In this document: piece by piece, positions 1 through 64,000 of the stretch
Position numbering within the stretch: the stretch's first letter is position 1
Layout: each line of letters opens with the position of its first letter
Source of the DNA: Ginglymostoma cirratum
Lineage: Eukaryota
Length of the DNA: 64,000 bases
NCBI GenBank assembly: GCA_024137785.1
Contig: JAHRHZ010000058.1
Coordinates: forward strand, 33,151,646-33,215,645
Direction: 5' to 3'
Made by a program: the position numbers and the translations under genes
The notes under the pieces: generated by a model
Told to the model about the DNA's origin: nothing
What the model saw: the letters and a program-made list of their open reading frames with translations, nothing else
The model's database searches: none

Positions 1-841
1 ATTGCTGCTGGTCCTTGTCTTGCTGAAACCTTTGTTGCTCCTCAATAACTGCACCTTTGTTGTACAGAAACCACAATAACATTTGCTGTAGCTGAATCCA
101 ATGGTAACAGTTCCAATGAACCTGTGTGCAGGATATTAGGAACAAAACAGGTCCTCATTAATGTAAGCAGTCAACAATTGCATCATACACCAATGACAAC
201 TTAGCATAGTCCTCGATACACAGTGGATCATGGAGTCCACTAGCAAGGAGGGCCACCCCTACAGGGGGTGTCTTCAGAGACATGCAGAGTAAGCCATGTC
301 ATGCTAATACAGTAAGAGATTGTCAGTGCGGTCACTGAAACATTGTCCCCCTACCTCCACCTCCAATCTCAAGTAAGAAAGGCAGCATTGTATTTAAGGA
401 AATGCTTACAGTCCAATGTGAGAGGGGTGTGGTTCTGCAACCTTGTGCAGTCTTTAAAATCTTGCACTGTGTTAGGGAATTGTCGACCACAGGTGATTTT
501 AGGTTACTAGAGATCTTTTCTGCTTCACAGCAATTACTAGAATTAATTTATAATGATCCATAGCATGTCAGAATTGCTTGTGGTCATATTTGTAATCAAC
601 ACGGTTGGTCAATACATGAAGTGCAGATACTGAACTTTACGATTGCAGATGTATTTAATCTGGATTCCGTGAATGCCTGATTAATGCTGGCCCAGTGGTA
701 TTCTCGCTAAATAATTAATCCAGAGACCCAGGTTATGTTCTAGGGACCTGGGTTTGAATCCTGCCATGACAGATAGTGGAATTTGAATTCAATAATAATC
801 TAATCAATAATAACAAAGACAAAGGATCCATTGCCAATTGT

Positions 842-1690
842 CATAGAGTCATAGCGATCCTACAGCTCGGAAACAGACCCTTCAGCCAACTTGTCCATGC
901 CGAACAGATATCCTAATTAAATCTAGTTCCATTTGCCAGCATTTGGCCCGTATCCCCCTAAACCCTTACATTCATATACCCATCCAGAAACCTTCTACTT
1001 GTTGTTATTGTACCCACCTCCGGCAGCTCATTCCATATACACACCACCGTCTGCGTGGAAACTTTGTTTCTTAGGTCCCTTTTAAAGCTTTCCCCTCTCA
1101 CCCTAAACCTATGCCCTCTAGTTTTGGATTCTCCACCCTGGGGAAAAGACCCTGGCCATTCACCCTATCCATGTCCCTCATGATTTTATTAACTTCTAAA
1201 AGGTCATCCCTCAGCCTCTGACGCTCCAGGGAAAATAGCCCCAGCCTATTCAGCATCTCCCAATAGCCCACACTCTCCAATCCTAGCAACATTCTTGTAG
1301 AATTCTGAAGAAGGGTCCAGACCCAAAACGTCAGCTTTCCTGCTCCTCTGATGCTGCTTGGCCTGCTGTGTTCATCCAGCTCTACAACTTGTTATCTAAC
1401 ATTCTTGTAAATCTTTTCTGAACCCTTTCACATTTAACAACATCCTTCCTATAGCAGGGGGCCAAAATTGAACGCAATATTCCAAAAGTGGCCTAACCAG
1501 TGCCCTGTACAGCCACAACATGACCTCTCAACCCCTATACTCAATGCACTGACCAGTTAGGGCAAGTGTATCAAATGCCTTCTTCACCAACCTGTCTACT
1601 TGCGACTCCACTTTCAAGGAGCTCTAAATCTGCACCCCAAGGTCTCATTGTTCAGCAGCACTCCCTAGGACCTTAAGTGCATAAGTACTG
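842..1690 (-). mobile_element. CR1 LINE 3' fragment
   Basis: ORF 1098..1292 (LNRLGLFSLERQRLRDDLLEV) is the CR1 ORF2 C-terminus; CATAGAGT-type tail repeat at 842-855. Confidence 0.9.
1300..1397 (+). mobile_element. Penelope-like element 3' tail (family A) with degenerate hammerhead core
   Basis: CTGAAGA-AGGGTCCAGACCC-AAAAC-GTC followed by the family A tail; 12-bp TSD AACATTCTTGTA at 1288-1299 and 1398-1409. Confidence 0.85.
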
Positions 1691-2444
1691 TCAAGAAAAA
1701 AAACACCTGGTTCACAAAATGTCCATTAGAGAAGGAAATTGCTATCCTTACCTGTTCTGGCCTACATGAGAATCCAGCCTCCCAGCAATGTATGTGACTC
1801 ATAACTGCCCTCTGGGCAATTAGGAATGGGCAATAAATGCTACCCTAGCCAGTGTTGCCCACATCCTGTGAATGAATACAAAAAGAAATGCAATTGCCCT
1901 TTGAATGGCCTCATATTAAACACAAGTGGAGCCTCCTCCTGCAAACAATCAAAACTATTTTTCTCTCCCATTGTGCAGATGAAAGGCTTCAGAGAGTAAG
2001 TTACACACACCACCTATTATCCTAGTTGCCCCACATTCCATCTCCCCACCCGACTCCCAACCTTCATGTTCCTTTCTGCATTGCAGTTTCTGTCAACAAG
2101 GCCAGTTTTGAACCTTCGCATGACCTCAAAATTGTTTTTAGCTATTCAACTCTGCAATTTGCCCCCAAGCTCCAGGGGTACCACTTATTACCACTTAGTA
2201 ATGCCCACCATATTTATGCACTGTTTTTCTGTTGAAGGCAGGGTTGTGGTGACAATCAATGTCCTCCTATCTCCCAAAGCACCCCATGCCCTCCCATGCG
2301 ACAATGTTTCCAACCTTTAACCGAAGAGTTGCCCCTTTCTCAGTGCTTTTCTCTTCTGTATCCCAGCTGCATCCAATCCCCACATTTGACTTCCCCAACA
2401 CAGAGCTTTTTCTCTGATAACCCTTCTTGGCTTTTAGTGCACAA

Positions 2445-2780
2445 ACCCCCAGGACCAACTGTAGCCCATACCATAGACCAAATTGGGAATACAGCCCTGA
2501 CTGATGATGGATCAGACCCATGACTAATATTTGTGCAGCTCTCCGACTGACCTACTAATATTCCCTAGACTACTCGGCTCTGAACCCCAGGACTGACCAT
2601 GGTCTAAGCCCCAGTCTGTAAGAATGCAGAACCCTGGACCGTGAATGCACCAAGTAGCCAACTGACCTTAGCTATTCTCCTGGACTGACGTTGGATAATG
2701 GCCTTGACGAACTGTGGTAGCACTCCTTGACTGACAACTATCCTCTTTGACTGGAAGAAGGACTATTCTCTTTAGACTTT
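2445..2780. repeat. Degenerate minisatellite, ~23-24 bp period, ~15 units
   Basis: GAC(T/C)(G/A)AC-like core recurs roughly every 20-24 bp from ~2449 to ~2772. Confidence 0.55.
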
Positions 2781-5109
2781 CCAACATGACCGTTTGGTTG
2801 AAACACATGCAGTGTGCTTGCTACTTAAAATGCTGGCACACGCTCTCTGTATAACTTTTATGTAACACAGTGCTATACAGCAACATGTCTGCCTCCCTTC
2901 TCTTGTCATTGTTGACAAAAATGACAAGCTGCATGGCTTTCTGTCTGTGTAAAAGTCAACGCAAGACAAGTTCTGAATGAAGCAGCAATGCACTAAAAGG
3001 CAAATCAAAGCAACACAGAGATGCTGAGTATTTTTGTGACAACAGATGTGATCCTCAAAATATTTATAGACAATTTGTTTTTATTTTTACTTCCAAACTG
3101 TGGTTTCTTAAAATATAAATAATGTGCTGCCGCAAAGAAAAATAACTGGATGTAAATTCAGTGTCTGTCTGGCAAACCCCTATATGAAGTCCAGGAAATG
3201 TTGAACTTGTAAAGTCTTAGGAACCTTCAAAGAGGGAGAGACATAAGAAGAAATATCAAGGGGGTTGCTGGTTGATTCACCCCTCTCAGCAGAAAGTCAT
3301 CTCTTTCAAACATTCCTGTTCTCCCTCCAGGAATACACAAAAAATTACAACACTAGCAAGTGTTTTGGAGGGTCTAGACTTCCACAGCATGAGAACAACC
3401 ATTTTAAAACCTCTGGATTGCAGGTAAAACAAATGGAAAGACTATTCAGATTCATACAGCACTGAAAAAGGCCCTTTGGCCCATCAAGTCTGCACTGACT
3501 ATCACTAAAAGTGCACTAATCCCAATTTCCTGCACTTGTTCCATATCTTTAAACAATATGATATTTGAAGTACTCATCCAAATATTTTTTAAAGGTTGTA
3601 AAGTTTCCAGCCTCCACTACCTTCCCATTCCAGATTCCTACCGCCAGCTGAGTGATAACGTTCTTTGTTCCCAAATCCCCTCTGAATCTCCTGACCCTTA
3701 CTCTAAAACCATGCCCTCTCGTGATTGACTCCTCAAATAATGTGAACAGCTGCTCTCTATTCATCCTGTTCATACCCGTCATAACTTTATATAGCTCAAT
3801 CATGCCCCCCTCAGTCTTCTCTGCTTTAAAGAAAACAATCCAAGTCTGTCTAGTCTCTCCTTATAGCTCAATTTCTCCATCCCAGGCAACATCCCGGTGA
3901 ACCTTTTCTCTATCTCCTGTAGTGCTTTAACATCCTTCCTGCAGTGAGGTGACAAGAATTGCACACAGTACTCCAGGTGTGGCCTGACCAATGCCCTGTA
4001 CAGCTCCAACATTACTTCCTGGCTCTTATACACAATGCCATGACTGATGACTGCAAGTGTCCCATATATTCCTTCTTAACTTCTTATTTGTGTGCCTGCC
4101 AACTTCAGGAATATGTGAATAATTACCCCAAGATCCCTCCATTCCTCTAATCCACCCAGTGTCCTGCCAGTCAATAAATACTCCCTCATCTTACTTCTTC
4201 TTCCAAAGTGCATCACCTCACACCGATCTGCCCATCCGACCGACCCATCCATATCTTCCTGTAAACTACAACATTCTTCTTCACTGTTAACCACTCTGCC
4301 AATCTTGGTGACATCTGCAAATGTGTTCAACATTCCCCTCACATTTTCATCTATATCATTTACGTATGTAACAAAGAATAAGAGTCCCAGTACTGATCCT
4401 TGTGGTACACCGCTGGACACTGGCTTCCAGTCACTCAAACAATCTTCCGCAACTACCCTTTGTATCCTGTTACTAAGCTGGTTTCTGATCCATCTCACCA
4501 AATTTCCCTCAATTCCATGTGCTTTAACCTTTTCAATCAGTCTCCCATATGTGACCTTGTCAAAAGCTTTACTAAAGTCCATATCAACTATATCACCTGA
4601 ACTTCCCTCATCCATACACTTCATCCCGTCTTCAAAAACAATCGAACAAATTTGTTAGGCATGACCTCCCTCTGACAGAGACATGCTGACTTTCCCTAAT
4701 TAACCCATGCCTTTCCATATGGGTATTAATTCACTCCTTCAGAATTTTCTCCAATAGCTTCCCTACAACAGGTGTGGGACTCACCATTCTGCAATTTCTT
4801 AGTTCATCTCTACCACCTTTTTTAAAAAGTGGAACCACATGAGCATCTTTCAGTCCTCTGGCACTTCCCCCTTGGTGAGAGAGGAATGAAAAATTTGTGA
4901 CAGAGCGTCTGCAATTTCCTGCCTCACCTCCCACAGCAGCCTGGGAGGCAGTTCAAATGGGCCAGGGGATGTGTTGGTTTTTAAGTCCAGTAGCGCCTCC
5001 AATGCCTTCCCATTTCCTACATTAAACTGTGCAAGTTCCTCACAGTCACTTTTCCTGAATACTGCACCTACATCATCCTGTTCCACAGTGAAGACCAAAG
5101 AGAAGTATT

Positions 5110-6283
5110 CATAGAACTTAGAACATAGAACATAGAACAGTACAGCACAGTACAGGCCCTTCAGCCCACGATGTTGTGCTGAACTTTTATCCGAAACCTA
5201 AGGTCGATCTAACCTCCACCGCTACCTTATACTATCATCCATATGCCTATCTAATAGCCGCTTAAATGCCCCTAATGAGGCCAACTCCACTACCCTCTCT
5301 AGCAATGCATTCCACGCTCCTACCACACCTTGATTAAAGAACCTACCTCTGACGTCTCTCTGATTTCTACCTTCTTTCACTTTACGACTATTTCACCTCG
5401 TAAAAGCTACCTCCACCCTAGGAAAAAGTCTCTGGCTGTCCACTCTATCTATACCTCTGATCATTTTGTACGCCTCTATCAAGTCACCTCTCATCCTTCT
5501 TCATTCTAAAGAGAAAAGCCCTAGTTCTCTCAACCTTTCCTCATAAGACCTTCCCTCCATTCCAGGAAACATCCTGGTAAATCTCCTCTGCACCTTTTCC
5601 AACATCTTTCCTGTAATGAGGTGACCAGAACTGGACACAATACTCCAGGTGTGGCCGAACCAGGCTTATGTATAGCTGGAGCATAACTTCACGGCTCTTG
5701 AACTCAATCCCTGTATTAATGAAAGCCAGTACACCACACGCCTTCTTAACAACTCTATCCACCTGGGTGGCAGCTTTCAGGGAACTGTGAGCATGAACCC
5801 CAAGATCCCTCTGCTCTTCCACACTGCCAAGAATCTTTCCTTCAACCCTATATTCTGCTTTCAAGTTTGTCCTTCCAAAATGAATCACCTCACACTTTTC
5901 AGAGTTAAACTCCATCTGCCACTTCTCAGCCTAGCTCCGCATTCTATCAATGTCCCTTTGTAACCTAGAATAGCCCTCCACACTGTCCACAATGTGACCC
6001 ACCTTCTTATCGTCCGCGAACTTGCTAATCCACCCTTCCACTCTTTCATGCAAATCATTTACAAAAATCACAAATAGAAGAGGACCCAGAACAGATCCTT
6101 GTGGTACACCACACATAACTGAGCACCATGTTGAATGTTTTCCGTCCACTACCCCACTTTGTCTTCTAAGGGTCAGCCAATTCTGAATCCACTCTGCCAC
6201 ATTTCCCCTATCCCATGCCTACTTACCTTCGGCATGAGCCTACCATGGGGAACCTTATCAAACGCCTTACTTAAATCCATGTA
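5110..6283 (-). mobile_element. Younger 5'-truncated CR1 LINE nested in a CR1
   Basis: (CATAGAA)n tail at 5110-5138; ORFs 5541..5915 and 5931..6200 (GVPQGSVLGPLLF, SKFADD). Confidence 0.92.
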
Positions 6284-6845
6284 TAAAATTCATTTATTTA
6301 TTCGTTTAACACACTTACAATATCCTGCGGCTTCACACAGTCCTTGGTCCTTCATTGGCCCCACTCTTTCTCTAGTCAATGTCTTCCCTTTAACGTATTT
6401 ATAAAATACCTTAGGATTCTCCCTAATCCTGTTCACAAGTTCTTTTTCATGCCCCCTTTTTGCTCTTCTAACTGCTTTCTTTAAAGCCTTCCTGCACTTC
6501 CTGCTTTCCTGTAGAGCCGCAGCTGAATTGTTCCCTTAGATCTCACTAAAAGCCCTAATCTTCTTCTTTACCAAGCCCTGAATTGTCCTAGACATCCAGG
6601 GTTCTCTGAACTTATTGCTCCTGCATCTCCCTCTAAAGGGTACATGTTGGACCTGTGCTCTCCCCAGCTCCTTTTTGAATGCCCCCCACCCATTGTTCCA
6701 TTGTAGACTTAACCACAAGGAGCTGTTCCCAGCCTACTGTGGCCAGATCCTACTTTATTTTAATAAAATCTGCCTTTCCCCAATCCAAAGCTGTCTCTTG
6801 AAGGCCATATTTTTCCTTGCCCAAATCAAATTTGAGCCGTACCAT

Positions 6846-6975
6846 GAGATAGTAAGAACTGTTGACGCTGGGAGTCAGAGACAACACAGTGTGGAGCTGG
6901 AGGAACGCAGCAGGCCAGGCAGCATCAGAGGAGCGGGAAAGTTGATGTTTCGGGTAGGGACTCTTCTTCAGAAAC
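6846..6975 (-). mobile_element. Penelope-like 3' tail (family A, long terminus)
   Basis: Reverse strand reads CTGAAGA-AGAGTCCCTACCC-GAAAC-ATC followed by the tail, ending TTACTATCTC. Confidence 0.8.
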
Positions 6976-7349
6976 TGTATTTGTACTGTGTTGTGGTCGC
7001 TATCGTCGAAATGACCCCCTACTGCCACATGGAAGATTTGTCCAGATTCTTTCCCCAGAATCAGATCCAGCACTGCACCGTCCCTTATTGGGCCTTCAGC
7101 TTATTGATATAAAAAAACTCCTTGGATACATTTCAAGAAACCCACCCCCTCTAGATCCTTAACACTATGACAATCCCAATTTAAGTTGGAGAAAGTTGAA
7201 ACCCCTCGTATAATTACCCGATTATTACTCTTACACACTTCTGATAACTGACTATTTGCTCCTTTATTTCCTGCTGACTCTTTGGGGGCCTATAGTATAC
7301 TCCCAGTAAAGTAGCTCCCCCTTAACACTCCTAAGTTCTACCCAAAAAG

Positions 7350-7550
7350 GTGGAACTTATATAAGGGTGGTGGAGGCTGAAACACATATAACATTTAAGT
7401 TAGATTTAGATGTATACTTGTGATGCCAAGGCATAGAAGGCTATAGCCCACATGCTAGAAAATGGGATTAGAATAGTTCGATGGTTGTTTTGATTGGCGC
7501 AGACTCGATGGGCTGAAGGGCTTTTTTCTGTACTGTGGACCTCGATGCCT
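7350..7550 (+). mobile_element. CR1 3' end fragment
   Basis: GGTGGTGGAGGC...ACATTTAAG...GATGGGCTGAAGGGC, a typical CR1 3' UTR. Confidence 0.7.
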
Positions 7551-8190
7551 GTAATTTTGTTGATGTCCTTTATGTAATCTCTGACTGCGTTGCTTTACAT
7601 CCCACACAGACTTACACTGTGACAGTGTATATCAATGTGAAAGGCCAGATTTTGCTGAAGTGAGTTCAAACAAAACCATTGTGTTGAGTTTGGTACTTAG
7701 GCTCATTCCTGTTACCAGGACTTCCTGTTAAATTGGAGAGTTGACATTTCTATGGTGCATCTCTTTCTCACATCATTTGTATTTGCCAAAGAGCCACTCA
7801 GCCAATTTTCTAGCTGCTAAGCTGTCGTTGCTTCATCACTCACAACCTTCTGTATCTTGCATTGTTTCAGCTTCGTGTCTCATTGCCACTGACCTGGAGA
7901 TCCCTATGGTAAACAAAGGTTATCTGTGCTGCTTCTTCAACTGCCTTGTATTTAATTACTTTATCCACAGAGAAAAACTGATCATTAACTTTAACTTTTA
8001 AACCCATATGTACTTTAAAAAAATCCCAGAGAAATCTCAATCATTAATTAATTTTCTCCACTGAAGCACTGATATTTATTCACTTAATCAATCCAAACAA
8101 AGGGCCCAATCTTTAATTAATTCTCCCAGTAAATGTCTGATCCAGACTGAATTTTTCTCGCTAAAACTGTAATTGACTTTTGTTTCAATT

Positions 8191-9731
8191 CGTTGTGGAC
8201 CAGGCCAATCCCCTGCAAATATATTAAGGTAGATAACTCAGACCCTAACTTTTATCTAATTTAAAGGCAAGTATAAGGTGCTGTGTTTCAGAGCAGATGA
8301 CACTAAAATTGGAGGTGTTGTGGACAGCGATGAAGGTTACCTCAAAGTACAATGGGACCTTGATCAGATGAGCCACTGGGCCGAGGAGTGGCAGGTGGAG
8401 TTTAATTTATATAAATGTGAGGTACTGCATTTTGGAAAGGCAAATCAGGGCAGGATATATACACTTAATGGTAAGGTCCTGGGGAGTGTTGCCGAACAAA
8501 GAGATTTGGAGTGCAAGTTCATAGTTCCTTGAAAGTGGAGGTGCAGGTAGGTAGGATAGTGAATGCGGTGTTTGGCATATTTGCCTATATTGATCAATGC
8601 ATTGACTATAGGAGTTGAGAGGTCATGTTGCAGCTGTACAGGACATTGGTTAGGCCACTTTTTGTATATTGAGTACAATTCTGTCTCCCTGCTATAGGAA
8701 GGATGTTGTGAAACTTGAAAGGATTCAAGACAGATTTACAAGGATGTTGCCAGGGTTGGAGGATTTGTGCCATAGGGAGAGGCTGAATAGGCTGGGACTA
8801 TTTTCCCTGGAGCGTCGGAGGCTGAGGCATGACCTCATTGAAGTTTATAATATCATGAGGCGTATGGATGGGGTAATTAGATGAGGGCTTTTCCCTGGGT
8901 TTGGGGAGTCCAAAACTAAAAAGCATCGGTTTAAAGTGAGAGGGGAAAGATTTAAAGGGTACCTACAGGGCAACTTTTTCACGCAGAGGGTGGTGTATGC
9001 ATGGAACGAGCTGCCAGAGGAAGTGGTGAAGGCTGGTAGAATAACAACATTTAAAAGGCATCTGGATAGGTATATGAATAGGAAGGATTTAGAGGGATAT
9101 GAAACAAATGCTGGCAAATGGGACTAGATTAATTTAGGCTATCTGGTCAGCATGGACAAGTTGGATTGAAGGGTCTGTTTCTGTGATGTACAACTCTATG
9201 ACTCTATGACAGGACGTAATTCAATTGGTTACACTTCTCAGTTTTAAGTAAAACACACATTATTCCCACAGTGCAGTTAAAACACAAACAAGGAAGGAAG
9301 AATTGGTACAACTTTAACTCTAACAGAAATCTAAACAGAATAATCAATTATTTAACCGCTAAACAGTAACTGTTCCAATATAGTAACATCCTGTAACCAT
9401 ATCCTTGGCAAAAGCAAATTCAGTAAAATAGATTGTCTCATATGTAATTCTGTCAGCATAGAGAGAAAATTCTAGTAGAGAGAGAGACAGAGAGAGAGAG
9501 ACAGCTTGCACAGCCAACTTAAAAAACACCAAAATGTGCTGAAAGATAAACTAAAAGCCTGGTTGTGTGGGAGCCTGACTCCATCCATTCATGCTGCTCC
9601 TATTGTTGCAACTTTAAAGCAGAACCCAAGGCTTCACGAGCTGTTCACTTTATTCACACCTCTGTCTCAACTCGCGTCATTAAAAAAAACCGAAGACAGA
9701 ATACATCTCTTAAAGCCTTAGTATCATCACA
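8191..9731. mobile_element. Probable solo LTR, split by a CR1 insertion
   Basis: Termini CGTTGTG (likely decayed TGTTGTG) ... CATCACA; 4-bp flanks AATT and AGTT (near-TSD); internal (AG)n at ~9476-9503. Confidence 0.5.
8291..9208 (+). mobile_element. 5'-truncated CR1 LINE
   Basis: ADDTKIGG...KCEVLHFG, RLGLFSLERRRL and FFTQRVV.AWN.LP motifs; (ACTCTATG)n tail. Confidence 0.93.
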
Positions 9732-10320
9732 AGTTATTTTCCCCAATCTTTAATAAATTTTACCCAGCAAAGTTCTAACCTTTAGTGAATTTCCTGTGAA
9801 TTCCTCAATTATTTTCACAAATGAATTATTTTGGTGAAACCTCTATATTTCACTTAATTTTGTTGATTGAAGATCTGAGAACCCTGGGATAAGAGTGCCA
9901 ACAAAGAACTGAACTGATCCTTCACTCTTTCAACTTAACTCCTTGACAAAAACCTGCTTTTGGGTTTACCTATGCTTAGGCGTAAATGGTGGACTGTTGT
10001 GGTACAATGGTAGTGTCCCTATTTCCACCAGAGTGTGAGTTCAAGTTTAAAGGTGTGTCACCATATATCTGAAGAGGTTAACTAAAAATATCTAGAAATA
10101 AACGATGGCTTGTTGAACAGTTTTACATCATCCTAGTTGGATTTGATTGTCATTTGCATTGTCAACTATCAACTATAACGCATTCAAATTGCTAAATGCT
10201 TATTAACCGTTTCTTGCCACAGACAGTTGTATCTTAAGTTAAAACTACAATCAGCAATAGCTAAATCTAGATATTGAGCATTCAAATAATCAGAAAATAT
10301 GATAAAATGCACAAAACAAT

Positions 10321-10376
10321 CCTGCTCCTATGATGCTGCTTGACCTGCTGTGTTCATCCAGCCCCATGCTTGTTAA
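10321..10376 (+). mobile_element. Very short PLE family A tail (young subfamily)
   Basis: Matches the reverse complement of 40068-40123 (CCTGCTCCTATGATGCTGCTTGACC...CATGCTTGTTA). Confidence 0.8.
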
Positions 10377-10559
10377 CTAGCATAGATTATTGTATGCTGT
10401 TTAACAGTAATTCAACATTCACTTACACCACACTCAGGGCACTAAACATTTCTAGATATTCTTTTAGGCATATTTTGAAACTTGGAATCTGGATGATCAA
10501 TGTCTGCTTCTGTCAAGGCAGTCAAATTTCCTTCAGTGGTCTTAAAATCAGATTGGGCA

Positions 10560-10760
10560 CAGAATCATTGAATCTCTCCAGTGCAGAAGCAGGCCATTCA
10601 GCCCATTGAGTCTGCACCAACCCTCTGAAGAGCATACCACCCAGATCCACTCTCCTATCTCCATAACCCTGCATCCATCATAATCAATCCACCTAATCCA
10701 CCCTGGCCACTATGGGGCAATTTTACATGGGTAATCCACCTCACCCGCACATCTCTGAAT
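10560..10760 (-). mobile_element. HE1-like SINE 3' half
   Basis: Similar to 54380-54545 (CTCTGAAGAGCAT.CCACCC, AATCCACCT). Confidence 0.65.
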
Positions 10761-10879
10761 TATAAGACCGTGGCCACACAAATTGCCTTTTATTACATCC
10801 ATTTTATACCTCTGAAACAGGCACAATTCCTATCCCAATGTGTCTAGTTTGGTTTCCTCCAATATTGGGTTATCTAGTG

Positions 10880-11260
10880 ACTATGCAAAAAGGCTCAGAA
10901 GGATGACACACAAATATATGCAACTTAAAAATACCTTATTTACTCCAAAAAAGCTGAAATGACAGGATTGATTTAATTAGCCCCCCAGAACAACTTCAAA
11001 GCTGTCTTGAAACAAATGAAGGGGCTAGACTGTGTTTACATTGACAGATTACTTCAATTAGATAGATTGGAGAGGGCCAAGGGTCATGTATAAGTTACAT
11101 AAAAGCAGAAATAGCTTTGTGGCAGGAGGTTCTCTTTTCCCCAAGGGTTAGTAGACCTGTGGAATGGGATGCCTCCTCATGCAGTCAGTGCTGATTCACT
11201 GCATACCTTCAAAAGTGAATGCGCACAGTTACTAGCTGGGGTGGAAATCACAGACCACAA
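10880..11260 (+). mobile_element. Old CR1-like 3' fragment
   Basis: Degenerate F.QRVV.LWN.MP motif (TTTTCCCCAAGGGTTAGTAGACCTGTGGAATGGGATGCC). Confidence 0.5.
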
Positions 11261-11576
11261 AAGGTAGAAGCAATGCTGAATAATATAAATCATGATCAAC
11301 ATGGTCTTCTAGACTAGTTTTGTATTAAGATGGTTGAAAAGGAATATTCCACATTGTTTCACCCAATTCACCACGTTTCTCTTTAATCTGCCTCTCCCAG
11401 GAGATCTCATCAATTTCATAAATACTTACAGATTTCCTGAAAAAGTAAGAAAATAGAGTATCTTGGAAAATTAAAGTGAGTCCCAAAGAAATGAAAGCTC
11501 TTTGAATATAATTTGAAAGTATAAACTCACAATAGGTCTTTATGGCAGATATTAGTTCCATGAAAATGCGACTCAC

Positions 11577-11660
11577 TTTTGGAGAGTTCAGAGGCAGCTC
11601 TGATGGAACCACCTGTATATCACCAACCTGAATATGCTTTGATTTCATCATTCCTTTTAT
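11577..11660 (-). CDS. Weak candidate host exon (IKGMMKSKHIQVGDIQVVPSELPLNSPK; a shorter 36-nt form starting at 11612 is possible)
   Basis: Consensus donor AAA|GTGAGT at 11571-11576, open frame, repeat-free context. Acceptors are weak and the peptide is not recognised. Confidence 0.25.
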
Positions 11661-13174
11661 CTGTCCCAGTTTCAGCAGAGATGAAGCCATCAATGAAAAT
11701 AAAAGTACCAGAGTCATGAATTATTTATGATTAGATGCTCTCAGCTGAATATGTTTTGTAATTAAATGCACATGTCAATTTTGTGTCTTTCACAGGGTTC
11801 AAGAAATGGATTATACGGTTGTGTAATTATTAACGTGATTTATTACAAGTATTGAGATGATGCAGTAGATTGGCATTCCAAATGAGAGGTAGGTCACAAA
11901 TTTTCCCTGGTACTTTCCAAACGTTGGTCTGTGGTTATCATCATGCCCTTGGTTGGAGGTGCCAAGCAACACCTGAGTAATTTGTCCCAAGAAGAGAGGG
12001 GAAAAATAAAATGAACAAAAACTTGTTTTCACCTAAATGGATTATGCAATATGATTTATTCATATTTCCTTATTATTCTATCTGAGTACCTGAACCACCA
12101 GATTACTGTGGCAAGACCATAGGTGCACACAGGAAAACAATGTGTGCATAGGCCTCCATTCTTACATTCTGTGAGTCAGCTGCCTAGAACTGTAGCTTAG
12201 TGACAGTTCTTGTCTCTTCCTCTTTCTGTGTTGAGTTGCTTGGTATTATCTGAGAATCATTCCAGAGATTTGAATGACCCGGAGATTCTGCAGTAGAGAA
12301 AATGGCCTGTTCTATTCTGCCTTAAATAGGTACCCTCAATAGGTATTCAATAATACACATCATCCAACATTATTGATGCTTTCATAGTCATGTCAATTTC
12401 CAGCCTAATGTATCACTCTGCACACTTTACAAATTTGTTCGGTGAATAAGGGCAGAATCTTGTTGAGGCATTGTCAGCCAGTTGATTAGCTGGTGAAAGA
12501 CCAGTTCCAATTCTTCCAAGTAGTACCTGCTGAATCACACATCCAGCAGTTGTGAGGAGATGGGCAGGCCTTCCACTAGAATCGAGACCCCGTGGGGACA
12601 TGCCCTGCCCAGCAAGAGCTGCCGGCAAATCAGAGGCTCGTAGCTCTGTGCTCAGCAGTTATCAGGAAAAAGCCTTGACTGCTGGATGAAAAGGACCCCC
12701 AGACTCAAGGAGAACCCAGGGCAAAGGTAAGTAATCTGGGCCTTCAAGGGTAGACAGTGCATGACCATACCGGCATGAGTGACCTCAAATGCCAGGAGCT
12801 GGTGGGAGAAAGTTGGGCAGACTCATGTCTACAGGTTGGGTAAGGACCTGGCAGGTGTGAAACCTTTCAGAAAGGCTACCAGGAAGGAGGTACCTGGGAT
12901 CTCATTGACAAATAGATGCTGCAGCTGGAAGCTACTGGTCAAAGAGTCTGTGAATCAAAAGAACACATGGGGGAAGAAAATGGCTGGAACCACACCTGGA
13001 GTGAGTGGGATAAACAAGTTGCCCTGTGAGGGAGGGGTCTGTAGGCCCCACTGATGTGAGCCCCTTCAGAGGATAAAAACATTACATACAGTTCACAACA
13101 CAGTCTCCAACCCCTGTTGACCCTAATGCATTGACTCCCTGTGTGCTGTATATCCCCTCCTCCACACATTGCCT

Positions 13175-13535
13175 TTATTCTTTATTCATTCACGGGCTGT
13201 GGGCGTCGCTGGACAGGCAGCATTTATTGCCCGTCCCTAATTGCCCAGAGGGCAGATCAGAATTAACCAGATTGCTGTTGTTCTGGAATCACATGTAGGA
13301 TAGACCCAGTAAGGATGGCAGTTTCCTTCCCTAAAGGACATTAGTGAACCACATGGGTTTTTCCAACAATCAATAATGGATTCACGGTCATCATTAGATT
13401 CTTAATTCCAGCTATTTTATTGAATTCAAATTCCACCATCTGCCATGGCAGGATTCAAACCCGGGTCCCCAGAACATTATCTGGGTCTCTGGATTAGATG
13501 TCCAGCGATAATACCACTGGGCCATTGCCTCCCCT
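13175..13535 (-). mobile_element. tRNA-headed SINE (same family as 688), full length
   Basis: TTTATTCATTCAC...GCATTTATTGCCC tail and GGATTCAAACC B-box, both in reverse orientation. Confidence 0.8.
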
Positions 13536-15578
13536 TATTTACATTGCTGATCATTTCATTCAACACCAACACTTCCACACACACGAGCCAAGGAAACTTA
13601 GAAATCTTTGACCACAAGGAGCAATGGAGTCAGCATTTTATCTGCATATTTTTTATCTTGTTTCTACATGCTGCAGCTAGCTTTAACACAGGCATTGATC
13701 CATTGGTACATTCTGTGTGGACATGAGTTTAGGCATCATGGTGGTACAGTTACTTTCCAAGCTAGATAGACAGTCAACAACCAGGCTAATTACAAAACCA
13801 TTACCACTTATGGGACATGAGACTTCATACTGTGCAATGTCATCCATGCCACCAATGTGGCCTGAGAAGAAGTTTATTTCTTTCCCTCCCACCATGTCTC
13901 AGCTGGGCTAGAGGGAGCCTGCTCAACAGTGTTGGCCTGAGAGATTTGGTCATGCAGTAGGGGGGTCTTAATGTTTAGATGGCCCAAAATGCTGAGGGTT
14001 CCTGCCACAGGTAAGTTGACCCTTCTTGGTTTGAATTTTCAAGAGTTGGAAGAGGAAAGGCAAGAAGTGGAGGGCCTGGACACCACTGGATCTCCTGAGA
14101 AGGGACTTCTAAGGGTTCCATGCATGGTTTCCACTCTGGATGGGTGTCTTCTAGCGCAGTACTGTCTCCTTGTGAGAAAGGGTCATCTGGAGTGAGCACC
14201 AGATTCCCCGTATCCTGTTACCATCTCTTCAATTACGAGGAGAATGGTGAGGGTGATGGAGTGCAGGTCTGGCCACATATCCAGCAGACCCTGAGAGTAT
14301 TGGACCTGGGTATCAATGGCAGCTGCCAATCTGTTCGTGGAGGTAGCCAGATGACAAATCATTGAGGCAGCCTCCGGGCTATGATGTGTCCCTCATGTCT
14401 ATCTGCAGCTCCTGTTCCGCATTGTGCATGTGGGTGAACTCACTAATGGCTGAGCAGGGACTGCACTCTGGCAGGCCTCTTAGTGACCAGTGGCCTGAAA
14501 TGTTTCTTCCTTATCAGAGCTGTCATAATGACGTGCTTCCAAACTGTCTAAGCACGATGCTCCCTCCGAGGTTTCTGTATCTGGCCTGGTGGACAGGTGC
14601 AGGAGATGCCTCATAGCCTTGCAATGTTTGCTCTGAGGCATTGCAATTTTATTCCTGAGAGTTCCAAGCGGTACCTTCCAGGCGATCAGCCCATTTCTCC
14701 TTTTCTGCTGGGACCATTCCACTGACACTGGCTCGACATGAGGGAGAGAAGGCGTCACTGCCAATAATGAGTAGAGGTGGTCAATGGATAACACTGACAG
14801 CAAGGCTATTGTGAGAGTTGCAATGGAATGAAGGATGATACTCACCTCAGTTGGCGGGATATGGATGACTCAGCATCTCCGTAGGGGCAGTCCTAGTCTT
14901 GTCCTGAAAGGGACTGAGTATTCTCCTCAGAGTAGGTAAGGAGCAGAATTTTGAGCACCCCTGCACCCATCTTGGTTCTTTCCATCCTATTATGGGCTGT
15001 TTTCTCCTGTAATGGGAGAGAAGGAGGGAATAAATGAGGTAAAAGTGGATGTCACAGCTTTTTCTGCTGGTGCAGGTCGGTGAAAGGTGTTGAGGTGGCC
15101 CAGGTGACTGAGCAGGTACCACAGAGACCATGGACAGTTAGTGACATGGGGAGGTTGGCGAGGGACGAGACCAAGTGAGAGAAGATGCTGCATTCAACAG
15201 TAAGAGTAACAGTGCACAAGGCTTGGTGAGAGCTGGGTGCAGTAGCAGAGATAATGAGTGTGAGGTAGCTAAGAAAAGAGTGTGGCACTTAGACTGGCAC
15301 ACCAAAGTGTTAAATGGCTTTCTTGTGGCACTGTTGGGCATTCCTCTGCACTGTTGACACAGCACTGGCCCAGGTAGTTGCTTCGAACTAGACTGCCAGG
15401 ATCGGGTGGCCTGGCCTCCTCTGCAAGTCCTCTAGGAAGAGGGTGGTCCTCCTCTTGGACCACACCATCAGGACCTCCACAAACCATGGCACCATTATCT
15501 CCTTCTCAGAATGACCACACTTCAACATGCAGGACAACTTCCAAATGCCACTGCTCATCCGGATGTGCAACACTCTTC

Positions 15579-15666
15579 AAGGTCAGAAATCACACAACAC
15601 CAGGTTATATTCCAACAGGTTTATTTGAAAAAAACGAGCTTTCGGAGTCTCGCTCCTTCTTCAGGG
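15579..15666 (-). mobile_element. PLE 3' tail, family C
   Basis: Reverse strand: hammerhead core followed by AATAAACCTGTTGGAATATAACCTGGTGTTGTGTGA. Confidence 0.75.
15636..15664 (-). ncRNA. Minimal hammerhead ribozyme motif (family C)
   Basis: CUGAAGA-A-GGAG(CGAGA)CUCC-GAA-AG/CU-C; palindromic AGCU stem III, CUC cleavage triplet. Confidence 0.65.
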
Positions 15667-17057
15667 AGCAGGGTTCTAGGGATGCTGGCTGTTTGGTGGA
15701 CATCTGATGAGTAAGGAGATCTTCCAGGAACAGTGGGTGGTAGGATGAGGATAGAATCGGATGAAAGAGGGGACCATAAGGGCAGGGTAGGTCGTTAATG
15801 AAGTGAGGTTGGCAAGATCTGCTGAGAGATCTCACTCAGCCTCATGCAGGGAAACTGTCCATGAAACTTGACAAAACTGACATTTAGCCAAAATGATGTA
15901 AGACTTAGCTCATTGTATACAAAATCTTACATTTGGATAAATGTACTCCAATTCTTCGACTCATACCACATAAGGTATCTTACATCAAAAGAAATATGTT
16001 TAATAGTTATTCCTATACACAAGACAAGTCAAGATGGTATTGGTATTTTTAGTCATGCAATCTCATAACATTCCAAGAATATTAATTTCAGTATAAGACC
16101 TCTTGTGTATTGGGATATTGTGAATATCAATAAATAAGAGCATTTGCTGTTTGAAGTGGGTGATATTTGCTTCCCAAAAAGCATTAGGAACCACAGGTGA
16201 ATGCGATTGGCCTATCAAGGCCATTCGATTTTACAGCCAACCATAAGATCAATATTTTGCCAAGAAACGTTCATCTTGAATTGATTCTTAGAAACTCATA
16301 AAAGACTGTTTTGCAAACTCTTCACAACCAATTTACAATTGATTCAGCAATACAGCAGAATACCAAGTAGAAGATGAAGAAGATTAGGTTTCAACAGATT
16401 ACGGTTGAATTGACTAAAAATTATCTGGTAGAATCACAGATCACCAAGTTCAAGTAATTCCACATTAAAGGACGTGTCAAGTTTAAACTGCAAATGGCAA
16501 ATTTTGCACATAGCTAGGTCTTCATGCCAATTCATGTAGAATTGATTTCTGGAAAGGACAGTGCAGGCAAACAGCAAAATCATTTTACAGTTTGGTGCCA
16601 TGATGGGCAACCAAAACTCCTTTGGCACTGCGATAGGGAACCATTGGTCTTTTTGGATAAAGGAAGTAGGGTAAGCCAAATGGCCTTGCTTATTCTCTTC
16701 TGATTTTTGCTAGCTCTCACTTCAGGCAAATTTTCCAACTCCAGAGCAATAAAACACTGCAGTCAGGAGATTTGCTGCTACATTCAGCATCAGCAGGCAG
16801 TGTCACAGACAACAGTGATTTGTCGTTCACTTCAATGGATCAAGGGACTTGAGTGAAAATGAGGCACCATCTCAAGCATATCGAACATTCAATAATAAGT
16901 AATTCAGGAACTCTTGATTTTCGATTAAATATTGTAGTCTGATCAGGCATTGAATAAATTGAAGTGATTTGGCACATTGGAGTTCTGTGCTGGAGCTGGT
17001 TGCAGTAAACAGAGCAGCAATACATCGAGAAATAGTGCTAGTGATTTCACTGCTCAC

Positions 17058-17081
17058 CTGTCTTCCAAAAAAATGGTGCAG
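17058..17081 (-). CDS. Candidate 24-nt microexon
   Basis: TTTTCTTTAG|CTGCACCATTTTTTTGGAAGACAG|GTGAGC; good splice sites, length a multiple of 3, in non-repetitive DNA. Could be chance. Confidence 0.25.
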
Positions 17082-17699
17082 CTAAAGAAAACTTTACAAA
17101 TGTAATTAGCTTCACAGTTAAAAGTGATAAAAAGAACTTCAATAAAATACTCTTTTGTGATTTAACTTAAATGAGAATAAATATTGTGAACCAAGAAGGT
17201 GGCTGTTTGGTATCTATTATCAATGGAGTCTGTTTGGGAATGGTGTTCTACACATATTATGAATTGGACTAGATTACAAGGCTATTAACCATGATGCAAC
17301 AATGCTGAGGCATGAATGCTTCTCAAAGATCTAGCTGATCGATGACAGAAAACAAAAAAAAAAGCAAATGAAACTTCATCAAAATTCTTTTGGTTAAGAT
17401 ATATATCAGGAGACAAAACTTAAGTCTGGGAAGTGTGTGATATGCATAATGTTGTCTGAGAAATTAACTTTTTAACTTAAACTTTTCTTTCTTGGCATAT
17501 AATCTAAGCAAGATGCTTTCGTCCTTGAAAGATGTTTGACTTCTCCCTCAATTGAATGTTAAGGAATTACATCCCGATTAAAGCTTGGTTCTATTAAAAA
17601 CTGCTGTTTGCTGGAACCAATTTGTTAAATCTGAACAGAGCGCTCCAGAGTAAAAGTGATTTTGGTTTTATTCCACGTGTTAGTAAATGTGATTCAAAA

Positions 17700-18420
17700 A
17701 CAATAATCTACATTTATATTGTGTCTTTAATGTAATAAAACATCCCAGTGTTGCACAGAAACACAGTTGGAAGGAGCATATGAAAGAAGGAAAGACAAGA
17801 AGGAAGCAAAATGAATTGGGGGAAAAGTTGCAGAGTTTAAGGCTACAGGAGAGGAAGGCACATCAGCTAGTGGTGGAACAATTAAAACCAATTGAGGTCA
17901 GTGCCCTGGGATGCTTAAGAGGTCAGAATTGGAAGGGTACAGGCAGCTGAGTTATAGAGCTGGAGGAAGTTACAAAGGCATGCAAGGGAAAGTCCAAGGA
18001 GGAATTGGAAAACAAGAATGAGAATTTTAAAATTGAGACGTTGCTTTAGCTGGATGCACTGTAGGTGATGCATGTAATTTAGGCAGCAGGGTTTTGGATG
18101 ACCTCAAGTTTATGGATTGTCGATCTTGGGAAGTCAGACAGTAATGCATCAGACTACTCAAGGGCAGAGATAACAAAGACAAGGATATGGGTTTCACCAA
18201 CCTGTGAGCTGACGCAAGGATAATGTGGCAGAAGTGGAAATAGGTGTCCTTTGTGATAGCATGCATAAGTGATCTCAGGGTTAAATAGGTAACTAAATGA
18301 TGTAAATTGAATGTTAACAAATTACACCCTGATTAAAGCTTGTTTCCATTAAAAATGTCTGTACCACCTCAGATATTTCGCAAGGAGAGGGATAGAGTCA
18401 GTGACAACTGAACAGAGGGA
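17700..18420 (-). mobile_element. L2 LINE 3' fragment
   Basis: ORF 18027..18320 (AITKDTYFH) is homologous to the L2 copy at 51583; the tail ATTTATAT...TTTAATGTAATAAAACATCCC is the reverse of an L2-type end. Confidence 0.65.
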
Positions 18421-19039
18421 TTCAAAGTCAATGAATGGGCAGAATTTTTCTGATTGTGATCCAGACATCAACCTCAATTCTGAGTCAAGAACCTGTAATT
18501 GGCCATAGCACGGAGTTGATCAAAAGCTTCTTGGAGGCAGACAATTAAGTTGACGTCTCCAGAAGCCCCATTCAATTCAGGGCAGTGGGCAAACCGTGGA
18601 AATAGGGGGCCGAATAGGAGGTCCTGGAGAGATGGGCACCACTGGAACAAGCAGGAGACTGTGAAGGTGTCTTCAAACCCAGGTGTTGTCTGCAGCATTA
18701 AAAAAAATAACATTTATGTATTGTCACATGAATTAGTTCAGATGGGAAGTCCCTCCAGAGGATGGTTTGCAGCTGCTGGGGTCAATGAGAGGTAGCTTTG
18801 GTGGTCCAATACTCTCTCCCACCTTTCCCTGTCAGACACCCTGTGGGCAGGAGGCCTCCTCTAGTTAGATGATGGTTTCTGGCATCAGCAAGGGCACTGA
18901 CCTCAATGGGAAGATCATAACCAGCCCATTAACACGAGGCCAACAGGCCCAGTGACACCATTAAACCCTCTGAGCCTGTGAGGATTCAACTTAATGCAAC
19001 CTTCCTGATGTTTATTTGGAGAAAATTTGTACTCATTCA

Positions 19040-19950
19040 AAAGACATTTATCAACCATTTCTACAATTTAAGGACAGTGGAGGTACTGAGGGAGGTAGCC
19101 GTGAGGTAAAGCTGGACGTCATTGGTGAACAGAGAAAAATTATTGCTGCATTTTTGGATGATACCAATATGGGCCAGGATGTGGATGAGAAATAGGAGGG
19201 TGGGAGGGAGATTAGATACTGGGCTGCTACCAGAGGTAATAACACAAGAGCAGGAATAGAAACCATTACAGGTGATTTTCTAGCTATGACTGTCCAAGAA
19301 GAATTGAACTGGGTGAGTGCAGTCTTTGCTAGAAAAAAGAGTAGAGGTGGTCGAGGGACTTATTGTAACCAACTGTGTCCATGACAAGTTAAGGAAGAAA
19401 GAAATAAAATTGTGATGTTTCATTGTTATTTCTCACAATTACAGGTGCTTTGCGGACAAGAATGTAGCTTTGAAGCACAGTCACTATTCTAATGTAATAT
19501 GAGCAATTTCTAATTTGTACTCAATAGTGAGCTCCCATAAAGAGCAATATGATAGTGGCCAGAAAATATATTTTTGTGCTGCCTTTTGAGGAAAAAATAT
19601 TGACCGGGGAACCAGGACTCGTCCTGAAAACAGTGGCTTGGGATCTTTTACATTGAGGGGGAGATGGGGCCTTGGTTTAACATCTCACACAAACATGGAG
19701 CTGTAGATAAGATGGACATGGACTTGTGGATAAGATGGACATGGATTTGTGGATAAGATGGACATGGAGTTGTGGATAAGATGGACATGGATTTGTAGAT
19801 AAGATGGACATGGAGTTGTGGATAAGATGGACATGGATTTGAGAGGTGTCAGCTTATTTAAAAGCTTGAGAAAGGAAAGGGAGTTTGGAGACAGAGCTGT
19901 AGTTTGTGAGGACAAACAGGTCAAGGGTTTTTGAGGAATGGTATGATACA
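19040..19950 (-). mobile_element. L2 RT fragments interrupted by a DeuSINE-like SINE (~19420-19690)
   Basis: Reverse strand ..DDVQLYLT.. near 19100-19125; Deu-domain-like TGAGATGTTAAACCAAGGCCCCATC at ~19663-19688. Confidence 0.6.
19694..19842. repeat. 23-bp tandem repeat, ~6.5 copies (ACATGGA.TTGTGGATAAGATGG)
   Basis: Near-perfect units are directly visible. Confidence 0.95.
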
Positions 19951-19964
19951 GAAGAAAAGAAGAA

Positions 19965-21440
19965 CAAATAGAACTAGGAGCAGGAATAGATAATTCAGCC
20001 CCTCGAGCCTGCTCGGCCATTTAATACGATATGACTGATCTCAACTTGGCCTCAACTCCACTTTCCTGTCTGCTCTCCCTTTAACACGTTGCCAATTAAA
20101 AATCTATCTCCTCAAATTTATTCAGTGTCCCAGCATCCATTGCACAATGGGATAGTAAATTCTACAGATTCATGACCCTTTGTGAGAAATAATTGCTCCT
20201 TGTCTCTGTATTAAATTTGCCACCACTTATCCTAAAACTTTGAACTCTTAGTCTAGTTTACCCCACAAGGGGGAACATCAACTCGATGTCTACTTTGTTA
20301 TCCCCTTGAGCGTCTTTTATACCTCAATTAGGTCTTCTCTTATTCTTCTAAACTCTGGCGAGTACAAGTCTAAAACACTTAATATCTCCTCATAAGGCAA
20401 GCCTTTCATCTCTGGAATTAATCTAATGAACCTTCTCTGAACTTCCTCCAGTGTAATTCCTTCCTTCCTCAAGTAAGGGGATTAAAACTGAATGCAGTAC
20501 TCTAGATGCAGTCGTACCAAAGCCTTGTACAGTTGCAACAACACATCCCTATTTCGCCCTCCATTTCTTTAGCAATAAATGCCAAAATTTCATTTACTCT
20601 CCTACTACTTTCTGAACTTGCATACTAGCTTTCTGCAATTAATGGACGAGGACACCCAGATGTCTCTGCACTGAAGAATTTTGGAGTTTATCTCCATTTA
20701 GAAATTGCCTTTTTATTCTTCCAATTAAAATGGATAACCTCGCATTTATCAACATTAAAATCCATCTGCCAAATTTTCACTCATTCACCAAACTTATCGA
20801 GTCACAGAGCCATTCAGCACAGAAACAAATCCTTCGGTCCAAGTCATCCATGCCAACCAGCTATCCCAATCTTAACTAGTCCCGTTTGCCTGCATTTGGT
20901 CTATATCCCTCTAATCCCATCCTATCCATGAACTTGTCCAAATATCTTTTAAATGTTGTAATTGTACCACCATCTACCGCTTCCTCTGGCAGCTCATCCC
21001 ATACATGCACCACCCTCTGTGTGAAAAATTTGCCGCCAGGTCCTTTTTAAATCTTTCCCCTCTCACCTTAAATTTATGCCTTCTAGTTTTGAACTCCCTG
21101 CCCTTGAAAAAAGACCTTGGCAATTCACCATATCTATGCCCCTCATAATTTTATAAACCTCTACAAGGTCACCCCTCAGCCTCCGACGGACCAGGGGAAA
21201 AAGGTCCCAGCCTATTCAGCGTCTCCTTATAATTCAAACACTCCAATCCTGACAACATCCTTGTAACTTTTTTCTAATTTAACAACATCCTTTCTGTAGC
21301 AGGGTGATCAGAACTGGATGCAGTATTCCAAAAGTGGCCTCACAAATGTCTTGTGTAGCCGTAACATGACATCCCATCTTCATTGCAATTTACTTTTCCA
21401 CCTATTTTAGTGTCGTCTGCAAATTTGTCCATAGAACATT
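19965..21440 (-). mobile_element. CR1 3' fragment with a second CR1 (~20797-21375) nested in it
   Basis: Two CR1 3' UTRs (starting ~19965 and ~20797); KFADDTKIGG in ORF 21340..21603. Confidence 0.85.
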
Positions 21441-24400
21441 CTGTCTCTGTGGTACCAGCAGATTGGAAGTGCAGCGTGAACAGTACCTGACGTGACAACA
21501 TTGTTAACAATCCCGCATTAAAACTGTTTATACAAGCAGCCCTGCGGTCGGGAATTCTAAGGTGAGTAAATGACTCCCACTTTCCACCACCCAGAAGGCA
21601 CAAGTCAGAATGTATTCAAATATTCTCCATTTGCCTCAAAGGGCGGAACTCTAATAGCACTCAAGAAGGTCAACACATTTGAGGTTTTGATCAGCATTTC
21701 TACACCACATTAACTATTCACTCCCTTTACCAATGGGTTTTTTCATTCTTTTAACCAAAATGGTGAATCTCACATTTATACACATTAAACTCCATCTGCC
21801 AAATTTTGACCCCTTCATCTAACCTACCCATTTCCACTTATAATTGTTTTAATTTTTCATTGCAGTTTACTTTCCCTCCTAATTTAGTGTTGCCTGCAAA
21901 ATCATCTACAGTACATTGTCTCCCTGTGGTTACAGCAGATTGGAAGCACTGCAGCTGTAGTTTCCCATATAGTGAGACCCAGCTGCTCTCTGTTACATGG
22001 CAAGAGGCTGGCACTGGAAACTAGAAGAATAAACTCGAACACTCGCATAGGTTGTCCAATGTCAAAGAAGCCTAAACTTTGGTCCTGGAGGAGATCTCCT
22101 GCTACCCTCACAAAATAAGTGACAAAATATAAAAAGACATTGAATGGAATCTTATGGAGGTGACATCAGTCTCAGCCATTGGCTAGAAAGCTGGTGAGGC
22201 CTCCATGCAGCTGGTTTTTGAGCTAGATCTTTTGCCGCTCAGATTCACAGTGGGCCTTCCCTTGGGGTCAAGGACCCTGGGTGGAACTCCTGCCAACTGA
22301 CTGCTGACAGCTAATCAGAGGTCGACATCTCTTCAGTGCTCAGCAGTGTTATCAGGGCAGAAGTGGTTGCAGATGGCACTACACCCATTTGCAGCCTTGG
22401 ATTGAGGAAGGACCCAGGTCTTAGCCTGTTGGATGTGGGAGGGGTTAAAGGGGGTCAGCACAAGTGGCTTTAAGCAAGCTCATGCCCCATTTCCTGATGC
22501 TCGGTTCGGCATTTTGAATGAGGGTCTACCATCAGCAGCTCACAATCAAATAGAGCAAGGTTTACCTGTTCTGCTGTCTCCAATGACAAGCCCCAGTGGC
22601 CAGCCATTGAATTATTACTAGCCTCAGCAAAATGAAGCCCTTAAGTTGGAATTAATAGCAGCCAATTAAATGCCTCAACTGGCAATAGGTTAGGAAGGCT
22701 GTCCATAAATCTGCCTGCCACCAGCTTAATCAGGGTGGAACTGGGAAGGTGGTGAGGTTTGCACCTGGCCAACTAAATGTCACCCATCACTAACTCCCTT
22801 TTCTAACTAGGTGGAGCTGCCGGGCAATCACATCAATCCTCAGACCCGAAGTTTAAAAAAGCATTTGTGCCCCATCATACATACTTAGGGGTGGATCCTC
22901 TGAGCTTCCAGCACATGGTCCTCTTGCCTGCACAGAGGAGCAAGCTAAAACTGATGCCTGGAGATTTAGTGTGGGAGGTCATCAGGTGAATTCCACAGAA
23001 AATGTAACTCCTCACTCATTCAGTTCCATGCATTGACAGGGCAGGATCAAACTACTTCCTATATTCTCCAGCGTTATATGGAGATATGTGAGACAAATTT
23101 TCATCGAACTGCAATGGGAATATGTTTTGGCAAACAGTGAATCAGCTAACAATCCCAAACACATCGCTTTAGTTTGAAAGTGTCATTTTTTTTAGATCAA
23201 ACAATTTCTCTACAGCAATTAAGGAAAATAAAAGCTTTAAGACCTTGGAGAGCAAAGTAGCAAAGATTTGTTATTTCATTTCTTCGTCCACTTATTCACA
23301 TACATAACAAAAATTAAAACTCTGACAGGAATTATTCTAATTTTGCATGATGGTATAAAAACTCTGATCTTGGATTGAGGAAGGACCCAGGGCTTAGCCT
23401 GTTGGATGTGGGAGGGATTAAAGGGGGTCAGCACATTATGCATCTAGTCTGATTGAAATGAGGAGACAGGCTGTTCTGATGGAGCAGGGTATAAAAGGTG
23501 ATTAATCCAAGAACATCTGTTTTATGCTATCACCAAAATTGTAAGTAATCTGCCATTGGTTTTCATGGGTCATGGAATTAGTATGTTAATATTCTTTCTT
23601 TTTTAAACAACCTATAATTTGGTTCATCCTAAATCAAACTAATTTCTCCAAAACAGACAAATCGTCTTTGAGTAGCTATTAGAATCACCCATTCAAGCAC
23701 TTGAACTTCATCTGAGGTTACCACAAGTTTAAACTGACCCTCAAAATGAAAACTATATTTTCAGGATAACCAGATGTACCTAAGGGAGTTTATTAGCTAC
23801 AGGTAAGACTTTGAAGGTAATGTGAAAGTTCCCTGATTCTCAAAAGGATTATAGTAAAATTGCAGGATATCAATTTAATATTACAGCCTCCATTATTCAA
23901 CCAAGCTGGTTGCATTCCACATGATATTTCCATGGCCCCGGCGGCTACTCATTTTTCTCATTACCTTAGATATATCAGTCTACATTACTTGTATTTGCTC
24001 ATCTGCATTTTGATGAGAAAAGACATTGCTTTACCAGCATAAACCCCACTTTCACTCTGAGTACAAATTAGGCAGGCAAGACTGCTGGTGAGGTAGAGGG
24101 GATAGTCAATCAAGTGGGAAGGTCTATTTCATTATTAACATTAAATCTGGATGCTTTTAATATTATTTTCTTAATCAAGTGCCCAATTCCATTATAAAAT
24201 AATTTATGAACTCACTCTGTGGCAAAAAATCCCAATCAACTCTGCTGGTATTTTACTGTTTTATTACAAGTGGAAACAACTGATCAACATTTATATTGTT
24301 ACAATGCATCTTAATCTTCCAGACTTCTTTCGGGTCGTTCTCCTCCATTCTTACAAAAACAGGCCATTTTAACAAGTGCCTCTTCTAATTGTAACCTCCA

Positions 24401-25286
24401 TATCCTTAATGAGTCAGTGTATTAGAGAGAGCGAACAAAGACAACTGACTCACCAAATCACAGGATTTTTAGGACAAGGCCATTCCTTCTATCATGTCTG
24501 TATTATCTTTATTAACTAGTCTAGCTCTATTATTTAGTGCCTGTCTCCTGCCTTTTCCCCATTACCTTGTGCACTATTATTATCCAAAAGACCATCCAAT
24601 AACCTTTTGAAAGCCTCACTTAAACCAGTGCCCAGGCAGTATACTCCATAACAACTCACTGTGCAAAAAGTTTTTTTTTCACACATTGCCTTTGTCTATG
24701 TTGCACATCACTGTAAATCAATGTCCTTTTGTTCTTGTTTCTTTCACAAACAGAGTGTTGCTATCGTTCACAATGCCAGCTTTATGACACTGCTTGACTG
24801 CAGGTCTGCATATAGGTAGGTTATCAGACCTAGAATCACCATTGCGCCAGCAGCACGTAGCTAATATGTCAATGAGCTAAGCAGACATAATTGACTAGAG
24901 CACATTTATCGTGAAATATTTGGGTTGTCAGTGTCGGCGCAGTTGCTGACTGACAGCCTGTAATTGGGGGCTTCAATATTGGACTACACAATAATTTGTA
25001 ACAGCAAGTGACACTTCTCAAAGGGATTGGGCACTTAAGGTGCAGGCAGCCAGAGTGCAAATAGGAAATGGGAGCTACGCAGAAAATTCATAGGCCACCC
25101 ACTTCTCAGATGCAGCACTCAACATCTCGTCAAGCTACTTAGCAGCGGTTGCCACAGATGCCAGAACACATCTGTTCCTGTTTATCCTTCACATGGAATG
25201 CTAATCCTTGAGTCTTTCTTCATTTTCTGTTCGCCAAAATGCAAAGCAGCCGGAAGCTGCAAAGCCACAAGAAAGTAATGCCCAAG

Positions 25287-25385
25287 AACTGACGAAGGGT
25301 CACTGGACTTGAAACATTAACTCTGTCTTTCTCTCTACAGATGCTGCAAAACCTGCTGAGTTTTGCCAGCACTTTCTGTTTTCGC
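25287..25385 (+). mobile_element. PLE 3' tail, family B, with hammerhead core
   Basis: CTGACGA-A-GGGTC(ACTG)GACTT-GAAAC-ATT followed by AACTCTG..TCTCTCTACAGATGCTGC..ACCTGCTGAGTTT.CCAGCA. Confidence 0.75.
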
Positions 25386-26244
25386 TATTTCATGTGTGCT
25401 TATTGGGCCTAACAGTTTCTCAGTCTGCCCATCATCCTTAATTAGAGGGAGGTCCATGAGGCAGATTCTCTTTTTTTAAAGTTGTTCAAAGAATTGCTGG
25501 CTAGACCAGTATTTATTGCCCATCCCTAATTGCCCTGGAGATTGGTTGTGGTGAGCTGTCTTCTTGAACACTGCAGTCCTTGGAGTATTGGGACAACAAT
25601 AGACACTGTTAGAAAGGGAATTTCAGGGTTTTGGCACAGTGCCAGTGAAGAAACAGAGATACAAGGTCTCAGTCAGGATGGTGAGAGTTCTGGAGGCAAA
25701 CTTGCAGGTGGTTGCTCGTCCATTCAGCTGCCGTCCTTGTCCTTCCAGGTGGTAGAGGTCACGTTGTCCAAGGAGTCTGGATTGAGCTAGAAACTGGCGT
25801 CTGGATGAACTTGACAAAATGCAGCCCATTGTGTGCTGATTTCTAACAAGTGATACTGCACTATGAAATTGTCAAATGGAATTTTGTTTGCATGCTAGAA
25901 GATTTGTCAAAAAGCAGAGAAATTTTTACTCTGTGTCTTCCCTGTTTGTAGTCTCTTTTCGCATTGCTTTATGCTAGTTTCACACACTCTGTACTTCCTC
26001 AATTCCTTGAATTGCACGGATTTCCTGAAAGTATGTCTATTCTGTTTGTGGAACCTCACGCAGAGAAATTTGTGCCTGCTGCATGCATAATTTCAGAAAG
26101 ATGTCCAGCATTGCAATATCATGGAGCACCCACCACACCTAAAAGGGAACTATTGCTAATAGTTATAAATTATGTGTATTTCTGCTGATCACTTATAATT
26201 GCCTGCTTAATTCAACAGCAGGGAGATTATGATCTCATTTTTTT

Positions 26245-26600
26245 TTTGCTTATTCACTAACGGGATGAGGGCGTCACTGACCAGGCAGCATTTATTGCCC
26301 ATCCCTAATTGCCCAGAGGGCAGTTGAGAGTCAACCACATTGCTGCGGATCTGGAGTCACAAGTAGGCCAGACCAGGTAAAGATGGCAGATTTTCTTCCC
26401 TAAAGGGCATTAGTGAACCAGATGGATTTTTCCCAACAATCAACGATGGGTTCATGGCCATCATTAGATTCTCAATTCCAGATAATTTACTGAATTCAAA
26501 TTCCACCATCTGCCGTGGCAGGATTCAAACCTGGGTCCCAAGAATTTTATCTGGGTCTCTGGGTTAACAGTCCAGTGATAATACCACTAGACAATTGCCT
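26245..26600 (-). mobile_element. tRNA-headed SINE (same family as 13175), full length
   Basis: High similarity to 13175-13535 over the whole length. Confidence 0.85.
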
Positions 26601-26604
26601 TCTC

Positions 26605-27360
26605 CTGTATGGAGCTGTATATAATGTTAGTTCGGCCATAACTGGAATACTGTGTGCTGTTCTGCTTGCCACACTATAGAAAGGATGTGATTGCACTAGA
26701 CAGGGTGCAGTGAAGACTCACCAGGATGATGAACGATCTCTGGACTCGAAATGTTAATTCGGTGTTCTCTCTGCAGATGCTGCCAGACCTGTTGTGTTTC
26801 TCCAGCTCTCTCTGTTTCTGTTTTGGTTCACCAGGATGTTGCTTGCTGTGAGTGTTTTGACCACAAAGAGAGACATGAGAGGCCACAGAGATAGCAAGAA
26901 CTGCAGATGCTGGAGTCAGAGATAACAGTGTGGAGCTGCAGGAACACAGCAGGCCAGGCAGAATCAGAGGAGCAGGAAAGCTGATGTTTTGGGTCGGGAC
27001 CCTTTTTCAGAAATGCATTTACACGTGTTATTACATGAGAGGCCACAGTTGCTTTCATGAGAGTGGAGAAGGCTGGTGGAGGACCTGATTGAGGTCCACA
27101 AAATGATGATATGCACAGATCGAGTAGATATAAAAGCACAAGCTTGAGGATATCTGGAACTCATTACCTGAAAGGGTGGTAGAGGAGGGAACCATCACAG
27201 CATTTAAGAAGTATTCAGATGAACACTTGCAGCACCACAGCATACATTCTTGGCCAAGAACTGAAACATGGGGCTAAAGTGGGTAGGTGCTTGATGAATA
27301 GCATGAACACGATGGGCTGAAGGGCCTCTTTCCATGTTGTACAACTCCATGACTCTATAT
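26605..27360 (+). mobile_element. CR1 3' fragment containing two PLE tails (26729-26827 +, family B; 26889-27032 -, family A)
   Basis: RP.LEYCV.F motif; TSD TCACCAGGATG (26718-26728 and 26828-26838) and TSD ACATGAGAGGCCACAG (26873-26888 and 27033-27048). Confidence 0.85.
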
Positions 27361-27639
27361 TGAAATGTAAGTAATTAAGTTAATTTGGAAAAAAATTACA
27401 TTAGTATGAAATAAGCATTTTTTGTTCAACTGAAAAACAGTATTAACATTAGGTCTGCATACTACCTTAAAAATAGTGTACTCCCAAGGGAATTCTCGGG
27501 ACTTATATTAAATTAGTGTATGTAATGCAAGGTCACTCCACCTTCATGTACATATAGCACCTTTACAACCTTTATCTCTTGAAGGATATGAGGGACTTTT
27601 ATGTGTAACTAGCTCAGTAACTTCTGTACTAGATGTACC

Positions 27640-28350
27640 CATTGGACAAGTAAACCAAATATTCACAAGTTATGTATCCAGCAAAGCAGTGCTGCAGACT
27701 CATCCATTGTCTTTGTCTGGTTTCTGAAAAACAAAGGTTCATGGAATTAACAGCAATCTAACAAGTTGCCTTAAAAACTGGCTTAGCTGTGTAAAAATAT
27801 AAAATGATGATCATTGGAACCCAGCTTGATTCAGGGGTGTAGTGGTGGATGAACACAGCAGGCCAAGCAGCATCAGAGGAGTAGGCAAGCTGATGTTTCA
27901 GGCTTAGACCCTTCTTCAGAAAATGGTTCAGGGGTTTTGGCTTGAGCCACTGCTCTCAATTTTGTTTATAAAATATGTGGCAAGGGCATTTCATGTAATG
28001 TAGCATTGGTAATGATCACAAGCTATGTGACTAAGTGACAAGTATAAGTAAGATTAATGGCATTTCAAGGGAATTGGAACAGTTACTTGCCTGGGTGAAT
28101 GTAGATGGATTTTAAGCAGGGAAAATGTAAAATTACAGGAATTACATTGTGAGGCAAGTGTATACGTTGAAGAACCACTCAATAATAAAAGGATCTGTGT
28201 GTTATGCAAAATGGTCACAGGCAGTATCCAAATAATATGAACTATTATCATCAAAGTTCATAATTTACTGTGCAGCTTAACAAACCTAGGTGATTCTAAT
28301 CTCATAAGGATCTTTTTGGTGAGGATAGTTTCAAAGTATCAACTTTGTGA
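27640..28350 (+). mobile_element. Very old CR1 fragment with a PLE family A tail at ~27840-27925 (-)
   Basis: Degenerate K.KVHGI and QG.VL motifs; the tail is flanked by duplicated TTCAGGGGT. Confidence 0.6.
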
Positions 28351-31300
28351 GAAAAAATTATTCATGTGTGATACGGATGACTGATTCAGGCCACTAAGCT
28401 GTGAAGGGAGATGCACCTATTTTTTATTTTCAACAAGGAAGATCATGTTTTTCACATTTTTAATATATTAAAAATATTAGGAGAAATGATCATTGTGAAT
28501 CACAGCAGATTACTTAGAGTAATAAGGACGATGAAAACAAAACTAAAATGAAATTAGCAAACTTTTAACAAGACCTGAAATCAAAAATATTTTTTTCTAC
28601 ATGGGAAATATGGAATGGAGACTTGGATTTTAATTCAGGGATGTTTTAGGGCAGATTGCTAGTGCAATCATTTCAAAATGCACCCATTGTCCTAACAGCT
28701 CAAGCCTCATTAGAATCTCATAGGCAAGTTTCCCATCTGATATCCTAACTTGACAGATAAAACCATCACCTCTGATCAATAATCAGATCAGCCAGCAATA
28801 ACTTTAAAAATAAAATGCTGTATGTCTATTAAAGTGAGATTGCATTGCCCTCTACTTTTTGAGGAAACTTTGTTTAACAATGAAGGAGAAATTCAGAGAT
28901 GGCAAGGGAAAGTTGTGTCTGGTTCCCTGAAGCCTACTTAAGATCACATTGAAGGAATTCAGGGTGAGGATCATGCACTGGCATGAGGCTTCTTAAACAT
29001 CATGAAGAGACATTACACAGAGTATCACCTTCAGTAATAACATCTCAGAATCTGTGACCAGGACAGGAAGTCTCTCAATGACTCTCAAAGTAATAAAGGT
29101 AAGTACACCCTTAACTTTATGGTAATAAGTCCTTAACATCTTCCTCACTACACTCAAAACTTCTCTTCCTCCCTTAATCATTCCACAGCATTAGGCCATA
29201 TTTTAATATTTCTCACTCTCATTAAATATATACACTTTCTTTTCCAAGCTCCCTTTGCAACACCCACTGGTACCATTCTATCCAGCAAACTACAACAATG
29301 TAGTACCATTCGGCTGGGCCATACTTTTGGGAGTCAGCAGAATTATTTCGGTGCCTGGATTATTGTTTCAGAATGCTAACTAGAAGGTCAACGATGTTTT
29401 TGATGGTGCCATGGTCTCATTGTATCTGTGTTGTTCCAACATAGTGAGTTTGCAAAGGAATGTCATCAAATAACTATAGAGGGGTATTTTTGTTCTCTAA
29501 TGTTGTAAATTTGGGTTTAAGTTCTTTCAAGTGAACATTAACCGGCTTTATTTGAACATAACTATGTACAAAGGTTATAGTAAAAGAGAACATCCTCTGG
29601 AACCCAAGAGATTCAGGCTTGACTATCATGTGATTTAATATCACTATGACTTAGCTCCTTCTGCACATTCTCAGTAGCTATTCCTAGAGTAAAGATATGA
29701 TTATCCCTTTGCTCCACATTTAGTGACCATCATGCTATGTATCTGGATAGATGGAAAAGTCAGATTTTCCCACCTTCATGTATGACAGAATGAAGGCATC
29801 ATTGGATGCTGTCCAAGAAACTGGCACAAACTTACATTAGCTTTTTGCGGTGACCATACCCCAGCCATGGTGGGAAAGACCTGTTTTGTTTATACACACT
29901 GCTGGCTACTCTTCTAGTGCCCTGATATTTACCAAAGTGCAGTCTATTGTGTCCTGTGTAAAATGGAACCAGGAGGTCTTTTGGCTCAGTAGACAGGTTC
30001 CCCAATTCTGAGCCAGAGCTCTAAGTTCAAGTCTCACTTCAGCCTGATCGATGATTCAAACCTCATTATGTGCCAAAGAAACTTTGAAAATCAGCCTGAT
30101 AATCACTTCCACACCACTCCCCAAATGTAAAATAAGTATATGTGACAATATCAAACAAAGTGATCCTGCAAATCCTAAAATAATTTCATTTGACTGTTGG
30201 TGACTATTGGAATGCCAATGTGGTGGTTTATGCAGGCAAGGTAGGCATTGGTGATGTTTGATGCACTCCAGGCTAGGAGAAGTGATGTTTTCTGTGATAG
30301 CCTAGTAGGAGCCTATGGCAAGTCATTCAAATGTGTTTATGACTTTGTCAGCCACTAATAAAATATAGCCCCCAACCCTTCAGTTCAATAGTGAATAGAT
30401 TATATATTGCTGCAGAAACGAACAAAGAGCATGATGGAGGAATTCAACAAGTCCAGTAGCACGCTTTGAGAGAGAAACAGAATTAACACTTCGAGAGATT
30501 TTTTTTTGGAACTGAAGGGGGTGGGAGACAATGATTTTTTTATGCTGTTGATGAGGGAGGGAGGAGGAGTGAGTGGAACAGATGGTGAGGGTGCTAAGAA
30601 TAAAAAACAAGGACCTCACTTGCTTGGTATGTGGGTCCTACTGGTTGACCAACATGCTCTTGTTAAAAGGTGTGTATGAGAGATTAGGACAAATGCAGCA
30701 AGTTAGATACTGCTAGTTCTGGTTTTAATATTGTCCCAACGTCAGGTACCCTGTTCTCATCTGGTAAGTAGTGTAATGTTGTTTGTTCTGACAGCCAGGG
30801 TGTTGGTGGAAAATACAGCATCATGGTGTAGACCATTCCATCTTAATGACAGTAAAAAGGAAAACCAAACAATACAAGGCAACTAGTAATGCAGCCACAC
30901 AATTGGCAGCAAGATATCTAGAACTTTCTATACTCTCACTCATCTGTTACAATAAAAAAAATTATCACAGTTGGTCTGAAAATTTATTTTGTATAAGGAT
31001 TAAATCTTGTATATCAGTAACCTCGTAAATAATATTCGCTAATCTAAAGATTGTAGTAGCATATCAATCCGCAGCAACCAGCCTAAGATTGACAGCCCAA
31101 CCATCACTGGTTGTTCAGTACTTTGTTTATTCCATCTGCCCGGAATTGGAATTCTCCTGCCCAGGAGACATTACTGCACGCATAAGCTCGCAAAACTCTT
31201 TGCCCTGGAGTTAAAATTCACATGATGAAAGGGAACTGTTGGCAATATCTACATTGTCTAAACATTACATTAATTTTACGCTCATTTATAGATTTTTTTA

Positions 31301-32152
31301 TACCTGTTTTATAGATTTCACACTGTGCAATTAAGTTCATAACCATATTGCCAGCCAAAACTTAGTGAATCCAAGACAATTTATATTTGGGTGTATGACA
31401 CAATGTATCAGAACCCACTGTCATTGTTGGGTGTCATGTAATATAATTTTACTCATTTTAACTTTGCAATGGAATTATATTTCAAGTTGTGACATATTCA
31501 AATGGAGTTAGAATGTTTCCTGTTTTCTCTAGGATCAAGACTTCTCTTCAAACAATAGCATTACTCCAAAATGGAATTTCATAATTCCACTGCAGTTGCA
31601 GTATGAGCGCACACTGGGGCCTGGATATTTCTGCAGTATGAGTTCACCTGTCAGAGGGAGGATGGCTAGATTCCTGATCCACCATACTGACTCCATCAGG
31701 GCAACAATCCATTACCTGGGTCAGCACTACTTACCTAAGGCATGCCCCACCAGCTAAAGATACCCAGACATGGTTGAGAGATAAAGATGCGATAATGCTG
31801 GATCTAATTATATTCTAGACAAGTGTTGCAGCAGCCAAAGAAATCAAGCCAAGTTTAAAAAGCAGACATGCCTCAAAAATCCACAGTGTGATAAAATTCT
31901 AGATCTCAGATTGAACCGGAAATGTTAGTTTTAGGAACAGAGGAGTGGACCGGGTACCCATTGCTGGGCCTTCACTATCAAATTTGAATTCAGCAGGTTT
32001 TCTCTGCTGCTGGAGGGCTTACCACCACATCTACAAAGCAGTTCCTGAGGTCGTGGCAGTATTTCAGAAGGTGGGGAAATTGGATGGATTTTCCTGCAAA
32101 TGTTGGAAGATGAACATTGATTGTGCAGCTTGATGCAACAATTGGTCTCCCT

Positions 32153-32292
32153 AAATAAAAACTGAAAGAACTGCGGAAGCTGTAAATCAGGAACAAAAAC
32201 AAAGTTGCTGGAAAAGCTCAGCAGGTCAGGCAGCATCTGTGAAGAAAAAAACAGAGTTAATGTTTCGGGTCCGATGACCCTTCCTCAGAACG
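32153..32292 (-). mobile_element. PLE 3' tail, family B, with hammerhead core at 32259-32288
   Basis: Reverse strand: CUGAGGA-A-GGGUC(AUCG)GACCC-GAAAC-AUU. Confidence 0.8.
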
Positions 32293-33204
32293 CCCCAGAA
32301 GTGGATACCCTGTTCAATTTCCCTTTATGCTTCATCCTATACTGCTTCAGGAATTACAACACAGAAACTCCCAGCTGTTAGTATTCATCTGGTTTAAGAC
32401 TGAGAACCAGGGTCATACGTGATCTATCAGTATCCACTGTGTAAACAGTGAACACTGTGCAAACAGAGTGACATCTGGCACAGCATGGATAATCTTTATT
32501 CACTGGATAACCTGGAAATAATTCAGAGAAGTAAAATGAATAAAATAAAAGTTAGCTATCAGCACTTTTTTAAGTATGTAAGAAGATGTTTTTCAACTCT
32601 TTCATATGACGTGAGTGATTGATAAGAAAACGTCCTGCTTTACAATTGAATCCTTTGTGCAATAAACATGTGGGCTCACAAACTGCCAAACCGCACTCAT
32701 TTCAAAATTGCCCATCTCAGATTTGCATCATTAAATGTAATCCACAGATAGTTAAATGTTGATTAGGCTGTTGCTGGAATAAGTACTGTATGTCACCAGC
32801 AGAAAATACTGCAAACTGTAAGATTGCTGATGTAATGCAAGGGTCACACAAAGAAGAACAAAGACTTTGCCAGAGAGCTTGAAAGAACCTTTACTTCAGA
32901 GCCGTAACAACCATTTGCCTTATTTGAGGTCATTAGAAATGAAGTAGGCAGTGGAATTCCCTGCAACGGTGTTTATTTGGACTTCAAGAAATATTTTGAC
33001 AACATTCCAAATTAAATACTTCTCATTAAATTAAAAGCTAAGATAAGAACATGGGACTGAATAAGAACCTGGTTAAAGCACATAAAACAACTTTGGGACA
33101 TTGCTGCTATACTGAGTCTTCAGGGCAAAATATAAGGCACTGTGACATTATCCCAATTTCCATCACATATCATGTTATTGTCCATCAACAGGTCACCGAT
33201 AGTC

Positions 33205-33400
33205 TCAAAACAAACAGTAAAAGCTTGTGTATGTTGTAAATCTGAAACATGAACAGAAAATGTTGGAAATATAGCAGGTCAGGCAGCAACTGTGGAGAGA
33301 AGAAAAAATGGCTAATGTTACAGATTAGTGACCTTTTGTCAGAACTATGGAGACCTGAAATGTTAACTCTGTTTTTCTCTCCACACATGCTGCCTGACCC
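33205..33400. mobile_element. Two PLE family B tails in inverted arrangement
   Basis: GGTCAGGCAGCA..TGTGGAGAGAA (~33278-33301) and its inverse TTCTCTCCACACATGCTGCCTGACC (~33375-33399). Confidence 0.7.
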
Positions 33401-33489
33401 AGTTCCAACTTTTTTTAAGTTTATCCAACAAAAATTTACATTGCATGAGCAATTACACTCATATGATCTTAATAATCTTACACCATAAT

Positions 33490-33955
33490 CCCGAGGATGT
33501 GATTGTACTGGAAGGAGTGCAATGGAGATTCACCAGGATGTTGCCTGGAATGGAGCTATGAAGACAGGCTGGATAGGTTCAGGTTGTTTTCCTTGGAGCA
33601 GAAAAAATTGATGGAGGACATGATTGAGATGTATAACAATATGAGGGGCATGGACAGGGTTGACAGAAAGCAGCGAAGGTTCAATAACAAGTAGACATAA
33701 TTTTGAAGTGAAAGGCAAGAGGGCATTCGAGGAAAATGTTTTTCACCCAGAGGGTAGTGGAGACATGGGAGGAGTAGTTAAGTTAGGAAGCCTTGCAACC
33801 TTTAAAAAGTACTTGAATGAACAATTGAATTGTCGTAACTTTCAAGGCTATGCGCCTAGTGTGGGAAAGTAGGATGAGTTTAAGTGGAAGTGTATTTTTG
33901 ATGGCACAGACACAATGGGCTGAATGGCTTATTCTGCACTGTATGATTCTATAAT
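33490..33955 (+). mobile_element. CR1 3' fragment
   Basis: ORF 33503..33694 (SYEDRLDRFRLFSLEQKKL) followed by a CR1 3' UTR. Confidence 0.85.
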
Positions 33956-36009
33956 CCCATGAATTGGGCAACATTTAAATTGTTGGGGGGAAACTGCTGC
34001 TGTTTCAGGCCATCCAATATAAGTTCTTCTACAATTTTGCCTCTGATCTCTTTTGAATAATCAGCACAGGGGTTGAGATTGGGCATAGGGCAGTGGTTAT
34101 ATAACATTTGACCAGAAGATCTAACTTTAAAGAATGTGCACAATTAATGGAAATTTCAAATTTGGCTGGTTGTGAGGGCAAACATAATTCCTTTGCAAAG
34201 ATTTGTCTTTTCTTTTTCAGTTTTTCCAAAGGGGTTGGGAAGGAGGAAGAATGTGCAAAATTAAGTTAAAAGAATGTCAATATAAAGACAAAAGAAGACA
34301 GAATTTTGTCAAGCAATGGAGACATACAGCATCTCTATCCTTCTGTTTGTTGTCTGGCAAAGTGAGTGTGGTCTTCCTCTACGTGTTTGATGCAAGAACA
34401 ATGGTCCAGATTGTCATTTCAGGGCCTCTTGTCTGTGTTGAGCTGTCCGTCCTGTTTGTCAGAAGGTGATGCCCTGGCCTAAATGCTCATATAATACAGA
34501 TTACCATACAATTGGAAGTCCTGGGAGCCAGAAATATTTATTCCAAACAGACTTCATTCTTCCTCTCCATAGGTACAACAATATTAATTGCATTCTCGAG
34601 TCCACATTCAGTTTTATATGTTTACTTCCCTGACAGTGATAGGTGAGAAATCTATGTCAATATGTATATTCCCTCAATACCATAAATTCCAGAGTTTCCA
34701 GTTGTCACATTTTGGTCACAGTTTTCTGTCCAATTTTCTTACGCTTATACTTATAATGAAAGCTGCCTATGGAAATTTGTTTTACTGGAATTATACTTTC
34801 CCTTTACTGGTGATCTCGCACCCGTTTAGCATCTTCTTGCTTCTCAGCCACCAGAACAGATAGAGAAAGCTAGAAATACTCAATGGCACAGCATGCTACA
34901 GGAGAGGCAGTTATTGCCAGTGACTACCCACTGTAGCTTCCACAGGAGAAGCATAGAGGACCAGCTGAATATCAATAAGATACAATGCTGGGCCTAAAGG
35001 GCATGGGGGTGGGGAACAGTTGGAAGTGAAGTTTAAAATGGTGGGTCTCCACATGGAGGTGTGGGTAAGAATGAGTTGTCAGGGTAGAGCAAATAAAAAG
35101 GGGATATGGAGGCTTTGAGGGAAGAGGGTACTGGGTGATGAGGCAGAGTCTGATGTTGATAACACCCACTGACAGCTGTGTTCCCTGTCATCACTTGCTA
35201 TTCTCTAATTTGGAAACACAACTGGAAAAAGGCTTGGACAATGTCAATGGTGAACAGAGGCAATGTCACTGCAGTAGGCAACAGCATGGGCTGTTGATGG
35301 GGTAAATACAGAAGCAGGCATTTGTAAACTCCAACTACATTTCATGTGCAGCCAGCTCACTGTCCATTTGCTAAGCTGAATGAATGTCTTTAAGCCAGTG
35401 AAAGGTGATTTGCACCAGGCTATTGGTCCTTGCACGTTGAACATCTCAATGATACTGAAATTAGTGGCAATGTCTTAAAAAGAGACAAATGCTGATCCAA
35501 GATGAATCACTAATTGTGCAAATTCCCAGGATGCCGAGATCATTGGTCCATCATCTGGCACATGAATTTACTGATGGCCCATATTGAATACAGGGAAAAG
35601 TTGCATGATTGACATGGGTCTATTGACGTGGCATCTTCACCAAGTTGGTACACATGTTCCGGCTGAAACAATGAATCATAGAGCCATGGTCCTCATAAAC
35701 AGGGTGCTGCACGCATTACTGTCTGTGTGCATCCATCAGCTGCAAAGTATGCCAATGATGACCCACCTGAGATCTAAGAACCTCTATCATTCTTTAAGTT
35801 CCCAATGTAGGTCAATTACACTAAGAGCATTGCGCCCAGCTGCTGGTGCCGTGTTGGTCACTGCAGCTACCTTCCTAAAAAAGTTAAAATCAGGGCTGAT
35901 GGCAAGTCCAGGAGCAGCAGCATTCCTGTGGGGATGATGATGTGCATCCAGCTTGGGGAGAGGACACAGCTGTAGGGCCCTGAGGATATGTCTTTTAACT
36001 CTGACTGAA

Positions 36010-37060
36010 ACTCCTTGAATGCTGTTGGAGCTGCAGCCATCCACACAAGTGGGGAGTATTCCATCAGACTCCTCACTTGCACCTCATAGAAGGTGAACAG
36101 ACTTTGAGGAGTCAGGAGGTAAGTTACTCATCACAGTATTGCTAGCCCCTGACTTTCTCTTGTAGCCATTGTGTTTATATAGTGAGTCCAGTTAATTTTC
36201 TGATCAATGGTAACCCCCAGGTTGTTGATAATGGGGGAATTCAGTGATGGTAAAACCATTGAATATCAAGGGGTGATGATTACATTGCACCTTTTGGGAA
36301 TAGTCATTGCCTGGTATTTGTGTGGTGCATATGGTCCTTGCCACTTCTCAGCCAACACCTGGATATTATACAGATCTTGTTGCATATGAACATGGACCAC
36401 TTTAATACCTGAGGAGTCATGAATGGTGCTAAACATTGCACAAACATTGGTAAACATTCCTACTTCTGACCTTATGATGGAGGGAAGGTCATTGATGAAG
36501 CAGCTGAAGATGACTGGGCCTTGGGCACTACCCTGAGGAACTCCTGCAGAGATGTCCTGGAGCTGAGATGACTGACCTCCAACAACCACTACCATCTTCC
36601 TAAGTGTCAAGTGTGACTCCAACCTGCAGAGAGTTTGCTCCCAATACCGATTATTCAGTTTTGCTAAGGCTTCTTGATGCCACACTCGGTTGAATGCAGC
36701 CTTGGTATCAAGGGCTGTCACTCTCACGTCATCTCTGGAAGTCAGCTCTTTTGTCCATGTTTGAACCAAGATTGTAATGAGGTCAGGAGCTGAGTGGCCC
36801 TGGTGGAACCCAAACTGGGGATTACTGAACAGGTTGTTGATGAGCAGGTGCTGGTTAACAGCACCATTGATAACACCTTCCATCACTTTACTGATGGCCA
36901 AGACTAGACTGATGGAGAGGTAACGGACCGGGTTGGATTTGTTTTGCTTTTTGTGTATAGGACATACCTGGGCAATTTTTCAGGTTGGCATCTATCTGAA
37001 AATGTTGTAAGTGTACTCGAAGAACTTGGCTAGAGGAGCATCAAGTTCTGCAGCACAACC
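36010..37060 (-). mobile_element. LINE RT fragment of a second CR1/L2-group family
   Basis: ORF 36266..36901: SKVMEG...QFGF..GHSAPDL...ALD.KAAF.RVWH...AGVPQGS..GP..F..FINDLP. Confidence 0.9.
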
Positions 37061-37609
37061 ATCAGGTAAGTTTTGAATATAAATGCAACCAGTTTTAACA
37101 TTTTTTTTTGGACTGTCACTTTAAATGTTGCTCAGTTAGCACTGTACGTTTATTTTCATACCATCACTTCTCTTCCTTGCAAAAATAAAAATTGTGATTT
37201 TCCTTTTTGTGCCAGGTAATATTTTTCCTCCTGATCTCTCCTTTCATTTGGTGTTCACTCTCGCATTTTGACAACTGTGAAATCAGTTGGCATTTGAACT
37301 ATTTGCATATTCTCTGCTAACATAATAACATTTTCTGTTGATGCTTGATCTTCTTGGAGATTCCTGAGCCTCATGATGATGATACCAACTCTTTGTACAC
37401 TCATCCTACTGGCACTTGTAACTTCCATTCAATTTGATAAGACACTCCAAAGTGATCTAATGCAAGAAAAACCTTTGCTTAAAAGGCAAATCTCTTAATA
37501 GACACTCTTTTCTCCATAAAAGCAAAGACAAACGATTTAATAGAGTTTAAAATTATAAAACCAGGCTTGCTACATAGATGTAGATGTTTTTACTTGTTTA
37601 AAACACAAC

Positions 37610-38060
37610 CGGTTTAGTCGATAGCAACCTCACATGTGAATCAAAAGGTTCGTTTAAGAGTCACACCAGAGAGCTGAGCACACAACTCCAGGATAACACC
37701 ACAGAGTTGGGGAGTGTTGCACACTGTGAGATTCCATCTTTCAGATGGGACATAAAACCAAGATCCCATCTGCTCTTTTAGTTCAGATGGGACATAAAAC
37801 CAAGATCCCATCTAATTTAAAATGTCTCACGGCGCTACTTTGAAAAAGTGCACGAGAGTTATGTTGATTGATACTTACCCCTCAATTAACCTAACATTAC
37901 CTGTCCATTATTACAGCACTGTGTGTGGAAACTTGCTGTTTTCAAATTAGCTGTCGTGGTTTCTACATTACATCAATGTTTATACTTAAAAGGTATTTTA
38001 TTAGTAGTAAAGAACTTTGGGATATTTCACAAAAGTTGCTATATAAATGGAACCTTTTGT
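37610..38060 (+). mobile_element. DeuSINE (SacSINE1-like) SINE with an internal ~32-bp duplication
   Basis: Deu-domain-like CTTTCAGATGGGACATAAACCAAGATCCCATCT, repeated at ~37782-37813; tail GTAAAGAACTTTGGGA...GCTATATAAATG. Confidence 0.65.
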
Positions 38061-38569
38061 TATTTTATTTCCGGAGAGACATAAACAAGGGACCATAAAT
38101 ATATGGATAGTCGGTAATACATTCACCAAGGAATTCAGGAGAAACTTGTTCATTCAACATGGTGAGAAAGTGGAACAGGCTACCAAATGAAATGGATGTA
38201 GTGTCAAGCATAGGTGAATTAATAGAAAGCTGGGTAAGTACCAGAAGAAACAAGGAATGTAAAATATGTTGTCATGATGAAATGAAATAAAAGTGAAAGC
38301 GTACTCCTATGGATTATATAAATGGCCATAGACCTGTTGATCTGAAAGACCTGTTTGTGTTTGTAAATTCTTTGTTAAAGTCTCGCTCTTTTTAATTGAG
38401 GATATATTGCAAAAAAGAGGATGAAAATTAGGAGGTTTTTTTGCACATTAAGTGAAATAGTGAGATAGTAGGGCCGTAGTCACTGGCATAGTAAGCCAAG
38501 GCAAATGTTCTGGGGACATGTGGCCAAATCGCTCCATGGCAGATGATGAAACTTGATTTAATAATATTT

Positions 38570-38852
38570 TGGGCAGCACAGGGGCTCAGTGGTTAGCACT
38601 GCTGTCTCACAGCGCCAGGGACCCAGGTTTGATTCTAGCCTCAGACAACAGTTTGTATGGTGTTTGCACATTCTCCCCGTGTCTGCGTGGGTTTCCTCCA
38701 GGTGGTCCGGTTTCTTCCCACAGTCCAAAGATATGCAGGCTAGGTCAACTGGCCATGCTAAATTGCCCGTAGTGCTGAGAGATGTGTAGGTTAGGTGGAT
38801 AATGGGGGGATGGGTCTAGGTGGGATGCTCTGTGGGTCGCTGTGGACTTGTT
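38570..38852 (+). mobile_element. HE1-type V-SINE
   Basis: tRNA-like head GGCTCAGTGGTTAGCACTGCTG...GGTTTGATTC and V-domain TTTGCACATTCTCCCCGTGTCTGCGTGGGTTTCCTCC. Confidence 0.9.
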
Positions 38853-40067
38853 AGAACATCAGAACATAAGAACCAGGAGCAGGAGTAGGCCATCTGGCCC
38901 CTCGAACCTGCCCCGCCATTTAATAAGATCATGGCTGATCTTTTTGAGACTCAGCTCCACTTACCTGCCCACTCACCATAACCCTTAATTCCTTTACTCC
39001 TCAAAAATTTATCTAGCCTTGTCTTAAAAACATTCAGTGAGGTAGCTTCAACCGCTTCACTGGGGAGGTTATTCCACAGATTCACAACCCTTTGGATGAA
39101 GAAGTTCCTCCTGACCTCAGTCTGACATCTGCTTCCCCTTATTTTGAGGCGACGCCCTCTAGTCCTAGTTTCACCTGCTAGTGGAAACAACCTCCCTGCC
39201 TCCACCTTATCTATTCCCTTCATAATCCTTTATGTTTCTATAAGATCTCCCCTCATTCTTCTGAATTCCAATGAGTATAATCCCAGTCCACTCAGTCTCT
39301 CCTCATAATCCAACCCTCTCAACTCTGGAATCAACCGAGTGAATCTCCTCTGCACCCCCTCCAGTGCTAGTATATCTCTTCTCAAGTAAGGAGACCAAAC
39401 CTGCACACAGTACTCCAGCTGTGGCCTCACCAGGACCCTATACAGCTGCAGCATAGCCTCCCTGTTTTTAAACTCCATCCCCCGAGCAATGGCAGACAAA
39501 ATTCCATTTGCCTTTTTAATCACCTGCTGCACCTGCAATCCCACCTTCAGCGATTCATGCACAAGGACACCCAAGCCCCTCTGCACAGCAGCGTGCTGCA
39601 ATTTTTTACCATTTAAAACATAGTCCATTTTGCTGTTATTCCTACCAAAATGGATGACCTCACACCGATCAACATCGTACTCCATCTGCCTGACCTTTGC
39701 CCATTCACTTAGACTATCTATATCCCTCTGCAGACTTTCAGTGTCTTCTGCACACTTTGCTCTACCACTCATCTTAGTGTCATCTGCAAATTTTGACACA
39801 CCACACTTAGTCCCCAACTCCAAATCATCCATGTAAGTTGTAAACAATTGCGGTCCCAACACTGATCCCTGAGGCACACCACTAGCCACCGACTGCCAAC
39901 CAGAAAAACACCCATTTACGCCTACTCTTTGCTTTCTACTGGTCAGCCAATCCTCTATCCATGCCAATACATTACCTGTAATACCATGCAACTTTATCTT
40001 ATGTAGCAGCCTTTGGTGTGGCACCATGTCAAATGCCTTCTGGAAATCCAGATACACCATATCCACA

Positions 40068-40543
40068 ATAACAAGCATGGGGCTGGATGAACACAGCAGG
40101 TCAAGCAGCATCATAGGAGCAGGAAAACTTGACGTTTCGGGCCCAAACCCTTCATCAGAAATGGGGGAGGGGAAGAGGGTTCTGAAATAAATAGGGAGAG
40201 AGGGGGAGGCGGATAGAGGATGGATAGAGGAGAGGATAGGTGGAGAGGAGGCAGACAAGTCGAGGAGGTGGGGATGGAGCCAATATGAATATGATTTGCT
40301 GTTCCTGCAGCCTTCGGGTGGCATCACTGTGGCATTGCAGGAGGCCAAGGATGGACATGTCATCTGAGGAATGGGAGGGGGAGTTGAAATGGTTCGCGAC
40401 TGGGAGGTGCAGTTGTTTGTTGCGAACTGAGCGCAGGTGTTCTGCAAAGCGGTCCCCAAGCCTCCGCTTGGTTTCCCCGATGTAGAGGAAGCCACAACGG
40501 GTACAGCGGATGCAGTATACCACATTGGCAGATGTGTATCTCT
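40068..40543 (-). mobile_element. 5'-truncated Penelope-like element (family A): GIY-YIG endonuclease plus hammerhead tail
   Basis: NVVYCIRCTRCGFLYIGETKRRLGDRFAEH...PVANHF; perfect 17-bp TSD GATACACCATATCCACA (40051-40067 and 40544-40560). Confidence 0.93.
40131..40158 (-). ncRNA. Minimal hammerhead ribozyme motif (family A)
   Basis: CUGAUGA-A-GGGU(UUGG)GCCC-GAA-AC/GU-C, downstream of the GIY-YIG ORF on the sense strand. Confidence 0.75.
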
Positions 40544-41784
40544 GATACACCATATCCACAGGTTTGCCATTGTCCACCATGCAAGTAATGTCCTCAAAGA
40601 ATTCCACCAAATTAGTTAAACATGACCTACCCTTCATGGACCCATGCTGGTTGTTCCCAATGGGACAATTTATATTCAGATGTCTTGCTATTTCTTCCTT
40701 AATGATAGATTCAAGCATTTTCCCCACCACTGAAGTTAAGCTAACTGGCCTATAGTTACCTGCTTTTTGTCTACTTCCTTTTTTAAACAGTGGCATCACA
40801 TTGGCTGTTTTCCAATCTGTGGGATTTTCCAATCTGCCATCTGCAATCATTATGTTCTTATGAGCTTGCTATACTTCTACTGGTTAATCCTTCCACTATT
40901 CCCATCCATCTCTTCACTTCTTTCTCCTTATTCTCACTCCTTCTTCCCTCTTAAATTTATTTATCTCGCCCCTATTGTATCATTCCCATTTACATCGACT
41001 TTCCTCTTCTTTCACTTCTCCTCCTCTGTTCCTATACCCTTTCTCTCTTTTCCTCCTCATCATGTTCTTTTCCTTTACCTTTGCGGTCTCCTTCCCCAGG
41101 TTTTTCTCAAATTCCATACACTTGCACTTTCTCCTCCTTCTTTCTTTTCTTTTCTGGGCTTTTGTTTCTTTATGTCAACTTCACTTCTGTGACCAATCTT
41201 CTGTTTCCTTTCTACTTCACAAATCATCCACTTTAAACCCAAATAGTTTAAAAACTATATTGTATTTTCTCAATCCCCCTTGTGCAGTGCTATCAAAAGT
41301 TGACTGGTACATCTATAATTTCAGTGTGCAGGCACCTGTCGGCATTCCCTATGGATATTTTATGTAAATTGTGCCTGTTAGGTAATTCTAAGAGTTTCTT
41401 CTTCAGAGCACTCATTTTGTCTCAACATTCTTAGACACAAAAATTTCTATCTAGTTTTCTCTAAATGCTTAGTTTTAGTGTCCTTATACTTCCAAAATTA
41501 TTAGCTAATTCTGTACTAATCTGGATTTTCAAACTCACTTTCATAGATTGTTTACTCAGGTTAAGTTGGAGGTGAGTCTGTACTCTTTGGGTCCTGCTAA
41601 CAAATTGAAAGTTCAGTGTTTTTGACATTTCCAAAACCAAAGCTCAGTCCTTGCATCAAAAAAAATTTGGTCTACCAAATTTAATCGCATTTAAAGCATG
41701 TTCGTAGTCTTGAGATCCACACTATTAGAAGGATAGTGTAACTCTACAGAGGATACATTATAGATCAAAGTTTTTGAAACAATT

Positions 41785-42545
41785 TGTAGCTCAGGGCGTG
41801 GATGAAGTTGTAGACTTGCTCTCCGAGCCAGTGTGTTTGATTGCAGACGTTTCATCACCCTGCTCAGTAACATCGTCAGTGCGCCTCCGATAAAGTGTCG
41901 GTGTTCTGTTCCACTTGTTATTTATATGCCTCAGTATGCTGGGGTGGTTGGCATCACTTCTGGTTCTGTTGTACAGTGGTTTGTATATCGGATTCAGTTC
42001 ATGTGTTTGTTGATGGAGTTCCGGCTGGAATGCCAGACCTCCAGGAATTCCCTGGCATGTCTCTGTTTAGCTTGTGCTATTATACATGTGCTGTCCCAGT
42101 CAAATTTGTGTACTTCTTTGTCCGTGTGTACTAAGACCAGTGAGAACTGGTCGTGTCATTTAGTGGCTAGTTGGTATTCAAGTATCCTTATTGTCAGCTT
42201 TCTTCCACTTTGGCCTATGAAATGTTTCTCTCAGTCCCTGCATGGTATCTTGTATATTACGTTAGTTTTATTGGTTGTGGGTATGGGATCCTTTATGTTC
42301 ATCGCAGGGTTTTTGTTAGTTTTGTGGGTTACCCTGAAGCCTAGGGGTCTGTGGTCATCTCTGAAATATCTCTGTACAGTAGAGTGACTAGTATGTCTGG
42401 CCATGTTGTCTCGGCTTGTTGTGGTCTGTAGCGGAGGTAATAATGACATCCTTTGATGTAACAGGACTAGTTACATCCATAAACATCGACCTACCCAAAG
42501 AGACAATTGCCACACTGCTGGGCGAATCAGTAAGGCAGGCACCCC
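41785..42545 (-). mobile_element. PLE family D fragment (GIY-YIG on -) with an inverted RT piece at its 5' end (~42430-42545, +)
   Basis: KDPIPTTNKTNVIYKIPC on the minus strand; SFDVTGLVTSINIDL.KETI on the plus strand; hammerhead at 41846-41879. Confidence 0.85.
41841..41884 (-). ncRNA. Minimal hammerhead ribozyme motif (family D)
   Basis: GCA-CUGACGA-U-GUUAC(UGAGCAGG)GUGAU-GAA-AC/GU-C-UGC; stem I is GCA/UGC. Confidence 0.7.
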
Positions 42546-42819
42546 TGAATGAATTTGGAAACAAAAAGAGTTGGACACATGAAATAAGACACATTGAATA
42601 ATACTCAATAAATGTAAAAAGATAAAAGTAGCCAGCAGAAAGGAGTCAAAATTAAAAGACGGCAGCAGACTGAAGGAAAGTTAAAATTGAGTTATTGCGG
42701 TTAAAGTTAAACCACATAGATAAATGGAAGAAAATTAGCAAGAAAGAGAAACAGACAAGAGGAAGATAACTAAGATGAAGATGGAGGAAATACAAACAAA
42801 ATACAGCAGAAACTGCTAC

Positions 42820-42925
42820 TGAATTCGGACGAAGAGTCATATCAGAGTTGAAAAATTAATTTTGTCTCTCTCTGTACATATGCTGCCAGATTTACAGAGT
42901 TTCTCCAGCACTTTCTGTTTTTCTT
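42820..42925 (+). mobile_element. Degenerate PLE family B tail
   Basis: CGGACGAAGAGTCA...GAAAA...TCTCTCT...ATGCTGCCAGA...TTTCTCCAGCACTTTCTGTTTT. Confidence 0.6.
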
Positions 42926-43414
42926 ATTGGGGATTTGATCTGTGCCTGTTGTCAAATGTTCAGCAGTAAGAAAGCCTGATACGATAGAGGGGAAAGTAGA
43001 GATCCAAACTTTTTTCTATTAAATCAACAAATTTAAGGAGAGAATATTGGCCTCAGAGTTAATTACAAACACCTACAAGTTGTTGCAAATCTATGGTTTT
43101 ATAAAATGATTATGTTTTGAACTGTCTCTTTAAAATCAAGGCAAAATGATCTAATAGTGAGTGACTTGCAATGTCCTGCTACTTCTTCCTGGTAATAAAT
43201 CAAGCTGGCCTGGTTGCTGCAGAAATGCAGAATCCTAGATCATTTATCATTGACATGCAGGTACAAAGTTTAACACACGAAAAACAAAGAACAGAGTATC
43301 TGGCTTCACCATGGGTGAACTTACAGACTGTCAGACCGTCTGATTAAAAGCACTTTGGGGTCAGACAGAGAAAGACAAAGGAAGAATCAGCAGCCATTGC
43401 TAGCAGCAGGTCAA

Positions 43415-45898
43415 CCAGGTGGACCTTGGGGATTGTTGTTTGACGTGGGTTAACATCCTCAATCAGGAAGCCCTGACTGACCAATATAAAACAGGTAATT
43501 CAGAATCACCTCAGTTCAGAGAACTGAAACCTTTCGGAATCCAGCGAGACCCAGCTCACTGTAGAGGACGGCATATTACTTTGGGAGCAAGAGTGATTGT
43601 CCTGGAGTAAAGGTCACTGCCAGATACTGGCTGAACTCCACCAGGGTCATCCAGGGGTTTCCAAGATGACGATGCTGGCAAGAAGTTATGTCTGGTAGTC
43701 AGGGTTGGATGCTGACATACCTGTGTGGGTGGGGCAGTACCCAGGGTGCCAACAAGTACAAACATGGCCACCAGCACACCCCCACCCCCCAACATTCATG
43801 GGAATGGATTGGTCAATCCTGGACTCATTCACATGTCAACTATGCTGATCCCCTCGTGGGCTCAATGTTGCTAGTCCTGGCGTACACCTATTCAAAGTGG
43901 TTGGACATGCATAAAGTCTGATCGGTAAACTTGGGGAATGACAATTGTGAGGCTGTGAGCATCATTTGCAATACACGGTCTCCTGGAAGTATTGGTCATG
44001 GACAATGGGATGTCATTTACCAACAAGGAATTTGAATATTTCCTTAAGTCAAATGGTATTCAGTACTTAAGGACAGCTCCATACCATCCTTCATCCAATG
44101 GTCAAGTGGAAAGAGTGGCCTAAACATTGAAGGCAGCCTTAAAGAAGCAGCCTACGGTGTCACTCAATACTAAACTGTCTCGGTTCCTGTTCGATGATAG
44201 GACCACCCCTCACACAACAACAGGGATAGCTCCAGCAGAGTTGCTGATGGGGAGAAGACTCAGCACCAGGTTAAACCTGATATTTCCAGACCTGGGATGG
44301 GGGGTTGGCGTGAAACAGCAGCAGGACTGTCATTGCCGGCCACATGCCTCCTCTGAAGCAAGAGAAAGAGACAATTTAATTCGGGGACAAAGTTTGGTGC
44401 TGGACACATGGAAATGGCCCTGTATGGGTACAAAGTTCGGGCAGGTGAGGCAGTCTTGAACAAATGTGGATCACATGAAAGCCGTTACTTTGCAAACAGT
44501 ACAGGAACAAAATATACCTAGTTCCTCAGGTCATCTGGCTGCTCTCTCAGAAACTGAGAGTCCTCCCAGCCTCTGTTTTAGTGTCAAGGAGACTTCAGAA
44601 TCCAAGATGGATGCAATCTCAATACCTTTTCTGCCAGAAGAAGAGGCAGAAACCGTCCCAAGATGCTCCAGACAGAAGAGACAGGCTACTGTCGAGTACA
44701 CAGTGCTCGTGTCAAAGTCCAAATCAGAGGAACAGGATATGGGGTAAAAACATCACAGAAAAAACTGCAAGACCAAACCTCCATCCCCAGACTTAGTGGC
44801 ATCAGTGGGGGTGGGGGAATGATGTGGACCTTGTGGACTACAAAAGGTCCTTGCTTGGGATTGTTAACCCAGGTCAGTCAGGACCCCCTGGCCAACCAGT
44901 GTAAACGGGAGATTTTATCAATAAAGCTATTTCCACTTCTGGTGTTTTTACTGTTTCTCACACCTACAAAAAATTAACTAGGAGATGAGAATCGCCTTAG
45001 TTCAAGTGACTGACCAAAAAAAAATATGAACGGGGATTGTTCAAGCCTGAGTGCAGAGGGAGCACGTATTATCCACCAACACTCGCGCTGCCTTTAGGGA
45101 GAGGTGGGCACCACAAGGGTGAGCCCTTTATCTTGCCCTTCCAATTCTATATTGATTTGATCCCTACCTTCCCCTTCACGTTTTCTTTCACATAAGCAAA
45201 GCTCGGTAGGAGCAATGTTTTTTATTGGTCCATTGGCCATATGGGTGTCTTTCCTGGTGGTGGAAAGGTTGAATAAAGTTGTTTTACACGTGGTGTTTTT
45301 ACTGACTCCTACACCTACACACACACACGCACACACAAGTGCAGTGGGTAAAAACTAAGCACTACCTCTGTATGGCAGCAGGTGTAGGGGTACTTTTAAA
45401 AGAAATAAAGTAACCAGGAGGAAAGGGTGTCCATGGAGAAGGAGCACACCGTGTCCACCAAAATTCTTGCTGCCTTTAGGGAGAGGTGGATACCGTGGGG
45501 GTAGAGTGTTTTATTTCCCTTTTCGATTCTGTTTTGATTTAGTTCTTACCTTTCATTCACTTGTTTCCCCCTTCATTTACTGCCCTTACTGGAGTTCTGC
45601 TTGTCACAGGTTCCTTGGCCCATGGGTGTTTTTCCTGGTGTTAGAATGTTAATGAAACTGATGTTTCTCGTTGTGTCTTGCACCTACACACAACATGGGT
45701 GTTGGGAAAGACAGGCACTGCTGCTGTACTGCTGTAGTGTAGGGTATTTAAAACAAAAACAAAATATAAACAGGGGATTTAGAATCTCCTCTGTTCAGCA
45801 GACTGACTCTGAGCTGGCTGGTCACAGCCAGTGTACTGTGCACAAGTAAATAAAGGGTGATTTGATGATGGGAGAATAGCCTCTGTGCAGTTATTTCA
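43415..45898 (+). mobile_element. Internally deleted Gypsy LTR retrotransposon: 5' LTR ~43415-43650, integrase remnant ~43790-44295, PPT ~44804-44819, 3' LTR 44820-45898 (interrupted)
   Basis: W..SW.H.HV.YA.P..GSM.LV....YSKW, DNG..FT..EF..FL..NGI, TAPYHPSSNG..ER and RTTPHTTTG.APAELLMGR motifs; purine tract followed by TG...AATAAA...TTTCA. Confidence 0.85.
44917..45762 (+). mobile_element. Tandem 3' ends of an L1-clade (Tx1-like) non-LTR element inside the Gypsy 3' LTR
   Basis: Two ORF2 C-termini, REHVLSTNTRAAFRERWAPQG* (~45057-45122) and RVSMEKEHTVSTKILAAFRERWIPWG* (~45424-45504), each followed by a related 3' UTR and A-rich end; a third, UTR-only piece at ~44917-44973. Confidence 0.65.
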
Positions 45899-45939
45899 CA
45901 GGAGAACAATGTTCTCTGCCACCATACGATTTTGAGGCT

Positions 45940-47430
45940 TCTTCACAGTGTAGATAAGGAGAGGATATTTCTTCTGATGGGAGAATATAGAACTAGGGGC
46001 CACTGTCTAACAATTAGTAGTCATCCATTTAGAAGAGATTTATTTTCTTTCAGACAGTTGTAAATCTTTGAAACTCTCTTCCCGGAAAGGTATTCGTAGC
46101 AAGGTCCTTGTATTTAAGGTTTTTGCAAAGACCTGTAGCGAGGGTTGTGGGTGAGGTGTTAACTTGCTCACTGAGCTGGCTTGTTCTTGTTAAGACATTT
46201 CATCACCATGCTACGTAACATCATCAGTGAGGCCTCCAATTGAAGCAATTATGCTTCACTCCGCTTGGAATTTACATTGTCCGCTCTGTTATGGTGTTGG
46301 TTCAGATGTTTCATCACCATCCTAGGTATTCACCAGAGAAGAAGAAAGCAACAATCAGCTTCTGTTTCTGGATGTCAGAGTTGAATGTACAACCAACAGG
46401 ATGTTCCAGACCTTGGTATACAATGTTTGGAAAGCAATCCACACGGACCAAATCCTCAACTTTCACAGCAACCTCCCCAATGCCCACAAACAAAGCTGTG
46501 TTAGGACTCTATTTAAACAGGCCACCACTCACTGCAACATGCCAGAACTATGCAGAAAAGAGGAAGAGCACCTATACAAAACCTTCACTATAAACCGATA
46601 TCCCCGCAACTTCATCTGTAGATGCCTACTAAATAGCCAACAACAAGAGGACACAATACACCCTAACACACTGGCCACACTCCCCTACAGCAAGAACATA
46701 TCAGAACTGACTAGACTCCTAAGACTACCAAGAATCATGGTGGCCCACAAGCCCACAGTCAATCACAAACAGACACAAAGATTAGACAACCCATTCCCAC
46801 AACATGCAGAACCAACGTAGTGTACAAAATACCATGCAACGACTGCCACAAACATTACATTGGACAGACAGGAAGGAAACTAGCCATCAGAATACCCGAA
46901 CATCAGATAGCAGCAAAACGACACAATGAACTTTCCTTTATATTGGTACACTCAGACAATGAAAGTCATCAGTTTAACTGGGACAAGGTAACCATAGTAG
47001 CCCGAGTGAAACATAGACATGCACAGGATTTCCTAGAGGCATGGTTCTCCACCCATACTTCAATCAACAAACGTATAGAATTGTACCCATATATAAACCC
47101 ATACAGATCAAAACCGGAAATGACAGTACTTACTGTAACAGACCGGACAGTATAAATTCCAAGTGGAGTAGAATAACATCATTTCATGGGAGACTCTAGT
47201 GATGATGTTACCTAGCATGGTGACGAAATGTCTAAACGAAAACAAGCCAGCTCGGCGAGCAAGTCAACAACATCAAGGTCCTGTACATTTTTAAGGAGGT
47301 GGTTAACAGGTTTTTGTCAAGCTTAGGTTATCAGGGCTAGACATAAATATGAATTTGATGCTAACAATCATCTCCACTTGAATGACAGAGCAGGCTTGAG
47401 GTGCTGAATGGCATATTCCTGCTCCTTATT
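45940..47430 (+). mobile_element. CR1 3' fragment split by a PLE
   Basis: CR1 end motifs at 45940-46120 resume at 47275-47430. Confidence 0.7.
46135..47273 (+). mobile_element. PLE family D: RT C-terminus, GIY-YIG and tail, with an inverted pseudo-LTR at the 5' end
   Basis: FLDV.V, KAIHTDQILNFHSN and VYKIPCNDC.KHYIGQTGRKL..R..EH motifs; 46160-46235 is the inverse of ~47190-47270; approximate TSD CAAGGTCCT(T)GTA. Confidence 0.92.
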
Positions 47431-47966
47431 TATATGTTTGTATGTTAGCATGTAATGATCAGGCTAAATGTTAATTAATGCTTGCTCACTGACAGAAGGG
47501 AATAAAGCTACAGTGTTTAGAGATTATTGGAAGAGGCAGCCTGATGGTGCCTGGTGATGCTCTCGGAGCAGAAGAGGATTCAGGAATTCTCAGAAGACTG
47601 AAGGCCAATATCTTTGACTCAGTCACTGGACGTAATGGCTGGATTTTTGCAGAGCCAGGGTCCCTCTGTGGACCTATAAAAATAAATGTGCAGGACCCAA
47701 TTCCAGTCTGCCCAGCCCTGCGCCTGTACTGATGTAGATCAAAACTCAGCCTTATGACTCAGTCGAATGGATAGAATGGAGAAAGGTGGACCCATTGGAA
47801 CCTGGGAGTAACTTTGGGCTATTTCCTGCAAAAACTGCACTTCAGCAGAGAGTATGTTGTAAAACATAAATGCAGCATGGGTTATTTGTGTTAAAATGCT
47901 CGGAAAGGATGTAACTTCTGTTATGTAAAGCATCAGTTACCTACTAAGTAATGTTTAAACTGTTGA

Positions 47967-48107
47967 GAGAGATAAAAGGTACTGCAGATGCTGGAGAATC
48001 CGAGATAATTTTTTCTGATGAAGGGTCTAGGCCCGAAACGTCAAGCTTTCCTGCTGCTATGATGCTGCTTGGCCTGCTGTGTTCATCCAGCCCCACACCT
48101 TGTTATC
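47967..48107 (+). mobile_element. PLE family A mini-insertion with the distal 3' extension inverted at the 5' junction
   Basis: 13-bp TSD TTTA(A/G)ACTGTTGA (47954-47966 and 48108-48120); 47967-48008 is the reverse complement of the tail extension. Confidence 0.9.
48012..48045 (+). ncRNA. Minimal hammerhead ribozyme motif (family A), intact core
   Basis: UUU-CUGAUGA-A-GGGU(CUAG)GCCC-GAA-AC/GU-C-AAG. Confidence 0.75.
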
Positions 48108-50396
48108 TTTAGACTGTTGATTTTTGTTTGTTTGTTATAGTAAAAGTCTGAAAACCTCAATTTTTTTCGTGCAGTTGCTTTAAGGCACAGAGAATTTAAT
48201 CTTTCAACAGTTGCCAACATCCACGGAGATTGTTACAAAGTACAGACAGAAACAAAAAAGAGGATTATTACGGCAAGTGGAAAGAATTAGAGTCAATGAG
48301 TCATCTCAGGTAAATGAGCGAACCTTTGGTCTTTGAAACAGGTGACGAGGCAGTACAACTTGAAATTAGGCTGTCACAAGAGACAGTTACTGAATAAAGC
48401 TGAGGAACGTGGAATGAATTAAGGTTAGATTGATAAAACTGTGGAACTACTTAAGAGATTACTCTAGCAAACAGATACCAGTCTCTGTCAACATTGCAAA
48501 AGAATGCAACATACCAGAAACAAGGGCAGTTAGTGAACCGGAGAGAACAACCTGGGCAAAGACTCTGTTTCTAAATCATAGTGAGATTGTAATGATAGAA
48601 AATGCTTTGTTCTGTAAAGGAGATTGGTACTTGTATTGTAACGACAATTCCTTCAGAGTGATGATTATATACATCTATCAGTAATGTATTTTAAGATTGG
48701 GTTAGAAAGAATAAAGAAGAGGACAGGTAGAGATACAGTTGTAGGAATTCACAAAAGGAGGAAATATCAGAGGGAGGAGTGGTACAGAAGCCTTACAAGC
48801 CATGCTCACAAACTGCTGTTCAGCCGAAAAATGATGTTCTTTGGTAAGACATTATGCCATTAGCCACTATCTACAGAATAGTATTTAAGAAAAGAGAAAC
48901 CAAAAGAATACTGTGGAGCTAAAGAGACTTTCTGAAATGCTTGAAAACAATGTTATCTTTAATAATCACTGAGAAACTTTCCAGAGTAAACCAAACTGAC
49001 ACAGGAAGAAAAGGCTGTATTTCAATCAAACAAGGCCAGAAAGAATTGAAAAAAAATTGGAAGAAAGATCCTCAAACCTTCTCTTATGCCTGGATTTTCA
49101 CTCTCGTATTCAGAGTCAGAAATTCACTGCTCCATGAACTGGACTTTTAAAGTTTTTGTCCAAACATTAGATTTTCAGTCTGGGATGATGGGTGAGGATT
49201 AGCTGTGGTGGCAGACTACATCAGAAGTTGGACAGGTGATCCAGAAGCAGTGGGCAGGATTCTGGATTGCGGAATTGGGCAGGATTGAGAGTCTGTGTCA
49301 GGGTCTGGCACTATGTCCAAAATGTCAAAAGGAATTATAAATCATAAAACACCCCTCTAACCCTCGAATATCACACTCCCTCAGGCCACACACTGTCCAT
49401 GCTGAGATGGGATGAAATCAAGTTGTATATATTGCAGACTTCACTATGAAGAAATCCTACCAACCATTAAAAAAATTTTAATTGCATTCCTTCAACTTTA
49501 TTAAGCCTTATAACAACAAATCTTTCCTCCAAATGCATAATTCTTTGTAACAACAAGCCTTGGAGTTCATTGACCCACTTCAAAGAGTTTACAACCACTT
49601 GTAGCTATCAATCAAACTGAAATGGCACATACCCTACTACAGTAATGAAGAGTTGTGAAATGAATAAACCCTTAGGCTTATGTCAACAGGAAGTGCGAAA
49701 CAGCAAGCAACGTGTTTTCTTAAAACACTCCAAGCCTTATTTTCAAAGATTTAAAAGGCAGGATTTTAAGATATCTTGACAGATTGAAAGACCTTGTTGA
49801 CACTTCCTCTTGACATTTTAGTCAGGTTCTTGCGCAATCTTTGCGGATCCTTTTGTTATTTTGACACATGATTTTGCCAGATCCATGACAGCTAACACAT
49901 TTATACACTTTTTGCACACATTCGTGCCTAACTATAACAATTCCAAAGAGTCCCTTACCACATGTAAAGGTTATACAACCGCCCTCACATGAGCCTCAAG
50001 GCCATACCCAATAACTACCTTACATCTCCAAAAGGCTTCGCTAGTTCTGCAAAAGCAGTTCAGGTCTCTTACCAGGTCAACTCTGCATACTTCAAATTTC
50101 ACATTCCCAGGCAAAATCCAATCAAATGAAGGCAGTTACTGATTTAAATATCAAACTGTCACCATAAAATATGCACGTGTGGTGAAAATCTAGGCCTTAC
50201 TGCCAATGCCTCCGAGCCCTGCTACTTTATTGCCTTTAGATTGGAGCTCTCACCCAGCAATCTCAACTTATAGGGCTTGTCCCATTGCTTATACAACTTG
50301 TCTTTCAATTGCTTCCATGGACTTTTTAGTCTTCTTTCATTTCTAGGTTGGAAAATGCTAGTATTAAAAGTGAAATTAAGTGAAACAGGGAAGAAG

Positions 50397-50740
50397 TTGC
50401 GCAGTGGAAATAACACTGGATTAATTATCCAGAACTCCAGGACACAGGATTGATTCCCATTCCATGGCAGCTGGTGAAATTTAAACTTGAAGCAGAAGAA
50501 ATTCAAAATAAGAAACAAGTCTAATGGCTTAAATGTAACCATCGTCAATTGTGGTAAAAACCGACTTGGTTCACTCATTTCCTCAGGGATGGAAATCTGC
50601 CATCCTTACCTGGACTGGTTCCATGTGACTCCAGGCCCATAGCAATGTGGTTAACTCTTAACTGCCCTCTGCACAATTAGGAATGGGCAAAAAAAATTAG
50701 CATAGTTAGCAACACCCAACTCTCATGAATAAAGAAAAAA
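50397..50740 (+). mobile_element. tRNA-headed SINE (same family as 688)
   Basis: Same body (GGAAATCTGCCATCCTTACCTGG...AACTGCCCTCTG..CAATTAGGAATGGGCAA). Confidence 0.75.
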
Positions 50741-51289
50741 ATCCTGCTTTGAATACTATGTAACAAATAAAAAAATTTCAAATACTAACAAACTGGTTGA
50801 GTTCCAGGCAACAGTGAGACCCATATGATATTGTTTGGCCTTTCTTTAGTACTGCCACAGGCTAAGCATTCACTATCCTGTGTTTAAGGTTCAGCCACAC
50901 TGGTGTCTGGTGTTTTTCAACAGTGCTCTTTCTGTCCTGATCAAAGATGATTAGAATTGAAAACAACCTAATTTTTAGGATGTTTTCATAGTTTGTAAAA
51001 CACTCATCCCTACAGGCAATGTATATTTAATCACTTGTTCATCTCAATTATATGAACACACAGACACAAATACATACTTAATGTGCACAGACATAAAAAT
51101 GCATTCTTCTAATGATTCTTCCAGGCCTAACAAAATATGCAGGACACTTATTACATATGTTTTCATGTATAAAGGATCTCCTCTGTGATTTGGGTATCAT
51201 GGAAAGCCGTTATGTGCCTCATGAGCCAGTACATTAAGGTCGACGTCTGAAATTTGAGCTTTCCTTCTTCCCTGGGCCTGAGCTCAAAG

Positions 51290-52310
51290 TATGGGGACAA
51301 GGCACTTCACCGAAACATTATGAAATGAATGTGACACAGAAATATAAACAGATATTAGTTCTGATGGCCAAAAACTTTGTTAAAGAGATAGGTTTTAAGT
51401 AGTGCCTTGAAAGAGGAGAGTGAGGTAGTGGAGTGGAGAGATGTAGGGATTGCACTCCAGACCACAGGGCCTAGGCAACTGAAGGGTCAGCCGTTAATAA
51501 TGAAGCAATTATGATTGAAAGTGTACAATAGGTCAGAATTAAAGAAGATAGATATCTCAGAGTATTGGAAAGTTGAACGAACTTAAAGACTAAGCGTAGC
51601 AGGGCCATGGAAGGATTTGAAGAAATTGATGACAACTTTAAATGAAGACATTACTTGACTGAAAGCCAATGCAGGTTGGTGAGCATAGGGATGATGAGTT
51701 TGGGACAAGATGCAAATTAAGACATTAGTAACGATGTTTTGGATGACCTCAAGTCTACGGAGGATAGAATATGGGAGTTCTGCTAAAAGTACATTGGAAT
51801 TATCAAGTCTAGAGGTAACAAAGGCTTGGATGAGAGTTTCAGCAGCAGATGAGCTGAGAGAGGGGCAAATTGAAGCAATGTTACTGAGGTGGAAATAGAC
51901 GGCTTTAGAGGTAGCGCATATGTGACCCAAAGTCTGCAACTTGACTGTGTTGATTTCAGACAAAACAGAGTGCTGCAAAAATGCAGCAGGAGCCTGACAG
52001 CATCTGTAGAGAGAAAACGGTTAACATTTCAGGTCCAGTTACCCTTCATTAGAAGTGACCTTTGAGTTCTGATGAAACGTCACTGGGCTTGAAATGGTAA
52101 CTTTGCTTTCTCTCTACTGTTACTGCCAGATCTTCTGCATTTTTGCAGCATTCTGTTTTGTTTCAGATGTCCAGCATCCGCAGTTTGTTTGTTTTTATTC
52201 TGGCAAAGAATGAGTTCATTAGTTAGAGGATGGAGTTTGGAACAAGGAACAGAAACAATGACTTCACACCTCCCAATACTTAATCAAGGAAATCACAGCA
52301 GGATTATCAG
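51290..52310 (-). mobile_element. L2 LINE 3' fragment, interrupted by a PLE palindrome
   Basis: ORF 51583..51978: YFHL.NIA.I.P.LS...AETLI.AFVTSRLD.SN.LL..LP, the classic L2 ORF2 end. Confidence 0.9.
51958..52199. mobile_element. Head-to-head pair of PLE family B tails forming a ~240-bp imperfect palindrome
   Basis: CAAAACAGAGTGCTGCAAAAATGCAG ... CTGCATTTTTGCAGCATTCTGTTTTG; decayed hammerhead cores on both arms. Confidence 0.8.
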
Positions 52311-52873
52311 CGAACAGGAGGACTTATTTGGACAGGGAGAACTGGTAGATAAATAAAAGCAAAATACTGCAGATGCTGGACATCTGAAACGAACAAAATT
52401 CTGGAGAAATCCCACAGACCTGGATAGCATCTGTGGAGAGAGAAACAGAGTTAAGATTGAGTCCAGTATGGTGATTCTTCAGAATTTAAAAAAAAATTCC
52501 AATTTTTTTAAGTATGCTCTCAACAAAGAAAGCAATCATTCTTCCCCTCCCCTCCACTTTCAGCGTTCCACAGGCACCATTTCATCTGTGATATCCTGGT
52601 CCATTCCTCCACTCTTAACACTTCTTTCCTCCTCTATTGTGTGCCTTTTTGCAAAATCACAGAATAATGTAGTAATTCCCCATTCACCTCCTCCCTCCTC
52701 ACTGTCCAAGGCCTCAAACATTTTACTCGTAAACTTCTTTCAATCCAGTCCAATACATTCATTTCTCGACTGCGTACAGTCTCCTCCATATTGTCGAGGT
52801 CAAATGCAGACTGGGTGATCATTTTGCACAATAACTCAACTCTGACACTTCAGCTGCTTGCCATTTCAATAAA

Positions 52874-53627
52874 CCATCTTGTTCTCATACTAACATTTCT
52901 GTCCTGGGCTTGTTGCATTGTCCCAAGAAAGCACAAGACATGCTTGAGGAACAACACTTTTTTGTTCATGATGGTCAACTGTTGGTTAGGCCAGCATTTA
53001 TTGACCATTGCTAAATACCCAGAGGATAGTTAAGAATCAACCACATTCCGGGGGTCCGAGGTCACTTGCAGGCCAGACCAGGTAAGAATGGCAGACTTTC
53101 TTCCCAATATGGCATTAGTAAATCCGATACAACAATTGACAGTGGTTACATGGTTGCAATTAGTTAGCTCCTTAACTCCAAAAAGATAGCAAGAACTGCA
53201 GATGCTGGAGCCTATAGCCCGATGGCCCAAATATGGAATTCACCAGCTTTAAAATCTCCCCACCCCTGGCCTCATCCCATGTCCGACTTTCCCTCCTTGA
53301 CCTAACACAACCTGTCCATGATAACAAGCATGGGGCTGGATGAACACAGCAGGTCAAGCAGCATCATAGGAGCTCGGATTTACTAATGCCTTATTGGGAA
53401 GAAAGTCTGCCATTCTTACCTGGTCTGGCCTGCAAGTGACCTCGGACCCCCGGAATGTGGTTGATTCTTAACTATCCTCTGGGTATTTAGCAATGGTCAA
53501 TAAATGCTGGCCTAACCATCAGTTGACCATCATGAACAAAAAAGTGCTGTTCCTCAAGCTTGTCTTGTGCTTTCTTGGGACAATGCAACAAACGCAGGAC
53601 AGAAATGTTAGTATGAGAACAAGATGG
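52874..53627. repeat. 254-bp inverted repeat (52874-53127 and 53374-53627)
   Basis: Arms are reverse complements with only about six substitutions. Confidence 0.95.
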
Positions 53628-54005
53628 CTCCAGAGGAGATAAAAAACAGGTACCACAACCTGTCCATCTTCTCTCCCACCTATCCACCCCCTGACCAACG
53701 CCACCGCTCCCTACCTGCACTCAACCACCTTCTCCAGCCCCATCCCTCTTCTCTCTATTTCTGAGCTCCCTTTCACCTCCTCATTTCTGAAGGAGGGTCC
53801 CAATCGGAAATGTCTACTTTCCTGCTCCTCTGATGCTGCCTGGCCTGCTGTGTTCCTCCAGCTCCACACTGTGTTACCTCTTTAATTCCAAATTTGTTTT
53901 TGATTGAGTTCAAATTAAACCATTAGCATGGTGGGATTTGAACCTATGAATTTCAGAACAGTAGCCTGGATTCTGGATTACTAGTGACATTACCACTACA
54001 CCACC
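52985..54005 (-). mobile_element. tRNA-headed SINE split by the PLE at 53184-53881
   Basis: Tail GGCCAGCATTTATTG at ~52989 and head GGGATTTGAACC...ACCACTACACCAC at ~53932-54005; TSD TTAA(C/T)TCCAAA at 53172-53182 and 53882-53892. Confidence 0.8.
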
Positions 54006-54379
54006 CCCACACTCAAATTTCACTTAAGCACTTCACAGCCTCAGGGACTCAATATTAAATTCCACAGCTTTAGACCCTGACTGCATGGTGGCAGTTCTCC
54101 ATTTTTTTTTAACATTTTCTTCCCACTCTCCCTTACAGCCTTGTGTCTTGTTTACTTTGCTCTCAGTAGAAGGGATCCTTTCTCTAGCTTCCAGTCCTCA
54201 GTTTTTACTCATTTCACATCTTTTTTCTCTTCACCACCATTAACAATCCTTTTGTCTTTTGCACTAGGCCTACTCACCATCTGTTCTCTTCGCCCCTCCT
54301 CTACCTCCATCAAAAAGAATTAGAAAAGAAACCATCTTCCAGCCCCTATTTGAGGAAGGATCCTACTGGATTTGAAATC

Positions 54380-54684
54380 ATAGAATGCCCACAGGCCCAA
54401 CAAATCCAAACTGACTCTCTGAAGAGCATCCCACCCACCCCACCCCTGTAACCCTGCATTTCCCATGGCTAATCCACCTGATTTACACATCCCTGGACAC
54501 TATGGACATTTTAGCATGGCCAATCCACCTAAGCTGCACATCTTTGAACAGGCAGGAGGAAAGCCACACAGATCCAGGGAGAACATGCAAACTCCACACA
54601 GACAGTTGTCTGAGGCTGGAATTGAACCCAGGTCCCTTGTGCTGAGAGGCAGCAGTGCTAACCATTGAGCCACCGTGCTGCCCC
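54380..54684 (-). mobile_element. HE1-type V-SINE
   Basis: Reverse strand: GGGGCAGCACGGTGGCTCAATGGTTAGCACTGCTGCCTC...GGTTCAATTCC...TGTGTGGAGTTTGCATGTTCTCCC. Confidence 0.9.
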
Positions 54685-57677
54685 ATGTTAACTCTGTTTT
54701 TCTCTCCATGAGATGTTGCCAGAATTCTGGGGTATTCATGATCTTGCAAATGGCCATTCAGTAGTACTTTTTAAACATTATTGGAATGACCTATGGTGGT
54801 CCTTTTCACCACATAGCTCCCTCACAATTGCAATGTCTCCCATTCAGTCAATACCCAAAGATTGAGAAATTCTAAGTAATAACTGCTTCAAAGTGCTTGG
54901 CTGTACCTTTGAACAAATTGCACTGTTGTCGAAAAATTCTGTTATTTCAACAATCGAAACGTGCATAATTTAATTCAGCACGTTTTATGTGGGATTGCTA
55001 ACCAACTGCTTACTGACACTTAAATTTCATCACGTTAGCCTCAGGCGAAGAAACAATAATAAATAATATAATTAGAAACTATTTTAAAAATCATACTTTG
55101 CACAAAATAAGACAGGATCGAGACAAAAAAAAACTCCCATTATTTACTCCAGAGTATCTGCATTCTTTAATCTTGCTTTGTTTTATGGTTATTCAATCAA
55201 GAAACTTGATTACTGTTTTCATTAACTTTACCATTGTAATTTAACTTTTGGTTTTCCAGCAGCTCAAGGGATTCTGGCTGTTTAATAACCAAGCTCATGT
55301 GTCCTAAAATTGAAAAATGACCTCATATTACTGTATCATATCTTTAGGGCTTGAAACTCTTCATAGTTTGCAGGTGGTTTGAGAAATTATTGATGATAAA
55401 GCATGTTGCAACTAAATTGCATCCATATTTAAAAACCAGGAGAAGCATATAATTTGCTTATGTTCTTTATCTCCCAACTAAAATTGAGGCTTAATTGATA
55501 AATAAACCTCAGTTGAGAATTCATCTTAAATTCTTATTTTCAAAAAATATCCCCCCACTACTGTTGGTTCACAATGACAGAAAAAAATCAGATGAAAATC
55601 AACAATTTGAACTTAGTTTTGCGATGTGCAAAAGCACAATCCAAGGTGAATGTTATAACCAATCCTGAATGCACTTTTTTGGATGTTGCTGAGATTTGTG
55701 GTACCTCTATGGCTCTGTACTCTGTAAACAGACTCAAGGCTCATGATTCTTGTAGCTGCGTGAGTGAAATTCTTTTCGTGCAGTAGTGCAAGATAGGCAA
55801 TAATAAACGGGAACAGCAATCAGACAGCATCGAAAACAACCTGCCGATTCACTCAAACCCAAGACAAATTTCACCACTCTCATATTTCAGCCTCATTTGT
55901 CCAAAATATGCTAGCAGTGAAAACTCAGAAAAGCCATTAGCTGTTATACCACTTTCCTTCATTCCGAGATCAGTAAATAAGGTACGTGGGGACAATCAGA
56001 AGATTGCAAAAAGATTCTCAACGAATGAGGAAGGTTGGAGGAAACATTTGGTCGAAGCAAAATGGCTTTAAAAATTCAGATCCAATTTGCTTTGTGAAAA
56101 AAATATTTTGGTTCATTTATGTCCTGAAACTGGTAACTAAAGTCATATTTTTATTTTTAATCTTTTTATTTTCAGCACTGAGACAATTAGCTGGCCTTTT
56201 TTCTTAAATAATTTATTACTTCCTCTATAGAGGCTAATAACTTTAAAATAAGTTAAATTCAGGCTTCCAGTTAGCAGTGGAGTAGATGACGCAATTTCAC
56301 ATTTTAAGATATCTTTTTCTTTCAGTTTTTCCAATGGTATGTGGGCTGCCACAACACTGGTTGATTACCTTGATGTCAACCCTCATTTCAATTTAGTAGC
56401 TGATTTTACAGTCTAATGTCATTCCAGTCACTAAGCTTCATATTTTAAATGCCTACTGGATAAGAAAAGTCTAAAAGCACCTTTGACTAAACATTATTTT
56501 CATAGATAACTTCTAAAGTACAAGAAGGAACACGCCACTTTTCCGTTTAGCAGAACCAAAAACATGTGACAAATGTACTTACTGCCATCTTTTTAGGAGA
56601 GATTCAATTCTCCTGCAATTTGTCCAAGGCAATTTTTACCTCTAAGCATTTGCTCTGTTCTTTTCCATTCCTAACCGAGAAACTGAATTGACTTTCATTG
56701 GAAGGTTTTGCTCACTGGAAATTCTTTCCCCTGGCACAAGTTCAGCAAATGTTCCATTCTCATTTTAACGCCTCATGAATTTGATCTTTCATTTTGAGTG
56801 CAAGCTCGCACCTGTACGGTTAAACACAACTTCATGCTATCTTCACCTGCCTTCTTGTCCCGGAAACTTGCAAACTAACATTGTAAGTTTTCAGGTATAT
56901 CTTGGATCCTCCCATTTTCAATGCCTAAGTACAGCAAAATAGTAATCACATTGACCATGTATCCAGGTAGAAATGCTGATTAGCTATCCTTGAGAACTCA
57001 AATTCCTTTTCTCTTCATAGTAAATGGATAGTTTATTATCTGACATTCCCAGTATTTTTTTGGAACCTCACTGTCTACCCACTATTAGCACATTAGCTGC
57101 TGCCATTGTTGTAAAATGAAAACACCTCACAGCTTTTTCCACAGTAAAACAATTCCTGCTCTTTTAATTTCCAACAGTCGAATTGCCCAGGCACGCTTAT
57201 AGGCAGATTTTTGAACAAGTCATGTAACCCCTTTCATTTGATTTTAAATTAAGGACATTCTCATAAATCTCAAAACTTGGGAAAAACATTCAAATTTGGA
57301 TGCCAGGGACACATTTGCTAATCTCTAATTTTGCTGGCCCAAGAGGAAAGGAGAAACCAATGATATAATTTGGTCTAACTCCCGGCACCTGTTTTATAGC
57401 AGCAGCCTCATGTATGGGTTATTCTAATTTGGTGATCTAGCAGTAAAGTAAATTGAATGACAACTGTTAAACTCCTGGGATAGAAATTGGTTCTAACTCA
57501 TTTTTGTGGGCCTGGCATCCCTGTAGAAAACTCTCGACGAATCAGAGGTCGAGTTTAAAGCAGGAATTATTCATTTGTATCCATAAATTCATGTCAGTTA
57601 CAGCTACATCTATTGTGTGACTGATTCAATATAAACAGCCTAATTAGACCTACTTGAATTAGATTTCCCTTAGGGTT

Positions 57678-57906
57678 AGAGATAAAAGGTACTGCAGATG
57701 CTGGAGAATCCGAGATAACAAGCATGGGGCTGGATGAACACAGCAGGTCAAGCAGCATCATAGGAGCAGGAAAACTTGACGTTTCGGGCCTAAACCCTTC
57801 ATCAGAAATGGGAGAGGGGAAGAGGGTTCTGAAATAAATAGGGAGAGAGGGGGAGGTGGATAGAGGATGGATAGAGGAGAGGATAGGTGGAGAGGAGGCA
57901 GACAAG
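57678..57906 (-). mobile_element. Young PLE family A 3' fragment (long terminus) with intact hammerhead core at 57778-57805
   Basis: Nearly identical to 40068-40260; CUGAUGA-A-GGGU(UUAG)GCCC-GAAAC-GUC. Confidence 0.9.
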
Positions 57907-58489
57907 GGTGCCTGGTTGTCTGCCAGAGAATTGAGAACTAGGCACTGTAAATCTGCTTCTTCAGCAACATACTGAATGCAGCACAAGATAAAGGATCACC
58001 ACTCGAGATGGTTTATTGTATGTTGCCATCCCAATTTGATCATACATGAGTAAATACTTGACAATATCCTAATAATTACCTCCAAGACAGCCACTTAATA
58101 CACCAAGCATGGACATATTTGATTGTAATTGTTAATATTGTAGAGACCATATTACAGATTCATTTCAACTGCTCTGGCTTTTCAACTGTAAAATATTATT
58201 GGATGCAAGGTACTGTCCTTTGCCCCTTGTGATATTTCATAGCCACTGCAACACAACCAACTGCCATCAACCAGAAATATTGAATAGAATCTTAGCAGTT
58301 CTGGAAACGTAGTTTTGCAGAGGTGATGGGGGGAAGCCAATTAAAATTTTGGAACATTGTTTATCAGGTCAATGACCTAAAGCCTTCCCACCTCCAAGCA
58401 AAGCTGCTGCAGGAAGGGTGAGACTACCTGAAGCCCTCACCATCACATGCTGGGAGTTAGCATTGACCAGAAACTAACTGGACAAATTA

Positions 58490-59010
58490 CATAAAATAGA
58501 ATGCCCACATTTGGAGGCTGGGAATTATGTGGTGAGTTATTTCCCACAATACTGAACGTTGCCTATCTCCTTGGATAGTACAACTCCAACAGCACTGAGG
58601 AAGCTTGACGGCAAACATGACAGAGTAACCTCTTTGTTTGGTACCCGTCCTGTGTCTTAAACAATTACTCCTTCCACTGTGGCATCATGATTACAGTGTG
58701 CAACATCTATAAGTTACATTGCAGCAAGTTACCAAAGCTTCTTCAATGGTACCAACTCAAAGAGCAAGGGCAGTCAGCACACAGGGACACAACCATCTAC
58801 AGGTTTCCTCTAAGTGACACAACATTCCAATTTATAAATATATCACCACCTATACTTTGCCAATAGCTCATAATCCTAGAACATCCTCTTTAAAACAGTA
58901 CAGTGGGTGTCCCATCATTATGCGGACTGCAACGATTCAAAGCAGCTTGTAAGCACCTTCTCAAGGGCAATACTGGGGCAATAAATTCTGACCGGATCAG
59001 TAACCCCTTA
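58490..59010 (+). mobile_element. Old LINE 3' end (same group as the 36010 LINE; tail shared with the tRNA-headed SINE family)
   Basis: Ends CACCTTCTCAAGGGCAA...GGGCAATAAAT, matching the SINE tail. Confidence 0.55.
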
Positions 59011-59074
59011 CATTGCAAGAACAAATATAACTAAAGAAACAAGTAGAATTTGATACCAAGCCACAGAAGGAAAT

Positions 59075-59180
59075 ATTGGAAAAGTAAAACTAATACAGAT
59101 GCTGAAAATCTGAAATGTAAACTGAAAATGCTGGAAATACTTAGCAGGCCCAGCAACATCTGTGGAAAGAGACAATGTTA
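59075..59180 (-). mobile_element. PLE family B tail remnant
   Basis: CAGATGCTG.AAATCTGAAA...AAAATGCTGGAAATACT.AGCAGG...GCA.CATCTGTGGA.AGAGA. Confidence 0.65.
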
Positions 59181-60061
59181 GTGGGCTGGATTCAATACAA
59201 CCCATTATGGTGGAAAACATGGCAGTCAAAGCCATCTAATGGTTGGAGTGACCCTATGTTCGTCTCCCAGTGACAGCTAAAACTTCCACCGATTCAATGA
59301 GACGGTAGGAGGAGTTGACTTGAGATCTGCAGATGCCGCTGATGGATGTTAGTTAGGCTCATTAATGATTGCTGATTATGAACATAAACAATCACATCTG
59401 TATTTTGGATATATTCTAAATATCTATCTTGCATGTCTTCTTCATAAACTATTATAGTGCTCTATGTCCTGCTATGCCAAACTGCTAAACATCATACATG
59501 TTTACTATATTAGCCTACTAGCCTCCACAGCTACCTACAGATTGGCTGCTCCCCTCTACATGTTGTCATTCAAGATTTTGTGATCAAGTGCCAGACAAAC
59601 GTGTAGCTATTTGTTTGTTCCCCCTCTATTGGTTATTTCACACAGAATGTTCCTGAGATTAATTCCTCCATTTGCTGTGTTTTTGCAACTTGAAGACAGG
59701 AGGCAGCTGTGCCACGTTATATCCAGATGTGTTGATGGGTTTAGGGCTGACTGCTCATCATTTTCCTTTGTTGGTGTCTGTATCGGTTCCTATAAACTGA
59801 GGGTTGTTATGACTCTTTGTGGCCCCAGAACATATGCGATGATTGGGAAAGGGAATAGTGAGAAAAACCACACTGGCTAAGAAAAAGGAAATATTACAGT
59901 TGTAGCATATAATAATGAAATGGTTAAGGAAAATTCTTCTACAGAAAACCATGTCACAGATTTTACAAAGTGGTTTTAAGGGGCTGAATTAGCAAGTGGT
60001 GCATTTGAGATCTTTTAACCTAATAAAATTAAGATACCATAAACAATTATGTATAGCTTGC

Positions 60062-60824
60062 TAACAAGGTGTGGAGCTGGATGAACACAGCAGGCCAAGC
60101 AATATCATAGGAGCAGGAAAGCTTGACGTTTCGGGCCTCGACCCTTCATCAGAAATGGGGGAGGGGAAGAGGGTTCTGAAATAAATAGGGAGAGAGGGGG
60201 AGGTGGATAGAGGATGGATAGAGGAGAGGATAGGTGGAGAGGAGGCAGACAAGTCGAAGAGGCGGGAATGGAGCCAGTAAAGGTGAGTGTAGGTGGGGGG
60301 GTAGGGAGGNNNNNNNNNNNNNNNNNNNNNNNNNNNNNNNNNNNNNNNNNNNNNNNNNNNNNNNNNNNNNNNNNNNNNNNNNNNNNNNNNNNNNNNNNNN
60401 NNNNNNNNNNNNNNNNNNNNNNNNNNNNNNNNNNNNNNNNNNNNNNNNNNNNNNNNNNNNNNNNNNNNNNNNNNNNNNNNNNNNNNNNNNNNNNNNNNNN
60501 NNNNNNNNNNNNNNNNNNNNNNNNNNNNNNNNNNNNNNNNNNNNNNNNNNNNNNNNNNNNNNNNNNNNNNNNNNNNNNNNNNNNNNNNNNNNNNNNNNNN
60601 NNNNNNNNNNNNNNNNNNNNNNNNNNNNNNNNNNNNNNNNNNNNNNNNNNNNNNNNNNNNNNNNNNNNNNNNNNNNNNNNNNNNNNNNNNNNNNNNNNNN
60701 NNNNNNNNNGGCCCGAAACGTCAAGCTTTCCTGCTCCTATGATATTGCTTGGCCTGCTGTGTTCATCCAGCTCCACACCTTGTTATCTCGGATTCTCCAG
60801 TATCTGCAGTACCTTTTATATCTC
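60062..60824. mobile_element. Young PLE family A with inverted termini spanning an assembly gap
   Basis: Minus-sense tail at 60062-60309 (hammerhead 60125-60152), plus-sense tail at 60710-60824; TSD ATGTATAGCT (60049-60058 and 60828-60837). Confidence 0.85.
60310..60709. other. Assembly gap (400 N)
   Basis: Run of n characters. Confidence 1.
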
Positions 60825-60924
60825 ATCATGTATAGCTGTGCTGCTATCTCCTCAATGGAGTTCAAACATGGTAGTCGCATTCTGAATCTCTGTAGATAAG
60901 TCTGTTTGAAGAAACCCTTTAAAC

Positions 60925-62390
60925 TCAGAGTCATAGGGTTACACAGCATGGAAACAGACCCTTCGGTCCAACTCATACATGCCAATCAGATATCCTAAAT
61001 TAATCTAGAACCATTTGCCAGCATTTGGCCCATATCCGTCTAAACACTTCCTATTTAAGTACCCATCCAGATGCCTTCTAAATATTGTAATTTTACTTGC
61101 TTCTGACACTTCCTCTGGCAGCTCGTTCTATCCATGCGTCTGAGTGAAAAAGTTACACCTCCAGTTCCTTTCAAGTCTTTCCTGTCTCACCTGAAACCTT
61201 TGCCCTCTAGTTTTGGACTCACCTACCCTGGAAAAGACCTTGGCTGTTCACCACATCCATGTCCTTCATGATTTTATAAACTCCTACGAAGGTCATACTT
61301 CAGGCTCCAACATTTCAGGGAATAAAGCCCCAGCCTAATTAGCCTGTTCATGTCGCTCAAACCCTCCAGTCCTGGCAACATCTTTGTAAATCTTTTCTGA
61401 ACCTTATGAAGTTTAACAACATCTTTCCTCTTGCAGAGAGACCAGAACTGAATGTAATATTTCAAATGTGGCCAAACCAATACCTATACAGATATAAAAT
61501 GACATCCTAACCCCTATACTCGATACACTGATCAATTACAGCCAAACATACCAGACACCTTCTTCACCACCCTGTCTACCTGCTACTCCACTTTCAAGGA
61601 ACCAAGCACCTGCACCCTTGGATCCCTTGGTTCAGCGACACTCTCCAGGGTCCTACCATTAACTGTATAAATCCTGCCCTAAATTGCCTTACCAAAATGC
61701 GACACTTCACATTTATCTAAATTAAACTCCATCTGTCACATCTCGGCCCATTCGTCCATCTGGTCAAGGCCCCATTGCACTCAGAGATAACCTTCTAAGC
61801 TGGTCACTATTTCAATGTTGGTGTCATCTGCAAACTATATAAATGACAAAGAGCAGTGGACCCACCATTGATCCTTGTGACACATTGCTGGTCACAGGCC
61901 TCCAGTCCAACAAAACAAACCTCCACCACAACTCTCTGTCTTCTACCTTCAAGCCAATTTTTTATCCAATTGGCCAGCTCCCACTGAATTTAACCTTGTC
62001 AATCAGTCTACCATGTAGAACCTTGTTGAAGGCCTTGATGATGTCCATATAGACAACGTCTACTGCTTTGCCTTCATCTACCTTCTTTTGACACTTCTTC
62101 AAAAACCTCAAGCAAGTTAATGAGACACAATTTCCCATGCACAAAACCATATTGACTCTCCCTAATCAGTCCTTGTCTTTCCAAATTCACACAAATCCTG
62201 TCCTTCAGAATCCCTTCGAGTAATTTACCCACCACCAGTCTATCGTTCCCTGTATTTCTTTACCACCTTTGTTAAATAATCACACCACTTTAGCCAACTT
62301 CCAGTCCTCTGGCACCTCACTTGTGGCTATTGATGATATAAATACCTCAGCAAGGGACACAACAATCTCTTCCCTAGCTTCCCACAATCA
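60925..62390 (-). mobile_element. CR1 LINE fragment with internal deletions
   Basis: VDEGKAVDVVYMD..KAF.KV.HGRL and RLGLYSL motifs; CAGAGTCATAG tail. Confidence 0.9.
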
Positions 62391-63303
62391 CCGTGACACT
62401 TTTATTTGTTTTTAAACTATTCACAGATGGATTTTCTGTAGCCAGTCTCTTCCCTCAGGGTTGGGACCTGGTTCTTGCACCACCATTAAGGGGAGTCAAA
62501 CTGCCTGCTGCCCATGCATAACCAGGGTTATGGTAATATACAAGGTCTCCCCGGTGCATATGGCCTATCTAGCTTTGGAGTCTTTCAAGGTTAAAGGCAA
62601 GATGGCCCATTGGATTTACCTAAAGGTTTGCTCCCCATGAGACCACTTTGGGAGCAGTTCACATTTTGCCTGTTTCAGTAACCTTGTCTGTGGTGAACTC
62701 TATGACCACAAAAGTGGAATGGATGTTCTACTCCTCACTGGATTATGGAGCAACTTCCCATCCAGTTCTGGAACCTTGCAGCCTCTGACTCCAATGCACT
62801 TCCTTGGCAGTCAAACGGAGCCACAAGTGTTGTCGCTGGGAACTTTTCTGAGCTGTCTGGAGGTAGCCCATTGCCGAGGACAGTATTGTTCATGGACCCC
62901 TGAAAGTCCTGATCCCCTTCTGCATTTTCACAAAAAAAAGGCCAGTACCGTGGCTTTCCTTTAAGTCCAGATTTGCTTCAGTGATTAATTTCCTTTGGGT
63001 CACAACATTGTTAATGCTACAAATTAAGCAATGCCTTAACATTTCCCAAAGTGTTGACCCTTGCTCAGTGTTCTGCCAATTTCCAGCCTCATCAAGACTT
63101 CAGTTACTGGTTCCTCAGGAAGTCTATTTGCTGTGTTAAACTTTTAATGCTGCAATATAAACAGATAGATAGCAGACCGCTCTGATACCAAACTATCTGT
63201 TTGTCAAAAATAATTTTGGGGCTGCAGGTGGGTTAAACTCTTTATTATGCTGGAAGTTGAGACGACACAAATGGTCAGATAAATGACTTATTGTCAGTGA
63301 TAC

Positions 63304-63424
63304 CATTTTTATCCAATTAGTCTGAAAAAAAGGTATCTTTTTCTCAGCGTAGTCCACAACTAAATCATGAGGTCCCAATTTCCCAAACAGCTTCATTTCC
63401 ATTACTTCCCCATCACGGTCGTAC
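63304..63424 (-). CDS. Candidate internal coding exon of an unidentified host gene (YDRDGEVMEMKLFGKLGPHDLVVDYAEKKIPFFQTNWIKM)
   Basis: Acceptor CCTTTCAATGATCCAG|G, donor ATG|GTATCA (non-optimal); 121 nt; only one frame open; protein-like composition; non-repetitive context. Confidence 0.55.
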
Positions 63425-64000
63425 CTGGATCATTGAAAGGCAAGGCTATCCAAAACTTTAATTTCATCACCAATTTAATATCTCAGAAAGCTTGACTGGA
63501 AAGGACCATCGTCTATTGCTGAAGTGAAAATAGAGCCACTACCTGTGGTGTACATTGGCTAGTCCAAGCCAGAGACCGATAATTCAGCAGATCCATCCCT
63601 GTGCCTGCTTTTTTCCTTTTTACAATACGCAGAATAATAAAACAATACAATATAACATACAGGAAAGGAGCAATTACAGTTCTGCAGACATATTCCTGGG
63701 GCTGCTCTTTAAAAGATACACACTTTCAAGACCGCAGCCAGACTCAGCATGAAACGTAGGAGACCAACAAGACAAGACAGTGCAACATAAATTGAAAGGT
63801 ACAGAATTCAAGACCCTGTAGACGTTTTATCAAGGCCTACAGAAGGACTTGATGCACATATTAATGTATGGACTTCTACTTAGTATAGGCAGCTTTTCCC
63901 ACGTGAATGCATTCTTCTCAATCAATTACATATTCATGCATGTTTAAAACTTCAAAACATTTTATGAGTGTTCAAGTCCCACAATCCACCAGGACCTTTT

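Follow-up and report, generated by a model that had tools for sequence, protein, structure and literature searches.

Stubs of hammerhead-bearing Penelope-like elements in Ginglymostoma cirratum and what their ends suggest about the element RNA

The window analysed here, a stretch of 64,000 nt of Ginglymostoma cirratum DNA (contig JAHRHZ010000058.1), is populated by what are probably dead stubs of EN+ Penelope-like elements (PLEs), the short ones having arisen when reverse transcription began at a set position, some 95 or 130 bases from the RNA 5' end, and ran off that end. Copy boundaries, two fixed 3' ends, TSDs, decay of the cores, and TATA-like and initiator motifs are all directly visible. 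In over half of the stubs the 5' end falls at one spot just before the ribozyme, which likely marks the start of the element RNA; going by the DNA motifs, the predicted position of this RNA 5' end is 4 bases ahead of the core. Neither the elements nor the ribozyme is of a new kind, the motifs being the already described minimal hammerheads of PLEs.

A recurrent CUGANGA-N-stem II-GAAA-NN-UH core gave 10 descriptor matches in the window and none in each of 200 dinucleotide shuffles; an Rfam search of the window returned four weak matches, none of them a hammerhead family. All 16 positions listed in an earlier note on this DNA are hammerhead-derived repeat sequence and represent 15 distinct cores, five of them intact. 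That note had correctly described an additional base past A9, variant stems II and loopless ACGU or AGCU palindromes, and its attribution to PLEs with a minimal type I hammerhead architecture also stands. The population exceeds that list, with 29 tails (12 on the + strand, 17 on the -) in 23 insertions. Among 21 scored cores, five are free of lesions (40158, 48015, 57805, 60152, 41879) and 16 carry them; rows 26726 and 52483 were scored out of register, both cores being plainly broken. No tandem array of motifs occurs among the five tandem-repeat rows of the window. The sole partial tandem belongs to family D (46227/46328), and the sole nearby intact pair of one family and strand, 57805/60152, is separated by 2.35 kb.

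The motifs had been described as lying in otherwise unrelated tails, which does not hold for families A and B: over 84 nt their tails can be aligned at about 72%, they cross-match in profile searches, and by sequence the two families are homologous. Between families, compensatory changes affect all three stem I pairs (covariation 0.424 vs 0.215, reached in 0/500 shuffles), the set comprising 12 distinct rows from A, B, C and X1-X3, mostly picked as intact. The stem II compensation proposed earlier can be seen by eye when the family stems are placed side by side, in the differences of C and D. Among the A/B copies covariation is not above that of shuffles (207/500 reach the score), as expected from decay after insertion.

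Family A carries a GIY-YIG domain (PF01541) above the Pfam cut-off upstream of core 40158, and this endonuclease stretch shares 96% identity with whale shark protein and 90% with zebra shark protein. The family D endonuclease has no Pfam match and is related to that of A by BLASTP (E 7e-9); the family B remnant stands at 40%, and none was found for family C. At cores 40158, 41879, 47199 and 54348 the hammerhead lies in the pseudo-LTR, on the sense strand and 3' of the endonuclease, a placement shared by 19 of 93 related loci under the strict descriptor and by more with a variant core. Positions 40068 and 46135, previously taken as GIY-YIG ORFs, are both element ends, the endonuclease stretches being at 40290-40535 (-) and about 46802-47100 (+). 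The associated statement that cores are sense and downstream of the ORFs is right for 40158 and wrong for 46194, which is upstream of its ORF and antisense. The PLE reverse transcriptase core is absent from the copies in the window; its motifs are present in the 96%-identical homologue P0001, which also has, between RT and endonuclease, the CX2-5CxxC linker of the Neptune clade, a candidate placement for A and B. The family A copy is truncated after this linker, the B remnant is decayed there, and no motif of this type was seen in family D within 46326-47155; for D a lack of the linker and an ORF beginning inside the hammerhead, as in PAc, would suit the Penelope/Poseidon clade. In family D (41879) an AUG lies inside the core and the frame is open; for family A no ORF start was found, as five proteins compared by eye gave no N-terminus matching the tail. 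The A/B tail pattern had no match in metagenome or viral contigs, and the endonuclease alignment had no relative in viral contigs.

Insertions in the window display the hallmarks of PLEs: 5' truncation, inverted arms, a one-sided tail of 30-40 bp and short TSDs. Starts are given below relative to the core (C3). The older copies of family A include a short one at 1303..1397 (+), which starts at -2 of C3 (1305), has a short 3' end and a mutated G12, and is flanked by a 12-bp TSD (1288-1299/1398-1409). Two old copies with long tails lie at 6846..6974 (-; start -3, palindrome decayed) and 26887..27015 (-; start -5, core broken, 16-bp TSD). Also in family A, a short copy at 27837..27922 (-), with a decayed palindrome, starts at about -3 as judged by its TSD, into which the local alignment extends as far as -14. 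The old element at 53184..53880 (+) consists of an inverted tail (53184-53210), the endonuclease C-terminus and a broken core at 53787, with a short end and an 11-bp TSD containing one mismatch. Nested in it is a young insertion (53320..53653, -; 14-bp TSD), in which a tail piece from +39 is fused with 254 bp copied in inverted orientation from nearby 52874-53127 (248/254 identical).

The other young family A insertions range from a fragment without a core (10320..10378, +; start +35) to copies that retain upstream sequence. The 5'-truncated element at 40068..40543 (-), which sits inside a LINE, has GIY-YIG at 40290-40535, TATTTAT at -35, an initiator A at -4 (40162), the intact core 40158, a short 3' end and a 17-bp TSD. 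At 57678..57905 (-), TATTTAT (57840-57834) and an initiator A (57809) precede the intact core 57805 and a long tail; this site is empty in three sequencing runs of related organisms. In the insertion at 47967..48107 (+) an inverted tail is joined to a unit running from -3, through intact core 48015, to a short end. This inverted tail (47968-48008) matches the long tail at 41/41 positions, and the 13-bp TSD has one mismatch. A head-to-head pair at 60062..60823 spans a 400-N gap, its left arm having intact core 60152 and a short end and its right arm a long tail.

Family B contributes short copies at 25289..25382 (+; start +1, palindrome decayed), with a borderline upstream inverted tail (p 0.033), and at 26727..26827 (+; start +2, core broken), where an 11-bp TSD overlaps the 5' end. 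The old copy at 30414..30600 (-) keeps upstream sequence, with CATAAAA at -35 (30544-30538) and the initiator TCAGTTC, its A at -4 (30513), before a decayed core. A long-tailed copy at 32153..32291 (-) starts at -3 and has a decayed palindrome, and another old copy (59078..59186, -) starts somewhere from +27 to +31, an ambiguous position close to the cut site. Head-to-head pairs occur at 33222..33399 (left arm from -4, right arm from +18) and 51954..52198 (arms from -2 and -4, both cores broken, one 3' end short and one long). At 42788..42926 (+) an inverted tail (42788-42823) is followed by a unit from -2 with a broken core. The long element at 52350..54732 has an inverted long-tail arm from -2 (52350-52484, -), a decayed GIY-YIG (52518-52981, +) and a 3' core near 54348 that is split by a repeat at about 54379-54684.

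The single family C copy (15575..15664, -) has an intact core and AGCU palindrome, is devoid of the stem I 5' arm and apparently starts at the core via target microhomology, as read from this one copy with no upstream reference. In family D, the element at 41783..42330 (-) carries a decayed GIY-YIG, a TATAAAT followed 30 nt later by an A at -17, the intact core 41879, and an AUG with an open frame through the long tail. The second element (46135..47276) has an inverted left arm with a long tail, bearing core 46227 and a half core at 46328, followed by a body with a GIY-YIG remnant on the + strand and a short right end; TATAAAT (47151-47157) and an initiator A at -18 precede core 47199, in which C3 is mutated.

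The suggestion that many copies are inserts of about 100 bp beginning just upstream of the core proved to be an understatement, since 13 of 23 informative A/B arms (leaving out the arm at 60710, owing to the N gap), or 12 of 20 A/B insertions, start at -5..+2. In 20,000 simulations this pile was never reached at mean truncation lengths of 50, 100 or 200, and in 0.7% at 25. The starts are ragged over 7 nt and coincide with the 5' edge of stem I. All three young A copies and B copy 30509 have a perfect initiator whose A is at -4, preceded at 31 nt by a TATA with one mismatch, against a background of 0.17% per 8-nt span, the motifs having been chosen post hoc with the pile already known; in two of three family D copies TATAAAT precedes an A at -17/-18 by 30 nt. 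The pair is missing in 4 of 10 tested copies (old A 53787, B 54348, D 46227 and C), and none of the three whole D cores starts at the predicted site. No pile of loose ends was seen at the shark 5' edge among 24 of 949 contig rows listed, in a region that is variable. Self-cleavage is rejected as the origin of the main 5' end because some 30 nt separate the pile from the cut downstream, which is placed at +29 in A and +31 in B. Another origin considered was a splice acceptor: an AG precedes -2 in B, but A has none nearer than -24. Hairpins in the cDNA, likewise discarded, have little stability (-1.5 to -5.7 kcal/mol) and fail to extend across the motif.

Relatives X1-X4 provide an out-of-sample comparison. 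In X1, an invertebrate relative, TATATAA is found at -39 in 25 of 33 copies, and 16 of 40 starts (about 11 insertions) fall at -10..-6, a number reached in 0 of 100,000 uniform draws, although a TCGA palindrome at -10..-7 inflates this pile for paired arms. The main set had 62 matches, from which 19 running past the reference start and three consisting of tail only were dropped; in G001, 40 of 105 candidates were scored. A held-out X1 set gave 3/12 in the -10..-6 range (p 0.003), 11 of the 22 held-out regions belonging to another family that has the tail alone in common. Among endonuclease-selected loci just about 2 of 12 X1 arms start near -9. A second X1 pile occurs at -3..-1 (5/40; held-out 3/12), and 4 of 52 copies start exactly at the cut site (p 0.008 under a wide null, 0.03 to 0.13 under a local one). 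No TATA box is visible by eye in X2 or X3. In X4, where most matches were hammerhead-only and left uncounted, one pair starts at -5, the prediction having been -11.

These ends are best accommodated by a proposed replication cycle in which a TATA/initiator promoter would make the ribozyme the first part of the mRNA, and the RNA would carry the start region twice, at its 5' end and in the 3' pseudo-LTR. Priming on the first copy of this region would yield stubs of about 100 or 135 bp, and priming on the second would yield the long, variably truncated copies. Inverted tails and head-to-head pairs would result if both nicked target strands served as primers, each at one of the two start sites. 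The templates would be mostly uncut, a minority perhaps having been cut by the ribozyme, which would take off the cap (in family D also the AUG). The two fixed 3' ends and the inverted tails agree with the use of both target strands as primers, and head-to-head pairs do occur in which one end is long and the other short. Inverted tails with no duplicated partner are seen at 48015, 53184 and 42826, and in related loci L177, L189, L192 and L194.

The coincidence of the shark pile with the 5' arm of stem I raises the question of whether reverse transcription, or later trimming, halts at the 5' foot of a folded or protein-bound hammerhead, so that the pile reflects structure and not an RNA start. 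The RNA is predicted to fold as a hairpin over the core, and the minor X1 pile at -3..-1, together with the shark pile, fits a structure-linked stop. The main X1 pile, however, sits some 5 nt ahead of stem I and tracks the shift of the TATA box, and the cDNA hairpins are the weak ones noted above. Reverse transcriptases also usually stall when entering a structure, not when leaving it, and we consider a structural stop unlikely. Slightly less probable still is descent of the stubs from a few short masters, as SINE-like non-autonomous elements with an inherited 5' end. Such elements would suit the great abundance of the sequence (8,624 to 44,255 contigs per run, depth being no measure of copy number), the internal promoter of Drosophila Penelope (PMC2377424) and the retrozymes derived from PLEs described in the available text of bioRxiv 10.64898/2026.07.22.740005. 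Edge-start and long copies are nevertheless interspersed in the young A, old A and B branches (most of them weakly supported), the stubs start raggedly and have no TATA-like box, and in 52350-54732 an edge-start arm and a long body belong to one insertion. For the inverted pairs, self-priming by fold-back, possibly on an antisense template (Arkhipova 2013), could replace target priming on two strands. It was proposed from similar junctions (PMC3846280), several X1 pairs meet at the palindrome with no spacer, and the arms of L126 share a derived base. Fold-back cannot, however, yield an inverted arm holding sequence that its partner lacks, as in the seven unpartnered inverted tails listed above, and is for this reason disfavoured and rated improbable.

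Two-strand priming with run-off at the RNA 5' end remains our preferred reading. The earlier note had proposed that ribozyme-bearing cassettes are being seeded through a probable intron and could affect host pre-mRNA. By-products of reverse transcription are a better description of the inserts than seeded cassettes, and no intron was evident: none of 150 ORFs, out of 158 non-repeat ORFs of at least 45 aa, exceeded the Pfam cut-off, a size limit that shorter exons would escape, and the two sub-threshold matches were an integrase fragment and a DUF. That the insertions act as ribozymes cutting host pre-mRNA appears very improbable. The intact cores, the 57805/60152 pair and the presence of family A sequence in one run guessed to be RNA speak for it. 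Set against these are lesions in most cores, the want of covariation among A/B copies, tandem arrays and a host exon, sequestration of the core in predicted folds, and the emptiness in relatives of one young site (57805). Furthermore, according to the available text of the sources, published minimal hammerheads were inactive as monomers (PMC4209133) and the Anolis hammerhead cut only with its own protein (PMC11167929). Once inserted, the cores decay and would probably not cut host RNA, and damage to host transcripts through cleavage seems improbable.

More tentatively, and with rather less than even confidence, the stubs may record a general PLE cycle: a hammerhead at the promoter start, priming on two strands, run-off at the cap end, and a ribozyme that serves as a protein-triggered decapping switch on its own mRNA. 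Cut-site inserts, if real, would be the first in vivo trace of ribozyme activity. Should the ends of inserts prove to mark where the RNA starts, where it is cut and where both priming events occur, the cycle could be read from any copy-rich genome; the predictions are precise to within a few bases, and sharks offer very many copies.

In L1 twin priming, two cDNAs from opposite target strands produce an inversion between TSDs. The shark insertions are alike in their two-strand cDNAs and differ in that each primer uses a fixed internal site and in that it is the 3'-most tail that is inverted. The domesticated intronic hammerheads of amniotes have a canonical motif at a conserved orthologous site, unlike the shark copies, which have no Rfam hammerhead match and of which the one tested site is empty in three runs.

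Non-LTR retrozymes (PMC7229834; bioRxiv 10.64898/2026.07.22.740005), as far as the available texts describe them, are short, non-coding, PLE-related and bear type I hammerheads, as here, but form tandem arrays, whereas the shark copies occur as scattered monomers or as inverted pairs, their starts lying ahead of the core and not at the cut; no array of units each with a type I hammerhead was found among the five tandem-repeat rows. The metazoan PLE hammerheads of Cervera and de la Pena 2014 (PMC4209133), in the available text, have the core boxes, an extra base after A9, palindromic 15.2/16.2 and no helix III, all shared by the shark copies. They too are mostly single motifs in truncated copies, with opposite-strand pairs 100-700 bp apart. 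Density in the window (10 descriptor matches per 64 kb) may be set beside about 4,000 per genome in coelacanth and about 9,000 in Xenopus, obtained with a different descriptor. That text names no shark and does not map copy ends, which were mapped here. PLE insertions described by Craig et al. 2021 (PMC8557442) and Arkhipova et al. 2013 (PMC3846280), with inverted pLTRs and a tail of 30-40 bp at one end, share with the shark copies 5' truncation, inverted arms, the one-sided tail, short TSDs and palindromic junctions, and the rotifer pLTR also has a TATA and initiator. There the tail was ascribed to endonuclease resolution and inversions to self-priming; here priming on both strands is preferred because inverted tails occur with no duplicated arm, and the 5' ends are non-random.

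PLE integration and the role of the hammerhead are treated as open questions in the available texts of PMC11167929 and PMC8557442. The protein of PAc, a Poseidon element of Anolis (Frangieh et al. 2024, PMC11167929), copies mostly uncut RNA; it nicks both target strands and extends them, with two internal sites as starting points. The available text of that study gives no defined RNA start or 5' run-off products, unlike the reading offered here, and no reads at the cut site, where the four X1 copies start. In PAc, as proposed for the shark copies, two internal starts of reverse transcription define the tail, and an AUG lies inside the core as in shark family D. The PAc template, in the part printed there, has TATATAT 30 nt before CCATACC, with its A at -14 as counted by eye.

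Hammerhead-derived repeat sequence is present at every site listed in the earlier note, and a hammerhead descriptor gave 10 matches in the window, which is repeat-rich animal DNA (GC 41%, with a single 400-N gap), versus none in 200 shuffles. Profile searches of the window recovered 12 tails of family A, 12 of B, one of C and four of D, all tail families of Penelope-like elements (PLEs) with a minimal hammerhead core, and these were grouped by us into 23 insertions. The proposal of four unrelated families requires revision, since A and B are homologous, leaving three tail lineages. Of 21 cores scored, 5 are lesion-free, and many of the lesions are CpG changes within ACGU or preceding GAAA. Covariation among 14 A/B copies is at the level of shuffles, while over 12 distinct rows from six families (largely picked for intactness, and related to one another) it is above all 500 shuffles, chiefly in stem I. 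Judged from these alignments, the hammerhead fold is maintained between families and lost by decay once inserted. A partial tandem occurs just once in the window, at 46295–46328(-), where a half core is followed by a second family D unit about 14 nt beyond the cut site.

The element class and the ribozyme are both already known; Cervera and de la Pena (PMC4209133) describe such motifs as abundant, as single copies and as opposite-strand pairs. The family A tail lies downstream of a Pfam GIY-YIG domain, the endonuclease at 40290–40532(-) being 96% identical to a whale shark protein and 90% to a zebra shark protein, and the closest homolog of family A carries a Neptune-type linker, as that motif is defined in PMC8557442. 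The two shark protein matches make a carpet shark the probable host. Family B has its own decayed endonuclease (52518–52981), absent from the earlier note. Family D has a GIY-YIG sequence without a Pfam match, and family C has no coding remnant in the window. Clade labels for the families are motif-based rather than tree-based. Also present are an integrase-like remnant at 43959–44456 (PF00665 match below cut-off), probably an old LTR retrotransposon, and a minisatellite at 19693–19841 (23-bp unit, 6.5 copies).

The 5' ends of the copies were numbered with core C3 as +1, which places the predicted cut site at +29 in A and +31 in B. Family A starts are at -2, -3, -3, -3, -5, +35, +39, -100, beyond -127, about -220 and -385; those of B are at +1, +2, -2, -2, -2, -3, -4, -4, +18 and +27, plus two long copies. 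Thirteen of 23 arms (12 of 20 insertions) begin within -5..+2. Exponential-truncation simulations (20,000 runs) never reproduced this pile at mean lengths from 50 up to 200; at a mean of 25 they did so in 0.7% of runs. Ribozyme cleavage as the maker of the piled ends is ruled out because the cut site lies about 30 nt downstream; one old shark B copy does start within 4 nt of its own cut site. All three young A copies, and also B 30509, combine a perfect initiator, its A lying at -4, with a TATA of one mismatch 31 nt upstream of that A, a pair with a background rate of 0.17%. In 2 of 3 family D copies, TATAAAT lies 30 nt upstream of an A at -17/-18. Over all families, 4 of 10 copies tested lack a pair of this kind, and the motifs were selected post hoc, once the pile was known.

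An endonuclease alignment search outside the window gave 93 loci, apparently animal DNA within metagenomes and MAGs; PLE families related to those of the window are labelled X1–X4. Family X1 carries TATATAA at -39 (25 of 33 copies, versus a background of about 1%), so that a start is predicted near -9. Only about 2 of 12 arms at endonuclease-selected X1 loci start there. A search of three sequence sets (G001–G003) returned 62 matches, of which 40 were used, 19 overrunning the reference and 3 tail-only matches being left out; 16 of the 40 starts, from about 11 insertions, fall at -10..-6, a count reached in 0 of 100,000 uniform draws. Several of these piled copies form head-to-head pairs in which one 3' end is long and the other short, mostly with target-site duplications (TSDs) of 7–17 bp. 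A palindrome at -10..-7 accounts for the exact junction in four pairs, but solos and other junctions begin at -8 to -6 as well. A further set of 22 regions was chosen by tail motif; 11 belonged to another family and the remainder gave 12 starts (-22, -8, -7, -7, -3, -2, -1, +18, +19, +28, +29, +33), three of them inside the -10..-6 span (p 0.003). The pile moves with the TATA box: it sits at -4 in the shark and at about -9 in X1. Counting against a TATA-set start are a second X1 pile at -3..-1, the lack of a visible TATA in X2 and X3, and one X4 pair that starts at -5 where -11 was predicted. Starts at the cut site itself (+28/+29) make up 4 of 52 in X1 (L141, L098, L190, L192), and as a real class are suggestive only (p 0.008 on a wide null, 0.03–0.13 on a local null).

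Several features of these loci are recorded here in their own right. Most X1 copies (L064–L092 and others) have the core CCGACGA (U4 to C), of which the CTGA forms may be products of CpG decay. Another repeat family, represented by loci L175, L178–L184, L187, L188 and L191, shares the stretch +37 to +93 of the X1 tail and has upstream sequence of its own. At L024, L025, L030 and L034 an X2 element is interrupted by about 770 bp of inserted DNA at position -6/-8 relative to the core. G001 (L082–L092 except L084), although filed as bacterial, has animal-type Penelope elements on dozens of contigs and is therefore probably contaminated with host DNA.

The 3' ends of A and B copies lie mostly at about +93 (short) or +128 to +134 (long), and the long end was confirmed in contigs of related organisms (497 in X1). 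Inverted pairs usually have one end of each kind, as in 60062/60823, 51954/52198 and 46135/47276; in the pair at 33222–33399 the right arm is the shorter. In three inserts (48015, 53184, 42826) the tail alone is inverted, at the 5' side, and in 48015 the two pieces cover -3 to +128 once, overlap by about 6 nt and are flanked by TSDs, an architecture that fold-back is unable to generate. A separate case is the young family A insertion at 53320–53653, where a 14-bp TSD encloses an inverted copy of 254 bp of DNA from about 190 bp away (248/254 identical); this has the look of a template switch to host DNA.

The suggestion that these ribozymes cleave host pre-mRNA is unsupported: no host exon was found among the 150 non-repeat ORFs of the window scanned for domains, there are no tandem arrays, intact cores are few, and predicted folds conceal the core. 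In related organisms family A is highly abundant, and three of their runs show 57678–57905 as an empty site. Family B tails, e.g. 32230–32265(-), have TTAAC, a pyrimidine tract and CAG directly past the cut site, by eye a strong splice-acceptor look, and exonisation through them may be of greater host relevance than cleavage.

The simplest account of the end maps, drawn wholly from DNA, combines a promoter, two-site priming and run-off. A TATA/initiator promoter would place the hammerhead at the first bases of the RNA, and reverse transcriptase (RT) would initiate from two internal positions, priming on both strands of the target; where the first start-region copy was used, RT would run off the RNA's 5' end. 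With two such copies about half of the arms are expected to be stubs, and 13 of 23 were found. Cleavage would strip the cap and, in family D, where an AUG lies within the core, the AUG as well, which suggests a feedback of the hammerhead on the element's own mRNA. The end maps lead to a specific model of PLE replication that is open to testing. In the literature searched outside subscription journals, judged by titles, abstract openings and available text, no study was found that traces the 5' ends of PLE copies to a start site or puts forward twin priming for these elements. According to PMC11167929, an Anolis Poseidon element also has an AUG in its core, as in family D, and the Anolis protein has two RT start sites and primes on two strands, in agreement with the 3' ends and inverted tails of the shark copies.

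Follow-up and report, generated by a model that had tools for sequence, protein, structure and literature searches.

Stacked 5′-truncated retroelement ends at the TATA-like motif of a Gypsy LTR in Ginglymostoma cirratum: possible repeated insertion by a site-preferring LINE

The host element and its LTRs

The window analysed here, 64,000 nucleotides of contig JAHRHZ010000058.1 of Ginglymostoma cirratum (GCA_024137785.1, positions 33,151,646 to 33,215,645 of the forward strand), is repeat-rich DNA of vertebrate type with RT remnants and GIY-YIG-like remnants; all coordinates below are those of the window. Among its contents are the remains of an LTR retrotransposon whose 3′ LTR is interrupted by an insert. 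At the upstream end lies an LTR piece, U (43419-43527, plus strand), that is about 110 nt long and covers about half of the LTR. It carries an unbroken copy of the motif at which the 3′ LTR is split, hereafter the target (43483-43500), with TATAAA at 43485. U is joined directly at about 43527 to integrase-region coding sequence, with no PBS, gag, protease or RT after it, and because so short a piece runs straight into integrase coding, the internal part of the element is deleted.

What follows U is the decayed 3′ part of a Gypsy pol (43528-44750, plus strand), with the zinc-binding and core domains of integrase, several stops and frameshifts, and then a C-terminal tail. Its Pfam matches, Integrase_H2C2 (E 7e-4) and rve (E 7e-6), are both under the curated cut-offs; a pol profile search of the integrase region gave matches down to E 4e-53, and a protein search with the integrase returned 104 candidates, of which 47 were homologs; the long ones have PR-RT-RH-INT domains. 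As relatives of this integrase belong to a pol that also includes protease, RT and RNase H, the host can be assigned by homology to the Gypsy LTR retrotransposons. Its top named matches are catshark K02A2.6-like proteins, to which the integrase is 66-67% identical; the copy here differs from K02A2.6-like Gypsy elements in being internally deleted and decayed. Two other readings of the upstream end were rejected, that U is itself pol sequence, since it aligns as DNA to both LTR arms, and that U is preceded by RNase H, since the pol profile has no match at 43300-43460. A second and more decayed Gypsy remnant is present at 62319-63290 (minus strand), where the N-terminal third of the pol profile matches with E 2e-6 to 5e-4; no LTR like U was found near it.

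A polypurine tract (44805-44819, plus strand) stands directly 5′ of the 3′ LTR. The left arm of that LTR (44820-44897, plus strand) starts with TG, and its end, next to the target, is formed by an imperfect inverted repeat (44872-44896); the right arm (45780-45900, plus strand) has AATAAA at 45849 and a CA end at 45900 that was placed by eye. A further inverted repeat, 45769-45795, overlaps the 3′ half of the target. The target is flanked by these two imperfect inverted repeats, with boundaries picked by eye. With these by-eye boundaries the short flanking hairpins have z of -2.4 to -2.7 in four of five pieces; whole-piece folds of the UTR and LTR were no better than those of shuffled sequence (z -0.1 to -1.5). 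By arithmetic, removal of the insert would leave an LTR of about 216 nt, in which TATAAA stands at 45765, AATAAA 84 nt further on and the CA end about 50 nt beyond that. Promoter followed by polyadenylation signal is the usual order in an LTR, and because the order of TATAAA, AATAAA and CA agrees with it, the label ‘TATA-like’ for the target motif seems reasonable.

The hallmarks of a Gypsy element are accordingly present: a polypurine tract, an LTR bounded by TG and CA (the latter by eye), and a U that is homologous to both arms of the 3′ LTR. The original prediction had taken U as a 5′ LTR with an uninterrupted motif. Its target is indeed unbroken, and U is no more than likely to be the cognate 5′ LTR of the same Gypsy insertion, because no 4-5 bp Gypsy target-site duplication (TSD) is visible; inspection by eye found no matching flanks, and the first bases of U are eroded.

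Several other retroelement remnants and repeats occur in the window. Just past the LTR end, 45922-46110 (plus strand) may be a 3′ remnant of a CR1-type RT, which it resembles. It is followed at 46231-47155 (plus strand) by a Penelope-like remnant with overlapping frames and a weak GIY-YIG match (E 0.047), and an apparent second one, judged from an antisense ORF only, is at about 41700-42400 on the minus strand. RT-bearing ORFs at 39230-40868 (minus strand; Pfam RVT_1, E 2e-16) are broken by a stretch with a GIY-YIG-like motif, which suggests one retroelement nested in another. A 254-nt inverted repeat (52874-53127 and 53374-53627; 98%, arms 246 nt apart), whose spacer ends in a repeat that recurs at 40054, 57701 and 60048, may have formed by inverted duplication of flanking sequence when a retroelement inserted, or may reflect an error of assembly. 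An assembly gap of 400 Ns (60310-60709) is flanked by a perfect 76-nt inverted repeat (60062-60137 and 60710-60785), and a 23-nt tandem array of about 6.5 copies (92%) is found at 19670-19853.

The split and the duplicated target

The 3′ LTR is interrupted at the TATA-like motif by about 0.85 kb of inserted sequence, and a 17-18 nt target is duplicated there. U aligns with the left arm over 44824-44914 (61/78 identical; score 47, best of 300 shuffles 29) and with the right arm over 45763-45806 (36/44; score 51, best of 300 shuffles 35), and it is because these two significant alignments overlap on U by 17-18 nt, at 43483-43500, that both the break and the duplication can be read from them. The break at this motif was part of the original prediction, and all four of the motifs it listed were found at their positions. 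The left TSD copy, T1 (44898-44914, plus strand), has a decayed TATA-like hexamer and the right copy, T5 (45763-45779, plus strand), retains TATAAA at 45765; the two are identical at 13 of 17 positions and all four mismatches are G/A. Between them the order is unit A, a target copy T2 with part of the LTR right arm, a C residue and nine As, a target copy T3, unit B, a target copy T4 and unit C.

Unit A (44916-44969), unit B (45039-45404) and unit C (45424-45762), all on the plus strand, are three same-strand pieces of one repeat, as comparison of their sequences confirms. B consists of about 27 codons of an ORF end, a 3′ UTR with a (CA)n stretch and an A-rich tail. C has 26 codons of the ORF end of B, the 3′ UTR and an A-rich tail, and the part common to both comprises about 22 codons plus the UTR. 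A is a piece of 3′ UTR only with a short A run, without the ORF end and without the last 80 nt or so of the UTR of B and C. B and C are identical in 243 of 332 aligned columns (score 196, best shuffle 39), and A and B in 38 of 48 (score 51, best shuffle 30); A compared directly with C scores 29, under the best shuffle of 34. The nhmmer match of unit A has E 0.0012. Two diverged ORF ends and a third UTR piece in the same orientation, as had been proposed, are therefore what the locus holds. In both B and C a stop follows the G codon, also as described earlier, and in both another frame reaches aligned stops about 13 codons further on, so that either could be the true end of the ORF. Across the window nhmmer finds three matches to the repeat with E<0.01, all at this locus; the next, with E 1.2 to the ORF end of B and C (30790-30842, minus strand), is probably due to chance and was not accepted as a fourth copy. 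No longer copy of the repeat was found within the window. All pieces at the locus are dead fossils.

A target-like copy follows every unit of this one locus, strong after C, moderate after A and weak after B. T2 is extended by about 28 nt more of the LTR right arm, giving 45 nt in all (44970-45014, plus strand) that match the right arm at 38 of 48 positions (score 46, best of 300 shuffles 29). The C residue and the run of nine As that lead into T3 occupy, with T3, 45015-45038 (plus strand), and the 11 nt that immediately precede the target in U are matched as well by 45007-45017. The weak copy T4 separates B from C (45405-45423, plus strand) and ranks in the top 1% of plain 22-mers. Against 1058 A-rich background 32-mers, the share scoring equally well or better is 0.1% for T3, 3% for T2 and 6% for T4. 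The internal motif of the original prediction (45007-45038) is present, and its description can be refined, as 44970-45014 is a second target copy with LTR right arm that was missed earlier.

The inner LTR piece ends at GACTGAC, a 7-nt sequence that the LTR carries to either side of the target, and it stops about 40 nt before the position of the AATAAA of the LTR. Because it stops so far short of that signal, duplication or recombination at GACTGAC would fit somewhat better than read-through. Whichever origin the extra piece has, unit A sits at a second copy of the target. Elsewhere in the window, at 2545-2735, four copies of GACTGAC with spacings of 46, 92 and 46 nt suggest a degenerate 46-nt tandem array, one that TRF did not report.

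Identity of the repeat

The units have the hallmarks of retrotransposition, namely a 17-18 nt TSD, A-rich tails and starts inside the ORF or the UTR. Together the TSD, the tails and the 5′ truncation speak for target-primed retrotransposition, and they are general LINE features rather than specific ones of Tx1. The motif at the ORF end of B and C presumably resembles the ends of Tx1 ORF2, and this had been the ground for assigning the repeat to Tx1. The searches lent that assignment no support: neither Pfam nor four protein searches found a true relative of the ORF end of about 25 amino acids, and these are weak negatives, with queries of only 25-40 residues. There was no Pfam family; word-indexed protein searches gave none of 1 and none of 466 candidates at E<=10; the ESM Atlas had no match; and three matches from a profile search of 1.84 billion representatives, all to tandem-repeat proteins, were rejected as artefacts. 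The same short queries likewise yielded no protein match in support of LINE ORF2 identity. The fragments contain no RT, only the last 26 or so codons of the ORF being present. The repeat is probably a LINE of Tx1 type, an unconfirmed assignment.

A SINE headed by an RNA gene, of the SINEU or tRNA type, was also considered. An Rfam scan of 43000-46500 gave a single match, whose 14.7 bits fall short of the gathering score of 80, and so no credible small-RNA head. Neither the element nor the LTR target had an exact-pattern match in bacterial and archaeal genomes, which is expected and uninformative, and a full-text literature search with the peptide motif of the ORF end gave nothing relevant.

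Origin of the stack

That a LINE with a preference for this site inserted at least twice, splitting the old Gypsy 3′ LTR at its TATA-like motif with three 5′-truncated ends, has in our judgment a slightly better than even chance of being correct. A bottom-strand nick by the endonuclease immediately before the AATATAAAC sequence would expose a T-rich 3′ end that primes target-primed reverse transcription on the A tail of the RNA, and after a further nick some 17 nt downstream the target would be left duplicated. Each insertion would regenerate an intact target, and so later copies could pile up there, all oriented alike. The 45 nt of LTR that follow A would be a second copy of the target that was also hit. 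Duplication or recombination using the GACTGAC microhomology could have produced it, as could read-through out of a source element lodged in a different LTR. In a full-length copy the TATA of the LTR would lie about 10 nt 5′ of the insert, and AATAAA downstream. Transcription starts 25-30 nt after a TATA box, so with this spacing the start would fall just inside the 5′ end of the insert, and borrowing of the promoter by a full-length insert is a possible, if speculative, consequence.

Repeated insertion is favored because each unit has an A-rich tail at its end and a target-like copy beyond it, with the TSD given in addition by the alignment overlap, and because A is followed by target plus LTR, 45 nt that score above all 300 shuffles. 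It is also favored because an LTR preference of Tx1 elements and tandem copies round a 16-nt TSD have precedent (PMC4494074). The unit starts point the same way. The 5′ end of A is wholly different from those of B and C, and B and C are dissimilar in the 20 nt that separate the target anchor from the body they share: their score of -15 is under all 274 overlapping windows of the body (minimum -14), and 84% of 3000 random pairs score equally well or better, a test biased by selection as the junction segment is the part outside the local alignment. Long exact runs between B and C are also mildly in excess, the longest, of 21 nt, being reached in 2% of 400 neutral simulations and the top four runs in 4%, in simulations run without CpG effects. 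What weakens repeated insertion is the weakness of T4 (6%), the confinement of the evidence to a single locus, a window-variance test that was not significant (19% of simulations), and the proximity of the B and C starts, which are about 10 nt apart in element coordinates (29 and 28 nt from the anchor to the shared codon) and which would not be expected of independent random truncation; a parent of fixed length could give such starts, as could duplication.

That proximity is one of the points in favor of a single insertion followed by local multiplication and neutral decay, with no targeting at the level of the family, to which we assign a tentative, clearly lesser probability. B and C would then derive from unequal crossing-over between the TSD copies, and A with its LTR piece from a second exchange at GACTGAC. 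The inner LTR piece does end exactly at the 7-nt repeat found on both sides of the target, and the differences between the B and C ORFs are spread neutrally over the codon positions (5/6/6 over 22 codons), with no sign of purifying selection. The divergence of B and C is moreover comparable to that of the LTR pair, their identity of 243/332 being not significantly lower than 97/122 (Fisher p 0.18), and if the parent ORF continued further, the stop that both have at the same codon would count as a defect in common. Against this, the B and C junctions resemble each other no more than random sequences do, so that two offsetting indels are needed, A needs two further deletions, of about 225 nt on its 5′ side and about 80 nt on its 3′ side, and long exact runs are in mild excess. 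A different possibility is that a LINE with a loose, L1-like preference for T/A-rich junctions hit this TATA-like, A-rich site by chance, and that the A tails and the regenerated site drew later copies with no preference for the LTR family. The target does begin with an A/T-rich run, and short T-A junctions are nicked by L1-type nucleases (PMC1950540). Yet no further significant copy of the repeat turned up in the 64 kb (three matches with E<0.01, all here), which makes three chance hits unlikely, and the same downstream 17 nt recur after the tails; we consider this the least probable of the explanations.

Repeated insertion by a site-preferring LINE also admits a bolder version, which we think improbable as a whole. 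A Tx1-type LINE of cartilaginous fish, or a non-autonomous derivative of about 350 nt with a fixed 5′ end, would recognize the TATA between two inverted repeats of the Gypsy LTR, duplicate it, borrow the promoter and polyadenylation signal of the LTR, and disable the LTR in doing so. The 45-nt piece would then stem from read-through, the source copy occupying the same base in a different LTR.

If targeting were confirmed genome-wide, an example of shark type would join the few LINEs known to have other retrotransposons as their targets, and a target defined to the base, the TATA-like box of a Gypsy LTR, would be available for studying change of specificity in Tx1 endonucleases and promoter borrowing. 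The general phenomenon is already known in crocodilians, and the locus is a decayed fossil, so its interest is chiefly for transposon specialists.

Comparison with known systems

Dewa elements target the spacers of tRNA genes. The targets of Keno, Kibi and Koshi are U2 snRNA genes and microsatellites (PMC4494074). The locus described here would share with these elements the target preference of the Tx1 clade and differs in that the Rfam scan found no credible RNA gene round the site. Xenopus Tx1L targets the DNA transposon Tx1D by means of a sequence-specific APE endonuclease (PMC1950540 and PMC4494074). The likeness would be that of a LINE directed at another transposon; its target is a DNA transposon whereas that here is a Gypsy LTR, and its specificity was established biochemically whereas that here is deduced from one locus.

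Novelty was implied in the original prediction and is in part forestalled, as LTR-preferring Tx1 elements and TSD-flanked tandem stacking are in print (PMC4494074). What stands is that no shark case and no TATA-site case was met among the titles and opening lines of abstracts in the open literature, which disclosed no TATA-targeting Tx1 and no LTR-targeting Tx1 in sharks. The crocodilian elements Tx1-8_Crp and Tx1-4_AMi, of the Tx1-Mar group, prefer LTR retrotransposons (Kojima 2015, PMC4494074). This preference would be the likeness to the present case, whose TATA site may or may not be a target of theirs too, and the difference is in the hosts, crocodilians there and a cartilaginous fish here. 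Tandem copies of SINEU-3 often sandwich a TSD, of 16 nt, and transcription from the flanking transposon was raised as a possibility (PMC4494074). SINEU-3 has a DNA-transposon target, Mariner-N4_AMi, and snRNA heads, in contrast to the units here with their ORF-like starts and no RNA-gene head. The arrangement of SINEU-3 and Tx1-Mar in Mariner-N4_AMi, tandem insertions at the same site round a TSD (PMC4494074), is nonetheless like that found here, and on our analysis the locus would appear to behave as a stack of a Tx1-type, transposon-targeting LINE, a real and well-formed fossil.
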